Notes under the pieces: model-generated | Seen by the model: the letters and a program-made list of their open reading frames with translations, nothing else | What the model was told of the DNA's origin: nothing | Databases searched by the model: none | Position numbers and translations under genes: made by a program | Part shown: positions 1 through 64,000 of the stretch, piece after piece | Position numbering within the stretch: the stretch's first letter is position 1 | How the letters are laid out: each line of letters starts with the position of its first letter | IMG/VR virus record: IMGVR_UViG_3300018413_000001 | Length of the DNA: 64,000 nucleotides | From: an uncultured virus (IMG/VR IMGVR_UViG_3300018413_000001) | Taxonomy: Duplodnaviria > Heunggongvirae > Uroviricota > Caudoviricetes | Direction: 5' to 3' (one strand)

Positions 1-3000
1 GCCACGCTGGTGAACCGGCTGTCCGAACAGCTCGGGGTGCCAACTGACATCACATCAGCGGTGGAAGCTTTGACGGCTTCACAGGACTCGCTCAAGAGCC
101 AGTTCGAGCAGAGCATCGTGGACTCGCTGGTCGGTAAAGTTCGCAGTGCCATCACGCCGAAAAAAGCCCCCAGCAAAAACCTCAACAGCGTCATCAAGCA
201 GATCACGCGCATCCTTGCTGACAACCTCAACCTGCCCAAGGCCACAGGCCCAACCGAGTCTCTGGGTGAGAAGGCCATTGATGCGTTTGGCCGGGTGCGC
301 AACAACGAGCAACTGATCCGTGAGGCATGGGAGAAGGCCCGTGAGCAGATCCGTGCCACGCTGGCCAAGCGGGCCACCGAAGGACTGGAAGGTCTGACCG
401 AAGAAGAGGCTGCCGACATCGAGCAGCAGCTGGACGACCAGCTCGCAGCCATTGCCGCCGAGGTGCCCGCACACCTGTGGGCGCGTGGACAGGCATTCAG
501 CGTGCTCCGTGACGCGCTGGCCGAGACCGCGTTCGACAACAACGAGAAGATCATGGACAATCCCGAGGGCGCTCTCAGGGCGGCTCAGGGCAAGATCAAC
601 GAGGCCGTCGAGAAAGTGGGCAACGTGGACCCGGCACGCTGGGTCAGCAACCAGCCCTACATCATTGCCGCGTTCAACCAGCTTGTGGCAGACCTGCGTG
701 CCGCCAAGGTCAGGTCCAACGCACGCCGTCGTGCCGCTCAACGGGCTGGCGTGTTCTCCCCGGCTGTGACTCAGACGTTCAACCGGCTATTGGACATTGC
801 CCGCAAGCGTTCGGGTGACAAGACCCCGCTGCTGCCGGAGAACATTTCATGGGGCAAACTCTTTAGCAGCTCCCCGCAGTCGCAGGAGGCCAAGGCCAAG
901 TCGATGATGGAGTACATGAAGGCCGATCCGGTGCTCTCGAACCTCACGGCAGCCGAGCAGCAGGAACTGGCCGACATGTTTGCCAAGCAATGGGAGGCCA
1001 AGCGCACGGCCCTGACCGAGGCCAAGGTGGCAGCCGTGCTCAAGCGCCGTCATGCCACGGCGAAAGGCAAGGAAGCTGTCAAGGGGGCCATTCCGAAGTT
1101 CATCCAGGCCATCAACCGGGGTGAACTCAACAACGACATCATTGCTCAGGACATTGCCGAGAAGTTCGGTTTTCAGAAGCTTACTGATGACGAGAACAAG
1201 AAGCTCGAAACACTGGCCAAGGAACTTCAGCAGCCCGACATCCCGGTGCATGAGCGCCGGGCCAAGACGGATGAGATTGTCAAGATCATCGCCCGCAAGA
1301 CCGGACTCTCGACTGCCGAGATTCTGTCGGCATGGTGGGTGACTTCCGTGCTCTCCGGCCCCCGTACCATCTTCACCATTGGGATGGCCTTCCTGAGCGG
1401 CGGATTCGAGGTTTTCACCCATGCCATGGCCACGGTCATCAATGCCCACCTGCAAGGCAGACGCTCGGAAGGCACTGATGCGGCGATGCAGTCGATCACG
1501 AATTACTTTAAGTCATACCCACGGGCTGTACAGTTGGCATGGCAATATGTCAGGACTGGTGACAAGAACCTGCTGGCCGACTCTGACCCGGCATTCATGC
1601 AGTTCTTCGACACCGGGCGCAACAACCCGCAGTCCATCGGCTGGCGCATGACGCAGAGCAAGAACCCCGCCACACGCACGTTGGGCCGGTTCATGCATTT
1701 CTTCGAGAAGATGCTCACGGCGGGGGATTTGTTCAACTCCACGATCACCCGTCATGGCATGCTGCCGGTGGCTCAGTTCCTCAACAGCAAGACCTACGAG
1801 AAAGCTCGTGTGGCCAGTGAGACCGATCTGGCGAACTACCGCAAGAAGGCGCTTAACACATGGTGGGGTGACGAAGAACCCAAAACATGGCAGCAGCAGG
1901 CGCTCGTCACCCGCCAGGCCATTGACCTGATGGAAGCCGTGCTCTCCAAATATGCCAATGTCCTCGAAGATGCCAACTTTGTGGCCGCGCAGGGGGCCAT
2001 GACACTCAACCCCGAGGGGCTGGGTGGAGGTATTTATAATATTATCCGAGGAGCATCAAACAGGGCAGAAAGTTTCTCAGCAAAATATGTCAAATACACT
2101 GGCAATCTCAAAGCTGAAAAAGAAGGACTGGTAAAAATGAAAGCCCAGCAGGCTATTGCTGTGCTTACACATTTTGCGACTCACCAAATGCTTAACGTTG
2201 TGGGCCTTCGTTTTGCTCGGTTTGGAAGCAACAAGCTCAACCAAACTCTTGGGTTTATCCCGTTGCTCGGGCTTGCCCGTCTTTTTGAGAAAGATTACGC
2301 CGGACAGGTCAAAAACCAGGCCATCATCAAAAACCAAGTGATCAGCGCCGCCATCGCCATGGCGGGCATTGTCATCCTCAAGGCCATAGCGGATGAGCCA
2401 GACGACGATAAACGTGGATGGGGGTGGCAAGGTTCATGGGCCGGACTCACATCGGCTAAAATCAAACAGCTCATGGCTGCGGGGTTGAAGCCAAACTCAA
2501 TCAGCTTCAATGGGCATGTTTTCAACTATGCCAACTGGCCTGTGTCGAGCTTGTTTGCTGCCATCGGTGCCATGGCTGACCGAATCAAATATGACCCCGA
2601 GGATTGGAAAAAAACAACAGATTCAGAAATTGTGGCCACCGTAGCATGGGCAGCAGGTTCATCCTTTGCCGATACTACAGCACTATCTCAACTCATGGAA
2701 ATTTTCGGCAGCAATATCCATTCACACGACCCTGTAGATGCTTCAATCAAGAAAGTCTCGAAAGTTCTTGGAAACTACACTGGCGGTTTCATCCCTCGTA
2801 TTTTCAAAGAAGTCGATCTGGGGGCTTTTGGCACCTATGGGGGCACCGTGGGCAGCGGCAAACTGCGCAAGTACGAGGGATGGGAAAACTTCGCCAAGGA
2901 GATCCCGATCTACCGGCGCTACGTGGGTGGTCCGCTGCTCGACATTTTCGGCAAACAGGTCGAGGTGAGCCGCACCCCATGGAGCCGCGAATACCAAGCA

Positions 3001-3306
3001 CAGCCCGAGGCCAGGGAATACCGTCTGCTGGGCCAGCTCGGCAGCAACGGCCTGTGGCTCACCCCGGCTGACCCGGCCAACCGTCGTGTGGGTCGTGGCA
3101 AGCGGTCCCGTGAGATGACCGATGCCGAGCAGAAACGGTTTGTCACCTTTGTGGGGAACAACTACCGTGATCTGGTCTTGAAGCATGGAGAACGCCTCAC
3201 CAAGATGCCTCACGAAAATGCCAAGGAATTGATGGGGAAACTCTCAGCCGCCGCCCGTGACCGCGCCGAACGGGCAGCCCTTGTCGCACCAGCTACTCAG
3301 CCATGA
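1..3306 (+). CDS. C-terminal part of a giant internal virion/ejection protein (5' truncated by window)
   Basis: Frame is open from base 1 to TGA at 3304-3306 (1101 aa). Ala/Lys/Glu-rich helical protein with hydrophobic segments near the C-terminus, as in large podovirus ejection proteins. Possibly the continuation of the ORF at 58364-64000. Confidence 0.7.
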   Translation, partial: ATLVNRLSEQLGVPTDITSAVEALTASQDSLKSQFEQSIVDSLVGKVRSAITPKKAPSKNLNSVIKQITRILADNLNLPKATGPTESLGEKAIDAFGRVRNNEQLIREAWEKAREQIRATLAKRATEGLEGLTEEEAADIEQQLDDQLAAIAAEVPAHLWARGQAFSVLRDALAETAFDNNEKIMDNPEGALRAAQGKINEAVEKVGNVDPARWVSNQPYIIAAFNQLVADLRAAKVRSNARRRAAQRAGVFSPAVTQTFNRLLDIARKRSGDKTPLLPENISWGKLFSSSPQSQEAKAKSMMEYMKADPVLSNLTAAEQQELADMFAKQWEAKRTALTEAKVAAVLKRRHATAKGKEAVKGAIPKFIQAINRGELNNDIIAQDIAEKFGFQKLTDDENKKLETLAKELQQPDIPVHERRAKTDEIVKIIARKTGLSTAEILSAWWVTSVLSGPRTIFTIGMAFLSGGFEVFTHAMATVINAHLQGRRSEGTDAAMQSITNYFKSYPRAVQLAWQYVRTGDKNLLADSDPAFMQFFDTGRNNPQSIGWRMTQSKNPATRTLGRFMHFFEKMLTAGDLFNSTITRHGMLPVAQFLNSKTYEKARVASETDLANYRKKALNTWWGDEEPKTWQQQALVTRQAIDLMEAVLSKYANVLEDANFVAAQGAMTLNPEGLGGGIYNIIRGASNRAESFSAKYVKYTGNLKAEKEGLVKMKAQQAIAVLTHFATHQMLNVVGLRFARFGSNKLNQTLGFIPLLGLARLFEKDYAGQVKNQAIIKNQVISAAIAMAGIVILKAIADEPDDDKRGWGWQGSWAGLTSAKIKQLMAAGLKPNSISFNGHVFNYANWPVSSLFAAIGAMADRIKYDPEDWKKTTDSEIVATVAWAAGSSFADTTALSQLMEIFGSNIHSHDPVDASIKKVSKVLGNYTGGFIPRIFKEVDLGAFGTYGGTVGSGKLRKYEGWENFAKEIPIYRRYVGGPLLDIFGKQVEVSRTPWSREYQAQPEAREYRLLGQLGSNGLWLTPADPANRRVGRGKRSREMTDAEQKRFVTFVGNNYRDLVLKHGERLTKMPHENAKELMGKLSAAARDRAERAALVAPATQP

Positions 3307-3878
3307 AATCACCCCGCCACGAACACATGATGCCCCAAGGGGGGTGGAAATACACAGACACGATCACGGGTGTGGTGTGCAATGACAACCACCTCGGGGC
3401 TGTGCTGGACCGGGTGCGCCGGACGTGGATCGCCAATGGCATTGACCCCCCGCCGATGTGGGAGGAAATGGTCAAAGATCAGATGTGCCAGCAGAACCCC
3501 GGCCTCGACTGTCTCGAAGTGGGGGAGATCGAACGAGTGCTCTCACTCGATGACATCTGGCGCTTCGCCAACACGGCGCTGAAGTGGCTTCAGGACGGCG
3601 GCAAATGGGTGTCCAAGGAAGAGTCAGACCGCCGTGCTGCCGTCTGTGCCGGGTGCCCGTTGAACATCCATGTGGATGGCTGCTGGGGCTGCCGTGGGGC
3701 CATCAAGTGGCTGGCCGAGCGTGCCGGGATGCCGCCACCCACGACCAGTGATGACAAACTGCAAAGCTGCAAGGCATGTGGATGTTACAACAAGGTGGCC
3801 GTCCACATGCCTCTCGATGCCATGGACATCACTGGGGTGGAGTTTCCCGAGTGGTGTTGGAAGAAACCGGTGGTGTGA
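3303..3878 (+). CDS. Cys-rich putative zinc-binding phage protein
   Basis: ATGA overlap with upstream gene; motifs CAGC, CWGC, CKACGC and terminal CW. Confidence 0.65.
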   Translation: MKSPRHEHMMPQGGWKYTDTITGVVCNDNHLGAVLDRVRRTWIANGIDPPPMWEEMVKDQMCQQNPGLDCLEVGEIERVLSLDDIWRFANTALKWLQDGGKWVSKEESDRRAAVCAGCPLNIHVDGCWGCRGAIKWLAERAGMPPPTTSDDKLQSCKACGCYNKVAVHMPLDAMDITGVEFPEWCWKKPVV

Positions 3879-4470
3879 TGTCTTCCAAGAGAGTCTTGCC
3901 TTCGTGGAAAAGACGTTCTTGTTGAGAGTCGATGCGCCAGCCTTTCCATGACCCTTTGGGTCTTTTTGCTCTGGGGCTTATTGAACATATCCCAGAAACA
4001 GCATTGCAACATCTTTGGCCTAGTTTTGCCACAGCATCATTAGGATCAAACAAGTGGCCATTTTCTCTGACAAACAACATGAGATTTCTAAAAGTGTAGA
4101 TTTGGTTATCAGGAGATTTAATACGCCATACAAGTGCGCATTGGTGATTTTCTCTCTTTTTTAACAAGGTCTCAGACATCCGGCCTTTGTAATGTGGGCT
4201 ATGTATAGTTGTATCTATTTTGCCTTTATGCTTTTCTTTAATGGAATCCAGACGCATGCAATGCCCCCTAATGAAACGAGCGCCTTCACAGTCAACTTTT
4301 TTGCCGCAACCACACTCACATGGCATTGATGATTTCTTTTTGTGTAATAAATAGTATCGTTTTGCATAATCCTGTTTTTTGGAGTGGTTTTTAGCTCTGT
4401 ACCATTTCACATAAAGAGGGTTACTTTTACCATTTACATATCTTGGTGGCCTGTCGGATTCAGTTGTCAT
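3829..4470 (-). CDS. AT-rich homing-endonuclease-associated DNA-binding protein (NUMOD/IENR-like modules, no clear nuclease domain)
   Basis: CECGCG motif, WRIKSPDNQIYTFRNL and KGW motifs, Lys-rich; visibly more AT-rich than flanks. Confidence 0.5.
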   Translation of the reverse strand: MTTESDRPPRYVNGKSNPLYVKWYRAKNHSKKQDYAKRYYLLHKKKSSMPCECGCGKKVDCEGARFIRGHCMRLDSIKEKHKGKIDTTIHSPHYKGRMSETLLKKRENHQCALVWRIKSPDNQIYTFRNLMLFVRENGHLFDPNDAVAKLGQRCCNAVSGICSISPRAKRPKGSWKGWRIDSQQERLFHEGKTLLEDITPPVSSNTTRETPPQ

Positions 4471-4490
4471 AACACAAATCGTTATCACAT

Positions 4491-4540
4491 AAAAAAGCCC
4501 CAAGCAATGACATTTTACGTTATCACTTGGGGCGGCTTTT
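4491..4540 (-). terminator. Intrinsic terminator downstream of the glycosyltransferase cluster
   Basis: Minus strand GCCCCAAG...CTTGGGGC stem followed by TTTTTT, just after the stop at 4549. Confidence 0.7.
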
Positions 4541-4548
4541 AAAATCAA

Positions 4549-5604
4549 TCAGCTCAAAGGGTCCACTTCTTCCTCGGTAGCCACAGCAGCCTTCTTCGAG
4601 ATCCACCCAGGCCCAGCCACCTCAAACCCGGCAGCGATGACATCAGCCTTCAACGGCTTCAGGTCTGTGCCCACATGGCCGATGTCCTTGGCCAGATCGG
4701 ACAGACGGTAAGCGCCACGGGCCAGCTTCATGTTGATCTGGGAGGCCAGAAAGCTCTCTTCGGGCTTGGCCGGTGCAGCGGGGGCTGGTTCTTCCACCTT
4801 GGGCACGACGACCTTGATCTTCTTGCTGCCAGCCGTCACCAACTTGCGCAGGGACTCGTCCTTGCAGCCATGCACCAGCACGGCGGTGGCAGGCACCAGA
4901 CCGCCACGGGAGCGCACCAGTTTGTCGGTGGCCACAGCCTTGCAGGTGATGCCGTCAGCAGTGAGTTCGTATTCGTGGGTGTTCCACATGTCGGCAATAA
5001 GGTCACTGTTGACCCGGCCCACGGCCTTGATGCCACCACGGATGTAGGTGTCAAAATTTTCCTTGGGGTTCGAGGCCAGCGGGTTGCCGAGATCCTGGAT
5101 GAGCGGACGGATGGCCTCGTCAATGTGCATGGTCGGAGGATAGACACCCACTGCCATCATGTAGTCCTCGCCGGGGCGCATCTCCAGCTTGCCGTTCACG
5201 TTGAAAGGCAGGGGCACCACATTGCCGTAGCACGGTTTACCCTTGGCGCGGTAGTCGTTCTCGATGAGGTCGAGCCAGCCAGGCACCAGCGGGGACGAGT
5301 CCACCTCAAGCCAGAGGAAAGGGTCCGAGTTCTGAGCCCTGCCCAGATTGAAAACAGCGCCAAAGAACAGCACACCGCCGTCCATGGGCATCCCGTATTC
5401 AGGTTCATAGAGAGCCTGTTTGACAACAACTTCCTGCATGCTGGGCCTGAGACGTTCAGCCTGTTCATGCACCTGCTCGATGACCGAGGGTGCCGAGAAA
5501 AAGAAGCAGTTGTGGTTGGAGAGACCGCCGAAGTGAATCAGAGTGTCAATCAGGTTCGGGAGCGCGTGGATGTCGTGGCGGGAGACGGGGATGACGAGTT
5601 TCAT
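4549..5604 (-). CDS. Putative GT-A-like glycosyltransferase with C-terminal extension
   Basis: N-terminal MKLVIPV beta-strand, FLWLEVDS (ExD) motif, VLVHGCKD motif; paralogous to 7357-7965. Confidence 0.5.
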   Translation of the reverse strand: MKLVIPVSRHDIHALPNLIDTLIHFGGLSNHNCFFFSAPSVIEQVHEQAERLRPSMQEVVVKQALYEPEYGMPMDGGVLFFGAVFNLGRAQNSDPFLWLEVDSSPLVPGWLDLIENDYRAKGKPCYGNVVPLPFNVNGKLEMRPGEDYMMAVGVYPPTMHIDEAIRPLIQDLGNPLASNPKENFDTYIRGGIKAVGRVNSDLIADMWNTHEYELTADGITCKAVATDKLVRSRGGLVPATAVLVHGCKDESLRKLVTAGSKKIKVVVPKVEEPAPAAPAKPEESFLASQINMKLARGAYRLSDLAKDIGHVGTDLKPLKADVIAAGFEVAGPGWISKKAAVATEEEVDPLS

Positions 5605-5882
5605 GCTTGGGTGGGTTGTGGAATTGGTGTGTAAATAGGGTAATCAAAGTTCTCTACTTGGTGGGGCAGATATTTCAGTGGTAGCGGATCAGGGATTTCC
5701 AAAGCAACAAGAGAGAATCCCTGCTTTTTAGATTCTTGCCAAAACTCTCCACATTTGCTCCCATCTCTCCCTGCATAGCCTGTCTTGCTGACATAAAAAT
5801 CAAAGATTACACGTTCTCTGTCTGTGGAGAAAAAGCTTGGCAAAAGGTTGCCCACAAGGTCTGAAATGGCGAAGTATGTCAT
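5601..5882 (-). CDS. Hypothetical protein
   Basis: 93-aa ORF with ATGA overlaps on both sides. Confidence 0.6.
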   Translation of the reverse strand: MTYFAISDLVGNLLPSFFSTDRERVIFDFYVSKTGYAGRDGSKCGEFWQESKKQGFSLVALEIPDPLPLKYLPHQVENFDYPIYTPIPQPTQA

Positions 5883-6913
5883 ATCTTGTGTCCGGCGTTT
5901 TGCATGGCGAGTTTATACTTGGAACCGCCCATGTCAATGTTACTGAAAAAGGAAGGCAGCCGGTCAAAGTTGTGCCGCAGCACGGCAGCACGGGCCTCAA
6001 GGACTGTCGGGAATCTCTCGCGCTGATTGCGGGACACCGCCGAGGCCATGGCTTCAATGTGCTGCTGGCTGACTTCGCCGGGAAACTGCCAGCCACCGGG
6101 AGGCACGACGGACGGGTTGATGTCCTTCACGTCGAGGGTAAACTTCATCTGGTGTTCGCCGGAACCACCGATGTCCGGCAGCAGGCAGTCACCGAAGCCG
6201 CAGAACACACCGTTGGCGCGTCTGAAGATGCAGTCGGGTATCCACAGGCAGGTCTCCTGGATGGACCTGTGTTTGAGCCCTTCGTTGATGGCATTGGCAC
6301 AGGACTGGTTGCCGATGAACAGCTCGGACCCGGCGATGAGTTCTGCCGTCTCCAGCATGTTGCTGGTGGGGGTGAAATCGACCTTGCCGAACTGAGCGCA
6401 GAACTGGTGGTGCTCATGGGGCAGTCCGATGAACAGCAGCCGGTCTCCATAATGACGGACCACATCAGACCATGAGAAAAAGTCATTCCGGTACCGCTCA
6501 GTGCGGTTGATGACGATCCTTCCCTTGGTCAGCGGGGATGGTGTGACAGTCAGCCATGGCTCATCGAGTGAGAAGTCCTGCCCGATGCCGTGAACCTTGA
6601 TCAGGTTGTTCAGGTGGGCCTGCATCAGGGACTCGCCGGGGGCGAAGAACTTGCCATTGTCACGGAATCGTTCGCTGGCCCAGTCCACAGAGGCAGATGG
6701 CTCGATGATCTTGACCTCTTTGATGTAGGGCTGCTGGACGGCCAGAGGGGCAATCAGATCGTAGAGCTTTTGGATGTCCTGTGAGTTGCGGTATTTGGTG
6801 CTGTTGCCATAACGCAGGCACAAGGTATGTGGGCCATCAGGGATCTGCCGGATGACGCCGAGGAGGAACGTGGCATCGCCCAAGTCACCAGTTGTGCTAA
6901 CAGAAAATCCCAT
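5879..6913 (-). CDS. GT-B glycosyltransferase, family 9 (heptosyltransferase)-like
   Basis: N-terminal TGDLGD and LFIGNQSCANAINEGLK motifs typical of GT9-like proteins; start taken at MGFSVST. Confidence 0.65.
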   Translation of the reverse strand: MGFSVSTTGDLGDATFLLGVIRQIPDGPHTLCLRYGNSTKYRNSQDIQKLYDLIAPLAVQQPYIKEVKIIEPSASVDWASERFRDNGKFFAPGESLMQAHLNNLIKVHGIGQDFSLDEPWLTVTPSPLTKGRIVINRTERYRNDFFSWSDVVRHYGDRLLFIGLPHEHHQFCAQFGKVDFTPTSNMLETAELIAGSELFIGNQSCANAINEGLKHRSIQETCLWIPDCIFRRANGVFCGFGDCLLPDIGGSGEHQMKFTLDVKDINPSVVPPGGWQFPGEVSQQHIEAMASAVSRNQRERFPTVLEARAAVLRHNFDRLPSFFSNIDMGGSKYKLAMQNAGHKI

Positions 6914-6917
6914 ATTT

Positions 6918-7145
6918 TCAGCAGTTTGCAGGGTCAAATTCAAATTCGTCGGGATACCACACCATGTTGCCTTTGATGGGCTTCCTGAGTGTGAATGGGT
7001 TCTTGCAATGGGCACATGCCGACTTGGCACCTTCAGAAACCATGTGATCTCCGGTCATATGCTCAAGGCCAATGGTGGCCAAGCAGCAACGGAGAACACC
7101 GGGGACCGAGATTCTGGTTTCCTTGATATTGACGGGTTTGCTCAT
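6918..7145 (-). CDS. Small Cys-containing hypothetical protein
   Basis: 75 aa, RCC and CAHC motifs, translationally coupled to upstream gene. Confidence 0.55.
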   Translation of the reverse strand: MSKPVNIKETRISVPGVLRCCLATIGLEHMTGDHMVSEGAKSACAHCKNPFTLRKPIKGNMVWYPDEFEFDPANC

Positions 7146-7360
7146 AGTGCTCTAAAAAGTGATTTGTTGCAGGCGTGAGCCAGGTTCCCCGACTCAATGG
7201 CTGGCGGGATGCCCGGACGCTTTGGGCAGTAGCGCCAGAACGGCAGATCCGGGTTGGGGCGGAACCCGGCAGGACGAGGCTTGTCCGTCCAGCCATCGAG
7301 ACGCAGGGCAAGCCGGAGAATGAACAGGGTGAACTTGATGAAGAAGGGTTTCATTTTCAT
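7142..7360 (-). CDS. Hypothetical protein
   Basis: 72-aa ORF with ATGA overlaps. Confidence 0.5.
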   Translation of the reverse strand: MKMKPFFIKFTLFILRLALRLDGWTDKPRPAGFRPNPDLPFWRYCPKRPGIPPAIESGNLAHACNKSLFRAL

Positions 7361-7965
7361 ACTTCAAAACCCCTCCCCGGCAGCACAATGTTCATAAGCC
7401 CTTGTTTCTTGTCCTTGTGGAACAGCACCGCCTTGTCACCGACCACGGCAAGGTCACGCGGGAACTCATGTAGCGTGGCATCACCTTTCTCGTCATAGAT
7501 GCCATAGCTGTGACGAATCAGATCAGTTCGCCCGATGAGGTCGGGGTTCTGGCGCACGATGATTTCATCAAACCCCACATGTTTTTCACTGACTGGGGCA
7601 TGATCAAAAGCGTTCGGACCATGGACACCAATGCCGGAAAACACGTCATGCGGCGGATTAAATTGGAGCGGGTAAAGGTACTCCTTGCCCTGCCGGTAAT
7701 ACTCGTCGGTGAGAGCCTGGGCCCAGCCTGGTTTGAGAGGCACGCAGTCGGCTTCAATCCAGATGAAGGGATTTCCTCTCATGAGGCCAGCCACCCAGCG
7801 GAACGAATCATTGGCGTTCTCAGGGTAAACCATGCCAGGAGGTTCTTCGAGCCTCTGGAACTCATGGATGATGGTGCCGTCGAGTTCAAGGCAGAACCGG
7901 GCCAGCCGTTTGACTGCTTCGGCCTCATGCGGGGCTTGGTGGATGACGACGGGGAGAGTGGTCAT
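7357..7965 (-). CDS. Putative GT-A-like glycosyltransferase
   Basis: FIWIEADCVPLKPGW and AVLFHKDK match FLWLEVDSSPLVPGW and AVLVHGCKD of 4549-5604. Confidence 0.5.
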   Translation of the reverse strand: MTTLPVVIHQAPHEAEAVKRLARFCLELDGTIIHEFQRLEEPPGMVYPENANDSFRWVAGLMRGNPFIWIEADCVPLKPGWAQALTDEYYRQGKEYLYPLQFNPPHDVFSGIGVHGPNAFDHAPVSEKHVGFDEIIVRQNPDLIGRTDLIRHSYGIYDEKGDATLHEFPRDLAVVGDKAVLFHKDKKQGLMNIVLPGRGFEV

Positions 7966-8225
7966 GATTCAAGGGAATCCCAAATAGAACGAATGAGCTG
8001 TTTCTTGCATTTGGTGCATAAGTCTGGTGGGCCACCAAATCCTGTTTGGTGCGCTTGAAAACCAAAACGCACTGTTGTTGTGATAAAACATTGCTTCATC
8101 GAGTTCGTCGGGGAGCCTGTATCTACACCAAGGTATTCTTTCCCCCATGGAGTTTTGGCTTGAATGTCAGAAGACCGGCATTCCTCTACAGGAGCTTCAC
8201 AGATGTCACAAAATTTCTTGTTCAT
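7962..8225 (-). CDS. Small zinc-ribbon-like protein
   Basis: FCDIC...DLCTKC motif pair. Confidence 0.55.
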   Translation of the reverse strand: MNKKFCDICEAPVEECRSSDIQAKTPWGKEYLGVDTGSPTNSMKQCFITTTVRFGFQAHQTGFGGPPDLCTKCKKQLIRSIWDSLES

Positions 8226-8229
8226 AAAA

Positions 8230-8826
8230 TCACAATTTCTGGTACACAATGCACAACTGGGCCAGAGCCCCGTTCATAGTTTGATCGAACTCCTTGTCGT
8301 CAAACCGGTTCCACTGGTACCCGTCGAGTTCGTAGCGCAGATCCACCAGAGTCAGGCCAGCCTGTTTGCCGAACTGGCGGATTTCCTTGAACCCAAAATG
8401 CCGGTGGTTCTTGGGGGCGGTTTCCAGATTCAGCAAGTCCCATGAGGTCTTGTGATCGTGGTTGAACTTGGCCGGGTTCGATGAGCCGTGCTGGAAGTCA
8501 TTCCACTTCTCGTATGCAGAGAAAAGTGGCACAAGAATGTAGGCATAACCACCTTCCTTGAGCACACGGGACCAGTTGCGAATGGCCGTCTCAGGGTCTG
8601 AGAGATGTTCGAGGCAGTGGGCGCTGACAATGCAGTCGAACGTCTTGTCATCAAGCGTTGCAAGGAGTGTGGCATCACCATCTTCAAGATCCCAGCCTCG
8701 AACGGTTGATGGTGGTGAGAGCTTGATGGGGTCCGGGCCACAGCCGATGTCGAGTACCTGCCCCTTGATCCATTCGTAGTCACCAGCACGCAGACGGGCC
8801 GGGTGTGATTTGGTCATTTCGTCCAT
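8230..8826 (-). CDS. Class I SAM-dependent methyltransferase (Methyltransf_11-like)
   Basis: VLDIGCG motif I, FDCIVSAHCLEH, RVLKEGG. Confidence 0.85.
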   Translation of the reverse strand: MDEMTKSHPARLRAGDYEWIKGQVLDIGCGPDPIKLSPPSTVRGWDLEDGDATLLATLDDKTFDCIVSAHCLEHLSDPETAIRNWSRVLKEGGYAYILVPLFSAYEKWNDFQHGSSNPAKFNHDHKTSWDLLNLETAPKNHRHFGFKEIRQFGKQAGLTLVDLRYELDGYQWNRFDDKEFDQTMNGALAQLCIVYQKL

Positions 8827-8875
8827 CTTGCACTTCTAACCTTGACGCCTCCATACCGTCAAGCATATTTACTGC

Positions 8876-9082
8876 ATGGCAGACGAAAAACCGTTGTCCC
8901 GGCAGCGCCGATGGCAGATTGCACAGAAGGCGAAAGGCCGGTGTCCCTACTGTGGGCAGCCGTCCGAGGAGGGCTACGATTCAGGTTTGTGCAGAAGACA
9001 CCGGGACGCCAACACCGAGAGGCAGCGTGAGCGCAAGGTGACACGGTTTTTAAATTCACCAGACGACGGGGAGGACGACTGA
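8876..9082 (+). CDS. Small zinc-finger protein
   Basis: SRQRRWQ followed by CPYCG...CRRH; paralogous to N-terminus of 11698-11994. Confidence 0.6.
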   Translation: MADEKPLSRQRRWQIAQKAKGRCPYCGQPSEEGYDSGLCRRHRDANTERQRERKVTRFLNSPDDGEDD

Positions 9083-9083
9083 C

Positions 9084-9368
9084 ATGGAAATGACTGAAGA
9101 GTTTTCTCGGGTGAACAGTTGCTTCCATGTTGCGTACAATCAGGCGCTTATGGCTGGCCGGTGGCCGGCCAAGATCCTGCTCGGGCCTGAAGAGTTTGAG
9201 GCTTGGAACGTCACGGTGAAGATGAATCCTGATTTTAAGCCGAATGCTGATTATACTTTTGAAGGTTTTCCCGTTCGACGCATGGAGCACCCCGGTGTTG
9301 CTGTGGAGACGATAGGGCTGCCAGTGATCGAACTGGGCATTTACAAGAACGGGGTTCCTCCATCATGA
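9084..9368 (+). CDS. Hypothetical protein
   Basis: 94-aa ORF preceded by GGAGG. Confidence 0.6.
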   Translation: MEMTEEFSRVNSCFHVAYNQALMAGRWPAKILLGPEEFEAWNVTVKMNPDFKPNADYTFEGFPVRRMEHPGVAVETIGLPVIELGIYKNGVPPS

Positions 9369-9820
9369 AAAAACGTTACCAAAAACAATCCAAGCCTGAG
9401 ATGCCTTCACGTCGGAAACTGGCCTCAGAGCTTGCTGAGCAAAAGCAAAGGGCTGAACAGGCAACCCAACTGGCACGTAACGTAGCCCATTCAACAGACA
9501 TTTTACGTGAGCGTGCTTTTCGCGCTGAAGATGAAAACCAGCGGCTGGTGAAGCAAATTGAAAAGATCACATCAGCAGGAGAGTATATCCGTGTTGTGTC
9601 ATCGCCCAACTACTCTAGCCGGAATGCAATGATGGAAAGTGCTGCTTTTTGCCGTGTTGGCATGCCACGTTTCCATGTTGGTATTGATCTTGAGGTTTGC
9701 GATTTTCAAAGGCATGACCGAGGGCACCATGAATCTCTTATTGAAGCAATCGCTGATCAGATGTCACGGGAAACACGGGCAGTCGTTTTAAAGAATCTGA
9801 GGATTCTTTCAACCACGTAG
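9365..9820 (+). CDS. Hypothetical coiled-coil protein
   Basis: 151-aa ORF with ATGA overlap and heptad-like N-terminal half. Confidence 0.6.
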   Translation: MKKRYQKQSKPEMPSRRKLASELAEQKQRAEQATQLARNVAHSTDILRERAFRAEDENQRLVKQIEKITSAGEYIRVVSSPNYSSRNAMMESAAFCRVGMPRFHVGIDLEVCDFQRHDRGHHESLIEAIADQMSRETRAVVLKNLRILSTT

Positions 9821-11701
9821 CCCATACCCCCAGCCGCCACCATCGCCCAACGTTTCCACGGGCACACGGGGTGCCTTGGCGTTGAGGTCAATGACTGGGA
9901 ACAGCCCGGCGCTTTTGGTGCTCACCGGCCTCTTGGCCGAGGTCTCCGTGCTGCTGAGCCCATGCTTCATACGGGCCATGTGGAATGCGAGGAAAAAACT
10001 GTCCGCTATATCAGGACTTTTCTTAGTTCTTAACTTCATGTCATCCTTGCTCTCGACACGAACCACACCACCGGTCTCCTCATACGTGCGGGCAACCATC
10101 TCGGTTACAATGTCGGGCTGAAGTCCCTTGACCTGCCCTGACCGGACAAATTCTTTGACCACATACCAGAGTTCACTGACCATGTTGCGGAATCGCTTGT
10201 TGCCGGGGCGCGGGTCATTCTTGGACACGGGCTTGTCGGAAGCCTTGCTGGAGAAATTCACGTTCATGGCCCCAGTGCCAAGGTCACGGGCAATCAGTGC
10301 GCCGAAAGGCTCACCGCCCCCGGTGCCGTCAAACGCGAGATCCCGCACGTCCACGCCATGCTCGTCGAGATGCTTCTTGGTGAGCTTCACCACCCATTCA
10401 CTCTTCGAGGTGGATGTGTTGGTCATGTCGAGGTCGAGGATATAGAACTTGACCACCTCAAACACTTTCTGCGTGAGTCCGGTGTCTGGTGATTGAGCCA
10501 GGCCGACTTTGCCAATGGTGAGCACAGCGCGGTCCCCGCCATGGGTGAATGCAGGGTCAAGCCCCGCCACCATCTTGGGCGGTTCCACCCATGTCTTGAC
10601 CTTGGCGTCCGCCCGCCATTTGATGATCTCAACCTCCGAGTAAATAGAGTCCACATTGCCGGTGGCACTCCACCAGCCACGGATCTGGGAATAGTAGATT
10701 GGAGTCTTGGACCCGAGACCGCCGAACTGGTTGATGTTTTCCAGCGTGAGCAGACCTTTCCACCGTTCGTAGCCGAGCAGCACGTTGGGAGATTTTTCAC
10801 CGTCATAGCGCAAACAGTAGCCACGGATGCCGAATGGCTCAATCTCTGTCTCCCACTCGGTGCTGTTTTCATCGACTGTGTGCCACCCTTTGATCGGTTT
10901 GGAGATGACACCGCCAGGAGAATAGTAACTGGTGGGGTTGAACCCGGCCAGCAAGTACAGATCCGCGTTAGCTGACAAGTTGCCGAAGATGGTGTTGACG
11001 AGACTGTGCTCAAGGGTGTCGAACTCATCACCCACCACAATGAAGATGGGGGCCTTGGTGCCTTGGAGCTTGTCTGCGGACTCACGGGCGCTCCCCTTGT
11101 CGCCAGCCACCAGAGTCAGACCACGCAGCTCATGCTTCACTCCTTTGCTCTCGTAGCGGATGGTGTTCTTGGAGTCCATCAGCCTGCCGGGAAGGTTGTC
11201 TTCGCCGCCAAAGAACTTGCACAGGTGCTGCCAGATCAGCTTCACCTTGCCCCACACCTTTTGCTGGGCTGCTGAGATGGTGGTGGATGTGACAATGACC
11301 TTGGTGTTTTCCGGGTCGAGCCAGAACATCATCACACCGATCATTGCTATAATATCAGTTTTTCCCGAGGATTTGTGGCCCGCAAGACTAAGAATCTTTT
11401 TGTCTTTAAAATGTTTAATAACACGAACTGCATTTGGGTTCCATTCAAAATAATAAATTTTGCATGAGCTTTTAGGATCATGAAAAGGATCATTGAAAAT
11501 ACGTTTTACCAGCCGGGCAAAATGTTCTGCCCATGGAAGCATTTTCAGTTCCGGGTGCTCCCTTTTGAACTGGTCATAACGGACCAGCATGTTGCGTTCA
11601 ATGGCCCAGTCTGGGATCGGCACCAGCCGCCCGTTGAGATCTCTGACTGGGTTCCACTTGAGACCGTATTTGGTCACTTTCAGATTGTCGGCGGCACTCA
11701 T
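9809..11701 (-). CDS. terL: Terminase large subunit
   Basis: Walker A-like GHKSSGKT, Walker B IVVGDE, coupling motif GFNP, RNase H-like nuclease GLDPA and KSPDIADS; ATG at 11701 overlaps upstream stop. Confidence 0.9.
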   Translation of the reverse strand: MSAADNLKVTKYGLKWNPVRDLNGRLVPIPDWAIERNMLVRYDQFKREHPELKMLPWAEHFARLVKRIFNDPFHDPKSSCKIYYFEWNPNAVRVIKHFKDKKILSLAGHKSSGKTDIIAMIGVMMFWLDPENTKVIVTSTTISAAQQKVWGKVKLIWQHLCKFFGGEDNLPGRLMDSKNTIRYESKGVKHELRGLTLVAGDKGSARESADKLQGTKAPIFIVVGDEFDTLEHSLVNTIFGNLSANADLYLLAGFNPTSYYSPGGVISKPIKGWHTVDENSTEWETEIEPFGIRGYCLRYDGEKSPNVLLGYERWKGLLTLENINQFGGLGSKTPIYYSQIRGWWSATGNVDSIYSEVEIIKWRADAKVKTWVEPPKMVAGLDPAFTHGGDRAVLTIGKVGLAQSPDTGLTQKVFEVVKFYILDLDMTNTSTSKSEWVVKLTKKHLDEHGVDVRDLAFDGTGGGEPFGALIARDLGTGAMNVNFSSKASDKPVSKNDPRPGNKRFRNMVSELWYVVKEFVRSGQVKGLQPDIVTEMVARTYEETGGVVRVESKDDMKLRTKKSPDIADSFFLAFHMARMKHGLSSTETSAKRPVSTKSAGLFPVIDLNAKAPRVPVETLGDGGGWGYGLRG

Positions 11702-11994
11702 GGGTTTTGCAGGGTTCTTTTTCTCCACCGGGCTGTGCCGGGGCTCACGCCCATCTTGGCGGCAATCGTTTCAATGGGCTCATTCCAGTCCACAGCCTGC
11801 CACTGGGCCAGTGTGGTGTATTGTCTGATGGACCCCCGGCGCTTCCGCAGCCGTTCCTTGGCGGCAAGGCGGTGGGCAATACACATGGGCGAGTTATCAT
11901 TCACGGAGCAGCCACACACAGCACACCGTTTCATGGCGAACTGTTTTTCCTGCCATCGTTGCTGGCGGGACTTGGGTTTCTCTGAAGAAGGCAT
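11698..11994 (-). CDS. Zinc-finger plus HTH protein
   Basis: SRQQRWQ...CAVCG...CIAH, then VDWNEPIETIAAKMGVSPGTARWRKR HTH-like segment. Confidence 0.6.
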   Translation of the reverse strand: MPSSEKPKSRQQRWQEKQFAMKRCAVCGCSVNDNSPMCIAHRLAAKERLRKRRGSIRQYTTLAQWQAVDWNEPIETIAAKMGVSPGTARWRKRTLQNP

Positions 11995-12092
11995 GAAGAT
12001 GTGAAAAAGATAGCTTGACGTTATAATTAATGCAACCAGTTTGCTCTTGTAACCAAGTTGCTAAAGCAAAGCTTTTGCATTAAAACTGCGAA

Positions 12093-14360
12093 ATGGACAA
12101 CAACCCCAATTCCTCCTTAGCGATGGCAAGCTCCATTCCAGATGTTCTGGATGAGGAGGACAACGTGATCGAGCGTGGCCGGATCAAGAACCCGGCTCAA
12201 CTGGCAGGTGCCTACCAGTACCTCTTCACCAGTGATCTCGGCTCCTCACGAGCACGGGCCAAGGTGCAGAGCCAAGTGGACGGAGACCCGCCGTACTCCT
12301 CTGAACAAGACCGCCTGCTCGGGATGGCTGGGCGCACGAATGCCAACTGGGGATATGCTTCACAATCCCAGCAGGACATTGAACGACCTTACAATGAAGT
12401 GTTCGACAGCATTGACGTGTTCGGCACCACCCCGCTGAGAGCAGGCTTCGCGGATGAACTGGCCCGGCAGCAGTGGGCACCCATCATCGCTGAAGAGATC
12501 AGCCGCATGATTCGCAACTGGCCGAAGTTCACCTACAACCGGCTGCTGTGTGTCCACCTTTTCACCATGTTCGGTGTGGCCTTCACCTACCGGGAGGACA
12601 AATACGACTGGCGGTTCAAGGTGACATCCCTTCAGTGGCTCAAGGTTCCCCGGCGCACCGAGGCCACCATTGAAGACCAGGACTTCTTTTGTGCTCGCGT
12701 TTACACGTCCCCGGTCGAACTGATGAAGAAGATCAAGGACCGCAAAGCAGCCGAGCTGGCCGGGTGGAACGTTCAGGCGGTCATGGATGCCATTGAGCAG
12801 ACGGCCCAGCCCACAGCCATTGACACGTCCAACCCTGAGACCTTGCAGGAGACCGTTAAAGATCAGGACTACTTCACCGGGGCGGGAGCCATCACGGTGG
12901 ATCTGGTACATGGCTGGGTCCGTGAGATGGACGGCTCGATTTCGCACGTCATCGGGCGCTACGACGGCAATGGTGAGTTCCTCTACAAGTGTGAGGGCAT
13001 GTACGGCAGCATGAGTGAGTTCGTGACGGCCTACACGGATGGCGTCGGCTCCAATGGTGACTTCTACTCGATCCGTGGTAACGCATGGCGTGGGTTTAAC
13101 TCGTCTCTTTATTTGAACCTGATGACCTGCAAGGCCGTGGACATGGCCAACTGGTCCTCCACACCCCACATCAAGGCCACCGACGAGGATGCGCTCATCG
13201 ACACCCTGATTCGTCCGTCTGGACCATATAATATCATATCGTCTCAGGCCGAGTTCGTGGAAATCAAGCATGTGCCGTTCCAGCAGAACCTGATCCCGAT
13301 GATCCAAGAGATCAAAGGCATCTTTGGCATGCGTTCCCGGCAGGCTGGTGGGTCCAATCGCTACACAGGCGGGGCCACCCCAAGGACCGCCGAGGAAGTG
13401 AAGACGGAAGCCGCGATTGACGGTCAACTGACCACGGCGGGGATGGACCTTTACTTCCTCTCGTGGCTCAACGACTTCAAAGAGATTGTCCGCCGTGTGT
13501 GCAACCGAGAACTGTCTGCATCCCATCCAGGGGGTGCTGAAGCCTTCAAGATGCGCAAGCGGTGCATGGAGCGTGGAGTGCCTATCGAAGCCATCTACAA
13601 TGTGGACATCGACGCCATCGAGATCAACCGGGGGGTCGGCAAGGGGTCCGCCCAAGAGCGCCGGGCTGTGTTCAGCCAGCTCATGCCAAACATCGGCAGC
13701 TACGACCCCAAGGGGCAGCAGATCCTCCTGCGCCAGTACACGGCCTCTCTGGCAGGGATCAGTTTCGCCAACCTGCTTGTGCCACCGGAGCCGGGCACCC
13801 GCCCGCCCGTGGATGTGCAGATCGCCAACATGGAGAATGCTCTCATGTCGGTGGGGCAGCCCGCCGTGCTGGAGCCGAACCAAGATCACACCGTCCATGT
13901 GGCAACCCACTTGTCCAAGCTGGCCGAGATCAATGGTGCTCTGGCCAACGAGCAGATGGAGTTCGCCCCGGCTATCCAGTTGCTCGGCCCCATCTGGCGT
14001 CACGCCATGGAGCACATGGCCTACATCTCCGACAAGAACCCGCTGTACAAGTCGTTCAAAGAGGCGCTGTCACAGATCGAAGAAGTCGTGGTCAACGGCG
14101 AGAAGAAGCTCGCTGCCGAGGCACGCCGGGCACAGGAAAACCCGGAAGCCGCCACTGGCGACTCTGAGGAGACCCCGCTGTCTGTGCTCCGCCAGTCGGT
14201 GGATGCCGGTGCTCGCCTCGATGTCATGGCCAAGCGCCAGCAGTTGCAGTTTGACTCGGAAAAGCAGTCTCTTGAGCTGGCCAAGAAGCAGCAGGATCTC
14301 GCCTATGGGGACGCCAAGAAAGCTCAGGAATTGAACAAAGCAGCTCAGCAAGCAGCATGA
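12093..14360 (+). CDS. Portal protein
   Basis: 755 aa, first gene of head operon ahead of scaffold and capsid; RTAEEV motif and Gln-rich coiled C-terminus as in P22/podovirus-like portals. Confidence 0.75.
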   Translation: MDNNPNSSLAMASSIPDVLDEEDNVIERGRIKNPAQLAGAYQYLFTSDLGSSRARAKVQSQVDGDPPYSSEQDRLLGMAGRTNANWGYASQSQQDIERPYNEVFDSIDVFGTTPLRAGFADELARQQWAPIIAEEISRMIRNWPKFTYNRLLCVHLFTMFGVAFTYREDKYDWRFKVTSLQWLKVPRRTEATIEDQDFFCARVYTSPVELMKKIKDRKAAELAGWNVQAVMDAIEQTAQPTAIDTSNPETLQETVKDQDYFTGAGAITVDLVHGWVREMDGSISHVIGRYDGNGEFLYKCEGMYGSMSEFVTAYTDGVGSNGDFYSIRGNAWRGFNSSLYLNLMTCKAVDMANWSSTPHIKATDEDALIDTLIRPSGPYNIISSQAEFVEIKHVPFQQNLIPMIQEIKGIFGMRSRQAGGSNRYTGGATPRTAEEVKTEAAIDGQLTTAGMDLYFLSWLNDFKEIVRRVCNRELSASHPGGAEAFKMRKRCMERGVPIEAIYNVDIDAIEINRGVGKGSAQERRAVFSQLMPNIGSYDPKGQQILLRQYTASLAGISFANLLVPPEPGTRPPVDVQIANMENALMSVGQPAVLEPNQDHTVHVATHLSKLAEINGALANEQMEFAPAIQLLGPIWRHAMEHMAYISDKNPLYKSFKEALSQIEEVVVNGEKKLAAEARRAQENPEAATGDSEETPLSVLRQSVDAGARLDVMAKRQQLQFDSEKQSLELAKKQQDLAYGDAKKAQELNKAAQQAA

Positions 14361-14364
14361 CATT

Positions 14365-14694
14365 ATGACAGAAGAAGCCCAAGCCTTCAGGCAAAAACCC
14401 GAGTACCGTGACAAACTGGCCGAGCTGTTGAAAGACCCCGTTCTTCAACTGGCCATCGGCATCATCAAAGGGGCGGCAGTCCCGAAACCGCCGAACCAGC
14501 AGGAGGTCTCCGCGCTGGCCGATATTGTGTTTGGTCGCAGGTACATGCTCATGAGCGGAGTGAACCAAGGGTTTGCCGACCTTGAGACGCTGACCAAACC
14601 CATCAAACCGGGAGAGACCGACAACGACCTGCTGGCCCGAGCCTACGAGCACAAGATCCCCGTTGAATTTCGTGAAGAGAAACCAAAATGCTAA
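14365..14694 (+). CDS. Small head-operon protein
   Basis: 109-aa ORF between portal and scaffold. Confidence 0.6.
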   Translation: MTEEAQAFRQKPEYRDKLAELLKDPVLQLAIGIIKGAAVPKPPNQQEVSALADIVFGRRYMLMSGVNQGFADLETLTKPIKPGETDNDLLARAYEHKIPVEFREEKPKC

Positions 14695-15929
14695 ACACCA
14701 TGTACCTGCGCCCCGTCCTCCGTCAAGAAGCCCCATCTGCTGAAGCTGCCCCCGGTGTCACCGATACAGGCGGCGAAGGGGCTGGGGAGTCCAGTTTCTT
14801 CGATCAGATCCGTCAGGCCGACGATCACCCGGCCAACCTTCAAAAGAAGGCCACGGCTGACCCGGCTGCCGCTGAGAAGACCAAGAAGGCTGCTGAGGCA
14901 AAGCCTGCCGCCCAGCCATTGAAGAAGGCTGACAAACTGGACGTCGTCGAAGAGGAGCCGGAAGAACCGGATGCTGACGAAACCACGGGCGAAGAGAAAG
15001 AAGAACTCCCACCCGAAGGCAAGAAAGAAGGCGAAGAAGGCGAGAAGCAGTTGTCTCGTTGGAACCAGCTCCGCAAGGAGGAAAAGCGGGCCAAGGAACT
15101 CGACAAGACCGTCGAGAAAATGACCAAAGAGATGGAGGAACTGCGCAAGAACCCCGTCTCCAAGGAAGTGCAGGCTGAACTGGAGAAACTGCGTCAGTTC
15201 CAGGCGGTTCACGACGTAAAAAACACCAAGGACTACAAGGAGAATGTCACCGCCAAACTGGCCAAGGCGGAGGGCAGCATCACAGAAATCTGTGGTGAGT
15301 TCAAACTGGACCCGGACAAGATGTTCGAGGCCATGCGCGAGACCACCGACTGGAAACGGCAGGTGGCCATCGACAAGCTCATTGATGATGCTGACAATGT
15401 GCCGTCCGCCATCAAGGCGTCCCTTTACAAGCAGGCAGACCAACTGCACGATGCGTGGCTCAAAGGCCACCAGATTGAGACCAATGCCGCGAAGCTCAAA
15501 GCTGCTCAAGATGCCATGTCCCAGCAGGACAGCACCAAGCAGACCTACGAGCAGCAGCAAGCATGGCAGAAGGCCGTGGCAGCCAGCAAGTCGGTGATGG
15601 AGAAGAAGATTGCCCCGATCATCAAGGGCATGTCCGAGGCCGAGCGCAAGGAGTTCATGGACTCACTGGACAATGCGCAGATCAGCGATGACCCCGAGGA
15701 ACGTGCCATGCAGGCCCACGGGCTTGAGGTGGCGGCAGTCGTCACCAAGGCCCTGATTGCCGAGAGAAAGACTGTGGCTGAACTGAAGAAGACCGTGGCG
15801 AGCCTCACGAACGCCCGGCCAGGTGCCAAGCAGGCCAGCAGCACTGAGCATGATGACCCAAACGCGATTGCCGATGATGACGACTTCTTCGCCAAGATCC
15901 GGCAGGCTGATGATTTCCGCCGCCGTTGA
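14688..15929 (+). CDS. Capsid scaffolding protein
   Basis: Acidic, low-complexity then coiled-coil protein directly upstream of the major capsid gene. Confidence 0.7.
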   Translation: MLNTMYLRPVLRQEAPSAEAAPGVTDTGGEGAGESSFFDQIRQADDHPANLQKKATADPAAAEKTKKAAEAKPAAQPLKKADKLDVVEEEPEEPDADETTGEEKEELPPEGKKEGEEGEKQLSRWNQLRKEEKRAKELDKTVEKMTKEMEELRKNPVSKEVQAELEKLRQFQAVHDVKNTKDYKENVTAKLAKAEGSITEICGEFKLDPDKMFEAMRETTDWKRQVAIDKLIDDADNVPSAIKASLYKQADQLHDAWLKGHQIETNAAKLKAAQDAMSQQDSTKQTYEQQQAWQKAVAASKSVMEKKIAPIIKGMSEAERKEFMDSLDNAQISDDPEERAMQAHGLEVAAVVTKALIAERKTVAELKKTVASLTNARPGAKQASSTEHDDPNAIADDDDFFAKIRQADDFRRR

Positions 15930-15957
15930 GCCTGACATTAGATAACCCGTCAACTAT

Positions 15958-15989
15958 AAAACCCACTCTTGCGAAGGAGTGGGTTTTTT
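15958..15989 (+). terminator. Intrinsic terminator after scaffold gene
   Basis: AAAACCCACTCTT-GCGA-AGGAGTGGGTTTTTT hairpin with U tract. Confidence 0.8.
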
Positions 15990-16030
15990 CATATCCTCAC
16001 CTTGAGATTAAATTCCGTGCTTACCGGGTT

Positions 16031-16154
16031 GGCGTGACTCACCAATGAAGAAAGCAATTCGACGAGCTTAAAGGAACCCGCAAGGGTTTGGTCGGCTGCT
16101 CACCGGTCGTGTTAGAGGCTTCTGCACCCGCAGACGCACATCTCTTGTCACGCC
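16031..16154 (+). ncRNA. Candidate structured RNA leader of the capsid gene
   Basis: GGCGTGAC(16031-38)/GTCACGCC(16147-54) closing stem enclosing AACCC-GCAA-GGGTT and TCTGC-ACCC-GCAGA hairpins. Confidence 0.35.
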
Positions 16155-16219
16155 CGAGCAAAGTGCCCTGACCGTGAACGAGAGGTTTCCACACCACCCC
16201 ATTCACATCACCCACCTTT

Positions 16220-17392
16220 ATGGCTACCATCGGTCAAATCTTCGCCTCTGACGCCTCCCGTCTTGAGGGTCAAGTCTATCAGAAAATGCGTGAGACAGGT
16301 CGTGTCTCCATGCTCATGGAAAAGCAAAACTTCCCTGACGGCATCGGCTACAACCCGTCCACAGTCTCCACGCTGCGCTCCGGCATTGCCGGTGGTTCCG
16401 GCTGGACTCGTGTGCAGTCTCCTGACACCCCCGTCAACAACTGTCAGCTCACCCCCGGCGTTGTCACCCCTGCCCGTCTCATCCAGAACTACTACGTCGA
16501 GCAGAACCAGGTCATGTCCTCGGACATCTGTCTTACCGATGGCCGGTTCTCCTACGAGTGGGAAGAACAGGTCACTCAGACCAAGCAGAACTTTGTCGGC
16601 AACATCACCGATCTCTGGGAAGACCGCTCCAAGTATTGGTTCCAGTATTGGGCCAACAAGGTGGTGTTCAACTCTTCGAGCACCATCACCACCGGCACCG
16701 CGTTCACCAACACCCCGGCCACCTACATCGCCAGCCAGAGCCTGCTCTATCGCCTCTACAACCGCATCATGCAGGACGGCGGTGGTGTGAAGCCTTATGC
16801 ATACTCCAACGGTGCAGCCCAGCTCACCCTGATTTGCTCGGCTGAAGCCAGCCAGAACATCATCCAGAACGACGCCAACATTCGTCAGGACATTCGCTTC
16901 GCCCAGATGGGCAAAGACTCCGGTGCCATGCTCCTTCAGAGCTGGGGCATTGACCGTGCCTATGGTGGTTTCATGCACTGCATCGACTACCGCATGCCGC
17001 GCTACAACTTCGTCGGCGGCGAGTACGTGCAGGTGCCTTACTACATCGATGGCCCTTCCTCCATCGGTGGCCCAAGCCAGATCGTCAACCCGGACTACGA
17101 CAGCGCCCTCTACGAGGTCATGTACATCTGGAATCCGAAGGCTGTCATCCGTCAGACTCCGAAGCCGAAGAGTTCCCTCGGTGCCGGTACCAGCTTCAAG
17201 GCTGTCAACTACAACGGTGATGTGATCTGGGCCAACATCCCGAACAAGGAAACCAACCTGTTCCAGTCCATCGGTGTTTACGCTGCTGACCTCATGGCTG
17301 CCTTCAAGCCAACCGTGAACACTCAGTATGCCTTCGCCATCATGGTGCTGCGCTGCCCTGCCACGGTGGGCAACACCTGCCCGTCTTACTAG
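16220..17392 (+). CDS. Major capsid protein
   Basis: 390 aa, strongly biased codon usage, follows scaffold and is followed by a hairpin terminator. Confidence 0.8.
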   Translation: MATIGQIFASDASRLEGQVYQKMRETGRVSMLMEKQNFPDGIGYNPSTVSTLRSGIAGGSGWTRVQSPDTPVNNCQLTPGVVTPARLIQNYYVEQNQVMSSDICLTDGRFSYEWEEQVTQTKQNFVGNITDLWEDRSKYWFQYWANKVVFNSSSTITTGTAFTNTPATYIASQSLLYRLYNRIMQDGGGVKPYAYSNGAAQLTLICSAEASQNIIQNDANIRQDIRFAQMGKDSGAMLLQSWGIDRAYGGFMHCIDYRMPRYNFVGGEYVQVPYYIDGPSSIGGPSQIVNPDYDSALYEVMYIWNPKAVIRQTPKPKSSLGAGTSFKAVNYNGDVIWANIPNKETNLFQSIGVYAADLMAAFKPTVNTQYAFAIMVLRCPATVGNTCPSY

Positions 17393-17408
17393 TCAGATTT
17401 AAACTCAT

Positions 17409-17453
17409 GGCATGCCCGTTTGCAGAATCACCTCTGTGACGGGCATGCCTTTT
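17409..17453 (+). terminator. Terminator-like hairpin after capsid gene
   Basis: GGCATGCCCGT...ACGGGCATGCC 11-bp perfect stem followed by TTTT. Confidence 0.65.
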
Positions 17454-17473
17454 AACCACCCAGACCTTGCATC

Positions 17474-17827
17474 ATGAAAATGAAATTTCCCGAGATGGCT
17501 GAAGAGGAAGAAATCATCGAGGACGAGCCCGAGAGCGTCGAAGAAAAAGCCATGGAAGCGGTCACACCGGGAGCCGAGGCTGCTGAAGCCGCTGCTGCCG
17601 ATGACATGAGCATTGTGCTCCCCGAAGGTTTCCAACCGCCCCAAGGCACCAAGGACGGTGACACTTTCGAGGTCATCACCAAGGCCAAGATCAAAGATGG
17701 CCGTCTGGTGTTTGAGTCATTTGACGGCCAGCCGGTGGGCTCTGAGTCCGAAGACCCGGATGAGAGCGATGCCATGGCTGAAGAAACCCTCCGCCAGGCT
17801 GTCAGGGCTGGTGGTCTCCGAGGATAA
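17474..17827 (+). CDS. Acidic hypothetical protein (head region)
   Basis: 117-aa Glu/Asp-rich ORF. Confidence 0.65.
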   Translation: MKMKFPEMAEEEEIIEDEPESVEEKAMEAVTPGAEAAEAAAADDMSIVLPEGFQPPQGTKDGDTFEVITKAKIKDGRLVFESFDGQPVGSESEDPDESDAMAEETLRQAVRAGGLRG

Positions 17828-17831
17828 TATC

Positions 17832-17963
17832 ATGGTCTCAATCCTGTTCTCACCCGCCGCCATCGCTGCCACAGAAGCCGCTCTTGGCGGCGAACCCATT
17901 GCTGGCGACGACTCCCAAGTGCTCAAGCAGATCCTCATTGTGGCTGCCAACCTGATTTCCTAA
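17832..17963 (+). CDS. 43-aa putative virion protein
   Basis: AGGA upstream; MVSILFS...DDSQVLKQIL shares a motif with the next gene. Confidence 0.6.
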   Translation: MVSILFSPAAIAATEAALGGEPIAGDDSQVLKQILIVAANLIS

Positions 17964-17972
17964 AAGCTTCCC

Positions 17973-18509
17973 ATGTCCCAGATTGCCTCCGATGCCAAGA
18001 TCTTCAGTGCCATGACGGCTCTGGGCATGACTGCTCCTCTGCCGAACCTGGATGACTCACAGGTGCTCAAAGCCATCCTTGTGGCATTGGCAAATGTCGC
18101 GGCTGGTAGCCTGCCCGCTGGAAGCACCATCACTGACGTCATCAACAACATCACCGCCCCCACCGAGTATTCAGTGGGGTATCTTGGTGTTCCTCAAAAC
18201 AGCCAGTCAGCAGACTACACCTTGGTTCTCACAGACTCAGGCAAACAGATTTACCACCCGTCTGCTGACACCACACCACGTGCTTGGACCATACCTGCAA
18301 ATGCCTCAGTGGCATACCCTGTTGGCACGGCCATCACTTTTGTGAATGACACATCAGCAGGTGACATCACAATTGCGGTCGATTCTGACACACTTGTTCT
18401 ATCGGGGGCAGGCACCACGGGGGCACGCACACTCGCCGCCAATGGCATTGCCACTGCTCTTAAGATTACCGCAACCCGCTGGATGATCTCCGGCTCAGGA
18501 TTGACTTAA
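17973..18509 (+). CDS. Putative head/tail fibre or decoration protein
   Basis: GYLGVPQNSQSADYTLVLTDSGK...TIPANASVAYPVGTAI beta-rich domain common in phage fibre proteins. Confidence 0.6.
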   Translation: MSQIASDAKIFSAMTALGMTAPLPNLDDSQVLKAILVALANVAAGSLPAGSTITDVINNITAPTEYSVGYLGVPQNSQSADYTLVLTDSGKQIYHPSADTTPRAWTIPANASVAYPVGTAITFVNDTSAGDITIAVDSDTLVLSGAGTTGARTLAANGIATALKITATRWMISGSGLT

Positions 18510-19333
18510 TGGGTGCTACTCAACAACTTCTGGTATCTTATGGTTCCAATTTTGTGGGGCCGCTGGATGCTTATGCTGCGGATGGACTTGCAATTTGGGG
18601 GCTGTCTCACCGGCTGTTTACGAGCTACACAGGTCCGTTGTTCCGGGTGCGACGCACTGGGGATGATGAGCTGGACATTGCGGCGCTGTCTCCAGGCCTG
18701 TTTGACGCCGCGAGTTTGAGCGCCTTCGTGGGCGCTGACCCGTGGTGGTTCAGCCAGTTTTATGACCAGACTGGAAATGGCAACCATCTGACGTATGCCG
18801 CCAGCGGCCAGCCGCGAGGGGATATTGATGGGAACGGTCTGGCGTATGCCTACGCCGATACAGGGTCGAATGACGTGGCGATGATGAAGACCGGGCTTAG
18901 CATTGCGGCGACTGACTCAACGCACTGGACGGTCAATGCGGCTCCGGGATTTGGCATGGTGGGTGTGAATATTCACTCAACCAGTGACGTAAAACGCAAT
19001 GCCTTCAACTACGGCACCGGTGTTGCCCCTGACTGGAATGAGCCGGGCGGCACCGCACCGGGTGCCATCACTATCACGACTGACATTTGCAGTCATGCGC
19101 TGCAAATAGGTTCTTTGGGGTCGAGGCTAAATGCCGGCGTGGGGGTTACCACCGGGACCAAGACAAGCACCTCGATTACGATTGATCTTATCGGTGTCGG
19201 GACTCAAGCGGGCGTCCCATTGTGGGTGGCCAATGCCAAATTCTATGGAGGTGGGGTGTGGATAGCTGATGTCGGAAACACGAACGCAGATGCCATTCAG
19301 CAGATTGGAAAGGACCTGTATTTCGCCCAATGA
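18509..19333 (+). CDS. Virion protein with arabinofuranosidase-B-catalytic-like / ConA lectin-like domain
   Basis: GLSHRLFTSYTGPLFRVRR and FYDQTGNGNH motifs. Confidence 0.55.
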   Translation: MGATQQLLVSYGSNFVGPLDAYAADGLAIWGLSHRLFTSYTGPLFRVRRTGDDELDIAALSPGLFDAASLSAFVGADPWWFSQFYDQTGNGNHLTYAASGQPRGDIDGNGLAYAYADTGSNDVAMMKTGLSIAATDSTHWTVNAAPGFGMVGVNIHSTSDVKRNAFNYGTGVAPDWNEPGGTAPGAITITTDICSHALQIGSLGSRLNAGVGVTTGTKTSTSITIDLIGVGTQAGVPLWVANAKFYGGGVWIADVGNTNADAIQQIGKDLYFAQ

Positions 19334-19752
19334 AACTTTTTATTCCAGCTCCAGCAGCACGCGTTATGAGTGATGCGCTTTGGTCACTGAGCCGCCCCGC
19401 TGCTGGGCGAAGCCCAAAGGACACTCAATACCTTTTCCCGTGGCGCAAGGCACTTGATGACAGCCGCTGGCTTGAAGTGGACACGTCGTATCAAATCAAC
19501 GTGCATCCTCAGGCTGATGCAGCGGCTATTGTGATGGTGCTGCAACCTTATGAGGGCTCTGGGGCGCTGCCTGCGGGCACGCTGACCGCATTGTCGGCAC
19601 GGGTGAAAGAACTACGAGGCGGCCGCATGGTGGTCTATGATGAGTTCCCGCCATTGTTCAAACAACCTACAACAGAACACCCCGAGGGGGTGGCGCGGAC
19701 GCTGGAGGAGATGATTGCAAATGGGCTTTTTCCTCAACCAAAATTGCCGTAA
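19330..19752 (+). CDS. Hypothetical protein (fibre-associated)
   Basis: 140-aa ORF with ATGA overlap. Confidence 0.6.
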   Translation: MKLFIPAPAARVMSDALWSLSRPAAGRSPKDTQYLFPWRKALDDSRWLEVDTSYQINVHPQADAAAIVMVLQPYEGSGALPAGTLTALSARVKELRGGRMVVYDEFPPLFKQPTTEHPEGVARTLEEMIANGLFPQPKLP

Positions 19753-19756
19753 CCCC

Positions 19757-20002
19757 ATGGTATCAACGTTCTTCTCCATACCCCATGATGATCTGAACTT
19801 GGCCGCGTCCATCAGGCCAGCACTTCCTGTGGCCATCAAGGCTCAAGAAGAGACAAAAGATTTGGGGTCTGCGCAAACACCGGCCCGATGTATGGTCGAT
19901 AAGTTCATGGAAGAAGCATGTGCTGCTGACCTGCGCTTGGAGCAGGCTTCAAAGGCAGTACAGGAGGCTGATGAGAAACTGATCGAACACGCCAAAAAAT
20001 GA
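19757..20002 (+). CDS. Hypothetical protein
   Basis: 81-aa ORF from ATG at 19757, coupled to next gene. Confidence 0.55.
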   Translation: MVSTFFSIPHDDLNLAASIRPALPVAIKAQEETKDLGSAQTPARCMVDKFMEEACAADLRLEQASKAVQEADEKLIEHAKK

Positions 20003-20295
20003 CACCCGAAGAAGAAGCCGCCGAACTGAAGCTGGCCAATGCAGTCCTTCTCAAAGAGAAGGCTGATGCAGTGGCCCGGTGGCATGAGGAAGTCCGGGCG
20101 TCCCTCAAAACGCTGGCCAGTGAAATTGCCACGGTCAAGCTCAACACGAACGAACTGCCACAGATCCGTGCCAACCAGGAGTCCCATTCAACACGGATTC
20201 GGTCCCTTGAGGACAGGTGGATCGTCATTGTGGCTGTGTGGGTGATGACCGTGCTGGGGCTCATCCTCTACGTGCATTGGAGGGTGCCCTCATGA
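19999..20295 (+). CDS. Holin-like membrane protein
   Basis: Coiled coil ending RIRSLE, then a single C-terminal hydrophobic helix; lies at start of lysis cassette. Confidence 0.5.
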   Translation: MTPEEEAAELKLANAVLLKEKADAVARWHEEVRASLKTLASEIATVKLNTNELPQIRANQESHSTRIRSLEDRWIVIVAVWVMTVLGLILYVHWRVPS

Positions 20296-20933
20296 GCAGA
20301 ACTTTTTTCTTGGCCATCAATGGCATCCGGTTTCACCCTGGTGACGCCCAAGGCTGGCCCGAGCGGTTCTGTGATTACATCAACTTTCGCACGCCTGATG
20401 GTGTGAGTGCAGACCGGCGCGAGTATTACACCACTGCTGTGACACGGTTCATCGGCCAGCGGAGGCGCACTGATGAGCTGGCGCGCAAGGTGTCCAGGGC
20501 CAAGCAGGCCGGGTACCGTGTGGTGTTGGTTGGCCACTCGAATGGCTGCGACATCACAGCGCGGCTGCTCCGCGACATCGGCACTCAGATTGCAGCGTGC
20601 CACCTGTTTGCCCCGGCTGCACAGGAAGAAGACTTCGAGGATGCTCTCATCAATGATGTGGTGGGCCGTGTTCACATCTATGGCAGCCTCAACGACAAAG
20701 CCCTCCAGTTTGCCAAGGTCACACATGTGTTCGGTAGCTGGGCCGGGCTTGGGTACGGCTCAATGGGCCTTCGTGGAGGTGAATTTGCCGCCAGATGGCC
20801 AGGACGTGTGTTCGATCATAGCAACCACAGCTTTGGACACAGCACGTGGTTCACCGAAGGCCAGATCTTCGAGCATACCATGAAAAGCATCATCGAGAAC
20901 GACACCCAAGACCAGAAACACACCACACCATGA
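20292..20933 (+). CDS. Alpha/beta-hydrolase (serine esterase/lipase-like)
   Basis: AINGI oxyanion region, LVGHSNG nucleophile elbow, SLNDKAL Asp, GHSTWF His. Confidence 0.75.
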   Translation: MSRTFFLAINGIRFHPGDAQGWPERFCDYINFRTPDGVSADRREYYTTAVTRFIGQRRRTDELARKVSRAKQAGYRVVLVGHSNGCDITARLLRDIGTQIAACHLFAPAAQEEDFEDALINDVVGRVHIYGSLNDKALQFAKVTHVFGSWAGLGYGSMGLRGGEFAARWPGRVFDHSNHSFGHSTWFTEGQIFEHTMKSIIENDTQDQKHTTP

Positions 20934-21160
20934 AACACATCCTCATCATCGCCACACTGGCGCTCGTCTCTTGTGGGAGCCTCACCCAAGAACAGCGGGC
21001 TCAGATTGGCCTGAACCTCGTCAAAGATGCCAACGCTGCTGGGCTCGTTTATCTGACCACCGGCAGCGGGGCAGCCGCGGCACTGGCGGCAGGTGATCAA
21101 GTGATCAAGAACAACACCCGTGCCACCAGCGCCAAGAATCCTCAGACCATCACGCCATGA
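20930..21160 (+). CDS. Small lipoprotein (possible spanin-like lysis factor)
   Basis: MKHILIIATLALVSC signal peptide with lipobox Cys. Confidence 0.6.
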   Translation: MKHILIIATLALVSCGSLTQEQRAQIGLNLVKDANAAGLVYLTTGSGAAAALAAGDQVIKNNTRATSAKNPQTITP

Positions 21161-21705
21161 ACTACCCAAAAAACTATGAATGGCTCGGCACAATCGGGAC
21201 GCTGCCGCGTTGCATCCATGAAGCTCTCAAACTGCACGGCACCGCAGAAGTGGTCGGCAAAGGATCAAACGCAACGATCATCGGCTGGCGTGATGAACTC
21301 AACCATGCAGGGGTGAAAATCTATGGGTACTCTGACGATGACATCCCGTGGTGTGGGCTTTTTGCTGCAATCGTGGTGCTTCGTGCCCGTTCGGCTGCTG
21401 AAGTTGTCGTGGAGCCTCTTTGGGCGTTGAATTGGGCCAAGTTTGGTGTGAAGTCTCCTCAAGCTGGGCTAGGGGATATTCTTGCTTTCCAGCGCAATGG
21501 AGGGGGCCATGTCGGTTTCTACATCGCTGAAGACGAGTCCTGCTACCATGTTCTTGGTGGCAACCAGTCGAACAAAGTGTGTGTCACCCGAGTGGAGAAA
21601 GACCGCTGCAAAGCCGTCCGCCGCCCACCATACCATAGCCAGCCTGAAAGCGTGAAACGGTACCTCGTAAATGCTCGTGGTGCAGTCAGCAAAAATGAGG
21701 CTTGA
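21157..21705 (+). CDS. Endolysin, CHAP/NlpC-P60-like amidase (TIGR02594-like)
   Basis: DDIPWCGLF catalytic Cys, GHVGF His, LGGNQSN. Confidence 0.8.
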   Translation: MNYPKNYEWLGTIGTLPRCIHEALKLHGTAEVVGKGSNATIIGWRDELNHAGVKIYGYSDDDIPWCGLFAAIVVLRARSAAEVVVEPLWALNWAKFGVKSPQAGLGDILAFQRNGGGHVGFYIAEDESCYHVLGGNQSNKVCVTRVEKDRCKAVRRPPYHSQPESVKRYLVNARGAVSKNEA

Positions 21706-21711
21706 TACCAC

Positions 21712-22203
21712 TCATCTCCTCCTGCTAGACCGCAGCGGTGGGTAATCCGTCACAAGGATGCCCTCAAGCACCTGCTTGGCCTCAAGGTACCCCATGCTGC
21801 CACGGCTGAACACACTGCATAGGTGGATCACGGCCTTGGTGGTGGGGCCGTCGAACTTGTTCTCCTGACAAAACCGCAGAGGTGTGATGGCCCAGTCCGA
21901 GTCTTGGGTGCGCCAGGCGGTCTTGGTCTGCTCGTACATGGACAGGCCAAGGTCACAATAGTGGATGGCCTTCTCAAGGTCTTCACGTCCGTGCTTGGCC
22001 CGGTGGCGGCTGACATACTTGATCACGTTGGCCATGCAGTATGGCAACTGGTTGCGCTCGCTGAACTCCACCGGCTGGATGGGCATGTTCTTGTAGTGCT
22101 GCCCACCGACCTGTGTGGCGAGCGGGTTGAACATGGTGGACTCACCGGTCAACGGGAGCGGGGCCTGGACGATTTTGAGGCTGGTGGCGCGAGGATGTTT
22201 CAT
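21712..22203 (-). CDS. DUF3310 family protein (T7 gp1.7 nucleotide kinase-like)
   Basis: QVGGQHYK...IQPVEF...NVIKYVSRHRAKHGREDLEKAIHY. Confidence 0.8.
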   Translation of the reverse strand: MKHPRATSLKIVQAPLPLTGESTMFNPLATQVGGQHYKNMPIQPVEFSERNQLPYCMANVIKYVSRHRAKHGREDLEKAIHYCDLGLSMYEQTKTAWRTQDSDWAITPLRFCQENKFDGPTTKAVIHLCSVFSRGSMGYLEAKQVLEGILVTDYPPLRSSRRR

Positions 22204-22206
22204 GAG

Positions 22207-22398
22207 CTAGAAAAGTGATGCGTCAATGGCGTTCGGAGTTTTGCACTCAGGACATTTGACCGTGTAATAGTTTCCGTCACGTTGATCGCTGACGAACTTG
22301 GCTTCCTTCTCAGTGAATGAAAACTTGCAGCCACACTCCTGACAGGTGCATTTCACTTCTTTGGGTTTCTTGGTATCTCCTGATTTAATTATCTTCAT
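22207..22398 (-). CDS. Small zinc-ribbon protein
   Basis: CQECGC...CPEC. Confidence 0.65.
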   Translation of the reverse strand: MKIIKSGDTKKPKEVKCTCQECGCKFSFTEKEAKFVSDQRDGNYYTVKCPECKTPNAIDASLF

Positions 22399-23821
22399 AT
22401 TCATCCTCCATCAAATCTGAATCATCACCGATCTCGACCACGCCGCCACCACGGCGGAACGCCTCAAGGCTTTGCAGCGCGGTCAGCAGGGTGTTTTCGC
22501 TGGCAGCCTTGTTCTCCAGGGCCAGAGCCACGGCGTAGTCCACGGTGCCGGGGCACATGAGCCGCCACAGGTTGACTTCGTTCCGCTGTCCGCGCCGGAA
22601 CAGACGGCCCAGCATCTGCTCGGACTTCTCCCGGCTGTAAGTCTGGGAGTACCACACAAGGTTGCACCCGCCATCCTGCATGTTGAGTCCGTGGGCCATG
22701 GAGGCCGGGTGGGCGACGAGCTGGGGGATCTTGCCCGCGTTCCACCGTGCCAGCATCTGCACCTGTGCCGCCTTGTTCTTGTAGTCGGAGAAGAACTCCG
22801 CCTTGGGCAGCGCCTTCCTCAACCGGTCAACCTCGTGCTGATAGGCGTAGCCAATGAGGGTGGGACCGTCAATCTTCCTGACCGTCTCCACCAGCGCCCG
22901 GATTTTCTTGTCGTGGATCTCATGCACCAGCTTCTCCTCGTCGTACGTGGCTCCGCTGGTGAACTGCATGAGCTTGGTGATGAGCGCGGCAGCATTGGGG
23001 GCTGTGATCACCTTGTCTCGGATCTGGGTCACAAGCTCGTCCTCGAACTGCTGGTATTGTGACATTAGTGCAGACCCTAGATCAATCTCAACATCGTTGA
23101 CCACGGTGTCAGGCAGGTCGAGCCAGTCGCTGGTCCTCAACGTCAGGGTGACATCACTGATCCGTTTGTAAATCCGCTCCCCCGCACCATCCTTGAGCAC
23201 CCACTTGTATTTGCGGAAGTCAGTGGGCTTGAAATAGGTCTTTTGAAAATTGCTGAAGCTCGGGCCAAGCCGTTTGCCGCCGTCCACCATCATCATCTGG
23301 CCCCACAGGTCGGCCTCACTGTTGGGGGCCGGGGTGCCGGTCATCGCGATCTGCCGGGCGACACGGGGGCAGTATTCGCGGTAGATAGCAGCCCGCTTGG
23401 ACTGGTTGCTCTTGGCCTTGGTGGACTCGTCGAACACCACCATGTCGTAAGGCACGGCCAGCGACTTCTGCTTGGCCAGCAGCACGGCCACGGTGGGCAG
23501 GGACTCCCAGTTGACCGTGTAGATGTGAGCAGTGCCCTTGGTGAACTGCTTCTGGCCTTCCTCGGTGCGCAGGTCGGCAATTCGCATCTGACGGAACTGC
23601 TCGAACTTGGCCACCTCGTTGGGCCACGTCAAGTTGCACACGGCCAGCGGTGCGATCACCAGCATGGCTCTTGCCTCTCCGGTGAGCAGTAATGTATCAA
23701 GGTGGTCGATGATGGTGGCGGTCTTGCCAAGGCCCATCCCCATGAGCAAGAACGTGTCAGGGTGCGCGAGCAGGTGACTGCGGGCCAACCGTTGGGGTTC
23801 TGACGGAGAGTAGCGCATCAT
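22385..23821 (-). CDS. SNF2-family helicase
   Basis: MGLGKT Walker A, VVFDEST Walker B, MTGTP, HGLNMQ, GRLFRRGQ. Confidence 0.9.
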   Translation of the reverse strand: MMRYSPSEPQRLARSHLLAHPDTFLLMGMGLGKTATIIDHLDTLLLTGEARAMLVIAPLAVCNLTWPNEVAKFEQFRQMRIADLRTEEGQKQFTKGTAHIYTVNWESLPTVAVLLAKQKSLAVPYDMVVFDESTKAKSNQSKRAAIYREYCPRVARQIAMTGTPAPNSEADLWGQMMMVDGGKRLGPSFSNFQKTYFKPTDFRKYKWVLKDGAGERIYKRISDVTLTLRTSDWLDLPDTVVNDVEIDLGSALMSQYQQFEDELVTQIRDKVITAPNAAALITKLMQFTSGATYDEEKLVHEIHDKKIRALVETVRKIDGPTLIGYAYQHEVDRLRKALPKAEFFSDYKNKAAQVQMLARWNAGKIPQLVAHPASMAHGLNMQDGGCNLVWYSQTYSREKSEQMLGRLFRRGQRNEVNLWRLMCPGTVDYAVALALENKAASENTLLTALQSLEAFRRGGGVVEIGDDSDLMEDEYEDN

Positions 23822-24099
23822 TTGAGTTTGCTGGCCAACATTTTTCTGCAATTGGAGCACCAGTCTGAAAACTCAGCCGGAATCACCAGTTCGGGTGTTT
23901 TCTGAACGTGGGCAAAGAGTGTGCGACCATATCCACAGCATGGGCAGATCGGGATGAGAAGCTTGCTCTGCATCTCAAGTTCTTTGTTGGCCATTTGGCT
24001 CCACCAATTGTCTGTTTGCGGTACCAGACGTTGAACCACTGATGGGTTATAGCACGCAAAAACAGTTCCTATTTCTTGCATCTGTTCGTGGCTTGGCAT
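23818..24099 (-). CDS. Hypothetical Cys-containing protein
   Basis: CPCCG...CSNC; coupled to helicase start. Confidence 0.5.
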   Translation of the reverse strand: MPSHEQMQEIGTVFACYNPSVVQRLVPQTDNWWSQMANKELEMQSKLLIPICPCCGYGRTLFAHVQKTPELVIPAEFSDWCSNCRKMLASKLK

Positions 24100-24100
24100 C

Positions 24101-24457
24101 TCACCACACGCCCTCCAGTTTGCCAGTCTTCGGCCCCGGCAGTGAGCACCACTCGTCGATGATCCGTTTGCCTTTCTCCACGTTGTCCGTCCAGTCGGCA
24201 AGCCCCTGGCGTATCAACACTTGCTGGATTTTCTCGGACTGCCCGACTGTCAGCTTTTCGCCGGGGCGTTTCACCTCCAGCAGGGCAGCCACACCATTGG
24301 GGGTGAGCAGCCAGCGGTCAGGCACCGAGCGGTTGTTCGGTGAGGTGAACTTCCACCACAAGCACCCCTTGCTCACGGCATACCTGCCAATGGCAGCCTC
24401 GATGGCTTTTTCACGGGGCTTGTGCTTGTCCGGGTTGTAGAACTTGGGGGGCATCAC
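24101..24457 (-). CDS. VRR-NUC domain nuclease
   Basis: EKAIE...WKFTSP...VPDR...LEVKRPG...Q PD-(D/E)XK signature next to the SNF2 helicase. Confidence 0.85.
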   Translation of the reverse strand: MMPPKFYNPDKHKPREKAIEAAIGRYAVSKGCLWWKFTSPNNRSVPDRWLLTPNGVAALLEVKRPGEKLTVGQSEKIQQVLIRQGLADWTDNVEKGKRIIDEWCSLPGPKTGKLEGVW

Positions 24458-24703
24458 TTAAAAAATCAGCGATTTCCTGCGAACTCTTGCCACCACTTCA
24501 GACATCCCAGAAGTGATCATTTTTGAGACGATGATACCATCATTACGGTCATCAAAATCAGAGATGCCAATGACCAAACCTTTAGGCAGATCTTTTGCCG
24601 CTTTTACAAAAGCATCCACGGCAGTTTTTTCTTTGTCAGTAAGCTTTGCTTCTTCCCTGATTTCTTTTTCAGAGAGCATTACCCAAGTTTTGTTTTTAAT
24701 CAT
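24458..24703 (-). CDS. Hypothetical protein (AT-rich)
   Basis: 81-aa ORF packed between neighbours. Confidence 0.55.
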   Translation of the reverse strand: MIKNKTWVMLSEKEIREEAKLTDKEKTAVDAFVKAAKDLPKGLVIGISDFDDRNDGIIVSKMITSGMSEVVARVRRKSLIF

Positions 24704-24715
24704 GATATTATTGGT

Positions 24716-25096
24716 TCAGTTAATCTTGAGCACCTTCATCATCTCCTGCCGTTCCACGATGTGCAGGCGGCTCAGGAGGCGGCGGAGCATGGTGGGCCGG
24801 TTGCGGGTCTGCACCTCGACCACGATGAGCTTGCGCAGACGGTCAGCCGTGGGGGCCGACTCGTTGAACACCTTGATCAGCGTGGGCCAGTTGACCAGCA
24901 GCGGGGTGTTGTTCCTGACAAAGGCTGTGGAGACAACGACCTCATGGCGTGCCGGGAACACCGGCTGCGGGATCTTCCGCAATGTCGTTTTGCTGGACTT
25001 CGGTTGGGATGCAAAGGTCACATGCTCCGTCTGGGCAGCAAACTTGTGGTTGGGCAGCGAAGCCGGGGCTTTGGACGACGGGTGTTTTTTGTTCAT
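24716..25096 (-). CDS. Hypothetical protein; true start uncertain, overlaps exonuclease 3' end
   Basis: C-terminal basic helix EVQTRNRPTMLRRLLSRL; typical codon usage. Confidence 0.5.
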   Translation of the reverse strand: MNKKHPSSKAPASLPNHKFAAQTEHVTFASQPKSSKTTLRKIPQPVFPARHEVVVSTAFVRNNTPLLVNWPTLIKVFNESAPTADRLRKLIVVEVQTRNRPTMLRRLLSRLHIVERQEMMKVLKIN

Positions 25097-25691
25097 TGGT
25101 TTGTGGTGGGTTTGTAGCAGAATCAGGCACGTTCTGCAAACAGTTTATGTGTTCAAGAATGTTGATGAGGTGCAGCGCCTGGAACTTGGCATCGTCGAGC
25201 GCGTGGTGCTTGATGCCGGTGAACTCGGGCTTCGGAACGCCGGGGAAGAGGTTTTTCAGCGTACGGTAGCAGCGGTGGCCCCAGAACTTCCATGGGATGT
25301 CATAGCCAACACGGCGGAAGGCTTCCTCCATGAGCACCACGTCGAACGTGGCGGCGTTGCCCCACACCTGAACTTCAGCGCCTTGGGCATTCTGAGTCAC
25401 CCAGCCATAGAAGTTGGCCAGCACTGCAATGATGTTGTCACCGGTCTCCCGTGTAATGGACTCACGGGCTTCATCAGACTGCTTCATCCACCATTGCACA
25501 GTGCCAGCGTCCATCTTGAGGCCGTTCTCAAGGCAGCTCTGGAGGTCAACAGGCTGGTAGAATCCATGCCCCAGCTTGCCGTCCTTGATGAAGACGGCTC
25601 CAATGGAGAGGATGGCGGCACCTGGAGTGTTGCCCATGGTTTCGATGTCGATCATGAGATCGACCGGCTGTGGTTTTGGTGGTGTGTTCAT
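24942..25691 (-). CDS. DEDDh 3'-5' exonuclease (Rv2179c/DUF5051-like)
   Basis: MIDIETMG, WGNAATFD, PWKFW..RCYRT, HHALDDA. Confidence 0.85.
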   Translation of the reverse strand: MNTPPKPQPVDLMIDIETMGNTPGAAILSIGAVFIKDGKLGHGFYQPVDLQSCLENGLKMDAGTVQWWMKQSDEARESITRETGDNIIAVLANFYGWVTQNAQGAEVQVWGNAATFDVVLMEEAFRRVGYDIPWKFWGHRCYRTLKNLFPGVPKPEFTGIKHHALDDAKFQALHLINILEHINCLQNVPDSATNPPQTNEQKTPVVQSPGFAAQPQVCCPDGACDLCIPTEVQQNDIAEDPAAGVPGTP

Positions 25692-25713
25692 TTTGTGTTG
25701 AGTGATTGAGATT

Positions 25714-26454
25714 TTACCAGATGCCGTTGAGAGGGTCACACCGGGTTTGTGCGATTTTGAAGTACTCGGGGTCGCGCTCAATACCGATGAACTTGCGCCC
25801 TGTGTTGATACAGGCCACGCCGGTTGTGCCGCTTCCCATGGTGTTGTCGAGCACCGTCTCGCCTTCGTTAGTGTAGGTGCGAATCAAGTATTCCATCAGA
25901 GCGACGGGCTTAATCGTTGGGTGTGCTCCGCTGGTATCGGTATTAAACTTCTGCCAAGATGAAGGCACGCGAAGTTCGCCACGCATCACAACGTCCTCGT
26001 TGTCAAATTTCCGGTAGTTATCACTGGCTGTCTTGTTATTAATGCCATACTTAACCCGACTCGCACCGGCACCGGTTCGCTCCTGCATCTGCTTGTTGTA
26101 AATCCACCCTCCTTGGCTGAACACCAAGGCAACTTCGTGCTCTTTGAAAGGCTCCCGGACTGTATTGGCAAAGTTGCTCCCACGGTTCTTTATCCACACC
26201 CATTCATGCCGAAACATGGTTGGATTACTCATCACCAGTGCGCTCGTAAACGGCTGGCTAGCCGTGAGCACAATAGCCGCATTCTTTTTGCAGATGCGCC
26301 GGTATTGTGCCCACAGTGGGGCGAACGGAATTACCGCGTCCCACTTACAGGCAGTCGTGCCATAAGGCAAATCGGCCATCACCATGTCCACGCTGCCGGT
26401 TTCGATTTCCTGCATGCGCTCAAGGCATTCACCAAGCATCAGTTGAACACTCAT
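25714..26454 (-). CDS. DNA N4-cytosine/N6-adenine methyltransferase (beta class)
   Basis: DLPYG catalytic motif, HPTIKPVAL, VLDNTMGSGTT SAM motif. Confidence 0.9.
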   Translation of the reverse strand: MSVQLMLGECLERMQEIETGSVDMVMADLPYGTTACKWDAVIPFAPLWAQYRRICKKNAAIVLTASQPFTSALVMSNPTMFRHEWVWIKNRGSNFANTVREPFKEHEVALVFSQGGWIYNKQMQERTGAGASRVKYGINNKTASDNYRKFDNEDVVMRGELRVPSSWQKFNTDTSGAHPTIKPVALMEYLIRTYTNEGETVLDNTMGSGTTGVACINTGRKFIGIERDPEYFKIAQTRCDPLNGIW

Positions 26455-28853
26455 TTCATGTAAAAAGGCACTGTTTTTCCTTCGGCCAGCAGAGGCATGC
26501 CCTTTGCCCATTCTGGTGTGCTGGCGAGAAGCCTGCAAAGTTCCTCCGGTGTCTGTCCCGGTTTCTTGTAGTTGAGAGATTCGTCGTGGATGAGGGTGGC
26601 AATCTCGTATCCGGCATCCTCACAGTTGAGGGCCCCGTTGACCATAAAGTCGGCGGCTAAACCTTGGGTGGCATTTTCCGTGTACTTCGCGCCATACGTG
26701 GGAACGCGCCCCCAAGCCTTCGTGCCATCTTTCCCGGTCTTGCCATAATATGTGACAACATCTTTTAGGAAATGCTTTTTCTCACCCACGCGCTCGATGG
26801 CTTTCTGGATGTCCTCGGGCTGCGGTTCAAAGATCTGCACCCGCTTACCCTTGTGCGTGTAGCTCAGGCATTTGACCAGCTCGGGCATGGGGTAGCTGAT
26901 CTCCCGGCCACTCGGCAGACGAAGCAGCAGGAAGCTCGTGCCATTGGCAATCTCCATGACTCGGAACGAAAGCTTGTCATTGACCTCGACCACCTTGCCG
27001 GGGCTCAGCACGGCAGCCCGTGAGCACTGGTCCATCTTGCGCCAGAGCTTCACAATCTCGGGGTGGGACTCACGATAGATCTTGACGACCTCATCCTCGA
27101 AGCCCTCGGGCAGGTCGAAGTATCCATACTTCTCACAGGTCTGCCGGAACTTGGGGCCACCGCCTTGATAGCCCAGCAGCAGCACGGCCTGTTTGCCCAC
27201 GAAACGCTGGGGGAACTCCTGCACCTCTTCATAGGGCACACCATAGATCCTGCTGGCCATCTTCTTGTAACGGTCAATGCCCTGACGGTATTCTTCGAGC
27301 GCGTCTTCCTGACCAGCGAGCCATGCCACACCACGGGCCTCAATGGCAGCGAAGTCGGCTGAGAGCATGTAGTTCTCCAAATACTTCATGCTGGCGCACT
27401 TCGAGCACGGCTCGCTGCGCTTGTACCATTTCTCCGGGGGTCTGCCGGTGCCACCGCAATGCGGGCACACCTGATAGTCGTGGATGAAATGCCGGATGCA
27501 CGAACTGACCACTTCAAGGGGTGGACCATAGACCAGCTCCAACCAGTCGGCATCCCGGCCAGCCAGAATGTCCCGATACGCGGCTTGGGTGAGCCAGCTC
27601 AGGGCTTTGCCCTCGGATTTGAATCCCATGGCCTTCCACGGCATGTCACGCACCAGCCGGGTGGACGGGCGCTTCATGTTCTGGGGCTGCACCTTGAACC
27701 CGGCCCACCGGCCCGGCCCGGCACCCCACAAAATGAGCGTGCCACGCACCCGGTTGTCATCAGGCCCGACCATGGCAAGAATGGCCTTCACCTTCTTCAC
27801 GGCAGCATAGGTGAGCCGTTTGCGCAGCATGAGTGCCCGGCTGATGTCGGTGCCGTCGTCTTCACCGAACTCGGCCTCCTGACTGTCCTCATCCTCTCCA
27901 TCCGACTCCGAGCCACCTGCACCCTCGGCACTGTCGAGGTGCGCGTCCACGGTCTCTGCTTTGAGATCGTTGCCCTGCCAGCCGCGCTGCTGCAACCACG
28001 TGAGTATCTTTTCCCGCTGGGTATGCTTGAGTCCCGTGAGCGCAAAGAACTCGGCTCCGGTCTTGGCCTCGGTCTCCTCAATGATCTTGACTGCATTGTT
28101 GATGGCCGTCAGGTTCACCGGGAACCCGCGCTCGTTGATGGTGAGGTCGAGCTGGAACGTGGCCAGAGCATCCCCGCTCAGGGCGAAGTATTTCAACGTG
28201 TGCGCGGCCTGGCGCTCCACCTCCACGTCCTGACGGCAATACTCGATGAACCGTTTGAAGTCGGCCATGTCAGCCTCGGAGTCGGTGGGCAGGATGCGCT
28301 CGCGGAACGGGTTCTTGGCTCTCTTGGCCAGCAGTTTAGCATTGGTGGTCGGCTTCTGTTTGTTCTTCTGGGGAACGCAAAACTTCTTGATGAGATCATG
28401 CCCCGCCTTGTCCTTCTGAGCCCGCAGCCCGAGGATGCTGCCCACGTCCTCAAGGGCTGGTGGGAGCCCGGCACGGCGGGTCATTGCCTGTGTACAGCGG
28501 AACTGCTCGGGCCGGGGGGCCTTGTAGCCGGTGGTCTTGGTGAAGAGAGCACGGGTGATGGCAGCCTCGAATGGGGCGTTGTGGGCGAAGATGATGTCGC
28601 CTTGAAGGCTGAGAAGAATCAAATCAGCCTCGTGTTGATCCTTGGGGTTCGGATTCTCGCAGATCTCCGGGTTGACCCACACCACGGGGTGGTCGTCGCC
28701 CACAGCCAGACCAATGAGCAGGATCTCCGTGCTCGGGTCGCGCGCATAGCGGTGAGCGCCCACACCCGTCTTGCCACCCAACGGGGCTGCACTGAACGTT
28801 TCGTAGTCCATGTGGACACGGCGGCGCTTCGGGCTGGTGGGGTCATTGGCCAC
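26451..28853 (-). CDS. polA: Family A DNA polymerase with 3'-5' exonuclease
   Basis: DYET, AHNAPFE and YCRQDV exonuclease motifs; SADFAAIEAR motif A, RFVGKQAVLLLGY motif B, IHDE motif C. Confidence 0.92.
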   Translation of the reverse strand: MANDPTSPKRRRVHMDYETFSAAPLGGKTGVGAHRYARDPSTEILLIGLAVGDDHPVVWVNPEICENPNPKDQHEADLILLSLQGDIIFAHNAPFEAAITRALFTKTTGYKAPRPEQFRCTQAMTRRAGLPPALEDVGSILGLRAQKDKAGHDLIKKFCVPQKNKQKPTTNAKLLAKRAKNPFRERILPTDSEADMADFKRFIEYCRQDVEVERQAAHTLKYFALSGDALATFQLDLTINERGFPVNLTAINNAVKIIEETEAKTGAEFFALTGLKHTQREKILTWLQQRGWQGNDLKAETVDAHLDSAEGAGGSESDGEDEDSQEAEFGEDDGTDISRALMLRKRLTYAAVKKVKAILAMVGPDDNRVRGTLILWGAGPGRWAGFKVQPQNMKRPSTRLVRDMPWKAMGFKSEGKALSWLTQAAYRDILAGRDADWLELVYGPPLEVVSSCIRHFIHDYQVCPHCGGTGRPPEKWYKRSEPCSKCASMKYLENYMLSADFAAIEARGVAWLAGQEDALEEYRQGIDRYKKMASRIYGVPYEEVQEFPQRFVGKQAVLLLGYQGGGPKFRQTCEKYGYFDLPEGFEDEVVKIYRESHPEIVKLWRKMDQCSRAAVLSPGKVVEVNDKLSFRVMEIANGTSFLLLRLPSGREISYPMPELVKCLSYTHKGKRVQIFEPQPEDIQKAIERVGEKKHFLKDVVTYYGKTGKDGTKAWGRVPTYGAKYTENATQGLAADFMVNGALNCEDAGYEIATLIHDESLNYKKPGQTPEELCRLLASTPEWAKGMPLLAEGKTVPFYMK

Positions 28854-29073
28854 TGTGTTTTTCTGTTCTTTGGTTTGCTTGTTTCTCTTCGAGACATTTC
28901 ACAAGTTTTTCTGCACATGAGAATCCAGACTTGATTGCAATCCAGTCGGCCTCACCACAGTCAACTATTTCCCCCTTACGCCAAAGAACACCGTCCTTGG
29001 CTGTGATGTCACTCGGGATTGGTTCAAACATAAAATTAAAATGCCCGTGCTGCTTTCTGTACTTCCATCCCAC
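28843..29073 (-). CDS. Hypothetical protein
   Basis: 76-aa ORF overlapping the polymerase start. Confidence 0.5.
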   Translation of the reverse strand: MGWKYRKQHGHFNFMFEPIPSDITAKDGVLWRKGEIVDCGEADWIAIKSGFSCAEKLVKCLEEKQANQRTEKHSGQ

Positions 29074-29128
29074 ATGTGTTCACCATCAGGAGGTTTTCGT
29101 CGGGCAGCACGGGCAAGGTGTTTGGGGT

Positions 29129-29758
29129 TTATGCCAGAGGGTCTTCTTCGTCTCCGGCCTCGTCGTCCGAGCCGCCGTCCTTCTCCAGGTTCTTGAACAC
29201 GGACTTCGGATCAACCGGAGCACCGCCGAACGGTTCGCCATCCTTGACAAACTGCACGGTTTCGAGGCTGGCGAAGATTCCGTTGCCACCCTTGTCCGCA
29301 CCCATGACTGCGTAGATGCGGATGAAATAGTTGCAGTAGCAACCGGCGTAGGTCTTGTTGTCCTCGGCGTAGATCGGGGTCTGTGCATCACGATCCACCA
29401 CGGCTGGCCGTTTGTCATTGGCAGCCTTGAGGATCATCATGCCAGCGTAGCCGTCATAGACCTCGCCGGTCTTTTGGTTGACACAGGAGTCGCCGTCCAC
29501 GAAGCACTTGCGGTCATCGGTCTTGTAGGTGGCCGGGGACTTCTTGAACTTCTCCAGCTCGACCTGCTTGATCAGGTTCTCGATCTTCTTGATGTTGCGT
29601 TTGCCGGTGTCGGTGGTGGGGTCGATGATGATGTTGCAGCGGTACTTGAGACGGCCACCTTCCACGGAGGCCGTGGGCTCGTAAAGGTCGTCGAAGCTGA
29701 GGCGGCCATTCTCGATGAGAATGCCTGCGATTTCTTTTTTGCTTGGGTTCGTAGCCAT
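29129..29758 (-). CDS. Single-stranded DNA-binding protein (DUF2815/gp2.5-like)
   Basis: RLSF...RPAVVD...YAGCY...VQFVKDGEPFGG with acidic tail, between DUF2800-type gene and polA. Confidence 0.85.
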   Translation of the reverse strand: MATNPSKKEIAGILIENGRLSFDDLYEPTASVEGGRLKYRCNIIIDPTTDTGKRNIKKIENLIKQVELEKFKKSPATYKTDDRKCFVDGDSCVNQKTGEVYDGYAGMMILKAANDKRPAVVDRDAQTPIYAEDNKTYAGCYCNYFIRIYAVMGADKGGNGIFASLETVQFVKDGEPFGGAPVDPKSVFKNLEKDGGSDDEAGDEEDPLA

Positions 29759-29795
29759 GGTGTTGTGTGTTTTGGGTGTGGGGTTGAAAAAGTAC

Positions 29796-30089
29796 CTATG
29801 CGTAAAGCGCAAGGTTATCGGGGCTCAGCAGATCACGCATCGCCAGACGGGCCAAACGGCGTTTTTCCGCAATCTTGTTGGCCTGTTCACAGCACTTCTG
29901 CCATGTGCTGATGCGGCGTTTGTCACCGGCAATCTTGGCCACTTTCTGAGCATGGGGCTGGGCCATGATTTCAGAAATTGGAGACTGGACGAATCCGTTT
30001 TTCTTCAGACGGAATGTGATTTGCCACACATGGAAAAACCGTGTGCCGGGTGTGCGTTTGGATGCTTCGAGTTTGCCTGGGATGTGCAT
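29796..30089 (-). CDS. Hypothetical basic protein
   Basis: 97-aa ORF with A/C-rich leader. Confidence 0.5.
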   Translation of the reverse strand: MHIPGKLEASKRTPGTRFFHVWQITFRLKKNGFVQSPISEIMAQPHAQKVAKIAGDKRRISTWQKCCEQANKIAEKRRLARLAMRDLLSPDNLALYA

Positions 30090-30111
30090 GATGTGTTGGG
30101 GTTGAAAAGAA

Positions 30112-30408
30112 TTACATTTTCAGACCATCTGATGTCGGCTCGACAACAGTGCTGCTGGGGTCTTTGGAGCTAGGGTATGGGTTGGGGTTGCCCACATACT
30201 TCAACGCCATGCCTTGACGCATGATGCAGTTTTCCAGATCACGGATGGAAAGGATGTGTTGAGCAATCGCTTCACTCTGGTCATCAAACCCCAGCGGGAC
30301 TTGTGCATGTTTCAGCAGATCTGTTTTGTGTTCCTTCATGCGCTGAAGGAGTTCGTCCGCATCTTTACGGAATTGTTTGGCAGTGATGATGGCGTGTTCT
30401 TTGGTCAT
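30112..30408 (-). CDS. Small helical-hairpin protein, possibly Acb2/Tad1-like
   Basis: Two amphipathic helices (RKDADELLQRMK; LSIRDLENCIMRQGMALK) followed by NPYPSSKDP...EPTSDGLKM. Confidence 0.4.
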   Translation of the reverse strand: MTKEHAIITAKQFRKDADELLQRMKEHKTDLLKHAQVPLGFDDQSEAIAQHILSIRDLENCIMRQGMALKYVGNPNPYPSSKDPSSTVVEPTSDGLKM

Positions 30409-30605
30409 GGCTTCGTTTTTGTTGGTGTTGTTTTACAGCAAAATTTGAACTTCTTCCCACTCCCACATGCACAGGGGGCATAGAGCTTGATCTGTTTTTC
30501 CAATTCCTCATTTTTGGTGAGGTCACGGAAAACCGGGATAAAATTGTCCGCCTGTTCAGGGGACACCTCGTCCCAAGGAAGAATTTGGCCTGTGTCTGTG
30601 TTCAT
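30405..30605 (-). CDS. SEC-C motif protein
   Basis: PCACGSGKKFKFCC. Confidence 0.8.
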   Translation of the reverse strand: MNTDTGQILPWDEVSPEQADNFIPVFRDLTKNEELEKQIKLYAPCACGSGKKFKFCCKTTPTKTKP

Positions 30606-30626
30606 ATTTGTTGTTTCACTATTTCC

Positions 30627-31865
30627 TTATTCCTCGGACGCGGGCAGTGAATCCACGTCCAAATTCTGAAACACGTCAGCCGGGTTGATGTTGATCGACT
30701 CACGCGGGTCATCGTTGGGCACCAGCAGCACGCCGCCCTCGAACTTCCTGATGTAGGGCATCAATCCGCCTGGCTTCATGCCGTGAGCCTTCATCATGTC
30801 CTCAATGGCCTTTGGTGTCTTGAGCTTGGGCTCCGTCTGGGCTTCGTCACCAAACATGACTTCAAGAAACTCGGCTGCCTTCTCAGGATCTTCCCATGAC
30901 CGTGAGCCCTTGCCACGGACAAGCTTGAAACCCTCTGGGATCTTGCCATTGACGGCCTCACCGTAGAACGCCTTGTACACATCATCGACGAATGCTTTGA
31001 TCCTGTTCTTGTTGGCGGCGATGAGCCGGAGGGTGCGCTCGTCGAACTGGCGCAGATCGGTCATCACCTCGTTCGGGTTCACGTCGCTGATGACGATGGC
31101 CCTGTCGGCCCCGGTCCACTCGGTGTAGGCGGCACAGGGCGAGCCCTTGGCGGGTTTCTTCATCGGGCAGAACCGGCATGCCTCGGGCGACGGGCGGAAG
31201 GTCTCGTCGATGCCTGCAATGATCTTCTTGGCGATGCGTTCTATGTTGTCGGTGAACTCCTTCAACTCGGCCCATGTGAGCCGCCAGATGGAGATCTTCT
31301 CGCCTTCACGAATGCGGGGCTGGTAGATGGCAAGCTCGAAAAGGGTGTCCTCGGTGAGGTTGTGCTGGTCATCCCATTCTTGCTCCACCCATGAGCGGGC
31401 ATAGATGGCCATCTGCTCGTTCTCTTCAGCGGTGACGGCAACGCCTTGCCCATACTTGAGATCGGTGATCCGAACGTCCGAGCCGTTCCAGAGACCTTTG
31501 CTTGCGGCATCGACGTAGCCATTGCGGTTGGGCATGTACCAGAGTGAGATCTTCAACTCAGAGTGCAGGTCCACCATGCCGGGGACTTTCACAAACTCAG
31601 CAAACCCTTTGGCGTGCTTCACCATCTCCGGCAGTTTGTCCTTCGGGATCTTCTTGCCCCTGGACTCGGTGGGCAACGGCTGGCCGAGCAGCACCGCGTT
31701 GGCCACGGCATGAGCCATGTCGCCCTCCACGTTCCACACGGTGTCCGTGCTGCCGATCTTGTCGGCGTTCTCAGCGATGAACCGTGGGCTGGCGGTGCAA
31801 GTCAGCCAGCGGGATGCGGCGGACGGCGAGAGTGAAATGACTGGCGGACGGGGGGATGGTTTCAT
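30627..31865 (-). CDS. DUF2800-type PD-(D/E)XK (Cas4-like) nuclease
   Basis: LSPSAASRWLTC, EGDMAH, GYVD...DLKYG, QMAIYA, IYQPR, CRFC...C. Confidence 0.85.
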   Translation of the reverse strand: MKPSPRPPVISLSPSAASRWLTCTASPRFIAENADKIGSTDTVWNVEGDMAHAVANAVLLGQPLPTESRGKKIPKDKLPEMVKHAKGFAEFVKVPGMVDLHSELKISLWYMPNRNGYVDAASKGLWNGSDVRITDLKYGQGVAVTAEENEQMAIYARSWVEQEWDDQHNLTEDTLFELAIYQPRIREGEKISIWRLTWAELKEFTDNIERIAKKIIAGIDETFRPSPEACRFCPMKKPAKGSPCAAYTEWTGADRAIVISDVNPNEVMTDLRQFDERTLRLIAANKNRIKAFVDDVYKAFYGEAVNGKIPEGFKLVRGKGSRSWEDPEKAAEFLEVMFGDEAQTEPKLKTPKAIEDMMKAHGMKPGGLMPYIRKFEGGVLLVPNDDPRESININPADVFQNLDVDSLPASEE

Positions 31866-31878
31866 TGAATAGGGTTGA

Positions 31879-31916
31879 GAAAAAGAACCGGGTGTTTTTG
31901 ATGACACCCGGTTCTT
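31879..31916 (-). terminator. Intrinsic terminator inside the replication operon
   Basis: 13-bp stem AAGAACCGGGTGT/ACACCCGGTTCTT followed by T tract on the minus strand. Confidence 0.75.
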
Positions 31917-31949
31917 GCTAACTGGGTTCCTATTAATCTGGCGTGCTGA

Positions 31950-32318
31950 TTACGCGCAAGGATCTTCTTCCGGGGCCTCGGCAGCCAGCGCCTTGAGGGC
32001 CTTCAGCACTTCAGGGTACTTGTCGGGCTCGATCTTGGAGAGGCCGGTGGCACCGAAGCTCTTGTTGATCTCGACCAACTTGTCCTTCTTGCCAGCGTTC
32101 ACGCACTCGGTGGCGACGGCGCGAAGGTCTTCGAGCGTCACAGCCGGGGCTGCGGGCTTCTCGGGTTTGGCAGCCTTGGCTGGCTTGGCCGGAGTTTCAG
32201 GAGCAGGGGGTGGTGTGCTCGGCGGACTGGCCGGAGCCGCGTAACCGGTCAAGATGGGAGCCAGGGCTTCGGCAAGATGTTTGGCGGACTCGGGATTGAT
32301 GGTGATTTCGATTTTCAT
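31950..32318 (-). CDS. Conserved-type replication module protein with Pro/Ala linker
   Basis: MKIEITI N-terminus, P/A/K linker, VTLEDLR...FGATGLSKIEPDKYPEVL C-domain; usual position upstream of DUF2800 genes. Confidence 0.7.
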   Translation of the reverse strand: MKIEITINPESAKHLAEALAPILTGYAAPASPPSTPPPAPETPAKPAKAAKPEKPAAPAVTLEDLRAVATECVNAGKKDKLVEINKSFGATGLSKIEPDKYPEVLKALKALAAEAPEEDPCA

Positions 32319-32377
32319 CGGACTTGTTGTGTTTGTTTTGGGTTGCTCCGCCGACTGGGGCGGAAAGTGTGATCTGA

Positions 32378-32408
32378 GATTATAACAGAAAGTGTATCGT
32401 GCAAGAAA
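32378..32408 (-). promoter_or_regulatory. Sigma70-like promoter (extended -10)
   Basis: Minus strand TTCTTG-17 nt-TATAAT with TG extension, upstream of the gene starting at 32318. Confidence 0.45.
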
Positions 32409-32411
32409 TAT

Positions 32412-35018
32412 TCACCAGATGTCTGCGATTTTTTTCTGGTCCTCCATCTTCTGCCTGACATAAGCGCCAAGGTCGGTCACGTCCTTGAGCCTGCCATTGC
32501 GGACCCAGATGGTCTGTTTCTTGCCGTCAAGCATGGACCGTTTGCCTGAGTGGTACCCGAGGTTGCGCAGCCGCTGGGCAAGCTGATGGTCGCTGCACCC
32601 TTGGGCACCTTCAATGTTGAAGATGGCGCTGAGATCCTTGGCCACGATGAAGTCGCTGTTGACCTGCACATGCTCACCCTCTTCGATCAGGCGGCGGATC
32701 AGCGTTGTGACCTCATCACTGGTGTCCTCAATGACCTGATCACGGAAGATGGTGTATGGCGCACGCCCGTTGGCGTCGAAGTCACTGCTGATGGGGTGGT
32801 TTTCAAACACATATCGCAGGGCTCCGGCGCGTTCCTTGAGCAGGTCAAAGAGAGCGGTGAAATAGCCGGTTTCAGACAAAGCCTTGATCTCTTCTTCCTC
32901 TTGCAGGATGGCCTTCAGCACGAAGTAACGCCGGTCATCGTGCGCTAGGGCAAGGGCATCATGGTGGTTCGAGAACGCGATGTAGTTGGTGATGTTCTCC
33001 TCAGTGCGCGTGTCCTTGTTGCGCTGGTTGACCGGGATGTCATCATTGGTGATCAGCTCCTTGAGCTTGTTCATGATCTCATATCGGTTCTCGCCCGTCA
33101 CACGGATTTCTTCAATGCCGACCAACTGGGCCCCCGTGGCCCACTCGTTCCAGTTTCCCGAGATCGAGGCTTTGTTGACCAGCTTGGCGTGGCCCTGACC
33201 GAGAACCGCCAGCATCAGTTTGAAGAAGAACGTTTTGCCGCAGCCAGCCCCGCCTTGAAACAGCACAGCCCAGCGGGCTTTCACACCGGGAAACTGGACA
33301 TTGAAGGCCATCCAGTCCCACAGCACTGACCGGTATTGAGGGTTGGCGATGAGCACTTCAAGATGCTTGTCAATCAGAGCCTTGGCCTCATCAGCATACT
33401 CTTTTGTCGGGGTGGGGAAGTTGGCCCGGTAGGTGTTGACGTACCACAGCCCTTCCTTCTTGGTGTAGATCTTCCCCGGCTCTGAAGGCGTATAACGGTA
33501 GCCGTCCACACACTGGATCTTGTGCAGGTTCAGTGCGAAGTCCTGTGGCCGGATGATCGGCTTCGACAATACTGCGGGGTCTGCGTCATCCCCTGCTGTG
33601 GCCGGGTCGGGGAGGAGCTTGCGGCCAAAGGCGTTGTTGAAGGCGTCACAGTCCATGCGCCGGGTGGTGCGGTGCTGAAAAAACTCATTGCGGGAGGTGA
33701 CATAACACCAGCCCTTGAGCCATCCTGGCATCTCCTTGCTGTCCTGGCTCTCGTCCTTCTGAGCCGCCTTGGCCTTGAGCTTCTTGAGGTCTTTGCGCAG
33801 ATCCCCAATACTGGCGTCAATGCCGAGCTTCTTGGCCTGCCGGATGACAGCATTGAGCAGCACGCCTTCTTCCGTGTCCGAGAGCATGACGGCTGCCATG
33901 ATCTTCTGAAGGGCCAATGTGGTCAGGTCGGTCTTGGTCCGGCCTTCCTCCCGTATCCAGTTGAGCACCGAGTTGAATGAAACCTCTTTTACCGGAGCCG
34001 CATTGTATCCACCGTCCACGGCGGCATGGATCAACGAACGGATGGTGACGGGCACCCGGCCCATAGGGGTTGGTTGAATGCAGTTCCACTTGGCCAGTGT
34101 GTCGTCCCGCCCGAGGTATTTCTTGGTGCCCTTGGCCGACCACTCATCAAAGATCTCGAACGCTTCAGACGCGTGCTTATGGGAGAACTGGTGCTTGAGG
34201 GCTGACGCCATCGCGATCCACGGCAGCATCTCGATGTCCGGGTCCACGTGGGACAGAGCTTCCTTGGCAATCTCCAAGGTGATCTCAGGAACCGGGGGAC
34301 GGAGAAAGGCCAGAGCGTCTTCACTGTTGTGGGCCTTGTCGCTGGTGTATCCCTTGGGCTCCACGCCCATGATCTCGTCCATCTCCACGTCATGGACCTG
34401 CCGGGGTTGCAGGGCCTCCCCGATGAGTTCACCGCAGAAGGTCGGGTGCTCGTCAATGTGCTGGCCGGCAAACAACACCGGCAGGAACATGGGCTGCACG
34501 GCCACCTCGGACTCGGGGGTGATGATGGTGAGGCCAATGCGCTGGGCGATGGTGGCCACGGCTGCCGGATACATTGACAACGGGATGGCGTCCGCCGAGA
34601 CCATGATACGGATGCGCGGCTTCTCGGGGGTGCTGCTGATCGTGTGGTAGGCCACGAAGGCCAGCGGGGCGAGCTGGTCGCGCAAGATTTGAGGGTTCTT
34701 GACGAACGGGGCAGCCGGGCACAGGCCGGTCTTCTTGTCCTCGTCAATGTCGAGGAAGATCAGGTTGCAGACCGTGGCGTTCTCGGTCTTGCGGGGCACG
34801 TTGTCCGCCTTGAAGGCTGCCGGGGTGAGCAGGGTCAGCTTGTCCCGTTTGTACTTGTCACGGGCTGCCTTGGGCATCGCCATGAACCCGTCCTGCGTGA
34901 GCGCCAGTGGGATGGGGGTGTGGATGCAGGTCTCGACCAGCTCGCGGAAGGTGGTGGCCGGGCATGAGGACACCCATGTGGTGACGGACTGGCCTGTAAA
35001 ATATTTGGCTGCGGGCAT
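32412..35018 (-). CDS. Primase-helicase (primase domain, PriCT-2, SF3/DUF5906 helicase)
   Basis: FLDID and YHTISS primase motifs, WIAMASALK...FDEWS PriCT-2, GGAGCGKT Walker A, GIEE, FSNH, DDRRY. Confidence 0.88.
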   Translation of the reverse strand: MPAAKYFTGQSVTTWVSSCPATTFRELVETCIHTPIPLALTQDGFMAMPKAARDKYKRDKLTLLTPAAFKADNVPRKTENATVCNLIFLDIDEDKKTGLCPAAPFVKNPQILRDQLAPLAFVAYHTISSTPEKPRIRIMVSADAIPLSMYPAAVATIAQRIGLTIITPESEVAVQPMFLPVLFAGQHIDEHPTFCGELIGEALQPRQVHDVEMDEIMGVEPKGYTSDKAHNSEDALAFLRPPVPEITLEIAKEALSHVDPDIEMLPWIAMASALKHQFSHKHASEAFEIFDEWSAKGTKKYLGRDDTLAKWNCIQPTPMGRVPVTIRSLIHAAVDGGYNAAPVKEVSFNSVLNWIREEGRTKTDLTTLALQKIMAAVMLSDTEEGVLLNAVIRQAKKLGIDASIGDLRKDLKKLKAKAAQKDESQDSKEMPGWLKGWCYVTSRNEFFQHRTTRRMDCDAFNNAFGRKLLPDPATAGDDADPAVLSKPIIRPQDFALNLHKIQCVDGYRYTPSEPGKIYTKKEGLWYVNTYRANFPTPTKEYADEAKALIDKHLEVLIANPQYRSVLWDWMAFNVQFPGVKARWAVLFQGGAGCGKTFFFKLMLAVLGQGHAKLVNKASISGNWNEWATGAQLVGIEEIRVTGENRYEIMNKLKELITNDDIPVNQRNKDTRTEENITNYIAFSNHHDALALAHDDRRYFVLKAILQEEEEIKALSETGYFTALFDLLKERAGALRYVFENHPISSDFDANGRAPYTIFRDQVIEDTSDEVTTLIRRLIEEGEHVQVNSDFIVAKDLSAIFNIEGAQGCSDHQLAQRLRNLGYHSGKRSMLDGKKQTIWVRNGRLKDVTDLGAYVRQKMEDQKKIADIW

Positions 35019-35033
35019 GGCGGGGTGCGGGTT

Positions 35034-35294
35034 CTACCAAACGCCGTCGAGGGGGTCAACCGATTGTGCGGGCGGTTCCGGCAATACATGGGGCATGCTG
35101 CCAAGAAAGTCGGTGGTTGGGAAAACATTGGTGGGCTGCTTTTCCATATTTGATTGGCTAGAGATGATGATTTCATTCCACCGCGTCAAATTGTTAAAAA
35201 GATTTGCCTGCATCATGGCAGAAGCAGAACGACCCTCGTGAAAAAGCCGGTAATAGTAGGCCGGTTTGCTGTAATCAGAAAAAGGTGTGTTCAT
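35034..35294 (-). CDS. Hypothetical protein ending in DPLDGVW
   Basis: 86-aa ORF with ATGA overlap. Confidence 0.6.
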   Translation of the reverse strand: MNTPFSDYSKPAYYYRLFHEGRSASAMMQANLFNNLTRWNEIIISSQSNMEKQPTNVFPTTDFLGSMPHVLPEPPAQSVDPLDGVW

Positions 35295-35575
35295 CGTCTT
35301 GTTGCTTCAGCAGATTGCAGTTTCAGTTCCTCCACATACCACTGGCACACATTTTGTAACGCAGCACCATCATGGATGTCAAACACAAGTTCCATCTCAC
35401 CTGCTTTATTTTCCTTCCGCACCACCAGCGCCCCGTGGGTGTGGTAGGCGAGGTGGCTGGAGGACAGCGTGCGGCTCATCAGCCTGGCCAGGTTCTCGGG
35501 GGACGGGGGATCGTCGAGCCCGTGGGCATGGAGAATGGTCTGATGGAGCAGGGACTGGAGGCGTGCGGCCTTCAT
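35291..35575 (-). CDS. Hypothetical protein
   Basis: 94-aa ORF with ATGA overlaps. Confidence 0.6.
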   Translation of the reverse strand: MKAARLQSLLHQTILHAHGLDDPPSPENLARLMSRTLSSSHLAYHTHGALVVRKENKAGEMELVFDIHDGAALQNVCQWYVEELKLQSAEATRR

Positions 35576-36009
35576 TCCATGAACGAGAGGCAGTCCGTTG
35601 TTTCACATTTGCCGTGGACATGGCCATTGTACTTTGCGTGTGTGAGATGAACCTTTCCTTTACAGATTGGGCATTCCTCAACACCACGCCAGTCCTGGCC
35701 CTTGTGTTCTTTCTTCACTCGGCCAATCAGTGGCAACGAAGCTTCAAAGTTACGGACAATAGATTGAACTTTTGCCTCATATTCGGCAATCTCTGCCTCA
35801 GTGGGTTCTTGGTACTTGTCGCATGACCCCCGTTTGGCAAATTCCTCCAATTGGGAAGGACTGTCAAAAACTGGGATGGTGCGGCAGGGGCGGCGCAATG
35901 CACACCCCGGTTTGTCGGGGTCAGGGGTCACTTCCTTGTAGCAAATACCAGCGTCACAAGTTTTGTTGTGGAATGATCCGTTGTAATGTTTACAGAGTCC
36001 TTTTTGCAT
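35572..36009 (-). CDS. Cys/His-rich hypothetical protein
   Basis: CKHYNG, CDAG, CPICKG...NGHVHGKCET..CLSFME. Confidence 0.65.
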   Translation of the reverse strand: MQKGLCKHYNGSFHNKTCDAGICYKEVTPDPDKPGCALRRPCRTIPVFDSPSQLEEFAKRGSCDKYQEPTEAEIAEYEAKVQSIVRNFEASLPLIGRVKKEHKGQDWRGVEECPICKGKVHLTHAKYNGHVHGKCETTDCLSFME

Positions 36010-36016
36010 AATGTTA

Positions 36017-36406
36017 TTAAAACACATCGGCCAGCGGGTCGGCGGCAGCCTCCACAGCCGCGCCTCCCGCCTTCTTCAAAAACAAAAACGTCACGAACCG
36101 TGGAACGCCACGCTCGTCGGACTGGTCCACCAGCGCCACGGAGGCGTGCTGCAACAGCAGATGCACGGCCTTGTCCATGCTGGCCAGCGGGATGCTGGCC
36201 TCGGCCAGCGAGTAATCCCACGGCTCCAGTGACAGCTCCAGGTATTCGCATAGGCCGGTGCCCGCCAGCCATTCATTCACCCTGTCTGCGTCGTCGCCGT
36301 AGCAGACGAACTTGCCGCCCCAGTTGAAGAGGCCGATGTCAGCGCGTGGCGAGGCTGACTTGATGCGGGAGTGCCGCTGCCTGATGATGTCAATGAGTGT
36401 GTCCAT
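36017..36406 (-). CDS. Stand-alone MutS domain I-like protein
   Basis: IKSASPRADIGLFNWGGKFVCYGDDA...SIP...LL...VALVDQ follows the MutS_I pattern K..P..I.LF..G.FY..F..DA...G.P...L...VA..EQ. Confidence 0.55.
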   Translation of the reverse strand: MDTLIDIIRQRHSRIKSASPRADIGLFNWGGKFVCYGDDADRVNEWLAGTGLCEYLELSLEPWDYSLAEASIPLASMDKAVHLLLQHASVALVDQSDERGVPRFVTFLFLKKAGGAAVEAAADPLADVF

Positions 36407-36411
36407 GGTGG

Positions 36412-36765
36412 TCAGAGAATTCCTTGGTGAATGGCTCTGTCTCCGTGTTCCATTTCAAAGCCGTGGGAGTAATACCCATTGTGGTAATTCCACAGAGTGA
36501 GGAAACGTTCACCATTGTCTCCAATCAGGCGAAAAGAAACCTGCCCACCACCATTGGAATCGCTGGAGGTTTCCATGAACTCAGTATCAAAGTTGAAACC
36601 GTCTGCGCCTTCATTCTTTTCGTGCTCTTGGTCCTTTTCTTTGGGCTTGGTCTGAGTGATCATCCAGCCGAAATTCTCACAACACGACTGGCCGTAGTCA
36701 AACCCGACCAGCACATTGTTGTCATCCACAAAGTTGATTTTGCCGTTTTTCTCAAAGATTTTCAT
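36412..36765 (-). CDS. Hypothetical phage protein (QSCCE / NGYY motifs)
   Basis: 117-aa ORF with QSCCENF and HNGYYSH. Confidence 0.65.
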   Translation of the reverse strand: MKIFEKNGKINFVDDNNVLVGFDYGQSCCENFGWMITQTKPKEKDQEHEKNEGADGFNFDTEFMETSSDSNGGGQVSFRLIGDNGERFLTLWNYHNGYYSHGFEMEHGDRAIHQGIL

Positions 36766-36773
36766 AATGTGTG

Positions 36774-36980
36774 CTAGTTGATTGTTTTTCCTGTTTTAAC
36801 TGCTGCTGATTTTTCCGCATACTGCCATCCAACGACCGACGCGATCCCGCACTCGCTCCAGAGCCACTGCTTGGCTTTTATCGGTGTTGTGGTCTCCATG
36901 CCGTTGGAGATCTTGACGAGAATCTTGGTGGACTCGTGGCAAGGCATCGGGTCACCCGGCTTGTGTGGGATGTAGGTCAT
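36774..36980 (-). CDS. Hypothetical protein
   Basis: 68-aa ORF with ATGA overlap. Confidence 0.55.
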   Translation of the reverse strand: MTYIPHKPGDPMPCHESTKILVKISNGMETTTPIKAKQWLWSECGIASVVGWQYAEKSAAVKTGKTIN

Positions 36981-37369
36981 GGCTGGTTTTTCAAGGTTTC
37001 AATCCGTTTATCGAGTGCTGCCATGTTTTGGCGGTGTTTGAACACCATCTCAGCACGCATTGCCTGCGTTGCTTTCAACTCAGTGCTGAAGAGGTTACGT
37101 TTACCTTGTGAAGATGTCCTTTCCCAGCCCTCACCGTGGCAGGTAGGTGATGAACACACTTTATATACACCTTCACCGATGCCACGAAAACTGTTGAAGT
37201 CCCACCCTTTGGTGAGACGCATTCCAGACTCTTCATATGATGGCGCTGGTAGGTCACGTTCTGGTGTTGGCTCATCTTTGAGTTCAGATTCAGCACGTCT
37301 TGCCCGTTTTTCGAGTTCTTCAATGTGGCGCTGCACCCACAAAGGCAGCTTTGATAATTTGTCTTTCAT
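36977..37369 (-). CDS. Hypothetical protein
   Basis: 130-aa ORF starting KLSKLPLWVQRHI. Confidence 0.6.
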   Translation of the reverse strand: MKDKLSKLPLWVQRHIEELEKRARRAESELKDEPTPERDLPAPSYEESGMRLTKGWDFNSFRGIGEGVYKVCSSPTCHGEGWERTSSQGKRNLFSTELKATQAMRAEMVFKHRQNMAALDKRIETLKNQP

Positions 37370-37370
37370 C

Positions 37371-37820
37371 TCACTTCTTCCCTTTCTTCGTTGGTTTCCT
37401 GTTCTTGTGCTCCTTCAACAGCAGCCACGCCATCTGACGTGAGCAGCCCATGGCCTCGGCGTTCTCGCGGGGCGTCCTGCTTGCGTCGAACCGGCTGCGG
37501 TCATACACACGCGGCCTGCCGGAGCCACCGGGCAGCGGCTTGGTGCAGGCTGGCACCTTGTGGGTTCTGCGCCATTCGCGCACCGTGTCCGGGTGGCATT
37601 CATAGATGAACGCAATGGTGGTGTCGTGCTGCGTGAAGTCGGCCTTGCTCAGGTCCACTGTGACGGGTCTGCCGGGCGTTCTGGTGGTGTGAGGAGCATG
37701 GACGGCCCTGTGCTCGGCCACGGTGTTCTCGTGGCATCCCAGCATGCGTGCTAGGGCGGCGTTGTTGTGTCTGGTCCATGGCTGGGACGGCCAGTGGACG
37801 GCTAGGGCGGGACGAGGCAT
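37371..37820 (-). CDS. Tandem HTH repeat DNA-binding protein
   Basis: Three HTH-like units: ALARMLGCHENTV, TIAFIYECHPDTV, ENAEAMGCSRQMA. Confidence 0.65.
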   Translation of the reverse strand: MPRPALAVHWPSQPWTRHNNAALARMLGCHENTVAEHRAVHAPHTTRTPGRPVTVDLSKADFTQHDTTIAFIYECHPDTVREWRRTHKVPACTKPLPGGSGRPRVYDRSRFDASRTPRENAEAMGCSRQMAWLLLKEHKNRKPTKKGKK

Positions 37821-37891
37821 GATGGTGAACTGGGGGATGGTGTAGGTGATGGCCGGGGGTTGGTCAAGCAGATTCGTTACTTATTGTGTTT

Positions 37892-38197
37892 TCATAATGT
37901 CTTCCTGTGTTTCTTGATGTGTTCTCTGACTGCTGTTCTGCTGCACCCCACGAGGGCTGCAATCTCGCTCACCGGCATCCCCCAGTCCGTCACCCGGTCC
38001 CACGGTCTGCGGGGCATGGGCGCGTGGGCCTTGTAACGGTTGCTGCCGGACCCCGGCTTGCGCGGAGCCTTGGGCAGGTTGTTCCTTGTGCGCAGGCTCA
38101 CGGCTGTCACGTATGAGCAGCCGAGGATGGCTGTGGCTTGCTGGTGGGTCGTGTTAGCCCAGTCCGTGATCTTGGTGAGGTCGTAGCAGGTGGGCAT
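37892..38197 (-). CDS. Tandem HTH repeat DNA-binding protein
   Basis: Two TDW-HTH units: ATAILGCSYVTA and EIAALVGCSRTAV. Confidence 0.65.
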   Translation of the reverse strand: MPTCYDLTKITDWANTTHQQATAILGCSYVTAVSLRTRNNLPKAPRKPGSGSNRYKAHAPMPRRPWDRVTDWGMPVSEIAALVGCSRTAVREHIKKHRKTL

Positions 38198-38201
38198 GGT
38201 G

Positions 38202-39433
38202 TCAGTTCATCCGGGGTGGTCTGCCTTTGGTCCTCGCACGGGTGGTGGCGAGGGCGAGACGGGCAAGGTTGTTGAGCGGGTTCCATTGCTTGGGCTGAGG
38301 TTTGACATTGCTCATCCAAAGCATTCCGTTCTCAACCCATTGCTGGCGGCGTCGCTCCGGCTTGTGGCCTTCATCAAACACAAACCAGCAGGCTCTGCAC
38401 TGCCCATTTGGATAATGCTTGCTGGGATGTCCACAGCACGGGCACATCTTTGTTCGTGGTGTGCTCATTGCTGCGCCTCCGTCCGTTTGAAGCTTTTGCT
38501 TACCATATCGTCATGGGCTTCCCTTTTGGCTCTTAAATCACCAAAATCACACCATACTAAGAAAGCAACCAAAAGCATAATACAGAACACAATTGCGAGG
38601 CATTGGCCGTCTGACATCGGGTTTGATTGTGCGCTCATTGCTGTGCCTCCGTGAAGTTGGCCGCCTCTTTGATCCGTCTCCACCGGGGGCGGAACACGGT
38701 CTCGATGTTGTCGGTCACACGGTCAGCCGGGTGCGCCCTGCGTGCGGGAGGCGTGCTGTGATCGCTGAAGTAGAGAACCTTCTTCACCGCCTCGTCGAGG
38801 TGGCGGAGTCCTGGGGACGTGACAGCAACTTGTGGAGGCCCCAAGGGGTTGCCGTGCAAGTCGAGCGGCACTTTGGCCGTGTGGGTTTTCCCGGCGTATG
38901 GTGATGTGGTCGTGGTGTTCATGGGTTGTGGATGATGCTGACAGGGTGTGCATATTCGTGATACGGTTCAAGGCAGACGGCCTGCATGCCGCGATAGCTG
39001 TTTGGAAATGCGGCGATGAGGCTTTCACGAAAGACATCGTGGATCAGCATGTCATGGCCCCAGTGAAGCCAAGTAAAATGACAGGTGTCGTACCATTTGC
39101 CGGACTCTTTGAAAAAGTCCACCCGGCATTGGTGTGGGTCATTTGAGTAGTTGCTCATGGCTTTTGTATTGGTGAGCCCTGCTTGGGCTGCTGTGGTTGT
39201 GAGGGTGCCTGCTGCCGGGCCTGCGCGTGCTCAAGGGAGTCCACGTAGGACTCCAATGACATGGCGCGGGTGTCGGCAATCTGGCTGTTGATCTGTGCGG
39301 TGAGACGTGAGGAGATCATGGGAGTGGTTTAATGGCAATACCCCAGCAGCACGGCACCGAAGGCGCAGGCCATGAGGATGACAATGGCGGCCTGTACGAA
39401 GGCGGACGGGTCTTGTGGTTCGAGCGGGTCCAT
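38202..39433 (-). CDS. Run of six small hypothetical genes (38202-38468, 38465-38638, 38635-38922, 38919-39158, 39155-39319, 39329-39433)
   Basis: Contiguous minus-strand ORFs, mostly with ATGA overlaps; two have a single hydrophobic helix. Confidence 0.55.
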
Positions 39434-39446
39434 GGTGTTGTTACTG

Positions 39447-39475
39447 ATTTTGTGTTGAAGTTGTGGGTTTGTCAA
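39447..39475 (-). promoter_or_regulatory. Sigma70-like early promoter
   Basis: TTGACA-17 nt-CAAAAT upstream of the gene starting at 39433. Confidence 0.5.
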
Positions 39476-39510
39476 CAGGGACGGTTTAAAAAGTTTCCGG
39501 TCTGCCCTGC

Positions 39511-40116
39511 TTATGGTGTGGGTGCTTCCCATGGCTGAACACCGAGCTGGACGGCCAGACGGCGCAGCAGGCACATGCGCAGCCCGGTTTGCTCGTGCGT
39601 CGGGGTGCCGAGCTGGTCGAGCCATTGATGCAGGGTTTTCCGCTCCTCCGCATAGATTGTGGCCTGCGCCTGCTCTGCCTGGCGTTTGCCGGGCTTTCTA
39701 GGCGCTTTGATCCCTTTGGAGTATCGAGACCTTGCCGATGATACTGCGCCACGTGTGAGGCCACGGGCTTTCGCAATCTGGCTGTCATGCTGTGTCCAGT
39801 CTTGGCCAGCCCATGCAAAATTAGTGTGGCGCGGGCGTTGGAGGTGCCGGGCATACTCCCTGCGTTTTTCCCTCACTTGTGTGTTAGAGCACCCAAGAGC
39901 TTTCGCTATTTGGGTGTCGTTTTTTGTTTCCCATGGTTGACTGCGCCAGTCCACGGCAAGGCGTTTGTGGGGCGTCACCGGGGCAATTTTTGCTTGGCGT
40001 CTGCGACGGCAAATATTTGAAGCGTGGCACCCGATTTCTCGGGCAATCTGCGCATCCGATTTGCTCCAATCAATTTTGGAGTTTTTGGGTATCTTGTTCC
40101 GTTTGGTGTATTCCAT
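39511..40116 (-). CDS. Tandem HTH repeat DNA-binding protein
   Basis: Three W-x(3-4)-D-x-QIA units: DWSKSDAQIAREIGC, WETKNDTQIAKALGC, DWTQHDSQIAKARGL. Confidence 0.7.
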   Translation of the reverse strand: MEYTKRNKIPKNSKIDWSKSDAQIAREIGCHASNICRRRRQAKIAPVTPHKRLAVDWRSQPWETKNDTQIAKALGCSNTQVREKRREYARHLQRPRHTNFAWAGQDWTQHDSQIAKARGLTRGAVSSARSRYSKGIKAPRKPGKRQAEQAQATIYAEERKTLHQWLDQLGTPTHEQTGLRMCLLRRLAVQLGVQPWEAPTP

Positions 40117-40205
40117 ATTTGTGGCGCGTGGTTTTTAAAACGCTCCCCGGCTCGCGATGGCTGGTCATGCCATAGACGGCGGGGGCGGTGGCGGGCGGGC
40201 TGGTG

Positions 40206-40532
40206 CTAGGCCGGACGGCGTTTGATCCGGTAGGTGCCGCCTTCGTTCTCACGGTAGGTCTTGAGCTGTGCGAGTGCTTCCTTGCGGGTTTCCTCAACGC
40301 ACAAATCCTCCCATCCATGAACGCCGTAGTTGCCCTGCAATGCATGCTCATACTGCGCAATGTAGGCGGTCCCGGCAGGCATGCGCTTGACGGGTGCAAG
40401 GCCATCGTGAGCACGGCAGGAGTTGTAATCCCAGAGTGCCTTCGCACGATAAGATTCGCGGCCTCCCGTTCTGACTGTGGTTGTGTAGCTGCCGACTTCG
40501 GCGGTCGGTGGGACTTTGACGACGTATTTCAT
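40206..40532 (-). CDS. Hypothetical early protein
   Basis: 108 aa from MKYVVK; C-terminal LQGNYGVHGWEDL...YRENE...YRI; ACAGGAAA leader. Confidence 0.65.
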   Translation of the reverse strand: MKYVVKVPPTAEVGSYTTTVRTGGRESYRAKALWDYNSCRAHDGLAPVKRMPAGTAYIAQYEHALQGNYGVHGWEDLCVEETRKEALAQLKTYRENEGGTYRIKRRPA

Positions 40533-40574
40533 AATCTGCTTTCCTGTTTTTGTGTTGTTATCTTGCTCTGTTTC

Positions 40575-40645
40575 TAACGGTCTCGTCAGTGGGGGCACTA
40601 CCCTCAGACCGCCCCGCGTGTGCGGGGACGGTTTCGACCTGGTTA
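40575..40645 (-). ncRNA. Hammerhead ribozyme, type II
   Basis: Minus-strand RNA GGUC-GAAA-CCG(U)CCCCGC-ACAC-GCGGGG-CG-GUC^-UGAGGG-UAGUG-CCCCCA-CUGACGA-GACC contains the full catalytic core and three stems. Confidence 0.88.
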
Positions 40646-40795
40646 CTTGCGGGCTTCCATGGCCTGCCGGGCTCGCTTGTACGTTTTGTACACTCTCACG
40701 TTCCCAACGTGGTTTGTCAGAATCCACCGGGGCGGGTGCCCGAGGAAATGGCCGAGGCGACAAAGCCAAAGTTTGAGCCGTTTTTGGGGTTTCAT
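40643..40795 (-). CDS. 50-aa basic hypothetical protein (below ORF-track cutoff)
   Basis: MKPQKRLKLW...AMEARK*, TGATG coupling with upstream gene. Confidence 0.55.
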   Translation of the reverse strand: MKPQKRLKLWLCRLGHFLGHPPRWILTNHVGNVRVYKTYKRARQAMEARK

Positions 40796-41007
40796 CAGAC
40801 CGGGCCTCCAATGTGGATGGATTCGGACAATGGAGCGTGCGATTTATCAAGATAGCTTTGCGCTTCTTCCTTGGAGGGGAAAGAAACTGCAAAGAAGTCA
40901 GGGCCGGGAGGCATAGAGAAAAACTCCACCATGCCGGAGCGATTGCTGAACAGCGTTTTCACGCCGTATGGGGTGTCTAACAGGATATTGAATGGATTGC
41001 TGTTCAT
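40795..41007 (-). CDS. Hypothetical protein
   Basis: 70 aa from MNSNPF with A/C-rich leader. Confidence 0.5.
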   Translation of the reverse strand: MNSNPFNILLDTPYGVKTLFSNRSGMVEFFSMPPGPDFFAVSFPSKEEAQSYLDKSHAPLSESIHIGGPV

Positions 41008-41078
41008 AGGTTTGTGGCTGGCGTTGTGCCATCCGTGCCGCCCCGCTGGCGTGGAAACCTGCGGGGCGGTGTCGGGTG

Positions 41079-41537
41079 TCACTGGATCTCGCTCAACTGC
41101 TCCAGCTCCGCTTCCGTGAAGAAGGCCCGCAGGCGCTTGGCGAATGCCGAGCAGCGGCGGAACGTTTGCAGGGCTTTGATGCTGTCTTGGCTGTCCCCAT
41201 ACTCGGAGCACCATTCCGCGAACGTGGCGGGGGTGTACGCGTCTCTGCTGATGCAGGCGAGCACGGCGTAAGGGCGGACGGTTTGAATGCCGTCCTCGGC
41301 ATCCTTGATGCTGCCCCAGAAGTCGAACGTGAGACGTGGAGAATGCACCTTGCCATAGTTTGGCTCAGTCCATTTCGTTTGCTTGCCCTTGCTCAACGTC
41401 ACCCGGTAATGGTGGCCGTGTCTGCCGTTGTCACTCCATGCCGGGGCCTTGCTGTCGCTGAGCGTGGCGCGGAACTTGATCCCATTGGACGAGAGGAAGT
41501 GTTCGGCCTTGATGTCATATTCGTTTGTCGTTTTCAT
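41079..41537 (-). CDS. Hypothetical early phage protein
   Basis: 152 aa, HYRVTL...FDFWGS...PYAVLACI...TFAEWCSEYG. Confidence 0.7.
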   Translation of the reverse strand: MKTTNEYDIKAEHFLSSNGIKFRATLSDSKAPAWSDNGRHGHHYRVTLSKGKQTKWTEPNYGKVHSPRLTFDFWGSIKDAEDGIQTVRPYAVLACISRDAYTPATFAEWCSEYGDSQDSIKALQTFRRCSAFAKRLRAFFTEAELEQLSEIQ

Positions 41538-41622
41538 ATGTTTTGCTTTTTGACGTTTTGAGCGGGTGTCGCCCCCGTTGGTTTCTGTCTTTCCTAACGC
41601 CAGCGTTCACCGCTGGAAACTG

Positions 41623-42024
41623 TTAAATCGCGCCCGCTCCGCCCTGCTTATGCTGACGTTCATGCCAGTTGGGGGAGTGGCCGTTCCAAGCCCCGTTGAC
41701 GCGTTCAAAGGATGCGTTGAACGGCGTCAGCTTGTAAACCCCTTCGCGCCCTTCAATGGTGAAGCTGAAGCCACGGGATGCCTGGCGCTTGCGGTTGCGT
41801 GCCACCCTGCCGGCCTTGACCGGGCGCAGCATGCCGTCCATGCCCCCGCCATGCCATATATGCCGGAAGTTCTCGGAGGCAATGACGGCATTGGTGGAGC
41901 TGGACACCTCCCGGCTCTCATGGAGAGCCCGGCTGGTGAGGCCCGACTTCAGCGCAACGGCCTGGGTGAGGATGTCGGCATCCGAGGAGCCGGTGATGTT
42001 GAATGTGCGGTTGTGCGTGTTCAT
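41623..42024 (-). CDS. Hypothetical early protein
   Basis: 133 aa, AAAGGAAC leader, downstream of promoter. Confidence 0.6.
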   Translation of the reverse strand: MNTHNRTFNITGSSDADILTQAVALKSGLTSRALHESREVSSSTNAVIASENFRHIWHGGGMDGMLRPVKAGRVARNRKRQASRGFSFTIEGREGVYKLTPFNASFERVNGAWNGHSPNWHERQHKQGGAGAI

Positions 42025-42070
42025 AAAGATATGTTGTTCCTTTCTGGTCTGCCCTGCTTATGTGAAGGAC

Positions 42071-42108
42071 GTTACTAAATTAGTAACATCAAGCCGGGGG
42101 TTTGTCAA
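42071..42108 (-). promoter_or_regulatory. Early promoter with overlapping palindromic operator
   Basis: TTGACA (42108-42103) followed 17 nt later by TACTAA inside the perfect palindrome GTTACTAA-A-TTAGTAAC (42071-42087). Confidence 0.55.
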
Positions 42109-42185
42109 AAGTATTTGTTTAAAGGCTGAAGGGATGCACGGGGGCCGGAGCGCGGGTTATGTGCTAGGGGCCTTTGTGCGATGTG

Positions 42186-43193
42186 CTAGGCTTTCACAAA
42201 CTGATACAGGAAAAACTTCCCTGCATTGTCGGGATGATCTTTGCCCCCTTGGTCCCTGTCAACGGCTGCAAACTTGGCTCCGTTGTGTGATATCTCATGC
42301 TGACAATCCGCAATTGCTGCGGACAATGTTTCTCTTGGCTCGCCTAGCTTCTCCATGGCGTGGATCATTACACGAGCGCGGTATCTTGTTTTATGCTCCA
42401 TATTATCTCCTGTTTTATTGTTGTTTCTGCCCTGTCGTTTCGACACTCAAGGCGTTGTTGCCAGAATGCCGAATACAGGGCAGGAGGGAGGCCGGGGCGG
42501 GTGGTTATCCCGCATTGTGCGGCCCTGGGTGCTCCCCCTATCGCGATTCCTCAATCACGTAGTGAACCGATGGGGCCGCATCCTTCAGAGCTTTGAGCCA
42601 GCGTTGCGCCGTCCGTCTGCTCCGGGCTTCGTAGTCCCAAGTATTGCGGTTGCGCCCCATCCCTGACACAACGGCCGGGCGGAACGGGATTATTGTCTGC
42701 ATGATGCACCAGGCCTTTGGTGTGTTCTGTCTGTTCATGGTATCTCCTGTTTTTGGTTTCCTGTCGGCATTTGTTGTGAACGCCTCCCCTTTGTCCCCTG
42801 GGTGGCTTGCGAGGCCACATGAGGGGGCAATGGGGAAGTGCCTGTTTATTGAAGCCGGTGTTTGCGCTTCTTGTAAGCCAGATGCTTTTCAAGCTCGCTC
42901 ATGGTGAAAACCGTGTGCTGGTGACTTGATCCGCATCCGCAGCTAGTACGGCTTTTCAGCTTGTGGTGGCCCCAAGCCTGATCTTTGAACCATGTTTCAA
43001 AAGAGAGCGTGTGACGCCCGTTCGTGAAACAATGGGACAGATAGTATCGTGTGCCACCCAATGCACTGATCCGCGTGGAGTGCGAATAGTTGTAATTGAA
43101 CCGTGCCGCGACAGGGGAGCAGGGATGTTCAGCCCACGAAGGATGAAACCCCTGTCCACAACCATTGTCATTCTCAAGTATTGGCTTTTCCAT
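42186..43193 (-). CDS. Three small early genes (42186-42401, 42538-42738, 42846-43193)
   Basis: Each ATG is preceded by the AAAACAGGAGA leader. Confidence 0.65.
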
Positions 43194-43321
43194 ATTCTGT
43201 TTTGTCTCCTGTTTTTAGTTTGTGTTCCCTTTACCCGTCCCGCCGTTGTGGCGTTCAATCCTGCCCTGTCGGGGAGCACTGGCTAGGTGCTAGGCCCTCA
43301 GGGCAGTGGTTGAGCGTCAAT

Positions 43322-43867
43322 CTATGCGATGGCGCAAAGCTCCATGCTTTCCTGCTCCTCTGCTTCGCGCATTTCCTCGTCTTCTTTTTCCCTATATTCG
43401 CGTTCAGTCTTCGCCACGTCTTCAGCGAGAGAATCAGCCGCACGGGCTGCATCAATCTCTGATTCATAGGCTGAACTTTCCACGTAACTGGCCATGCTTT
43501 CTCCCATTGACCAGCCAGCAAGGAAACCCCTGCCATGGGGGAGGCACATAACCAGCCCTCTGATCTTATCGCCGTGCCCGTCTTCGTCTGTAAACCATCC
43601 TGTGTGATCCACGCGGCTGCCGTCAACTTCGTCGCACCATTGCCATCTCAGGCCCGGCATGAAGTCGGAATCAAGATAGAATGATGTTCCCTTGCAGTCG
43701 TTCGGTGCCGGACTGGTTGAGTACGGCCCCGTACATGGGTTTTTGTAATGCTCCAGCCTCTTGGCCTTGCTGCCCTTGGACAGAGTCCATGCCCATTTGG
43801 GGAACTGGAACCCTGCAAAGGTGAATTCTGGCGTTGGAAGGCTGAACCGTTTCGTGTGTTGCTGCAT
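43322..43867 (-). CDS. Hypothetical early protein
   Basis: 181 aa, HTGWFTD...IRGLV..LPHGRGFLAGW, acidic coiled tail; AAAACAGGAGA leader. Confidence 0.7.
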   Translation of the reverse strand: MQQHTKRFSLPTPEFTFAGFQFPKWAWTLSKGSKAKRLEHYKNPCTGPYSTSPAPNDCKGTSFYLDSDFMPGLRWQWCDEVDGSRVDHTGWFTDEDGHGDKIRGLVMCLPHGRGFLAGWSMGESMASYVESSAYESEIDAARAADSLAEDVAKTEREYREKEDEEMREAEEQESMELCAIA

Positions 43868-43913
43868 GATGTTTTGTCTCCTGTTTTAGTGTTCTCTGCT
43901 TTGTAGGCGTTTT

Positions 43914-44246
43914 TTAGCCTTCCTCTTCACACTGCCAAAAACCAAAGTCTGAACCGTCCCCTGGGTGACTGCCAAAATAGCAGCCTTCAGGAGCGGCCTC
44001 GCTGAGGATCTCTGTCAGTTCATCCAGCTTCCATTGAGCCTCTTCAGAATCATACCATTCTGAACTGTCCCCTTCGTCCTGCACATGAGCAGGGATGAAA
44101 GAGAACGGCTGGACCATGACTCCCTCATAGTGGTCAGGAGCGTACTCCTGAACTGCATCAAGGAATGCTTGTAGCAAGTCCTGGGTGCGCAGAGTGCCGT
44201 GGGATACTGAGACGTTGATCATATCTAATGAGCTTCCTGTTTTCAT
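43914..44246 (-). CDS. Acidic hypothetical early protein (first gene of leftward operon)
   Basis: 110 aa, SHGTLRTQDLL...APEGCYFGSHPGDGSDFGFW; AAAACAGGAGA leader. Confidence 0.7.
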   Translation of the reverse strand: MKTGSSLDMINVSVSHGTLRTQDLLQAFLDAVQEYAPDHYEGVMVQPFSFIPAHVQDEGDSSEWYDSEEAQWKLDELTEILSEAAPEGCYFGSHPGDGSDFGFWQCEEEG

Positions 44247-44378
44247 CTTGTTGGTTTCTCCTGTTTTATTGTTCTCTGCCTTGTGGCAACGAGCACAATA
44301 TGGAGCATGGCCGTGAATTAATCAAGGACTTATTTTACATTTTGATGGATTCTTTGCCCCTCCAATGATGATATGGCG

Positions 44379-44803
44379 GGTGGACAGGTGGACAGTTCAA
44401 CCCGGCACCTGTCCACATGGAGCCGATTTTTACCGTTTTCGGTCTCCGAGTCCCCCCATTTATTATATCATGTTCAACTCAGAGCACCCTACAATATGTC
44501 AAAACAAGCCAATTGATATTATATCACGGTCAAAAACGGTCAGCAGGTGCCGGGTGGACAGTAGTGAAAGATTTGCTGTCCACCCAACTGTCCACCCATC
44601 TTAATGTCATTAATGATATTATATCATATTCAATTCATTGATAATCAGTAATTTATGAAGAATGGATATTAGTTAAGATGTGTTAAGTGACAGGATGGAC
44701 AGTACTTTTGGGTTAATTGCAGTAACATGAGAGAAATATGAGAGAAGAAAAAAAGTACAAAGGGAGAGCGACTAGCGGAAAGTTGTGTCTGTCTGTCCAT
44801 CCC
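44379..44803. repeat. Array of GTGGACAG/ATGGACAG boxes in both orientations in an AT-rich gap; candidate replication origin
   Basis: Forward boxes near 44380, 44388, 44554, 44695; reverse boxes at 44409, 44576, 44588, 44793. Confidence 0.6.
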
Positions 44804-45018
44804 GCCACTTTTATACTGGTTATAAGATTCTGGTTTGTAGTGATAATATATCAGGTTTTACGGGGGAGGGCTGGATTCTCGTTTTACGGCCCCACACGCC
44901 AGCACATTGGAGAAATCACGGGCGGAGAGCTGGAACGTTTGGAAGGGCGAATCTTGAGCAGTGGTGGCCGGGTCAAAGGAAAGCCGGTTGAACCGGATCA
45001 ACGGGAGGCTGGTTGAAC

Positions 45019-45154
45019 CGTTTTACGGCATGCCCTGGATTCTCGTTTTACGGCATGCCCTGGATTCTCGTTTTACGGCAAGCCCTGGATTCTCGTTTTA
45101 CGGCAAGCCCTGGATTCTCGTTTTACGGCAAGCCCTGGATTCTCGTTTTACGGC
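45019..45154. repeat. 25-bp tandem repeat, about 5.4 copies
   Basis: Unit CGTTTTACGGCA[T/A]GCCCTGGATTCT starting at 45019, 45044, 45069, 45094, 45119, partial at 45144; detached partial copy at 44871-44890. Confidence 0.95.
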
Positions 45155-45184
45155 TATAGTTGACAAATGTGATAGACTATCAGC

Positions 45185-45757
45185 ATGCTCACGAAAGAAC
45201 GCTCTCGTATTGACAACCTCACATCCTCCCTTAGCCCGGAATCATGGGCCGCATTGAAGCTGGCTAGCATAGGCGGGACTTCCGACAGGGACTTGTCAGA
45301 GGTCTATGAAGTGACTGAAGATGCAATCCGAAAGAAGAGAAGCCGTGACAAGGTATGGGCCGTGTCGGTCGGATTGAGAAATCAGGCATTAGGTAAGGTT
45401 GGCTTAAAGTCAAAACACCTCAAAGAGCTGATCCCCGACACACAACGACACAAAGAGGCCGAGAATGCCGCTCTAGGGGCAATTGCAGCCACCTTCGCAG
45501 ACGAATCTCAGGCAGCCCGCCTCCTTGCGCTACAGATTGGCACCAAGGGCCTCAAATCGAGTCTGGATAGTGAAGGTGGCCTAAAGCCCCATCTCGCGCC
45601 TATGGAGCCCGCACACGTCAAAGTCTACGCGGAGATCGCGGCCAAAGCAGGCCAGTGGGGCGGAGACAACCAGGTCACAATCAACTGTCAGGCCTACGCA
45701 GGGTCGGTGATTGCGCCTCTCAGTAATGAGAGTGAAGACAATATAGTGGATATTTGA
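45185..45757 (+). CDS. Putative terminase small subunit
   Basis: N-terminal HTH (TSDRDLSEVYEVTEDAIRKKRSRDKVW), helical middle, C-terminal QVTIN strand; terS-like size. Confidence 0.5.
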   Translation: MLTKERSRIDNLTSSLSPESWAALKLASIGGTSDRDLSEVYEVTEDAIRKKRSRDKVWAVSVGLRNQALGKVGLKSKHLKELIPDTQRHKEAENAALGAIAATFADESQAARLLALQIGTKGLKSSLDSEGGLKPHLAPMEPAHVKVYAEIAAKAGQWGGDNQVTINCQAYAGSVIAPLSNESEDNIVDI

Positions 45758-46059
45758 TCCGGTAAAAAGTTAGATCATTGATAATGAATGAGTTAATCCT
45801 CATGATTACGGTTGTAGTATGTATGTAATACTACATTAATGGAAGTTAGTATTCTGAATCCAATCGTTAGAACGAGTAGAGCCTAAGCATGGGAAGCCGG
45901 GCTGCATGTGGCTACCGATCTACGGCAGGGGGTGCTGCTTTTCTGCGCAGGCTGAAGGACCACGGGGGGCATGGGGTCACCCTCGGAACCACGAGCGAAG
46001 TCCACGTCCCCCTGACCAGAATTTTTTCTCCCAAACCAGAGAACTATTATATCATTATC

Positions 46060-46088
46060 TTGACACTACGGTATTAACGTGTTAAGTA
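46060..46088 (+). promoter_or_regulatory. Sigma70-like promoter upstream of HNH gene
   Basis: TTGACA-17 nt-TAAGTA. Similar TTGACA boxes precede 47521, 48278 and 50277. Confidence 0.45.
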
Positions 46089-46097
46089 TCTCACACC

Positions 46098-46883
46098 ATG
46101 GCGCATCCACGATTCAACGACCTCACCGGAAGACGGTTCAACCGCTGGCTCGTGATTGAGCAGGCACCGCCCGAGTTCACGGGAAAACCACCCCACCAGA
46201 AAAAGGTCGTGGGGCAGTCCCGGTGGAAGTGCAAATGCGACTGCGGCACCATCAAGGAAAGAGTTCTCTACGGCAGCCTCGTGAGAGGACACTCCCAGTC
46301 TTGTGGGTGCTTGCACTGGGAGCAGATGAGGAAGCCGGATGAAGACAAGAAGACGCTCCACCCATTGCACAAGACGTGGGTGAGCATGAAGACCCGGTGC
46401 TATAACTTGAACCATCCGTCATCGAAGCACTACGGGCAGAGGGGCATCATGGTGTGTGCTCGGTGGCTGGATAGTTTTGAAACCTTTGTCGAGGACATGG
46501 GGCCAAGGCCCACACCAGACCACACACTTGAACGCAAGGACAACAACGGGCACTACACACCCGGCAATTGCACATGGGCCACACGGGACGCGCAAAACTC
46601 GAACAAACGGTCAAACGTCAAGCACCTGTGGAAGGGGGAAGTTCGCACGCTCACCCAGGTTGCCCGCATGGAAAACGTGGATTACACCGATCTGTACATG
46701 CGGACAAAGGGTGATCCGTCATCATTGGAGCTGGTTGTCAAAACACTCCAACAACAGGGCAGAACTTTCTTTGAGCGTGCCAAGGGCATGGGTGCCACAA
46801 GCAAGAACAAGACCAGCCAGAAGCGCACCCGCCGCATGATTGAAGGCAGGTTTGTCATCGACCCGCTGGCCGACGTGTGGTGA
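46098..46883 (+). CDS. HNH endonuclease
   Basis: DLTGRRF...WKCKCDCG...SCGC N-domain; MKTRC...YGQRGI..C..W; TLERKDNNGHYTPGNCTWAT...Q..NKR HNH core. Confidence 0.85.
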   Translation: MAHPRFNDLTGRRFNRWLVIEQAPPEFTGKPPHQKKVVGQSRWKCKCDCGTIKERVLYGSLVRGHSQSCGCLHWEQMRKPDEDKKTLHPLHKTWVSMKTRCYNLNHPSSKHYGQRGIMVCARWLDSFETFVEDMGPRPTPDHTLERKDNNGHYTPGNCTWATRDAQNSNKRSNVKHLWKGEVRTLTQVARMENVDYTDLYMRTKGDPSSLELVVKTLQQQGRTFFERAKGMGATSKNKTSQKRTRRMIEGRFVIDPLADVW

Positions 46884-46931
46884 TCCACACATCCGCTCAA
46901 TTTTTACCCACACACACACACACGCATTGTC

Positions 46932-47456
46932 ATGGCCACCCCAATTAAAGACCTCACCGGAAAAACATTTAACCGCTGGTTTGTGATCGAACAGGCACCC
47001 AGCGACCCTGCACGTTCACAAACCCTGTGGCGCTGCCGGTGCTCATGTGGCGTGGTCAAGGAAGCCGTTGCATATTGCAGCCTGACATCAGGCAGATCCG
47101 GCTCATGTGGGTGTGTCAAACGCGAGCAGGGTGAAAGGCGCAGGGCCATGAAGGAATCTGCCAATCACCACAACAAGCACATGTGGTGGGGCAAACTGAT
47201 GAAGCTCACGGAGATTGCCCGTCAGGAGAATGTGGATGCCATGGAGCTTCGGCGCAGGTATCTCTGCCAAGGCATTGCTCTTGATTGTGCTGTGATGGCG
47301 CTTAAGCACGAAGGCCGTGTATTCCACGAACGAGCAGCCAGCTATGGGGCAACAGGCGAGACAAGAACCGGGAAGAAACGCACGAGACATGTTGCCAATG
47401 GGAAACTGCTGCACCCCGTATGTGAACCGCCCGACCCCCTTGCCGGCATCTGGTAA
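46932..47456 (+). CDS. Paralog of the HNH gene lacking the nuclease core
   Basis: DLTGKTFNRWFVIEQAP...WRCRCSCG...SCGC joined directly to KHMWWG...LTEIARQENVD...FHERA, matching both ends of 46098-46883. Confidence 0.8.
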   Translation: MATPIKDLTGKTFNRWFVIEQAPSDPARSQTLWRCRCSCGVVKEAVAYCSLTSGRSGSCGCVKREQGERRRAMKESANHHNKHMWWGKLMKLTEIARQENVDAMELRRRYLCQGIALDCAVMALKHEGRVFHERAASYGATGETRTGKKRTRHVANGKLLHPVCEPPDPLAGIW

Positions 47457-47520
47457 GACACATCACACTTTTTGTAACATCATCGTTGACATAACAGCAC
47501 CAGCATTGTAAAACACACCC

Positions 47521-47739
47521 ATGGACACACCAACAACACTGCCAACATCAGAGTTCACCCCCAGGTTCAAACGCGGCGACATCGTGCGCCTCAACAGCGG
47601 AGGGCCGCAGATGACGGTGGAGGACCCAGCCGGAGAAGAGGACGAAATGGCGGAGTGCACGTGGTTCACCGACGACGGCAGCACCGGGCCATTGTCGCAT
47701 TGCTTCTTCGAGGAATGTCTCACTCTTGTCACACCATGA
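47521..47739 (+). CDS. YodC/DUF2158-like protein
   Basis: FKRGDIVRLNSGGPQMTV...CTWF. Confidence 0.75.
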   Translation: MDTPTTLPTSEFTPRFKRGDIVRLNSGGPQMTVEDPAGEEDEMAECTWFTDDGSTGPLSHCFFEECLTLVTP

Positions 47740-49235
47740 CCATCATTGTCACACTCTCGCTCATCTCATGGGCTGTTGTCATCACAGTTCTCACAATTGG
47801 TGTCAGCCAGAAAAATGAAGACTGCGCCATGGCTGGAGCAGTTCTTTTAATTGGGCTGGTTATCGTCCACTTCTCTTTTAGCGTCGGGGCGTTTTGGCAG
47901 CATAATGACACATTGGAGAAGTACAATCTTGTCAAGAAAACCCACCCGGCCACGCCACAATGACCACAGACCCCCACGCCCCGGCGTTCCCTTCGTCCGC
48001 AACCACGGAGACATCACGCAGCAGCCTCGGCCTCTCTGTCCGGGAATACATCGCCACACGGGCCATGGAGAGGCTGCTGGCTGACACGGCGGTGGACTGG
48101 AAGCCGTCGTCACTGGCGAAATACTCCGTCAGCATTGCAGACGCGCTGATCGCGGAGCTGAACAAGCCTGTGGATGACAACACGTCATAATCACACTTTC
48201 TGTGTTGACAATACCGCAGCGCGTGGCACCATGCCGCACCACGTCAGTTTGAAGAAACATAAAACGAAACAGAAACCATGACACCATCAGCAGCCATCAT
48301 TGTCTTTGTTGCGGTCTTCACGATTGCACTGGCCATCTGCATCTATACAGACCCACTCCCATGACCACACTTCTCTCCACCATCGACAAGCTCTGCGCCT
48401 CGTTGCAGCAGGGTGACGTGGCTGTCGTCCTCACCCGCCCCGACCTTGCCACACTGACCAGCTTGGTCGAGAAGTCGTGGAGCACCAACGACGAGTTCAA
48501 GATCTTGGGGAACCTGAAGAAACTGATGGAGGCGAAGAACCCACTATGAGCACCCAACAAGAACAGACCGCAGCAGATCCAACCCCAGCGGGCAAGATGA
48601 GCGACAAGGAGCTGGCTGAAAGCTACCAAAATACTACAGCAGCATCTCATGTAGGCCATTCAGTTTATAAATGGGACGAGCTTTCACAGGATCATCAAGA
48701 GGCTCGCATTCAAGGAATCCGCGCCGTGCGTGAGCAGGTGGGGGAGGAGCAAGCCGAGGAAATCGCCCGACTCACTGCGGAGCTTGAGGAGAAGAACAGA
48801 CGATTCTCCACCTTGCAAGAAACCATGGTTTCTTATCGCGATGAAAGCCGCTCTCTCGCCGCCCAGCTCGCCGCCGTGACAGCCGAGCTTGAGCGGATGC
48901 AATGGAGGCCGGTTAGCGTGAAGCCGACGAGGGGGGATGCAGACGAAGGAGGATTTGTAACCGTTCTTCGTGCTGACAAGTTGACTGCCATTGTTCAATG
49001 GGATGCTAACGGTTTTAATCCTGACTTCGATTGGAGGCAAATAAGCCAAGCGTTGCGTTACACAAAATGGCGTGCCGCCGCTTTACCACCATCACCCTCC
49101 GCTGAAGAGGTCGAGAGGGAGAGGTTTGAGAAGTGGTACCAAGACTACAAAGCGATTAAGTCGCCCAAAGGTCTAGCATTTGACGCATGGCAAGCCCGCG
49201 CATCGAAGGAAACAACCCCGCCTACCACCAAATGA
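47736..49235 (+). CDS. Small hypothetical genes (47736-47963 membrane protein, 47960-48190, 48278-48364, 48361-48549, 48546-49235 coiled coil)
   Basis: Coupled ORFs; 47960-48190 has the common phage PAFP...GLSVREYIA...ADALIAEL pattern. Confidence 0.6.
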
Positions 49236-49732
49236 AAATCCTCTGTCTCCTCGCCAACACGTGGCATCCCGACCCCACGGCCCTCCACCAGCTCCTCTCA
49301 CGTCAGCCCGACAGACGGCACGAGGCCATCGCCCGGCACCTGTTCTACACCAAGAACCTCACCGGCTCACGCCTTCTGACCGTGTTCGGCCAGCACTTTA
49401 AAGCACACCACACCATCTTCGAGCACGCCTCGACGACCAGCCCGGCCATCGGTGACAGCGGAGGCCGTCCGGCCTACAACGTGGAGCATGTGCGCCAGGT
49501 CATCAACCGTCACCGGCCCGACGTGATCCTCGCCGTGGGCGTCGGCCCGCAGGATGCCATCAAGGACATGCGGGCAGCCAAGAAGGCATCCTCCCCGCTG
49601 CCGCCTGTCATCGACTGCATTCAGCCATCGACCACCCGGCCAGGATGGTTGAAGCGGATGACGGCTGCACGGGACGAGCTTGACATGGTGCTGGTGGGCA
49701 GACGGTTCGCAGAAATGGGGGTGGGGTTGTGA
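49232..49732 (+). CDS. Hypothetical protein, weak resemblance to uracil-DNA glycosylase-like fold
   Basis: TGSRL...INRHRPDVILAVG...IQPS pattern. Confidence 0.35.
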   Translation: MKILCLLANTWHPDPTALHQLLSRQPDRRHEAIARHLFYTKNLTGSRLLTVFGQHFKAHHTIFEHASTTSPAIGDSGGRPAYNVEHVRQVINRHRPDVILAVGVGPQDAIKDMRAAKKASSPLPPVIDCIQPSTTRPGWLKRMTAARDELDMVLVGRRFAEMGVGL

Positions 49733-50465
49733 GTGCGGAAACACCAGAATTCATATATGTTCTGTCCCACGGCGAAGGACGGTATGAAGATTATTGTGAA
49801 CATGTGATTGCAGCTTCATTTAGGGAGGATGCTTTTACCCAGAAAATTGCTGATCACGATGCCGCCCAAGAAGGTCCACATTGGGAATGGGATTCTCACA
49901 TGTTTGTCACCAAAACCCAGATTGAGCAATGACCTCTTCTTTCACACCACCCACAGACCCTCTCACCGCCATCGGGCCAGCCCTGTTCGCCACAGCCGTC
50001 ATCTTTGTGATCTATGGAGCCCGGCAGCTCCACATCGGTCTCACCCAGACCCACGAGCAGCAGGTTCGCACGGAGGCCCAGCGGCTGATGCTGCGCTTCT
50101 GCAAGAACCCGACACAGAAGCGGTTCGAGGCGGCGTGGCGTTACATCGAGGAGAATGATGTCTGGGTCTCCGAGCTTGACCAGCCGCTGGTGCAGCGGTT
50201 CAACAACATGGTCGGCAGTGTGAACATCAAGTAAGCAGACAGTTGACAATATGTCAGCATAACATTAAGACATATTATGAACAACCCATCACCTGACGAC
50301 GACAAGACACCGGGCCGGGACGCGCTGGCCCTGGCGTTCTACGACCCCGCGTGGCATGAGATGTCACCGGAGGCCATGCACCGGATGCCCGACGAGTGGC
50401 AGGGCCGCATGGCCGCGCTGATCAACGAGTTCGCGCTCCACAACCAGGAAGAATCCCAACAATGA
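49729..50465 (+). CDS. Small hypothetical genes (49729-49932, 49929-50234, 50277-50465)
   Basis: Coupled ORFs; 49929-50234 has an N-terminal hydrophobic helix. Confidence 0.55.
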
Positions 50466-50734
50466 AACAACGCAACCCAGTCCTCGACAAACAACCCGAG
50501 ATGGTTCGGGAATACAACGTTCTGCTCAGCAGATCCGGTCTCTCGTACAAAGAACTCACAGATGCCCTTGGTGTGAGGTATGAATGCCTCCATAACAGAA
50601 AACGTGGCAAGCAAACCATCACCACGGAAGCTCTGCTGGCCCTGCGCATGGTGGTGCTGGGCCGTGAGGCCGACCAGCTCGTGGCCAGGGCAAAGGCGCA
50701 GACCGGCGTTGATCCGTTGGAGGGGGTTTACTGA
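50462..50734 (+). CDS. XRE-like HTH protein ending in DPLEGVY
   Basis: SGLSYKELTDALGVRYECLHNRKRG...ITTEALLAL. Confidence 0.7.
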   Translation: MKQRNPVLDKQPEMVREYNVLLSRSGLSYKELTDALGVRYECLHNRKRGKQTITTEALLALRMVVLGREADQLVARAKAQTGVDPLEGVY

Positions 50735-51268
50735 TTGAAGTCACAGCCCAATAGCAATTACATTAGCAACGATGTGGTGATGACTCCGCTGCACCTTGCC
50801 AAGCGGATTGTTGAGCATTTCAAGCCTTGCGGTAATGTGCTTGAACCGTGTGCAGGTGAAGGCAGTTTCATGAATGCTTTGCAAAAATATTCAGAAAACT
50901 ACCAGCCCATTGGCATTGACTGGTGCGAGGTATCCAAAGGCCGGGACTTTTTCAACTGGGGGGCCAAAGCCAACTGGATCATCACCAACCCGCCATGGAG
51001 TCAGATCCGGCAGTTCCTTCAGCACAGCATGGTATTGGCTGATGAGATTGTGTTCCTGATGACAGTGAACCACTGCTGGACAAAGGCCCGTGTGCGCGAT
51101 GTAAAGCAGCACGGGTTCGGCATCAAAGAGATTTGCCTTGTGGAGTTTCCACCGGAGTTCCCGTCATCTGGGTTCCAGCTTGGGGCCATCCACTTTTCCC
51201 GAGACTGGAAAGGTGACATCAAGTTTTCAGACATCTCACAACAAGACCCACTCGAAGGAGTTTGGTAA
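50735..51268 (+). CDS. Small DNA adenine methyltransferase
   Basis: VMTP, LEPCAGEGSF SAM motif, DFF, IITNPPWS catalytic motif. Confidence 0.8.
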   Translation: MKSQPNSNYISNDVVMTPLHLAKRIVEHFKPCGNVLEPCAGEGSFMNALQKYSENYQPIGIDWCEVSKGRDFFNWGAKANWIITNPPWSQIRQFLQHSMVLADEIVFLMTVNHCWTKARVRDVKQHGFGIKEICLVEFPPEFPSSGFQLGAIHFSRDWKGDIKFSDISQQDPLEGVW

Positions 51269-51340
51269 TCAGTCAAGGTGACTTTTTAACATACCCGTCT
51301 CCGCCCTTTACCTGCCCCGGCACTCGGGCACAATCACTGA

Positions 51341-52021
51341 ATGGATCTGTGGTTGACCCTTCACGACGGACGCACGGCACCCCTGACTGGGGTGACTGCA
51401 ATCTCGTCAATTGATACAGTGGGCACGTCCACCCTGTTCACCGGAGCATCCATATCCAGCGGCAGCCCGAACGTGACGGTTTCAAGCACCTCCGGCATCC
51501 GCCCCGGCTCCATGGTGTTTGGTGCAGGAGTCCCCACAGGCGCGACGGTTCTTTCCATCACATCGGGCACCGTTTTTGTGATGTCGGCCAACGCAACAGC
51601 CTCCATCGGTTCTTTGACCGTCACCGTCACAGCCATCAGTGATGCAGACCTCAAGCTGTTGACAGTCAACTCGGGCTGGTACCGGGACATCTTCTCGGCA
51701 GACACCAACCTGGCATATTCAAGTGGCTCACCGCTGAATGGGACCACACTTCAGGTGCCCACAGTTTCAGGCATCACATTCACCAATCCGGTTGTGACAC
51801 CCCCATCATATTCCACCGGGGCCATCCCAGGCAGTGTCATTGGCACTCTTTCCAGCACCACGTCTGACGAATTGGCCCATGCCGCGCTCCGGCAGGCCAC
51901 ATGGTATGAGGCTCTGTGGGCTTTCACCTGCACGACGGATGCCGTCGTTGGACCAACCCTGACGCTCTATTACCGGAAGTATGATGTCGTCGGGTTCTGC
52001 AACATGGCACCGTCCCTTTGA
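51341..52021 (+). CDS. Ser/Thr/Gly-rich virion (tail/fibre) protein
   Basis: Beta module SGSPNVTVSSTSGIRPGSMVFGAGVPTGATVLSI typical of phage fibres. Confidence 0.55.
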   Translation: MDLWLTLHDGRTAPLTGVTAISSIDTVGTSTLFTGASISSGSPNVTVSSTSGIRPGSMVFGAGVPTGATVLSITSGTVFVMSANATASIGSLTVTVTAISDADLKLLTVNSGWYRDIFSADTNLAYSSGSPLNGTTLQVPTVSGITFTNPVVTPPSYSTGAIPGSVIGTLSSTTSDELAHAALRQATWYEALWAFTCTTDAVVGPTLTLYYRKYDVVGFCNMAPSL

Positions 52022-52025
52022 TGCC

Positions 52026-52826
52026 ATGCCCGTTGAACTCAATTTCCTAGTCGAGACGACGCCGAACCCGGCAGAGGTGAGCTTCAAGGTCAAGGTGGAC
52101 GGCAACCAGCTCAACCCTGACTCAATGCCCACCATCGGGCTGCCATACAACAGGATCAGCAGTTCCATCACCAACCCACGTGTCAACGAGTGCGGGTTTG
52201 GCAGCTATGTTTACATCAGTGCCACGCAGGAAGGTGGGGACATCTGGCTGCACTTTGGCAAGGACAAAACCGCCCAGGAAAAGAACACCCCGTTCCGCAC
52301 CAGCTACTCGACCCGGTACTATCCGTGGCCCCCGGTGCTCGAAACACTCAAGATTGTCAGCACCACGACGTTCCCGCAGGCGGTCAACACGGGCACAGAA
52401 GTGGTGACCGCCCCCCGGTATTTTCCACGATACAAGTTCCGCCCCACCCCGAGCGTGAACAGTGTGATCAAGATTGAGCAGTTCCTTGCGCCCACTCCTT
52501 TTGACGGTCAGGCGTTGATTCACCCCCAGCCAATCCCCACGGAGATCAGCGGGCACTATCTGGGCATGACCATCAGCTTCCCGCGCTGCCTGCACCCGCT
52601 GGTGGTGCTCGATGAGAATGTGCCAGGGGCCAACGTGGTCGAAGGCCAGGGCACCATCAATGTGCCAACCACTGGCAACATATCCCGGCAGGTCTTCCCG
52701 GCCACCAACTTCCTTGACTGGTCCCCGTTCATCCTTGAGGATCAGTGCCAGCCCGTGGGGGGCTTGTATCTGCGTGAGCGCATCACCATCTACCCTCCGT
52801 TCAGGCCAGCAAAAATCCAGAACTGA
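52026..52826 (+). CDS. Putative tail structural protein
   Basis: Pro/Thr-rich beta protein in the late operon. Confidence 0.5.
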   Translation: MPVELNFLVETTPNPAEVSFKVKVDGNQLNPDSMPTIGLPYNRISSSITNPRVNECGFGSYVYISATQEGGDIWLHFGKDKTAQEKNTPFRTSYSTRYYPWPPVLETLKIVSTTTFPQAVNTGTEVVTAPRYFPRYKFRPTPSVNSVIKIEQFLAPTPFDGQALIHPQPIPTEISGHYLGMTISFPRCLHPLVVLDENVPGANVVEGQGTINVPTTGNISRQVFPATNFLDWSPFILEDQCQPVGGLYLRERITIYPPFRPAKIQN

Positions 52827-52829
52827 GCC

Positions 52830-53006
52830 ATGCCCATCACCACACAAGCAGGGTCTTTTCAAGGGGACACCCCCTTTTTCAACCAGCCGTGGCTGTGGGG
52901 TCAGGACAATGTTCAGACCTACCGTGATCCGAACACGGGAAGCACCATGATTGCGGAGCAGAGCAGCCCGGTGGTAAAGTTTGACAACTTTTCGTACGTG
53001 CTGTAG
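52830..53006 (+). CDS. 58-aa hypothetical protein
   Basis: MPITTQAG...FSYVL*, fills the gap between flanking genes. Confidence 0.55.
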   Translation: MPITTQAGSFQGDTPFFNQPWLWGQDNVQTYRDPNTGSTMIAEQSSPVVKFDNFSYVL

Positions 53007-53019
53007 CGTCAACTATATT

Positions 53020-53754
53020 ATGAAGTTGCCGCCGATGATCGGGGTCACTGTGGTGACACCAGCATACAAGCATTTGGAGAAAGAAGCCGTGGCCCGGTTC
53101 AAGAAGCACACGGGGCTGCCGGTGAAGGTCATCCGGTGCAAGGATGAGGACGGGTTCAAGGCCAAACTGGAGCTGGACCGTCATTGCCCACGGACCCGCA
53201 TTGTGTTCTTTGATGTGGACCTGTGGCTGCTGCGCCCCGTGGACCCCTTGCGGAACTGGAGCCCGTACACGTGGATGGCGGTCAACGACAGGGCCGTGTT
53301 CAACATGCACGCGTTTCCACACACTGACTGTGGCAGGCACCAGATGCAAAAGTTGAGGTATTTCAACAGCGGGCTGATCGGGCTCAACCTTGCCTTCCCA
53401 CCGCACCGTGAAGTGTTCAAGGAGGCCCGCAGGCTGCGACAGATGGTGCTGCGCAAGAAACTCCCGGTACCCGTGGATGAGACCGACCAGTTTTACCTCA
53501 ACAAGGCGGTGCAGAATCTGAACATCGGCCAGGCGATGATGCCTGAGAAGTTCAACTTCTACATGAAGTCCGCCGACTGGGGGCAGTCCCCATGCATCCC
53601 CCGTGAGATCGTGGGGCTGCACGCAGCCGGGGAGCCTTTGAAACGGAAACTGAGAGCCCTGAAGCAACAGGCAGCCGTGTTTGAGCGCACCACCGGCCCC
53701 ATGCTGGAGGAAGCTGCGTTCAACAACCACAACATGATCTTCGACCAGCGATGA
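53020..53754 (+). CDS. GT-A glycosyltransferase, family 8-like
   Basis: KLEL...VFFDVD, YFNSG, DQFYLN, KFN, LHAAG. Confidence 0.75.
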   Translation: MKLPPMIGVTVVTPAYKHLEKEAVARFKKHTGLPVKVIRCKDEDGFKAKLELDRHCPRTRIVFFDVDLWLLRPVDPLRNWSPYTWMAVNDRAVFNMHAFPHTDCGRHQMQKLRYFNSGLIGLNLAFPPHREVFKEARRLRQMVLRKKLPVPVDETDQFYLNKAVQNLNIGQAMMPEKFNFYMKSADWGQSPCIPREIVGLHAAGEPLKRKLRALKQQAAVFERTTGPMLEEAAFNNHNMIFDQR

Positions 53755-54368
53755 AAGCGTTCATTGTTTACACCCCGGACATCAAGGAGATGGCTGAAGA
53801 ATGCCGTGACCGGGTGCTGCGGTTTACCAACATCAAAGCGGTGGAATTGCTGGCGGCAGACACAAGGTTTGCAGCACATCGGATGAAGTTGGAGGCGTGG
53901 CAATGGTTTGGTGGCCCCACGTGGTTGGTGGATGCGGATCTGTGGTTTTTGCAGTCTTGCATCTTGCCGGTGCCGGATGGGCTTGTGATCTTTGGCAACC
54001 CGGACAACTCTCCCATCAACAAAGAGAGATATTGGGGGACGGTCGTGGAGATTGGGCATGCCATCAACACATCCTTGGTCGGCGCTGATTGTGGCAACGA
54101 GAGGATGCAAGAAGCTGTGAAAGAATCCATGTTGCTTCAGGCTGACAGGTATGGCGAAAACCCTGTGGCAGACGAGAAGTTTTTCAACGAGGCCATCAGC
54201 AAGCAGCCTCTGGTGATTGCCCGTCTCTCCACCCGCTTCAACTGGTGCGGCATCAACCCGCCAGCCCGGACTTTCGCGGTCCACGCCGCCAGCCAGTCAA
54301 ACAAGCTCCAATGGCTCAGAGAATCCGTCCAAAATCATGAACGAAACACCACCGCCCCAGACCCCTGA
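53751..54368 (+). CDS. GT-A glycosyltransferase, family 8-like (paralog)
   Basis: KLEA...LVDADLW, INTS, DEKFFN, RFNW, VHAA. Confidence 0.65.
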   Translation: MKAFIVYTPDIKEMAEECRDRVLRFTNIKAVELLAADTRFAAHRMKLEAWQWFGGPTWLVDADLWFLQSCILPVPDGLVIFGNPDNSPINKERYWGTVVEIGHAINTSLVGADCGNERMQEAVKESMLLQADRYGENPVADEKFFNEAISKQPLVIARLSTRFNWCGINPPARTFAVHAASQSNKLQWLRESVQNHERNTTAPDP

Positions 54369-54903
54369 GTGGACCAATGACTGGGCCTGCCACCACTACA
54401 CCAACTGGATGAAGCATCTGGGCAGGTTCATCGGACATCCCGCGCTGGCGCTGGAGATCGGCTCATGTGAAGGCCGGTCTTCGTGCTTCTTCGTCCAGAA
54501 CATTCTCACCCACCCGGACTCGCGGCTCATCTGTGTGGACCCATGGGTGATGCCAGGAACGGAAGAACGGTTCCAGAAGAACATCGGCATTCTGGGGTGC
54601 CGGGAGAAAATCATAATTCATCGAATGCCCAGTGATGAGCTTGTCCTGTCGTCACCCCCCGGATGTGATTTCATCTACATCGACGGCTGGCACTCGGCGG
54701 CAGCCACGATGAAGGATGCCTGCCGGTCATGGGTGGCGCTGAAAAAGGGCGGCATCATGATTTTTGACGACTACATGTGGCACATCAATGACCTGCCCCG
54801 AGTCGATGCGCCCAAGCTGGCCATTGACTCGTTCCTGCTGATTTTTGAGAAGGAATTGAAGGTGCTGCACATCGGTCAGCAGGTCATCGTGGAGAAGAGA
54901 TAG
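54337..54903 (+). CDS. Class I SAM methyltransferase (Methyltransf_24-like)
   Basis: LEIGSCEGRS, CVDPW, DFIYIDGWH, LKKGGIMIFDDY. Confidence 0.85.
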   Translation: MNETPPPQTPEWTNDWACHHYTNWMKHLGRFIGHPALALEIGSCEGRSSCFFVQNILTHPDSRLICVDPWVMPGTEERFQKNIGILGCREKIIIHRMPSDELVLSSPPGCDFIYIDGWHSAAATMKDACRSWVALKKGGIMIFDDYMWHINDLPRVDAPKLAIDSFLLIFEKELKVLHIGQQVIVEKR

Positions 54904-54963
54904 CAAAATATCACCTTGACGCTTTGCCAGTTTGTCATTGTCAAAAATGAGATTTGACAGACC

Positions 54964-56433
54964 ATGCTGGTTATGGCACGCACCCGCGCTCAAAGTTATG
55001 ATCCTTACAGTGACTGGGGGGTAAACCCTAAAGGCCAGCAAGTCAACGCAATGGGCCAGAGGAAGACCATAGGCTTTTCTCCAGACCGTGCTCCTTCTCG
55101 CGGGTTTGGTGGTCTCAACGAGCATTACGCCAGACAAGCTTATGATGGCTCACCCAAAGCCATTGAGGATTATGCCAGTGAAGCACGCAAGGCTGGGGAG
55201 CTCGTAGGCAACGCTGGTGGGCGGATGCTCGATACATGGGAAAACCGTGGGTTCAAGACCCACCTTTCCGACAAGAACCCCTATGCACAGCCAGCAGGGC
55301 CAGTGGCACCAGTTGCCCCGTCATTACCACCCGGTGCGCCTTCGGCAGACAGCATGGCTTTTGCTGAAAAGGCAGCACCCAGAGATCTTGAAGATCGTGG
55401 CAATCCGGCACCCCCACGGCCCGTAGCTGGCCGCACTCTCGACAACCAAGAATGGGCCAACAAGCCAGCACCCAAGGGCGGGGGCGGCGCGGCAGCCCCA
55501 GCAGTCCCTGGCAGCGGCGGCAATGATGAGCCTGGCAGCGATGAAGCCCCGCCCGAAGAACCAACAGATGAGGGGGGAGGAGACCCCGGTGAAGGTGGGG
55601 GCAGCAGCGGCGGGCCAACTCCGCAGCCCAAGCCTGAAGATCCGAACCTTTTGAAAGTGCCGTTGCCAATAATCAACCGTGCAGCAAAACCTCCTCCGAT
55701 GCCTTCTCCTATGGGGAATGACAATTCAGGGCAGGCAGCACCCAGGTACCAAGGCATCACAGATTCCGGCTGGGGACAGTCCGCAGCAGAATCGGCAGCA
55801 CAGAGCAGGCCGTCTCCACAGCCTGTCAGCAACCGTGTTTCGGCCAACCCATACATGACCCGTGCAGACAATGTGGCACAAGCTAAAGCAGCGGGCACTT
55901 TCGACAACATCCGCAACGGGTACAACCGGGACAACATGGAGCAGGGGTATGTGATGAACCCGGCAGGCGACATCATCCAGAACAAGGACATCCAGCAGGA
56001 TTATGCCCGGTCCCAGTTGCAGCCAATGGCTGATGAAATCGCAGCCCGGAGAGACTTTGCCCGCGGTGAGGCCCCAGTGATGTTCACTGATCCCAACGAG
56101 AGCCCGACAGCCGATGAGATGAACCCGCAGCCACGGCGTGCGGTCAAAGTGAACCCGTATGGCACAGCCACAGCCACATATGGCAGCAGCCCACCCGCTG
56201 GTGGCACTATGGAAGATCCGCTGACCGGCGCAACGGTTCCAATCAAGCAGTGGACCAACGATCAGAGTGCTGTGCAGGCCACCAAGTATGGCCCTGGCGC
56301 TGCTCAGGCGGGGGCGGATTATCTGAACCCTAAAAGGATCGCAGCCAGCACCGAACCACTTGGGCAGGACGACGCTGAGCAATACCGTGCCATCGCCCGA
56401 GGGGGTAAAATCCCACGCTCCTCGAAAGCATGA
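54964..56433 (+). CDS. Pro/Gly-rich putative internal virion protein
   Basis: 489-aa low-complexity ORF heading the tail/ejection operon. Confidence 0.55.
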   Translation: MLVMARTRAQSYDPYSDWGVNPKGQQVNAMGQRKTIGFSPDRAPSRGFGGLNEHYARQAYDGSPKAIEDYASEARKAGELVGNAGGRMLDTWENRGFKTHLSDKNPYAQPAGPVAPVAPSLPPGAPSADSMAFAEKAAPRDLEDRGNPAPPRPVAGRTLDNQEWANKPAPKGGGGAAAPAVPGSGGNDEPGSDEAPPEEPTDEGGGDPGEGGGSSGGPTPQPKPEDPNLLKVPLPIINRAAKPPPMPSPMGNDNSGQAAPRYQGITDSGWGQSAAESAAQSRPSPQPVSNRVSANPYMTRADNVAQAKAAGTFDNIRNGYNRDNMEQGYVMNPAGDIIQNKDIQQDYARSQLQPMADEIAARRDFARGEAPVMFTDPNESPTADEMNPQPRRAVKVNPYGTATATYGSSPPAGGTMEDPLTGATVPIKQWTNDQSAVQATKYGPGAAQAGADYLNPKRIAASTEPLGQDDAEQYRAIARGGKIPRSSKA

Positions 56434-57404
56434 ACACTCGCCTGACAGTAGCGGAAGCGCGGGATCAATTGTGGCAACTGGCTGATCCATCTGACCGGAA
56501 CAGCCCGATGTTCCTGTACATGCTCAACGAGATCTGTTCCAAGCTCATAGAATCTGGAAAATGGAAGGGCTCAGTGGTCCACGTCACTTTTGATTCGTCG
56601 GCTGGCTACATCACCCTGCCGCCCGAGGCTTTCTCGGTCATGGCCATGACGTACAACCGGGTGCCGGGCATGACTTTCACCCAGTTTCACCAATATCAGG
56701 AGAACGGCCCTGGCAACTTGAAGGACACCCTCAACTGGACAGGCATTCTGATGGAGATGGGGGATGGGTTTGTCACCCAGACCGACATTCCTGAAGGTGT
56801 TGCCACCAACCTCCGAGTCACCTTGAGCAATGCAGCGGACGCGGCGAAAGTGTTTCGTCTGTTCGGTCAGAACGGCTCCAACCAGCCCATCTATGATCTG
56901 ACCACGGGAGTGGAAGGCATCAACCTGACGAGTGCTTTCCCTTCTGCTGACACCCCGACCACCACGTCCCAGCTTTTTTCCAAAGTCACAGGCATCCAGG
57001 CTCCAGCCAACCTGAAAGGGTCATGGACACTCTCTTATCTGGTCGATGGCACGGCCACCCAGATTGGTCAGTATCTGCCATGGGAGACCATCCCTATCTA
57101 CTCCCGCTACCAGACCGGTGTGGCTGAAAAGACCATCCGCATTCTGTGCCAGCGCCGGTTCCGCAAGATGGTCAACGAGACCGATTGGGTGATCCCAGGC
57201 AACATTGGCGCTCTCCGTGAAGGGTTCTGGCACCTGAAGTATTTGAACTCCTCGGACGACGAGAAAGCACAGATGAAGTTTGACCGTGCTCTCTACTGGC
57301 TCAACAATGAAGCGCGTTCGTTCCGTGCCGGGGCCATGACGCCCACCAATGTGCAGCAGTGGGGGTATGCAGGCTACTACGGCTGGACCGGCGCTGACTA
57401 TTGA
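56430..57404 (+). CDS. Putative head-tail adaptor / tail tubular protein
   Basis: N- and C-terminal helices flanking a beta domain (YITLP), as in podovirus adaptor proteins. Confidence 0.5.
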   Translation: MNTRLTVAEARDQLWQLADPSDRNSPMFLYMLNEICSKLIESGKWKGSVVHVTFDSSAGYITLPPEAFSVMAMTYNRVPGMTFTQFHQYQENGPGNLKDTLNWTGILMEMGDGFVTQTDIPEGVATNLRVTLSNAADAAKVFRLFGQNGSNQPIYDLTTGVEGINLTSAFPSADTPTTTSQLFSKVTGIQAPANLKGSWTLSYLVDGTATQIGQYLPWETIPIYSRYQTGVAEKTIRILCQRRFRKMVNETDWVIPGNIGALREGFWHLKYLNSSDDEKAQMKFDRALYWLNNEARSFRAGAMTPTNVQQWGYAGYYGWTGADY

Positions 57405-57413
57405 TCCCACATT

Positions 57414-58367
57414 ATGCCACCCCCAGCCACCAGTCCTGCAATGCGTGAGTTCGGTTATGGAGCACGCCGTGCTCTGGAGCCATACCGCAGTCCTGACGCC
57501 CAGACCTATCAAGATCCGAACGTCAAACCGTATTTCCGCATGAACCAGCTCCCGGCTGCGGAGCGCAACAGTCTTGCGTACAGCGGCTATGCCCGGCAAC
57601 AGGACAACATGGTGCTTCAGGAAGACCAGATCAACCAGCAACTGGCTGCCCAGCGTGAGAAACTGGGTCAGGACAAGCGCAAAGTGGCTCGACTTGAACA
57701 GGTGCAGGACGTGGAGGATCAGGCCAACGAAGCATTGAACTCGGGAGTGCCTGCCAATCAGGTCATTCAGCAGTTTCCGGGACTGGTGCAGTCCCCGGCG
57801 TTTGGCCGGTATGCCCAGTTGGCCAAGATGGCATCGCCTGCCCAGCAGACACTGGCCCCCCACTTCCGCAAGAGCCTCAAGAGCCCAATTGCCCGGCAGT
57901 ATTTTGACAAGCACTTCCAAGTCACCGGAGATGCCACCCAAGCACATGACCTCGCGCAGGCCGACGAGATGAATGACAATCTCAAGGTGGATCTTATCAA
58001 ACACGGGGTGCCCTTCGACATCGTTGAAAGTCAGCAACGGTGGACTCCTCTGATGGCTCAGTCGGCCATCCAGACTCACGGTAAATCCAAAAAGGACAAT
58101 CTTGATGAGCTGGGCTATCGCAAGGCCGTGTCCAAGTATTTCGATGACATGAAAGCTGAAGAGGATGTGATCGGTAAACCCCGTGACATGCTCAAAGTGA
58201 AAGAGGACATAGACAAACTCCGTGGAGTGTTCTTCCCACAAGCACCTGTGGCATCCCCCGTCGTCCCCGGTGCAAAACCGGCAGCATCCAGCACCCCGAC
58301 CAAATCGAAAGTGCAAGTTTTGGCTGAGCGTTATGGCATCATCAAACCTAAAGTCACACAGCCATGA
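57414..58367 (+). CDS. Putative internal virion (ejection) protein
   Basis: Gln-rich helical 317-aa protein directly upstream of the giant ORF. Confidence 0.5.
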   Translation: MPPPATSPAMREFGYGARRALEPYRSPDAQTYQDPNVKPYFRMNQLPAAERNSLAYSGYARQQDNMVLQEDQINQQLAAQREKLGQDKRKVARLEQVQDVEDQANEALNSGVPANQVIQQFPGLVQSPAFGRYAQLAKMASPAQQTLAPHFRKSLKSPIARQYFDKHFQVTGDATQAHDLAQADEMNDNLKVDLIKHGVPFDIVESQQRWTPLMAQSAIQTHGKSKKDNLDELGYRKAVSKYFDDMKAEEDVIGKPRDMLKVKEDIDKLRGVFFPQAPVASPVVPGAKPAASSTPTKSKVQVLAERYGIIKPKVTQP

Positions 58368-61300
58368 GCCCGTGGGAAGAAGTTGAAAAAGACCCCGAGT
58401 TCTCCACTCTGGCTCCACAGGACAAGGCTGCTCTGTTTGACGACTGGCACAAGTCCACAGTTGAAGAGTTCCACAAAGACCTCGACCCCGATCAAATTGA
58501 CAGCGCCGGGATGCGTGGGTTCCTTGCTTCGGGTCAGGCCAAGCGACGGGAACTGCTTGGTGAACCGGTGGCCCCGGAGCAGGCAGTCAAGGAGTTCGAT
58601 CAAAGCTTGCAGGCCCGCAGCAAAGCACAGCAGCAAGCACTCAATGACTATGACGAGCTGGAGAAGGCACGCTTCGCATTGAAAGATGCCGGGCTCACCC
58701 AGCAGTTTATGTCCGGCTTTGGTGAATCCGAAGCAGGGAGTGCCCCACAGGAGGCCACTGAAAACAAGCAGAAAGAAATCGAGGCCATCCGCAGCCGGAT
58801 CACCCCAGAACTTGAAAAACAGGCCAAGGAAGCACGGGAAGCCCTTCGTGGTGAGCGCCCGGCAGCCGTTCTCGGCAGTGACATCTATACAGACCCCTCG
58901 CTGGTTCTCGACAAGGAGAAATACCGGCAGGCCATTCAGTCCACCGACGCGTCGCCCGAGGCCAAACTGCTGGCGCTCGCGGACTACAACACCCGGCGTG
59001 ACGATTTTGCCAAGAAGGCTTTGAACACGTTCAACACGGCGGGTGAAGCTCCAAAGCCATACTTCTTTGGTGCTGAAAAAGTGCTGCCTGAGATGACCTC
59101 TTTTGCCAAGTGGGAATCCGAACAACCACCAGAAGTGCGTTCCAAACGACCCGAAGACAAAGCTCTCGATTACCTGCGCACCATGCAGGGCCGTCCGGGG
59201 TTCCAGAAGATTGTGAGTGCCATAGGTACTGGGACAATGCAAGGCGGTGCTGATGTGGCTAGTCAAGGGATCGGCCTGGCAGCCATGACCACTGGCAGCG
59301 ACGCTCTGGCTAAGAAAGCCGGGGAAGTCGAGAAAGGTAGCCAGTTGATGTCCGAAGTGCAGAACCTTGAAGGTGACACAAAAGGGACAGATGTTTTTGA
59401 TGTGGGTGGTGTGAAAGCTAATGCAGCAACTACGTTGGGCGGTCTTTCCCGTCTCGGTGTGGGCATGGCCCCGGCCATCGGTGCTGGTGTGCTCACTGGA
59501 GGCAGTCTCCCCGCAGCCGCGTTGGCAGCCGGTGCCCAGACAGCCGGTGCCCAGTTTCCGACCACCTACAATGCCATGATCGAGCAGGGCAAGACCCCAG
59601 AGGAGGCACTGAGTGCTTCCCGTGGTGCCGCCGTGCTATCAGGAGGCATCACGGCAGCCCTGACAGCCTTGGGTGGTTACAACGGTGTGGAAGCTCTGGT
59701 GCGCCGTGGCGGCATGGAGGCTGCCCGCAGCAAGCTCAAGTCGGTGCTGCTGACCGGCCCGCTCAAGGAAATTGCCGAAGAACTGCCCGACGAACAGGCC
59801 AGTCAGATCATTGAATCGAGTCTGACCAATCCTGACAAGCCGGTCTCACAGGTGGTCGATGAGTTCATGGCCAAAGCGCCGGACCTCGCCTTGCAGGTGG
59901 GCCTTCTTGGCGGAGCCGGTGAAGCCTTCTCCAAGCAAGGCACCGTCCCCGCAGTGCCAACACCTGCGGAGCAGCAACGCACTCCTGTAAACTCGGCTGG
60001 TCTGGGCCGCACCGTGGGTGAAGTCGTCGCTGAAGCGGATGCTCTCAAAGCCAAAGCACAGCAGCAAGCTGTTGAATCTGGCTCCCCTCTGCTGGCTCAA
60101 GCCATTGCAGAAAATGTGGCTGCCCCCACTCCCGAGGCTCAAACGGAGGAAACAGGAGAAACCGCAGAGCCAAGCGAAACACAGGAGCCGGGGGCAGCCG
60201 GGCAGACCACAGAACCACTTTCTGATACAGAAGTCAAGGCGACAAATGACCAAATCTCCCCCACCAACGAAACACCAACAAACCAAGACAATGCCACTCA
60301 GCAAGAGCCCATCCAAGAAGGCGTTCTCCAAGAACGTCAAAACCGAGATCAAAGCCGGGAAAAAACCGAAGCAGGCCGTAGCGATAGCGTACAGCGTTCA
60401 GCGCAAGGCCAAGAAGAAGTAGCCCCGACCAATATCACCAACAACGTGGCCCTGGTCGAACAGGGCCACGTTGATCAGCATGCAGGTGAGTCGCGAACTC
60501 CGGCAGAGGGGTCGATCTCTGACGTTACCACAGGAAAAATGGCTGATAATAAGCCATTGTCAACTATTGACCCGTCTGTACAGGGGGTCGTCACACTTCA
60601 ACCGGAGCAACTGGCTGCTCTCACACCGAACCCGGCTGAGATCGAGCAGGCCATTCAAGACAACCAGACTCCAGCCCGTGAGTCGATGGACCTGAACAAA
60701 GCCGGACCCATCTTGGTGATCCGTCAGAAAGACGGCACCCTGAAGGTGGCCCAAGGGCACCACCGTCTGGCCCGTGCTTTGCGTGACAACGTGCCTCTGC
60801 GTGTGGACATTCAGAACGAAGCCACAGCCAAACCGCTCAAGAGCATCCCAGACCGCATCAAAGAGTCTTCGCTTTCACCACGGACCACCTACCCGACGCT
60901 CGTTCAGGACATCAAGAACCTCACTGGCAATACTGCAAGCAAATTGCAGGAAGTCGCTGATGCCCTCCTGCCTGAACCGATGGCCCGGCCTACGGCTGAG
61001 AAAATCGCCCGTCGTCTGATGGAGGACAACGCCGTGCAACGAGAGGCCGGTGCCGCCCGTGAACGCGCTATCGAACGCAAACTCATTGGCGAAGAGAAAG
61101 CCCAGCGTGGAGACGAGCGCCCGGTCAGCGATGACAAGGCCCCCGTCACGCAGGGAGATTTCGTCACATGGCAGGATGAGAACGGAGCCATGCGTGAAGG
61201 TGTGCTCACCAAGGCCAGCGCCGGACGCGGCAGCCTCGGAGAGCCGATGTCCGAAGTGACCCTTGAAGACAGCCAGGTGGTGCAGGTGCCACGGCGCGAA

Positions 61301-64000
61301 CTGCAACCGCTCATGGCCAGCAGCCGGGGCAACCCGGTGCAGGCATCCCGTGCCGAGGCCATTGAGTCTTTGCGCGGCCATCTTGGCAAGGAAGTCTCGG
61401 TGGGTGTGTCAGCCGTGGACGCCATCAACGGGGCTGCCGAGCTTCAGGGAGATGTGCCCGGCGTGCAGAAAGCATGGGTGGGCACCAGTGACGAGTTTCT
61501 GGCTGACGAGGGGCTGCGCAAAGCGTTCCCGCAGGTCAACAAAGCCATGACAAGCCCCGACAGCAGCCGGTTCGAGGGGTTGTTCTCGGGTGGCCGTGCG
61601 TTCGTCTTCACCGACAACGTGGGCATCTATGAAGGTGACATCGAACTGGCCGCACAGGAGGGCATGCCACCCGGTCAGGCTGCGGTGCAACGGGTGATCA
61701 CGCACGAAGCTCTGGTGCATCGTGGGTTCTATGCCCTCGACAAGCCGACACGGCAGGCACTCTTGCGCTGGGGTGAGCAGAACATTTACGAAGGTGAGAT
61801 GGACGCCAAGGCCGAGGAGTACGGCGTCGGTGCCAACTGGCGCTCAGACGTGGGCTCCCGCGAGTGGCTGATGGAGGAAATCATGGCCAAGATGATCGAG
61901 CGGTTGAAGGCACCGCCGAAGTCGGGGCCGCTGAAGCAATTGTGGGACATCCTGGCGAGCCTGTGGCGCAAGCTCACCGGCAGAAGCCGCGAAGTCACAT
62001 TGAAAGACATCCACGACGTGGCGAAGCTGCTGCGCACGGCGCTTGAACTTGCCGAGAACAACGTCCAGACACGGGACGGAATGCCGATCAGGGTTGAGGT
62101 GGTGAAGCCGTCGATGGCGGGGGAACGTGGTGCTCTGGATGCTGAGTACATGGCAGCCGTGGAGTCCGGCGATGTCGCGAAGCAGCAGGCGATGGTGGAC
62201 GCGGCGGCGAAGGCTGCGATGCCTGATAGTGTAGTTCATGAACGCATGTTGTCATCCAAGGAGCGCCGTCAGGACAAACCGCTCCTGAAGACATATCACG
62301 GCACTGATCAGGAGTTCAATACTTTTGAATCTGGCAGACCTACTGCGGATGACTGGGGCTTCTTTGGCACGATAGAAACTAACAGGCATGGCAGCTTTTT
62401 CGCTGAGAACAAAACCTTTGCGGAGACATACGCCAAAGCGCGGCAAGGCAAAAGGGTCATCAGCGTGTTCTTAAATATCAAGAATCCATTTCAGTTCACG
62501 GATGCACAGGACATTCTGGAATCGCGAGAATTCGGGGAAGAGATGACCGCAGACTTTCACATGGCGCGGTGGCTCATGTCCCTGAAGCATCAGTGGGAGG
62601 CATTTGATGGCAGGGAGGGTGTGGAGTTCACAAACTGGCTGAGATCAAAAGGATACGATGGTGCTTTCATTCAAGAGGATGGGCACGGGTTAGTGGATGC
62701 AGAAGAAGTGCAAGACGTGTGGGTGGCACTTGACCCCAACCAGATCAAATCCGCCGATCCCATCACCCGCGATGCCAATGGCAACGTGATCCCGCTCTCA
62801 CAGCGGTTCAACACGGAGTCCAATGACATCCGGTTCTCTGTCCGCCCCACATACACATCACCCCTCGACCAGACTCTGGCCAACACGGCCAAAGCCGTTC
62901 GTCTCATGCGTGACGGGCCTCCCGCCGTGCCGGTGAACCTGCAAGAGGTCTATCAGAAAGCACAGGTGGGCAAGTCCTCGGCCATGGTGTCGCTTGATGA
63001 CATGTTTGCCGAGGCAAAGAAAACCCACCCGGACCTCACCGAGGCCGAGTTTGGCCAGCAGGTGCAGGCGATGTACGATGACAATGGTGCCTACATCGAA
63101 CCGGCTGACTCACCCACCGCGATGCGCGAGGCCGGGGAGAAGTACAACGTGAGGACGCAAGGAGTTCCAGCGTCATATGTGATGGTGCTTGATGGGGCAC
63201 CACCAAATGCATCTTTCCGCCCCGAGGTGGCTGAAAAACTGAAGCGCGTTGTAGAGGTGGCCCAGACAGCATCTGGTGGCATCACAGAGTCTGAGCAACC
63301 ACAGACACAAAGCCCGGCTGGGGTCAATCCTGTTCACACATTCACACAGCAGTCGGGTGAATCCCATGTGGATGCTGCTGTGCAGATTTTTGACGCTATG
63401 GAATCTGAAGGCGTGTCCAAGGAAGAATGGGTTGACGAAATCACCAGCCCAGCCGTGATCCGTCAGCTTGGCATTGATAATGACATGATGAGCGTTCTGC
63501 TGGCCGAAGCAATGCGCCGGGATGCCCCTGGTGCTTTCAGTGCTTATGAGGTCACTCGTGAGCGTGCAGGTCGTGCTCTCGGCAGCGGGGCCATGATCCA
63601 CAACCATCCACGGTATCAGCATCTCTTCGTGCTCAATGGCATCAAGAAAGAGCATCAGCAGCAGGCCAATGACATTGCCGAGGCCAACGCCGACATCAAA
63701 ACCGATGAGGTCAAGAAGATTGTTGCCGAGTCTGGCCGCACGGCTGACCAAGAACTGGCTGATGATGCCATGGAAGCCGCATTCCGTGAAGGGGAAGAGG
63801 CTTTGAACAAGGAGAACAAAACCTTGTGGAGTAACCTCAAGGACTGGATCACAGAGATTGGGGTTATTTTGCAGATCAAGGCAGCCAGAAAAGCCAAAGC
63901 GGACAAGAATGCAGCAAAACCATCTGCGTCATTGGCTGGTGTCGTTTCTCAAGCTCGATACGAAGAATTGAACAACCTGTCAGATGATCAGCTTGATGCA
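58364..64000 (+). CDS. Giant polyvalent virion protein, N-terminal 1879 codons (3' truncated): ParB-like, zincin metallopeptidase and ADP-ribosyltransferase-like domains
   Basis: ATG at 58364 overlaps the upstream stop and I found no in-frame stop to 64000. PILV...QGHHRL (about 60704-60770), HEALVH (61703-61720) with downstream EE, YHGT...FFA...VFLNIKNP...GYDG...PNQIKS (about 62294-62750). Confidence 0.8.
60291..60422 (+). CDS. 43-aa basic protein overprinted in the +1 frame of the giant gene
   Basis: [43 protein letters not shown], preceded by an A/C-rich leader like other genes of this phage. Confidence 0.65.

Follow-up and report, generated by a model that had tools for sequence, protein, structure and literature searches.

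Why should seven genes on both strands of one phage genome end in the same seven residues? We analysed a 64,000-nucleotide stretch of DNA from an uncultured virus of the Caudoviricetes (IMG/VR record IMGVR_UViG_3300018413_000001), referred to in full length as the window, in which a sequence-only reading had reported seven such ends. All seven were where that reading had placed them, and a six-frame search with DP[LIV]xx[VIL][WFY]-stop gave 7 matches at these same sites (7/7). On the minus strand, DPLNGIW-stop (25714..25737) ends an N6/N4 DNA methyltransferase (25714-26439), DPLADVF-stop (36017..36040) ends a MutS-domain-I-like protein (36017-36406), and DPLDGVW-stop (35034..35057) ends an 86-aa protein unassigned to any family (35034-35294), which lies directly upstream of the primase and whose orthologues, 44-49% identical, retain the tag. 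On the plus strand, the tag ends an HNH endonuclease (46098-46883; DPLADVW-stop, 46860..46883), an HNH paralogue (46932-47456; DPLAGIW-stop, 47433..47456), a repressor-like HTH protein (50462-50734; DPLEGVY-stop, 50711..50734) and a small DNA methyltransferase (50735 or 50780 to 51268; DPLEGVW-stop, 51245..51268). The claim that two further minus-strand genes keep the last five positions was also correct: a VRR-NUC nuclease (24101-24454) ends in KLEGVW-stop (24101..24121) and the primase-helicase (32412-35018) in KIADIW-stop (32412..32432), both without DP.

These nine ends stood, and three minus-strand genes with a short form had been missed: an Enc34/gp2.5-type SSB (29129-29758), whose acidic tail finishes in DPLA-stop (29129..29143); a phrog_408 protein (31950..32318) composed of an N-terminal segment, a Pro/Ala linker and a three-helix domain, ending DPCA-stop; and a 351-aa protein (4549-5604) ending DPLS-stop (4549..4563), whose glycosyltransferase likeness is a lead only. 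A 3'-5' exonuclease (24942-25691, minus strand) carries a degenerate extended form, DPAAGV-PGTP (24945..24974), which is uncertain. The earlier gene assignments held for both methyltransferases, VRR-NUC, the primase-helicase, HNH and the repressor; the MutS-I likeness is a lead only (Atlas score 0.95; orthologue E 0.0093), and the second HNH protein, labelled an HNH paralogue, has lost the HNH catalytic core while retaining the tag.

The frequency of the tag was then set against chance in 89 genes. Of the 95 called, 6 had been set aside ahead of the count: an opposite-strand call at 51361, and 5 calls past position 58400 that lie within or opposite a giant gene wrapping around the circle. DPLx[GD][VI][WFY]-stop ended 7/89 genes where 2.6e-5 were expected and matched internally at 0 of 16,046 positions, and the five-position motif ended 9/89 against 0.013 expected, with 5 internal matches. 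All 9 tags lie at the ends of genes that a self-trained codon model predicts, and a motif-agnostic statistic found a cluster of 8 C-termini, whereas neither of two null sets of 5,000 each gave a cluster above 5. Tagged genes made up 8 of 18 hand-classified DNA-acting genes and 1 of the remaining 71 (Fisher p=5e-6). Thus the tag is enriched at gene ends and restricted to DNA-acting proteins, as had been proposed for a phage-wide address. The ten residues preceding each tag in the window have a net charge between -2 and +1 and are not acidic, and the sequences flanking the tags are unrelated to one another. On the null statistics, the codon test described below and a matching record, we rejected chance, an artefact of assembly and a repeat in the window DNA: record G001 shares 40.5 kb with the window at 100% identity, and the DNA is natural. 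No tRNAs were found in the window, and in RNA run X7 the region was present as contigs only, which alone do not show transcription.

The conserved thing might be the DNA itself, a recombination site for swapping gene cassettes with the peptide incidental to it. One crossover does fall exactly on a tag: the single HNH gene of relative G005 follows the first HNH gene of the window up to the tag (38/60 nt vs 14/60), and from the first tag base it follows the second (24/24, then 26/60 downstream vs 17/60). A contig of run X15 joins the repressor tag to the methyltransferase tag (50713 to 51248), its short side being only 22 letters, and in G002 a non-homologous gene occupies the slot of 35034 with a tag identical at 22/24 nt. 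In orthologue pairs, tag codons were identical at 54/72 sites against 46.5 expected (z 1.9). Within the window, however, same-residue pairs used identical codons in 34/89 cases against 33.2 from codon usage, so that synonymous sites are random and conservation is at the peptide level, as the sequence-only reading had claimed. Furthermore, substitutions in the tag are chemically conservative (V/I, W/F/Y/M, G/D), the tag is always in frame before a stop, and other clades use unrelated words. We regard a DNA site as a highly improbable explanation; recombination is more readily understood as a side effect that promotes spread of the tag.

Relatives of the window were compared using tail patterns. 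Close relatives retain the tail and carry it on genes that the window lacks as well, such as one for a PAPS-reductase-family protein, and sister clades end the same orthologues in other tails, [DE][IFL]C, Ex[WF][IV] and DxLIG. With patterns A (broadened), B, C, D and E, all fitted after inspection of the data, tagged genes numbered 9/89, 6/83 and 10/65 in records of clade A, to which the window belongs, 5/83 and 4/56 in clade B, and 6/28, 11/49, 4/84 and 7/68 in clade C; G006 (10/82) and G010 (7/73) have distinct tails of their own. Per-record counts showed no cross-clade matches of any clade's pattern. The motif-agnostic statistic was not significant in G011 (p=0.19), G017 (0.14), G003 (0.06), G007 (0.08) and G009 (0.48), and reached 0.023 in the cassette-less G013, on basic tails. 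Between orthologues, tag residues were identical at 101/119 positions vs 92/170 just upstream, the pairs not being independent. The tag has been appended to an otherwise untagged methyltransferase family, as expected of a tag acquired independently of the protein: only 4/120 homologues among the matches listed carry it, one of them on a different linker. Tails therefore change in concert between clades and are added to untagged families. A scan of viral sequences with the pattern gave 12 loci: 4 in clade A, 4 short off-frame matches, 2 without a DPL match, and 2 large-terminase ends in unrelated phages, which count against a clade-private reading.

The tail follows the primase-DUF2800-SSB-polymerase-VRR-NUC-SNF2 cassette and not the capsid. 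Cassettes of DUF2800, DUF2815 SSB, polymerase, VRR-NUC and SNF2 are frequent among phages, both Chi/Nazgul-like and many others. In G011 the capsid is 86% identical and the cassette 28-51% identical, and this record has C-type tails and no A tag; five capsid relatives without the cassette had 0 matches to any tail pattern. Homologues of the gene at 4549 carried a tail in 0/5 cassette-less records vs 5/8 others, and all 5 matched their local SSB-type tail. The tails of SSB and DUF2800 co-varied over 23 clusters (p=0.0016); most of the other pairs tested lacked significance, among them SSB with primase, with VRR-NUC and with SNF2. In clade C every cassette protein except PolA is tagged. Both the DUF2800 exonuclease (30627..31865, minus strand), untagged in the window, and the SNF2-like helicase (22385..23860, minus strand), with an acidic end there, are tagged in sister clades. 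An HTH protein that by inspection may resemble a terminase small subunit (45185..45757, plus strand) ends in IVDI in the window and is tagged in G003 and G017.

The reader might instead be supplied by the host, with the beta sliding clamp or a pocket for SSB tails as the most plausible choices; clades would then differ because their hosts do, and a change of host could go along with a change of cassette. The host is probably a member of the Verrucomicrobiota, as judged solely from 10/10 organism-named methyltransferase homologues; a search of genome_contigs with the primase alignment gave no prophage relatives. The clients resemble those of the clamp (polymerase in some phages, methyltransferases, integrase, terminase subunits and the MutS-I-like protein), the L-x-x-hydrophobic-aromatic spacing is similar to clamp ligands, Gln-less clamp ligands exist (PMC11139829, excerpt), and distant relatives end in DLF or in a host-SSB-like VPF. 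Moreover, tails outlast a polymerase swap and an SSB swap, as would be expected of a reader outside the phage. Nevertheless, the motif Q-phi-x-[LM]-(x)-[FL] fits 0/9 tags, and a terminal Trp weakens clamp binding, as defined and reported in the same excerpt. Besides its private tag, clade C has another gene whose product ends in a clamp-like QEELPL/QEEMPL. A search of 185,579 genomes of bacteria and archaea, made with a single pattern and two of the stop codons, gave 45 exact matches, of which none was a credible protein end, and in G011 the virion module is shared while the tail differs. An address on DNA-acting proteins is supported, and the host clamp suggested as its hub is disfavoured relative to a phage-encoded reader; a host hub of any kind seems unlikely.

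The tail could alternatively be a degron or a shield, through which a host protease, perhaps aided by a phage adaptor, times how long early DNA-acting proteins persist. Its strictly C-terminal position and hydrophobic end would suit this role, as would clients whose removal could be timed, such as nucleases and the repressor-like protein. We consider it improbable, as concerted clade turnover and linkage to the cassette are unexpected for a conserved host protease, other clades' tails are strongly acidic, and the tail is continuous with that of SSB, a docking element in T7-type SSBs (PMC5686142, excerpt).

Taken together, the heptapeptide is probably a clade-private C-terminal docking motif read by a protein of the phage replication-recombination cassette. 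A pocket on one of these proteins (primase-helicase, phrog_408, DUF2800, gp2.5-type SSB, polymerase, VRR-NUC or SNF2) would bind the tag and thereby hold methylases, nucleases and regulators at replicating phage DNA, much as the gp4 and gp2.5 tails of T7 act on gp5, here with about a dozen clients. Because some clients retain only one half of the tag, we infer a pocket with two subsites, one for DPL and one for [VI][WFY]-COOH. The code may have originated from the SSB tail, and drift of the pocket or replacement of the cassette would lead to re-tagging of all clients; bacterial defences that sense phage SSB are a possible reason for this turnover. The sequence-only reading did not recognise the motif as described, and our literature search, conducted outside subscription journals and supplements, likewise gave no description of the tail or of co-varying tails in the cassette.

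Within the cassette, the untagged family A DNA polymerase (26451..28853, minus strand; PolA fold confirmed) is the leading candidate reader in the window clade, although only tentatively. PolA was never tagged (0/34 sequences), and 11 PolA sequences held no internal tag copy. Record L049 has PolA and L035-L037 an unrelated PolB-like polymerase, itself ending LDHLI, while their other cassette proteins are 76-89% identical with the same DD[LM]I tails; since the swap left these tails unchanged, polymerase cannot be the only reader everywhere. A PDB sequence search with PolA did not align it to T7 gp5, which prevented mapping of the T7 front basic patch, and inspection of 11 aligned PolAs gave no defensible clade-specific pocket. 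Another cassette protein (DUF2800, SNF2 or primase) is possible but less likely. The SSB is very improbable, because G017 retains C tails although its SSB is only 23-28% identical to those of clade C. The three-helix domain of phrog_408, a candidate reader or adaptor, is distinctly unlikely to be the reader. Three helices are predicted in it; it had no Pfam family and no PDB sequence match under E 0.047, and its fold matches did not exceed what helical bundles give in general (best Z 5.5, with 80alpha Sak). Red-beta CTD was absent among the best 50 fold matches listed, no annealase fusion occurred among 24 longer matches and 20 scanned proteins, and domain type does not follow tag class. A broader proposal, which we hold as a long shot, is that phrog_408, with an oligomerising end, a flexible linker and 1-3 three-helix domains, acts as a multivalent adaptor collecting tagged enzymes on phage DNA, that tag DNA doubles as a crossover point, and that genes entering or leaving at the tag are addressed automatically, giving a rewritable code of a large, widespread cassette family.

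Among known systems, T7 is a close parallel. Its gp4 primase-helicase and gp2.5 SSB dock on basic patches of gp5 through C-terminal tails (PMC12593628, PMC12339929; excerpts), and here too the primase (KIADIW) and the SSB (DPLA, reading DLDGVM in G005) end in related tails, the family A polymerase is untagged and the long-form clients end in an aromatic residue. In contrast to T7, around a dozen clients, among them methylases, HNH proteins and a regulator, share a defined seven-residue word, which has no acidic run in the nine long-form clients, changes in concert between clades and is also found with a PolB-like polymerase. The T7 tail combines a long acidic stretch with an aromatic end, whereas here the SSB tails are acidic and end in A/G/M, and the long-form clients are aromatic-ended and not acidic upstream. 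The T4/RB69 gp45 clamp, bound by the C-terminal motif of gp43, gp33 and gp55, likewise provides one interchangeable word on unrelated proteins and a phage-encoded hub (PMC2988020, excerpt), but the main T4 client is the polymerase, which is untagged here (0/34 PolA ends). No clamp or clamp loader was recognised in the window by 93 Pfam and 74 PHROG scans, and divergent clamps can escape such scans (PMC4889955, excerpt). Like the beta-clamp motif, the tag is a short linear motif on DNA-acting enzymes with two terminal hydrophobic anchors; it differs in lacking Gln, in having V/I-W instead of L-F and in being clade-private (motif as defined in PMC11139829). SSB tails are also read by annealase domains, namely the lambda Red-beta three-helix CTD and HK620 Sak4 with its cognate SSB (PMC6393309, PMC5928155). 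There, as may be the case here, a phage partner recognises the last SSB residues, and phrog_408 is likewise a predicted three-helix bundle beside an exonuclease and SSB; yet those systems have one tail and many pockets, whereas here many proteins bear the tail.

A clade-private tail that is replaced on as many as a dozen proteins together offers a natural case of pocket-and-ligand co-evolution. The tail would also single out those genes without a known role that work at the replication fork, and it suggests a way in which newly arriving methylases and nucleases are integrated; orthogonal tag-reader pairs could serve as tools. Related tails occur in the cultured phages PspYZU01, AH2 and AchV4, so the reader should be findable there.

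Seven proteins on both strands had been proposed by the sequence-only reading to share one C-terminal heptapeptide tag, DPLx[GD][VI][WFY], and these proved to be the sole six-frame matches before a stop codon in the window. The tag ends 7 of the 89 called genes (2.6e-5 expected) and has no match among 16,046 internal protein positions, and its five-position form (the last five positions only) ends nine. A motif-free cluster statistic reached 8 in the window, against at most 5 in 10,000 nulls. Codon identity among the seven tags was at expectation (34/89 observed, 33.2 expected), and the constraint therefore acts on the peptide, in agreement with that reading. Its link to DNA-acting proteins also held, with the tag on 8/18 such genes and 1/71 others (hand-made classes; p = 5e-6). 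Three further genes carry a short form at their ends: the SSB (DPLA), phrog_408 (DPCA) and a 351-aa glycosyltransferase-like protein (4549-5604, reverse strand; DPLS). The SSB of a related record, G005, ends in DLDGVM, an intermediate linking the short and long forms. A second motif, P-x-[DS]-V-F-x-N-L-[DE], lies upstream of the DUF2800 (30627-30680) and SSB (29160-29215) ends and is possibly a separate docking element. A 65-aa zinc-finger-like protein (22207-22404) ends in DASLF, clamp-like without the Gln.

The window is nearly all of a circular phage genome of ~64.1 kb, because record G001, 100% identical to it over 1-28042 and 51509-64000, joins these two segments across 96 bases. The replication cassette is of the Chi/Nazgul kind, with a primase-helicase, phrog_408, DUF2800, an Enc34-type SSB, VRR-NUC, SNF2 and a family A polymerase (PolA) whose predicted model is Klenow-like (pLDDT 84). 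A ~3,000-aa gene spans the window ends (58367-64000 plus 1-3306; called at 3,012 aa in G001), and family profile scans of its part at 10-3306 gave no match. Glycosyltransferase-like and methyltransferase genes form a reverse-strand block (4549-8826) amid virion genes; the C-terminal region of the 351-aa protein weakly matches a small-terminase family (E 0.007). All 10 small MTase homologues that carry an organism name were from Verrucomicrobiota.

Sequence comparison indicates that the tag is kept in relatives and appended to proteins. In orthologue pairs between the window and G002, G005, G019 and L104, which are not independent, tag residues were identical at 101/119 positions versus 92/170 immediately upstream. 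Relatives' genes missing from the window are also tagged, including a PAPS-reductase-family protein. Untagged homologues elsewhere, a point raised by the earlier reading, were found: among the best 120 of 594 small MTase homologues only 4 are tagged, the window's own copy included. The small MTase domain stops directly ahead of the tag, and in one tagged homologue the tag sits on a longer, different linker. The second HNH gene (46932-47456), a paralogue of the tagged endonuclease at 46098-46883, has lost its catalytic core and retained the tag.

Relatives were gathered by SSB alignment, giving 99 fetched loci and then whole records, and sister clades were found to use other C-terminal words. 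In clade B, [DE][IFL]C ends primase, DUF2800, VRR-NUC and SNF2; in clade C, Ex[WF][IV] ends these four as well as MTases, HNH and the MutS-I-like protein. G006 places DxLIG at the ends of its SSB, exonuclease, integrase, MTases and other proteins, and G010 has DD[LM]I. With patterns fitted post hoc on data already seen, counts per record were 9/89, 6/83, 10/65, 3/21 and 3/39 in the window's clade A, 5/83, 4/56 and 4/23 in clade B, 6/28, 11/49, 6/26, 4/84 and 7/68 in clade C, 10/82 in G006 and 7/73 in G010; G009 had no pattern matches. Long patterns never matched across clades, bar one G006-type match in G002. By an unbiased statistic, the window, G005, G004, G008 and G006 gave the lowest attainable p (0.003) and G002, G010, G003 and G007 were marginal; G011, G017, G009 and G019 did not reach significance. 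Among 20 protein pairs tested across 23 clusters (SSB <60% identical, with clades B and C taken together), the tails of SSB and DUF2800 co-varied (p = 0.0016); SSB tails did not co-vary significantly with those of primase, VRR-NUC or SNF2, and PolA ends co-varied with no partner. Sections of four cultured phages also have related common ends. These stand out clearly in PspYZU01 (two DEDGLI, two DLEDLI), can be seen in AH2 (DPADGL on the SSB, DPAEGL on the small terminase) and in AchV4, and are weak in pPM_01.

Similar words also occurred elsewhere. In the distant relatives L046, L054 and L076, VPF, presumably host-SSB-like, ends the primase and a clamp-like QGKLLF ends VRR-NUC. In two unrelated phages (L013:10001-10819, L015:10001-11374), DPLxG[VI]W ends a terminase, either the large subunit or the nuclease part of it, with no further such ends within the fetched DNA; this may be convergence or another use of the word. 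In a Verrucomicrobiales MAG, a single element repeated at the ends of six contigs (L207, L219, L239, L241, L242, L249) carries DPFAGVW before a stop, in a frame running open to the contig edge.

Natural swaps separated cassette from virion. In G011 the capsid is 86% identical to that of the window, but cassette identity is only 28-51%; the A tag is absent, and its primase, DUF2800, HNH and MutS-I-like protein carry C-type tails. Five complete capsid relatives (G012-G016) lack polymerase, SSB, primase, SNF2 and VRR-NUC, though G016 has a DUF2800 match, and none matches any tail pattern. Homologues of the 351-aa protein carry a tail in 0/5 of these records and in 5/8 others, where it matches the local SSB-type end. 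These comparisons indicate that the tail follows the cassette, not the virion. Two other swaps cut against simple answers on the reader, the proposed binder of the tail. G017 retains C tails with an SSB just 23-28% and a PolA 65-68% identical to clade C. Locus L049 has PolA, exchanged in L035-L037 for an unrelated PolB-like polymerase (a label inferred from weak Pfam matches of slot-mates and the AchV4 annotation), in cassettes otherwise 76-89% identical and with the same tails. The initial reading of PolA as universal reader is thus weakened, because L035-L037 replaced it yet kept L049's tails. Within the window's own family, PolA stays the sole cassette protein never tagged (0/34), and it is a candidate reader there.

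The shared tail is real, and its docking reader is a matter of candidates. A pocket on a cassette protein probably binds the tail and keeps the tagged client proteins at phage DNA during its replication. There MTases would shield newly made DNA and nucleases would process forks. The phage-wide addressing system proposed earlier therefore survives as a clade-private, cassette-linked tail on DNA-acting proteins, but its suggested hub, the host clamp, is disfavoured as reader: 0/9 tags fit the clamp motif, a clamp-like end occurs separately in clade C, and the one pattern searched was not found at the end of any credible bacterial protein. C-terminal docking tails are already known from T7, bacterial clamps and T4 (PMC2988020). 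The model for the proposed docking is T7, where acidic gp4 and gp2.5 tails bind basic patches of gp5 (PMC12593628, PMC12339929); the Enc34 SSB has a T7-like kind of tail that rests in a neighbour's groove in crystals (PMC5686142). The present tails differ from those of T7 in client number, in a long form whose upstream residues are not acidic, and in clade turnover. A second candidate reader is phrog_408. It occurs in 69/99 loci and has a predicted three-helix domain, attached through a flexible linker, of which 51 of the best 150 relatives have two or three tandem copies; its fold matches are weak. It adjoins exonuclease and SSB, as does the Red-beta domain that binds the SSB tail (PMC6393309, PMC5928155). 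In phrog_408 of L044 (7789-8040), L085 and L068, EEDDPL stands directly before the three-helix domain, not C-terminally. Searches of open-access papers turned up no description of this tag or of tails that co-vary within such a cassette; new here are the evidence from swaps, the related tails in cultured phages and crossover at the tag.

Tag DNA itself can act as a site of crossover. In G005, the HNH gene resembles the window's first HNH gene up to the tag and the second from the tag's first base, and G002 has a non-homologous gene in the 35034 slot (an 86-aa protein directly upstream of primase) whose tag is 22/24 nt identical. In a contig of sequencing run X15, the repressor's tag is joined to the MTase's, resting on just 22 letters. 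Such crossover may help genes acquire the tag; it does not explain tag conservation. At L006:15695-18050, an MTase flanked by two copies of the SNF2 gene start suggests insertion with duplication.

Follow-up and report, generated by a model that had tools for sequence, protein, structure and literature searches.

A predicted type II hammerhead ribozyme with a core-pairing tail between small early genes of an uncultured tailed phage

The Locus and Its Genes

The stretch of DNA analyzed here, hereafter the window, comprises 64,000 nucleotides of an uncultured virus (IMG/VR record IMGVR_UViG_3300018413_000001) and is a tailed-phage genome in which a helicase, a family A polymerase, an exonuclease and a primase are encoded at 22–35 kb, followed after 35 kb and up to 44.2 kb by a block of small minus-strand genes. 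Among 55 proteins scanned from this early block and elsewhere, 13 could be described, and most of the small genes have no PHROG. The host search returned no cultured phage above 33% polymerase identity and, in bacterial genome assemblies, no relatives for two window proteins.

The element under study lies on the minus strand between two of these small genes. On its upstream side, a 50-aa ORF (40643..40795, minus strand) is coupled through TGATG to a 70-aa ORF; it is an orphan of uncertain reality, for which a homologue search found its own sequence only, and the indels of a related strain fall just outside both the 50-aa and the 70-aa ORFs. Its TAA stop codon (40645–40643) stands 3 nt ahead of the ribozyme. 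On the downstream side, a 108-aa gene (40206..40532, minus strand) belongs to a conserved family without assigned function (115 homologues of 116 candidates, no PHROG, all Atlas matches under 0.9). This gene is preceded by an A-rich leader (40533..40573, minus strand) with an AGGA ribosome-binding site (RBS) at 40545–40542, a type common to other early genes, as similar leaders and RBSs occur at 40550, 42416, 42753, 43215, 43887, and 44267, and the A-rich leaders of early genes end in AAAACAGGA. The accessibility of the RBS in the predicted 3′ product is mixed (0.16–1.0 in the fold model). Long hairpins precede several early genes, and the ribozyme occupies one such slot. A promoter scan gave 8 sites vs. 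4.5 expected, with no strict site between 41500 and 40640.

Anatomy and Detection of the Ribozyme

The ribozyme extends over 40579..40640 (minus strand), from A40640 to the 3′ strand of stem II, as delimited by direct reading, Rfam alignment, a descriptor of our own and comparison with relatives. Its 5′ part (40636..40640) consists of an unpaired A40640, the candidate partner of U1.7, and of the 5′ strand of stem II, GGUC (40639–40636), which faces the 3′ strand GACC (40582–40579) and includes the G10.1–C11.1 pair. G12, A13, A14, and A15.1 follow at 40635–40632, and stem III (40632–40608) is made of 4 bp, a bulged U40628, 6 bp and a 4-nt loop, i.e., 10 bp with one bulge; the GAAA and this hairpin together (40608..40635) would form the 3′-terminal hairpin of the upstream product. 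The GUC triplet occupies 40609–40607, so that the hammerhead consensus predicts the scissile bond C17/U1.1 between C40607 and U40606, 36 nt after the stop codon of the 50-aa ORF and 74 nt before the ATG at 40532; the preliminary description had placed the cut at the same bond, about 75 nt from this ATG. Flush at the 5′ end of the predicted downstream product stands the stem I hairpin (40590..40606), whose strands 40606–40601 and 40595–40590 are closed by the loop UAGUG, with U1.7 at 40600; five of its six positions pair, and direct reading confirms the single mismatch already noticed, A40604·C40592. The catalytic core CUGACGA (40583..40589), seen both by direct reading and in the Rfam alignment, completes the element.

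The core CUGANGA, the GAAA and the NUH triplet by which a hammerhead is recognized are all found within 40579–40640, and three stems surround the core, including G10.1–C11.1 and A15.1–U16.1, with stem I at 5/6 pairs. Since loops close stems I and III while stem II is open, the permutation is type II. Every part named in the preliminary description lies where it was said to lie, and its identification of a type II hammerhead holds. The same cannot be said of the proposed extension of stem II by UAAC/GUUA, which can be drawn here, yet is absent in 4/4 non-identical relatives; indeed, distal stem II extension is not enriched in the wider family described below (41/430 vs. a permuted mean of 37.8 among the matches listed). 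Three points are additional to that description, namely a likely tertiary contact between U1.7 and the A preceding stem II, the restriction of the A·C mismatch to the window copy within its lineage, and a tail helix that competes with stem II.

The check with Infernal and Rfam that had been suggested gave a divided answer: the whole RF02276 (Hammerhead_II) model could be aligned, but at 24.2 bits vs. a gathering score of 37 (E = 0.05 in a 2-kb search and 1.6 over the whole 64-kb window), and a search at the gathering score returned no match for 40579–40640. Membership of RF02276 by score was consequently rejected, the close relatives scoring 16–32 bits. Our own descriptor, which covers types I–III, has a single match in the window, the 40579–40640 element, and none in 100/100 Markov-simulated 64-kb sequences, from which it follows that the motif is not due to chance. 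Neither Rfam up to E 10 nor this descriptor found further ribozymes in the window, the 8 other weak Rfam matches all belonging to unrelated families below cut-off. On sequence grounds, the element is confirmed as a genuine, well-formed type II hammerhead. It lies under the Rfam cut-off and outside the pseudoknot subtype: a pseudoknot between loop I and the 3′ tail (at least 4 bp, usually with a 2-bp stem II) was considered and rejected, as loop I varies freely in the five lineage members and such pairing shows no family enrichment (92/430 vs. 90 permuted, among the matches listed). The clustered layout, in which two or more hammerheads flank single genes, is absent as well, with one hammerhead in the window and one in each of 5/5 records searched, so that no gene would be excised by flanking cuts.

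A Junction between Swappable Cassettes

Pattern scans provided a lineage set of four non-identical relatives (L005, L007, L528, and L531) and two identical assemblies (L529 and L530); the nearest record, G001, lacks this region. The relatives become similar to the window in DNA from 40641–40647, where the ribozyme has its 5′ edge; for L007, L528, and L531 the similarity stops just before the ATG. The four relatives retain the ribozyme and its leader next to three kinds of upstream gene and two kinds of downstream gene. A tie between the ribozyme and the 108-aa gene is ruled out, as only 1/9 viral loci with this gene have the ribozyme, which the gene thus does not need. Ribozyme and leader are kept while their neighbors change, and they therefore form a junction between swappable cassettes rather than a part of either gene.

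The five lineage versions differ in stem I pairing, in core position 7 and in the tail. Stem I position 3 is paired in 4/4 relatives, hence the A·C mismatch is private to the window copy among the five lineage types; it is nevertheless seen in three other assemblies, i.e., L529, L530, and run X1. The latter, a metatranscriptome library, covers 36000–44515 in two contigs and crosses the cut site without differences, although an assembled contig cannot separate RNA from DNA or cut from uncut molecules; its end at 44515 and the uncovered stretch beyond carry no evidential weight. Four of the seven runs listed were compared with the window, all of them as contigs; besides X1, these are X2 and X3, in which a related strain was probably sequenced as DNA, and X6, with four short pieces only.

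The fact that likeness starts at the ribozyme's 5′ edge would also be expected if the element acted as DNA, as a recombination junction or a protein-binding palindrome for early cassettes, self-cleavage being incidental. Any conserved intergenic element yields shared junctions, however, and in the family at large, among the matches listed, the core bases are constant whereas the stems vary freely, by compensatory substitutions or G·U pairs, a pattern that points to selection at the RNA level even though the rows compared were partly chosen by a pairing descriptor. We regard a DNA-level role as extremely improbable.

A Family of the Same Layout in Phages

The family was delineated with looser patterns in four viral scans and one genome scan, and its figures refer to the matches listed. 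Application of a pairing descriptor to 527 loci and the window yielded at least 442 distinct cores, of which, among the matches listed, 7 with a stem II shorter than 3 bp were excluded to leave 435 cores in 179 clusters. The layout common in phages consists of an A, a 4-bp stem II, a 6-bp stem I and U1.7, and was found in many phyla among the matches listed. With a pattern free of pairing constraint, stem II is 4/4 paired in 127/136 distinct matches (one pair being fixed by the pattern) and stem I is 6/6 paired in 131/136, again among the matches listed; with the descriptor, which favored pairing, 438/442 of the listed cores have 6/6 stem I. Where the pattern did not impose them, the A before stem II and U1.7 were each present in 132/133 cores among the matches listed, and both are likely placed for the known A–U contact between stems II and I, as judged from this conservation.

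The position of these hammerheads relative to genes is equally regular. An RBS and an ORF lie within 80 nt downstream in 236/322 cases vs. 29/284 and 5/322 in controls (median distance 21 nt), and a stop codon lies within 10 nt upstream in 154/280 vs. 10/280 in the control, both among the matches listed. A G at core position 7 turns the core into GAGGAG, followed within 8 nt by an ORF opened by ATG in 20/27 cases vs. 7/295 for the other cores (among the matches listed). In these G7 hammerheads, which include L008–L011, L274, L305, L320, and L344, the catalytic core doubles as ribosome-binding site, which implies that the 3′ product is a translated leader.

Only 2/20 matches listed in 20 family loci reach the Rfam cut-off, and 9 loci gave no match. 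Two or more cores occur in 39/385 family loci among the matches listed. One phage contig of 67.6 kb (L159–L161 and L278) has nine layout matches within ~5 kb among those listed. The bacterial assembly loci L568–L644 contain one cluster of 51 related cores, many of them from Gastranaerophilales and often paired ~360 nt apart (among the matches listed).

A Tail That Pairs with the Core

Immediately 3′ of the ribozyme, the tail GUUAG together with C40579 can pair with CUGACG of the core (40574..40589, minus strand) to form a core-sequestering hairpin of 6 bp, one of them G·U, which excludes stem II. The minimum free energy fold of the window RNA is not catalytic, the core being paired with the tail instead of stem II being formed (z −1.76). 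In the fold ensemble, the probability of stem II in the window is 0.72 before the tail is made, and with the tail it falls to 0.01 while the core-tail hairpin reaches 0.98; a drop from 0.72–0.84 to 0.00–0.25 is computed for 5/5 lineage members. On this model, the value of 0.01 counts against processing of the transcript by the window copy. Ensemble probabilities ignore tertiary energy, however, and the gap of ~2 kcal/mol between the core-tail and the catalytic folds lies within what tertiary folding could repay.

Full 5-bp complements of the core, located right after stem II or overlapping it, occur in 94/435 viral cores, and pure Watson–Crick complements in 75/435 vs. 5.4 in tail shuffles, both among the matches listed. 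Moreover, core position 7 covaries with the tail over the 179 clusters (C–G 27, C–A 2, U–A 27, U–G 8; Fisher 8e-9, among the matches listed), and the change from C–G to U–A occurs within the lineage too. With coarser clustering, the P-value of this covariation becomes 2e-5, 0.003, and 0.12 at 107, 30, and 19 clusters, respectively (among the matches listed). The helix is found in 0/41 G7 cores, those whose core is an RBS (among the matches listed).

These observations are what a gated ribozyme would produce, one that cuts only between the synthesis of stem II and that of the tail, or once the ribosome of the upstream gene leaves, with the corollary that elongation speed or upstream translation would tune the fraction cut. 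The fall in stem II probability in all five lineage members, the covariation repeated inside the lineage, the excess of perfect complements over shuffles and the absence of the helix where the core serves translation all agree with such a gate, but the same data fit a lock that acts after cleavage. Furthermore, about four fifths of the viral members listed have no helix, bacterial genome assemblies show it in only 3/110 new cores (among the matches listed, with a pattern limited to GGUC/GACC stems), the significance of the covariation is lost at the coarsest clustering, and L005 and L007 have a mismatch within the helix. A similar tail is also found on another early leader, near 41590 and twice in L012, and, judging by this resemblance, the GUUAG of the window may have come by recombination. 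Gating is in our opinion unlikely for the window copy. In broader terms, the tail helix may limit or lock cleavage, and we propose, tentatively and with considerable doubt, that in a substantial share of the type II hammerheads of phages, the window copy among them, the tail is a selected control element which, through a co-transcriptional window or through coupling to translation termination upstream, tunes gene by gene how far early transcripts are divided into insulated messages with hairpin caps. No description of a core-pairing tail was found in the literature on phage hammerheads, of which the subscription papers were mostly beyond reach.

Stem I is the other unusual feature of the window copy, being among the weakest of the family (19/435 as weak or weaker among the matches listed); its remaining five pairs are predicted to be formed with probabilities of 0.5–0.85 in the fold ensemble. 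Together, the A·C mismatch and the full tail helix could signify that the element is in decay, carried along with the leader cassette and in practice an inactive hairpin spacer. The mismatch is unique among the five lineage types, is real in L529, L530, and X1, and departs from the 6/6 stem I of 438/442 cores (among the matches listed, with a descriptor that favored pairing); plain hairpins fill other early slots, and 4/18 consensus hammerheads tested in 2011 were inactive (PMC3088659). Against decay, the core bases, G10.1–C11.1, the A and U1.7 are all intact and five of the six stem I pairs remain, and we consider it quite unlikely that the ribozyme is a dead remnant.

Proposed Mechanism and Comparison with Known Systems

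We hold, with slightly more than even confidence, that the element is a genuine type II hammerhead which processes the early polycistronic mRNA of the minus strand in a single space between cistrons. The preliminary description had put forward such processing; the ribozyme anatomy, the placement of the family and the precedent of 2011 are in its favor, and the process itself remains a prediction from sequence. The sequence offers the complete core with its three stems, as well as an A and a U1.7 positioned for the A–U contact. By the chemistry of the class, cleavage at 40607/40606 would leave on the upstream RNA a 2′,3′-cyclic phosphate two bases past the stem III hairpin, and on the downstream RNA a 5′-OH end placed directly on the stem I hairpin. 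Both new ends would thus be capped by hairpins and protected, and the downstream gene would gain the same 5′ leader whatever the upstream gene, an insulation comparable to that of RiboJ. According to the fold computations, departure of the stem II partner would let the core refold on the tail, with the A-rich leader and RBS lying downstream of the resulting hairpin, and reversal of the cut would thereby be difficult. Owing to the mismatch in stem I and to the tail helix, cutting would probably be slow or partial compared with the relatives, the slowness being expected from the weakness of stem I.

A single element of this kind is ordinary, for intergenic phage hammerheads have been on record since 2011 and abound in viral metagenomes. 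Perreault 2011 reported type II hammerheads between variable prophage genes and proposed that they process phage transcripts; cleavage of tandem hammerheads from prophages was reported there both in vitro and in E. coli, and the 5′ end of a halovirus early transcript lies within 3 nt of the hammerhead site (PMC3088659). The window element resembles those hammerheads, and RF02276, in permutation, core, GUC site and intergenic position among variable phage genes, and its layout of A, 4-nt stem II, 6-bp stem I and U1.7 recurs in the active phage hammerhead of Bcep176, as read by eye from the primer table of that paper (PMC3088659). The window element differs from the Rfam consensus, whose stem II is 2 bp long and whose loop I forms a pseudoknot with the tail, by its 4-bp stem II and the lack of a pseudoknot signal, and from the prophage hammerheads, which are tandem, in being single; the portions of Perreault 2011 available describe no core-tail helix (PMC3088659). 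The HHphage of haloviruses HF1 and HF2 likewise immediately precedes an early gene's start codon, but it is a salt-dependent core variant of archaeal viruses, 13 nt before a helicase gene (PMC3088659), whereas the window element has a canonical core and lies 46 nt before a small gene without assigned function.

The tertiary contact has parallels of its own. A trans-Hoogsteen contact between U1.7 and an A occurs in minimal and natural hammerheads (O'Rourke et al., via PMC11875169 and PMC9217987), and the minimal hammerheads of these authors share with the window an unpaired U seven bases past the cut and a 4-bp stem II. Their A is the last position of loop II, whereas stem II of the window element is open and its A dangles at the 5′ end instead of belonging to a GNRA-type loop; the contact is deduced here from conservation only. 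The two papers disagree on whether this contact suffices, and limits to its effect have been reported (PMC11875169, PMC9217987). The available part of PMC10085705 contains nothing on this hammerhead layout.

RiboJ, which combines the sTRSV hammerhead with a hairpin, provides transcripts with a uniform 5′ end capped by a hairpin ahead of the RBS, whatever the upstream sequence, and raises transcript ~2-fold and protein 2–10-fold (PMC6206723). The window element can be likened to it, but RiboJ is synthetic, has another permutation and stands after a promoter (PMC6206723), whereas the window element is natural, stands after a stop codon and has an upstream product that is also mRNA. Taken as a whole, the layout would supply a large collection of natural insulators like RiboJ, most of them under the Rfam cut-off.

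The 5′-OH product could instead serve as a decay signal in the manner of glmS, with a host 5′ exonuclease removing it and thereby timing the shut-off of early genes. The layout is found in many phyla (among the matches listed), and some of these phyla possess RNase J. Cleavage followed by degradation is known for glmS, according to a 2019 review (PMC6765202). The predicted 3′ product begins with a flush hairpin, however, and in G7 variants the product itself bears the RBS, which argues for translation. A decay signal is very unlikely in our judgment. The same review regards the role of bacterial and phage self-cleaving ribozymes as largely elusive (PMC6765202). The locus constitutes a natural experiment on the role of hammerheads, with five lineage versions and exchanged neighbors upstream and downstream. 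Gating of cleavage by the tail helix, if real, would represent a natural form of hammerhead control without earlier report, and tail control, if true, would together with the core-as-RBS variants give a direct design rule for what phage hammerheads do.

Other Features of the Early Region

Several structured or repeated elements accompany the ribozyme in the early region. A long three-tier hairpin at 43262–43310 (minus strand) precedes the leader of a 115-aa gene and is also present in L541 near 3820–3870; the G003 copy shows compensatory changes in the outer stem, and the hairpin may represent an RNase III-type site or a different structured RNA occupying a slot like that of the hammerhead. 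Hairpins of the CTGCCCTG type (43310 and 42483) were found at 23 viral loci, of which only the known relative L556 is a clear homologue, the rest resembling chance matches. A very stable intergenic fold at 42427–42545 (minus strand; z −4.64), with a homologue in L556/L541, has an outer stem, CUGCCCUG/CAGGGCAG, which is the same as at 43310. Another three-tier hairpin, whose top loop has 7 nt, lies at 42775–42840 (minus strand) before a 66-aa gene and is duplicated before different genes in G003 (L541, near 4370–4430 and 4880–4940). Further intergenic hairpins are located at 40145–40200 and 41590–41615 (minus strand), and L012 has two copies of the 41615 hairpin and its CGTTAG tail, each preceding a different gene.

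Downstream of the ribozyme, three small genes (37371–37820, 37892–38197, and 39511–40116) are made of repeated short helix-turn-helix-like units with weak PHROG matches. The motif ATAAGCAGGGC is repeated in the early region (39486–39518, 41623–41655, and 42033–42065), as are TTGAC-containing promoter-like repeats (37852–37878, 39458–39490, and 42091–42123); the two are possible early promoters with a regulator site. Finally, an AT-richer gap at 44300–45180 between divergent gene blocks contains TATTATATCAT repeats and, at 44994–45179, six 25-nt tandem repeats, and is a candidate origin or packaging region.
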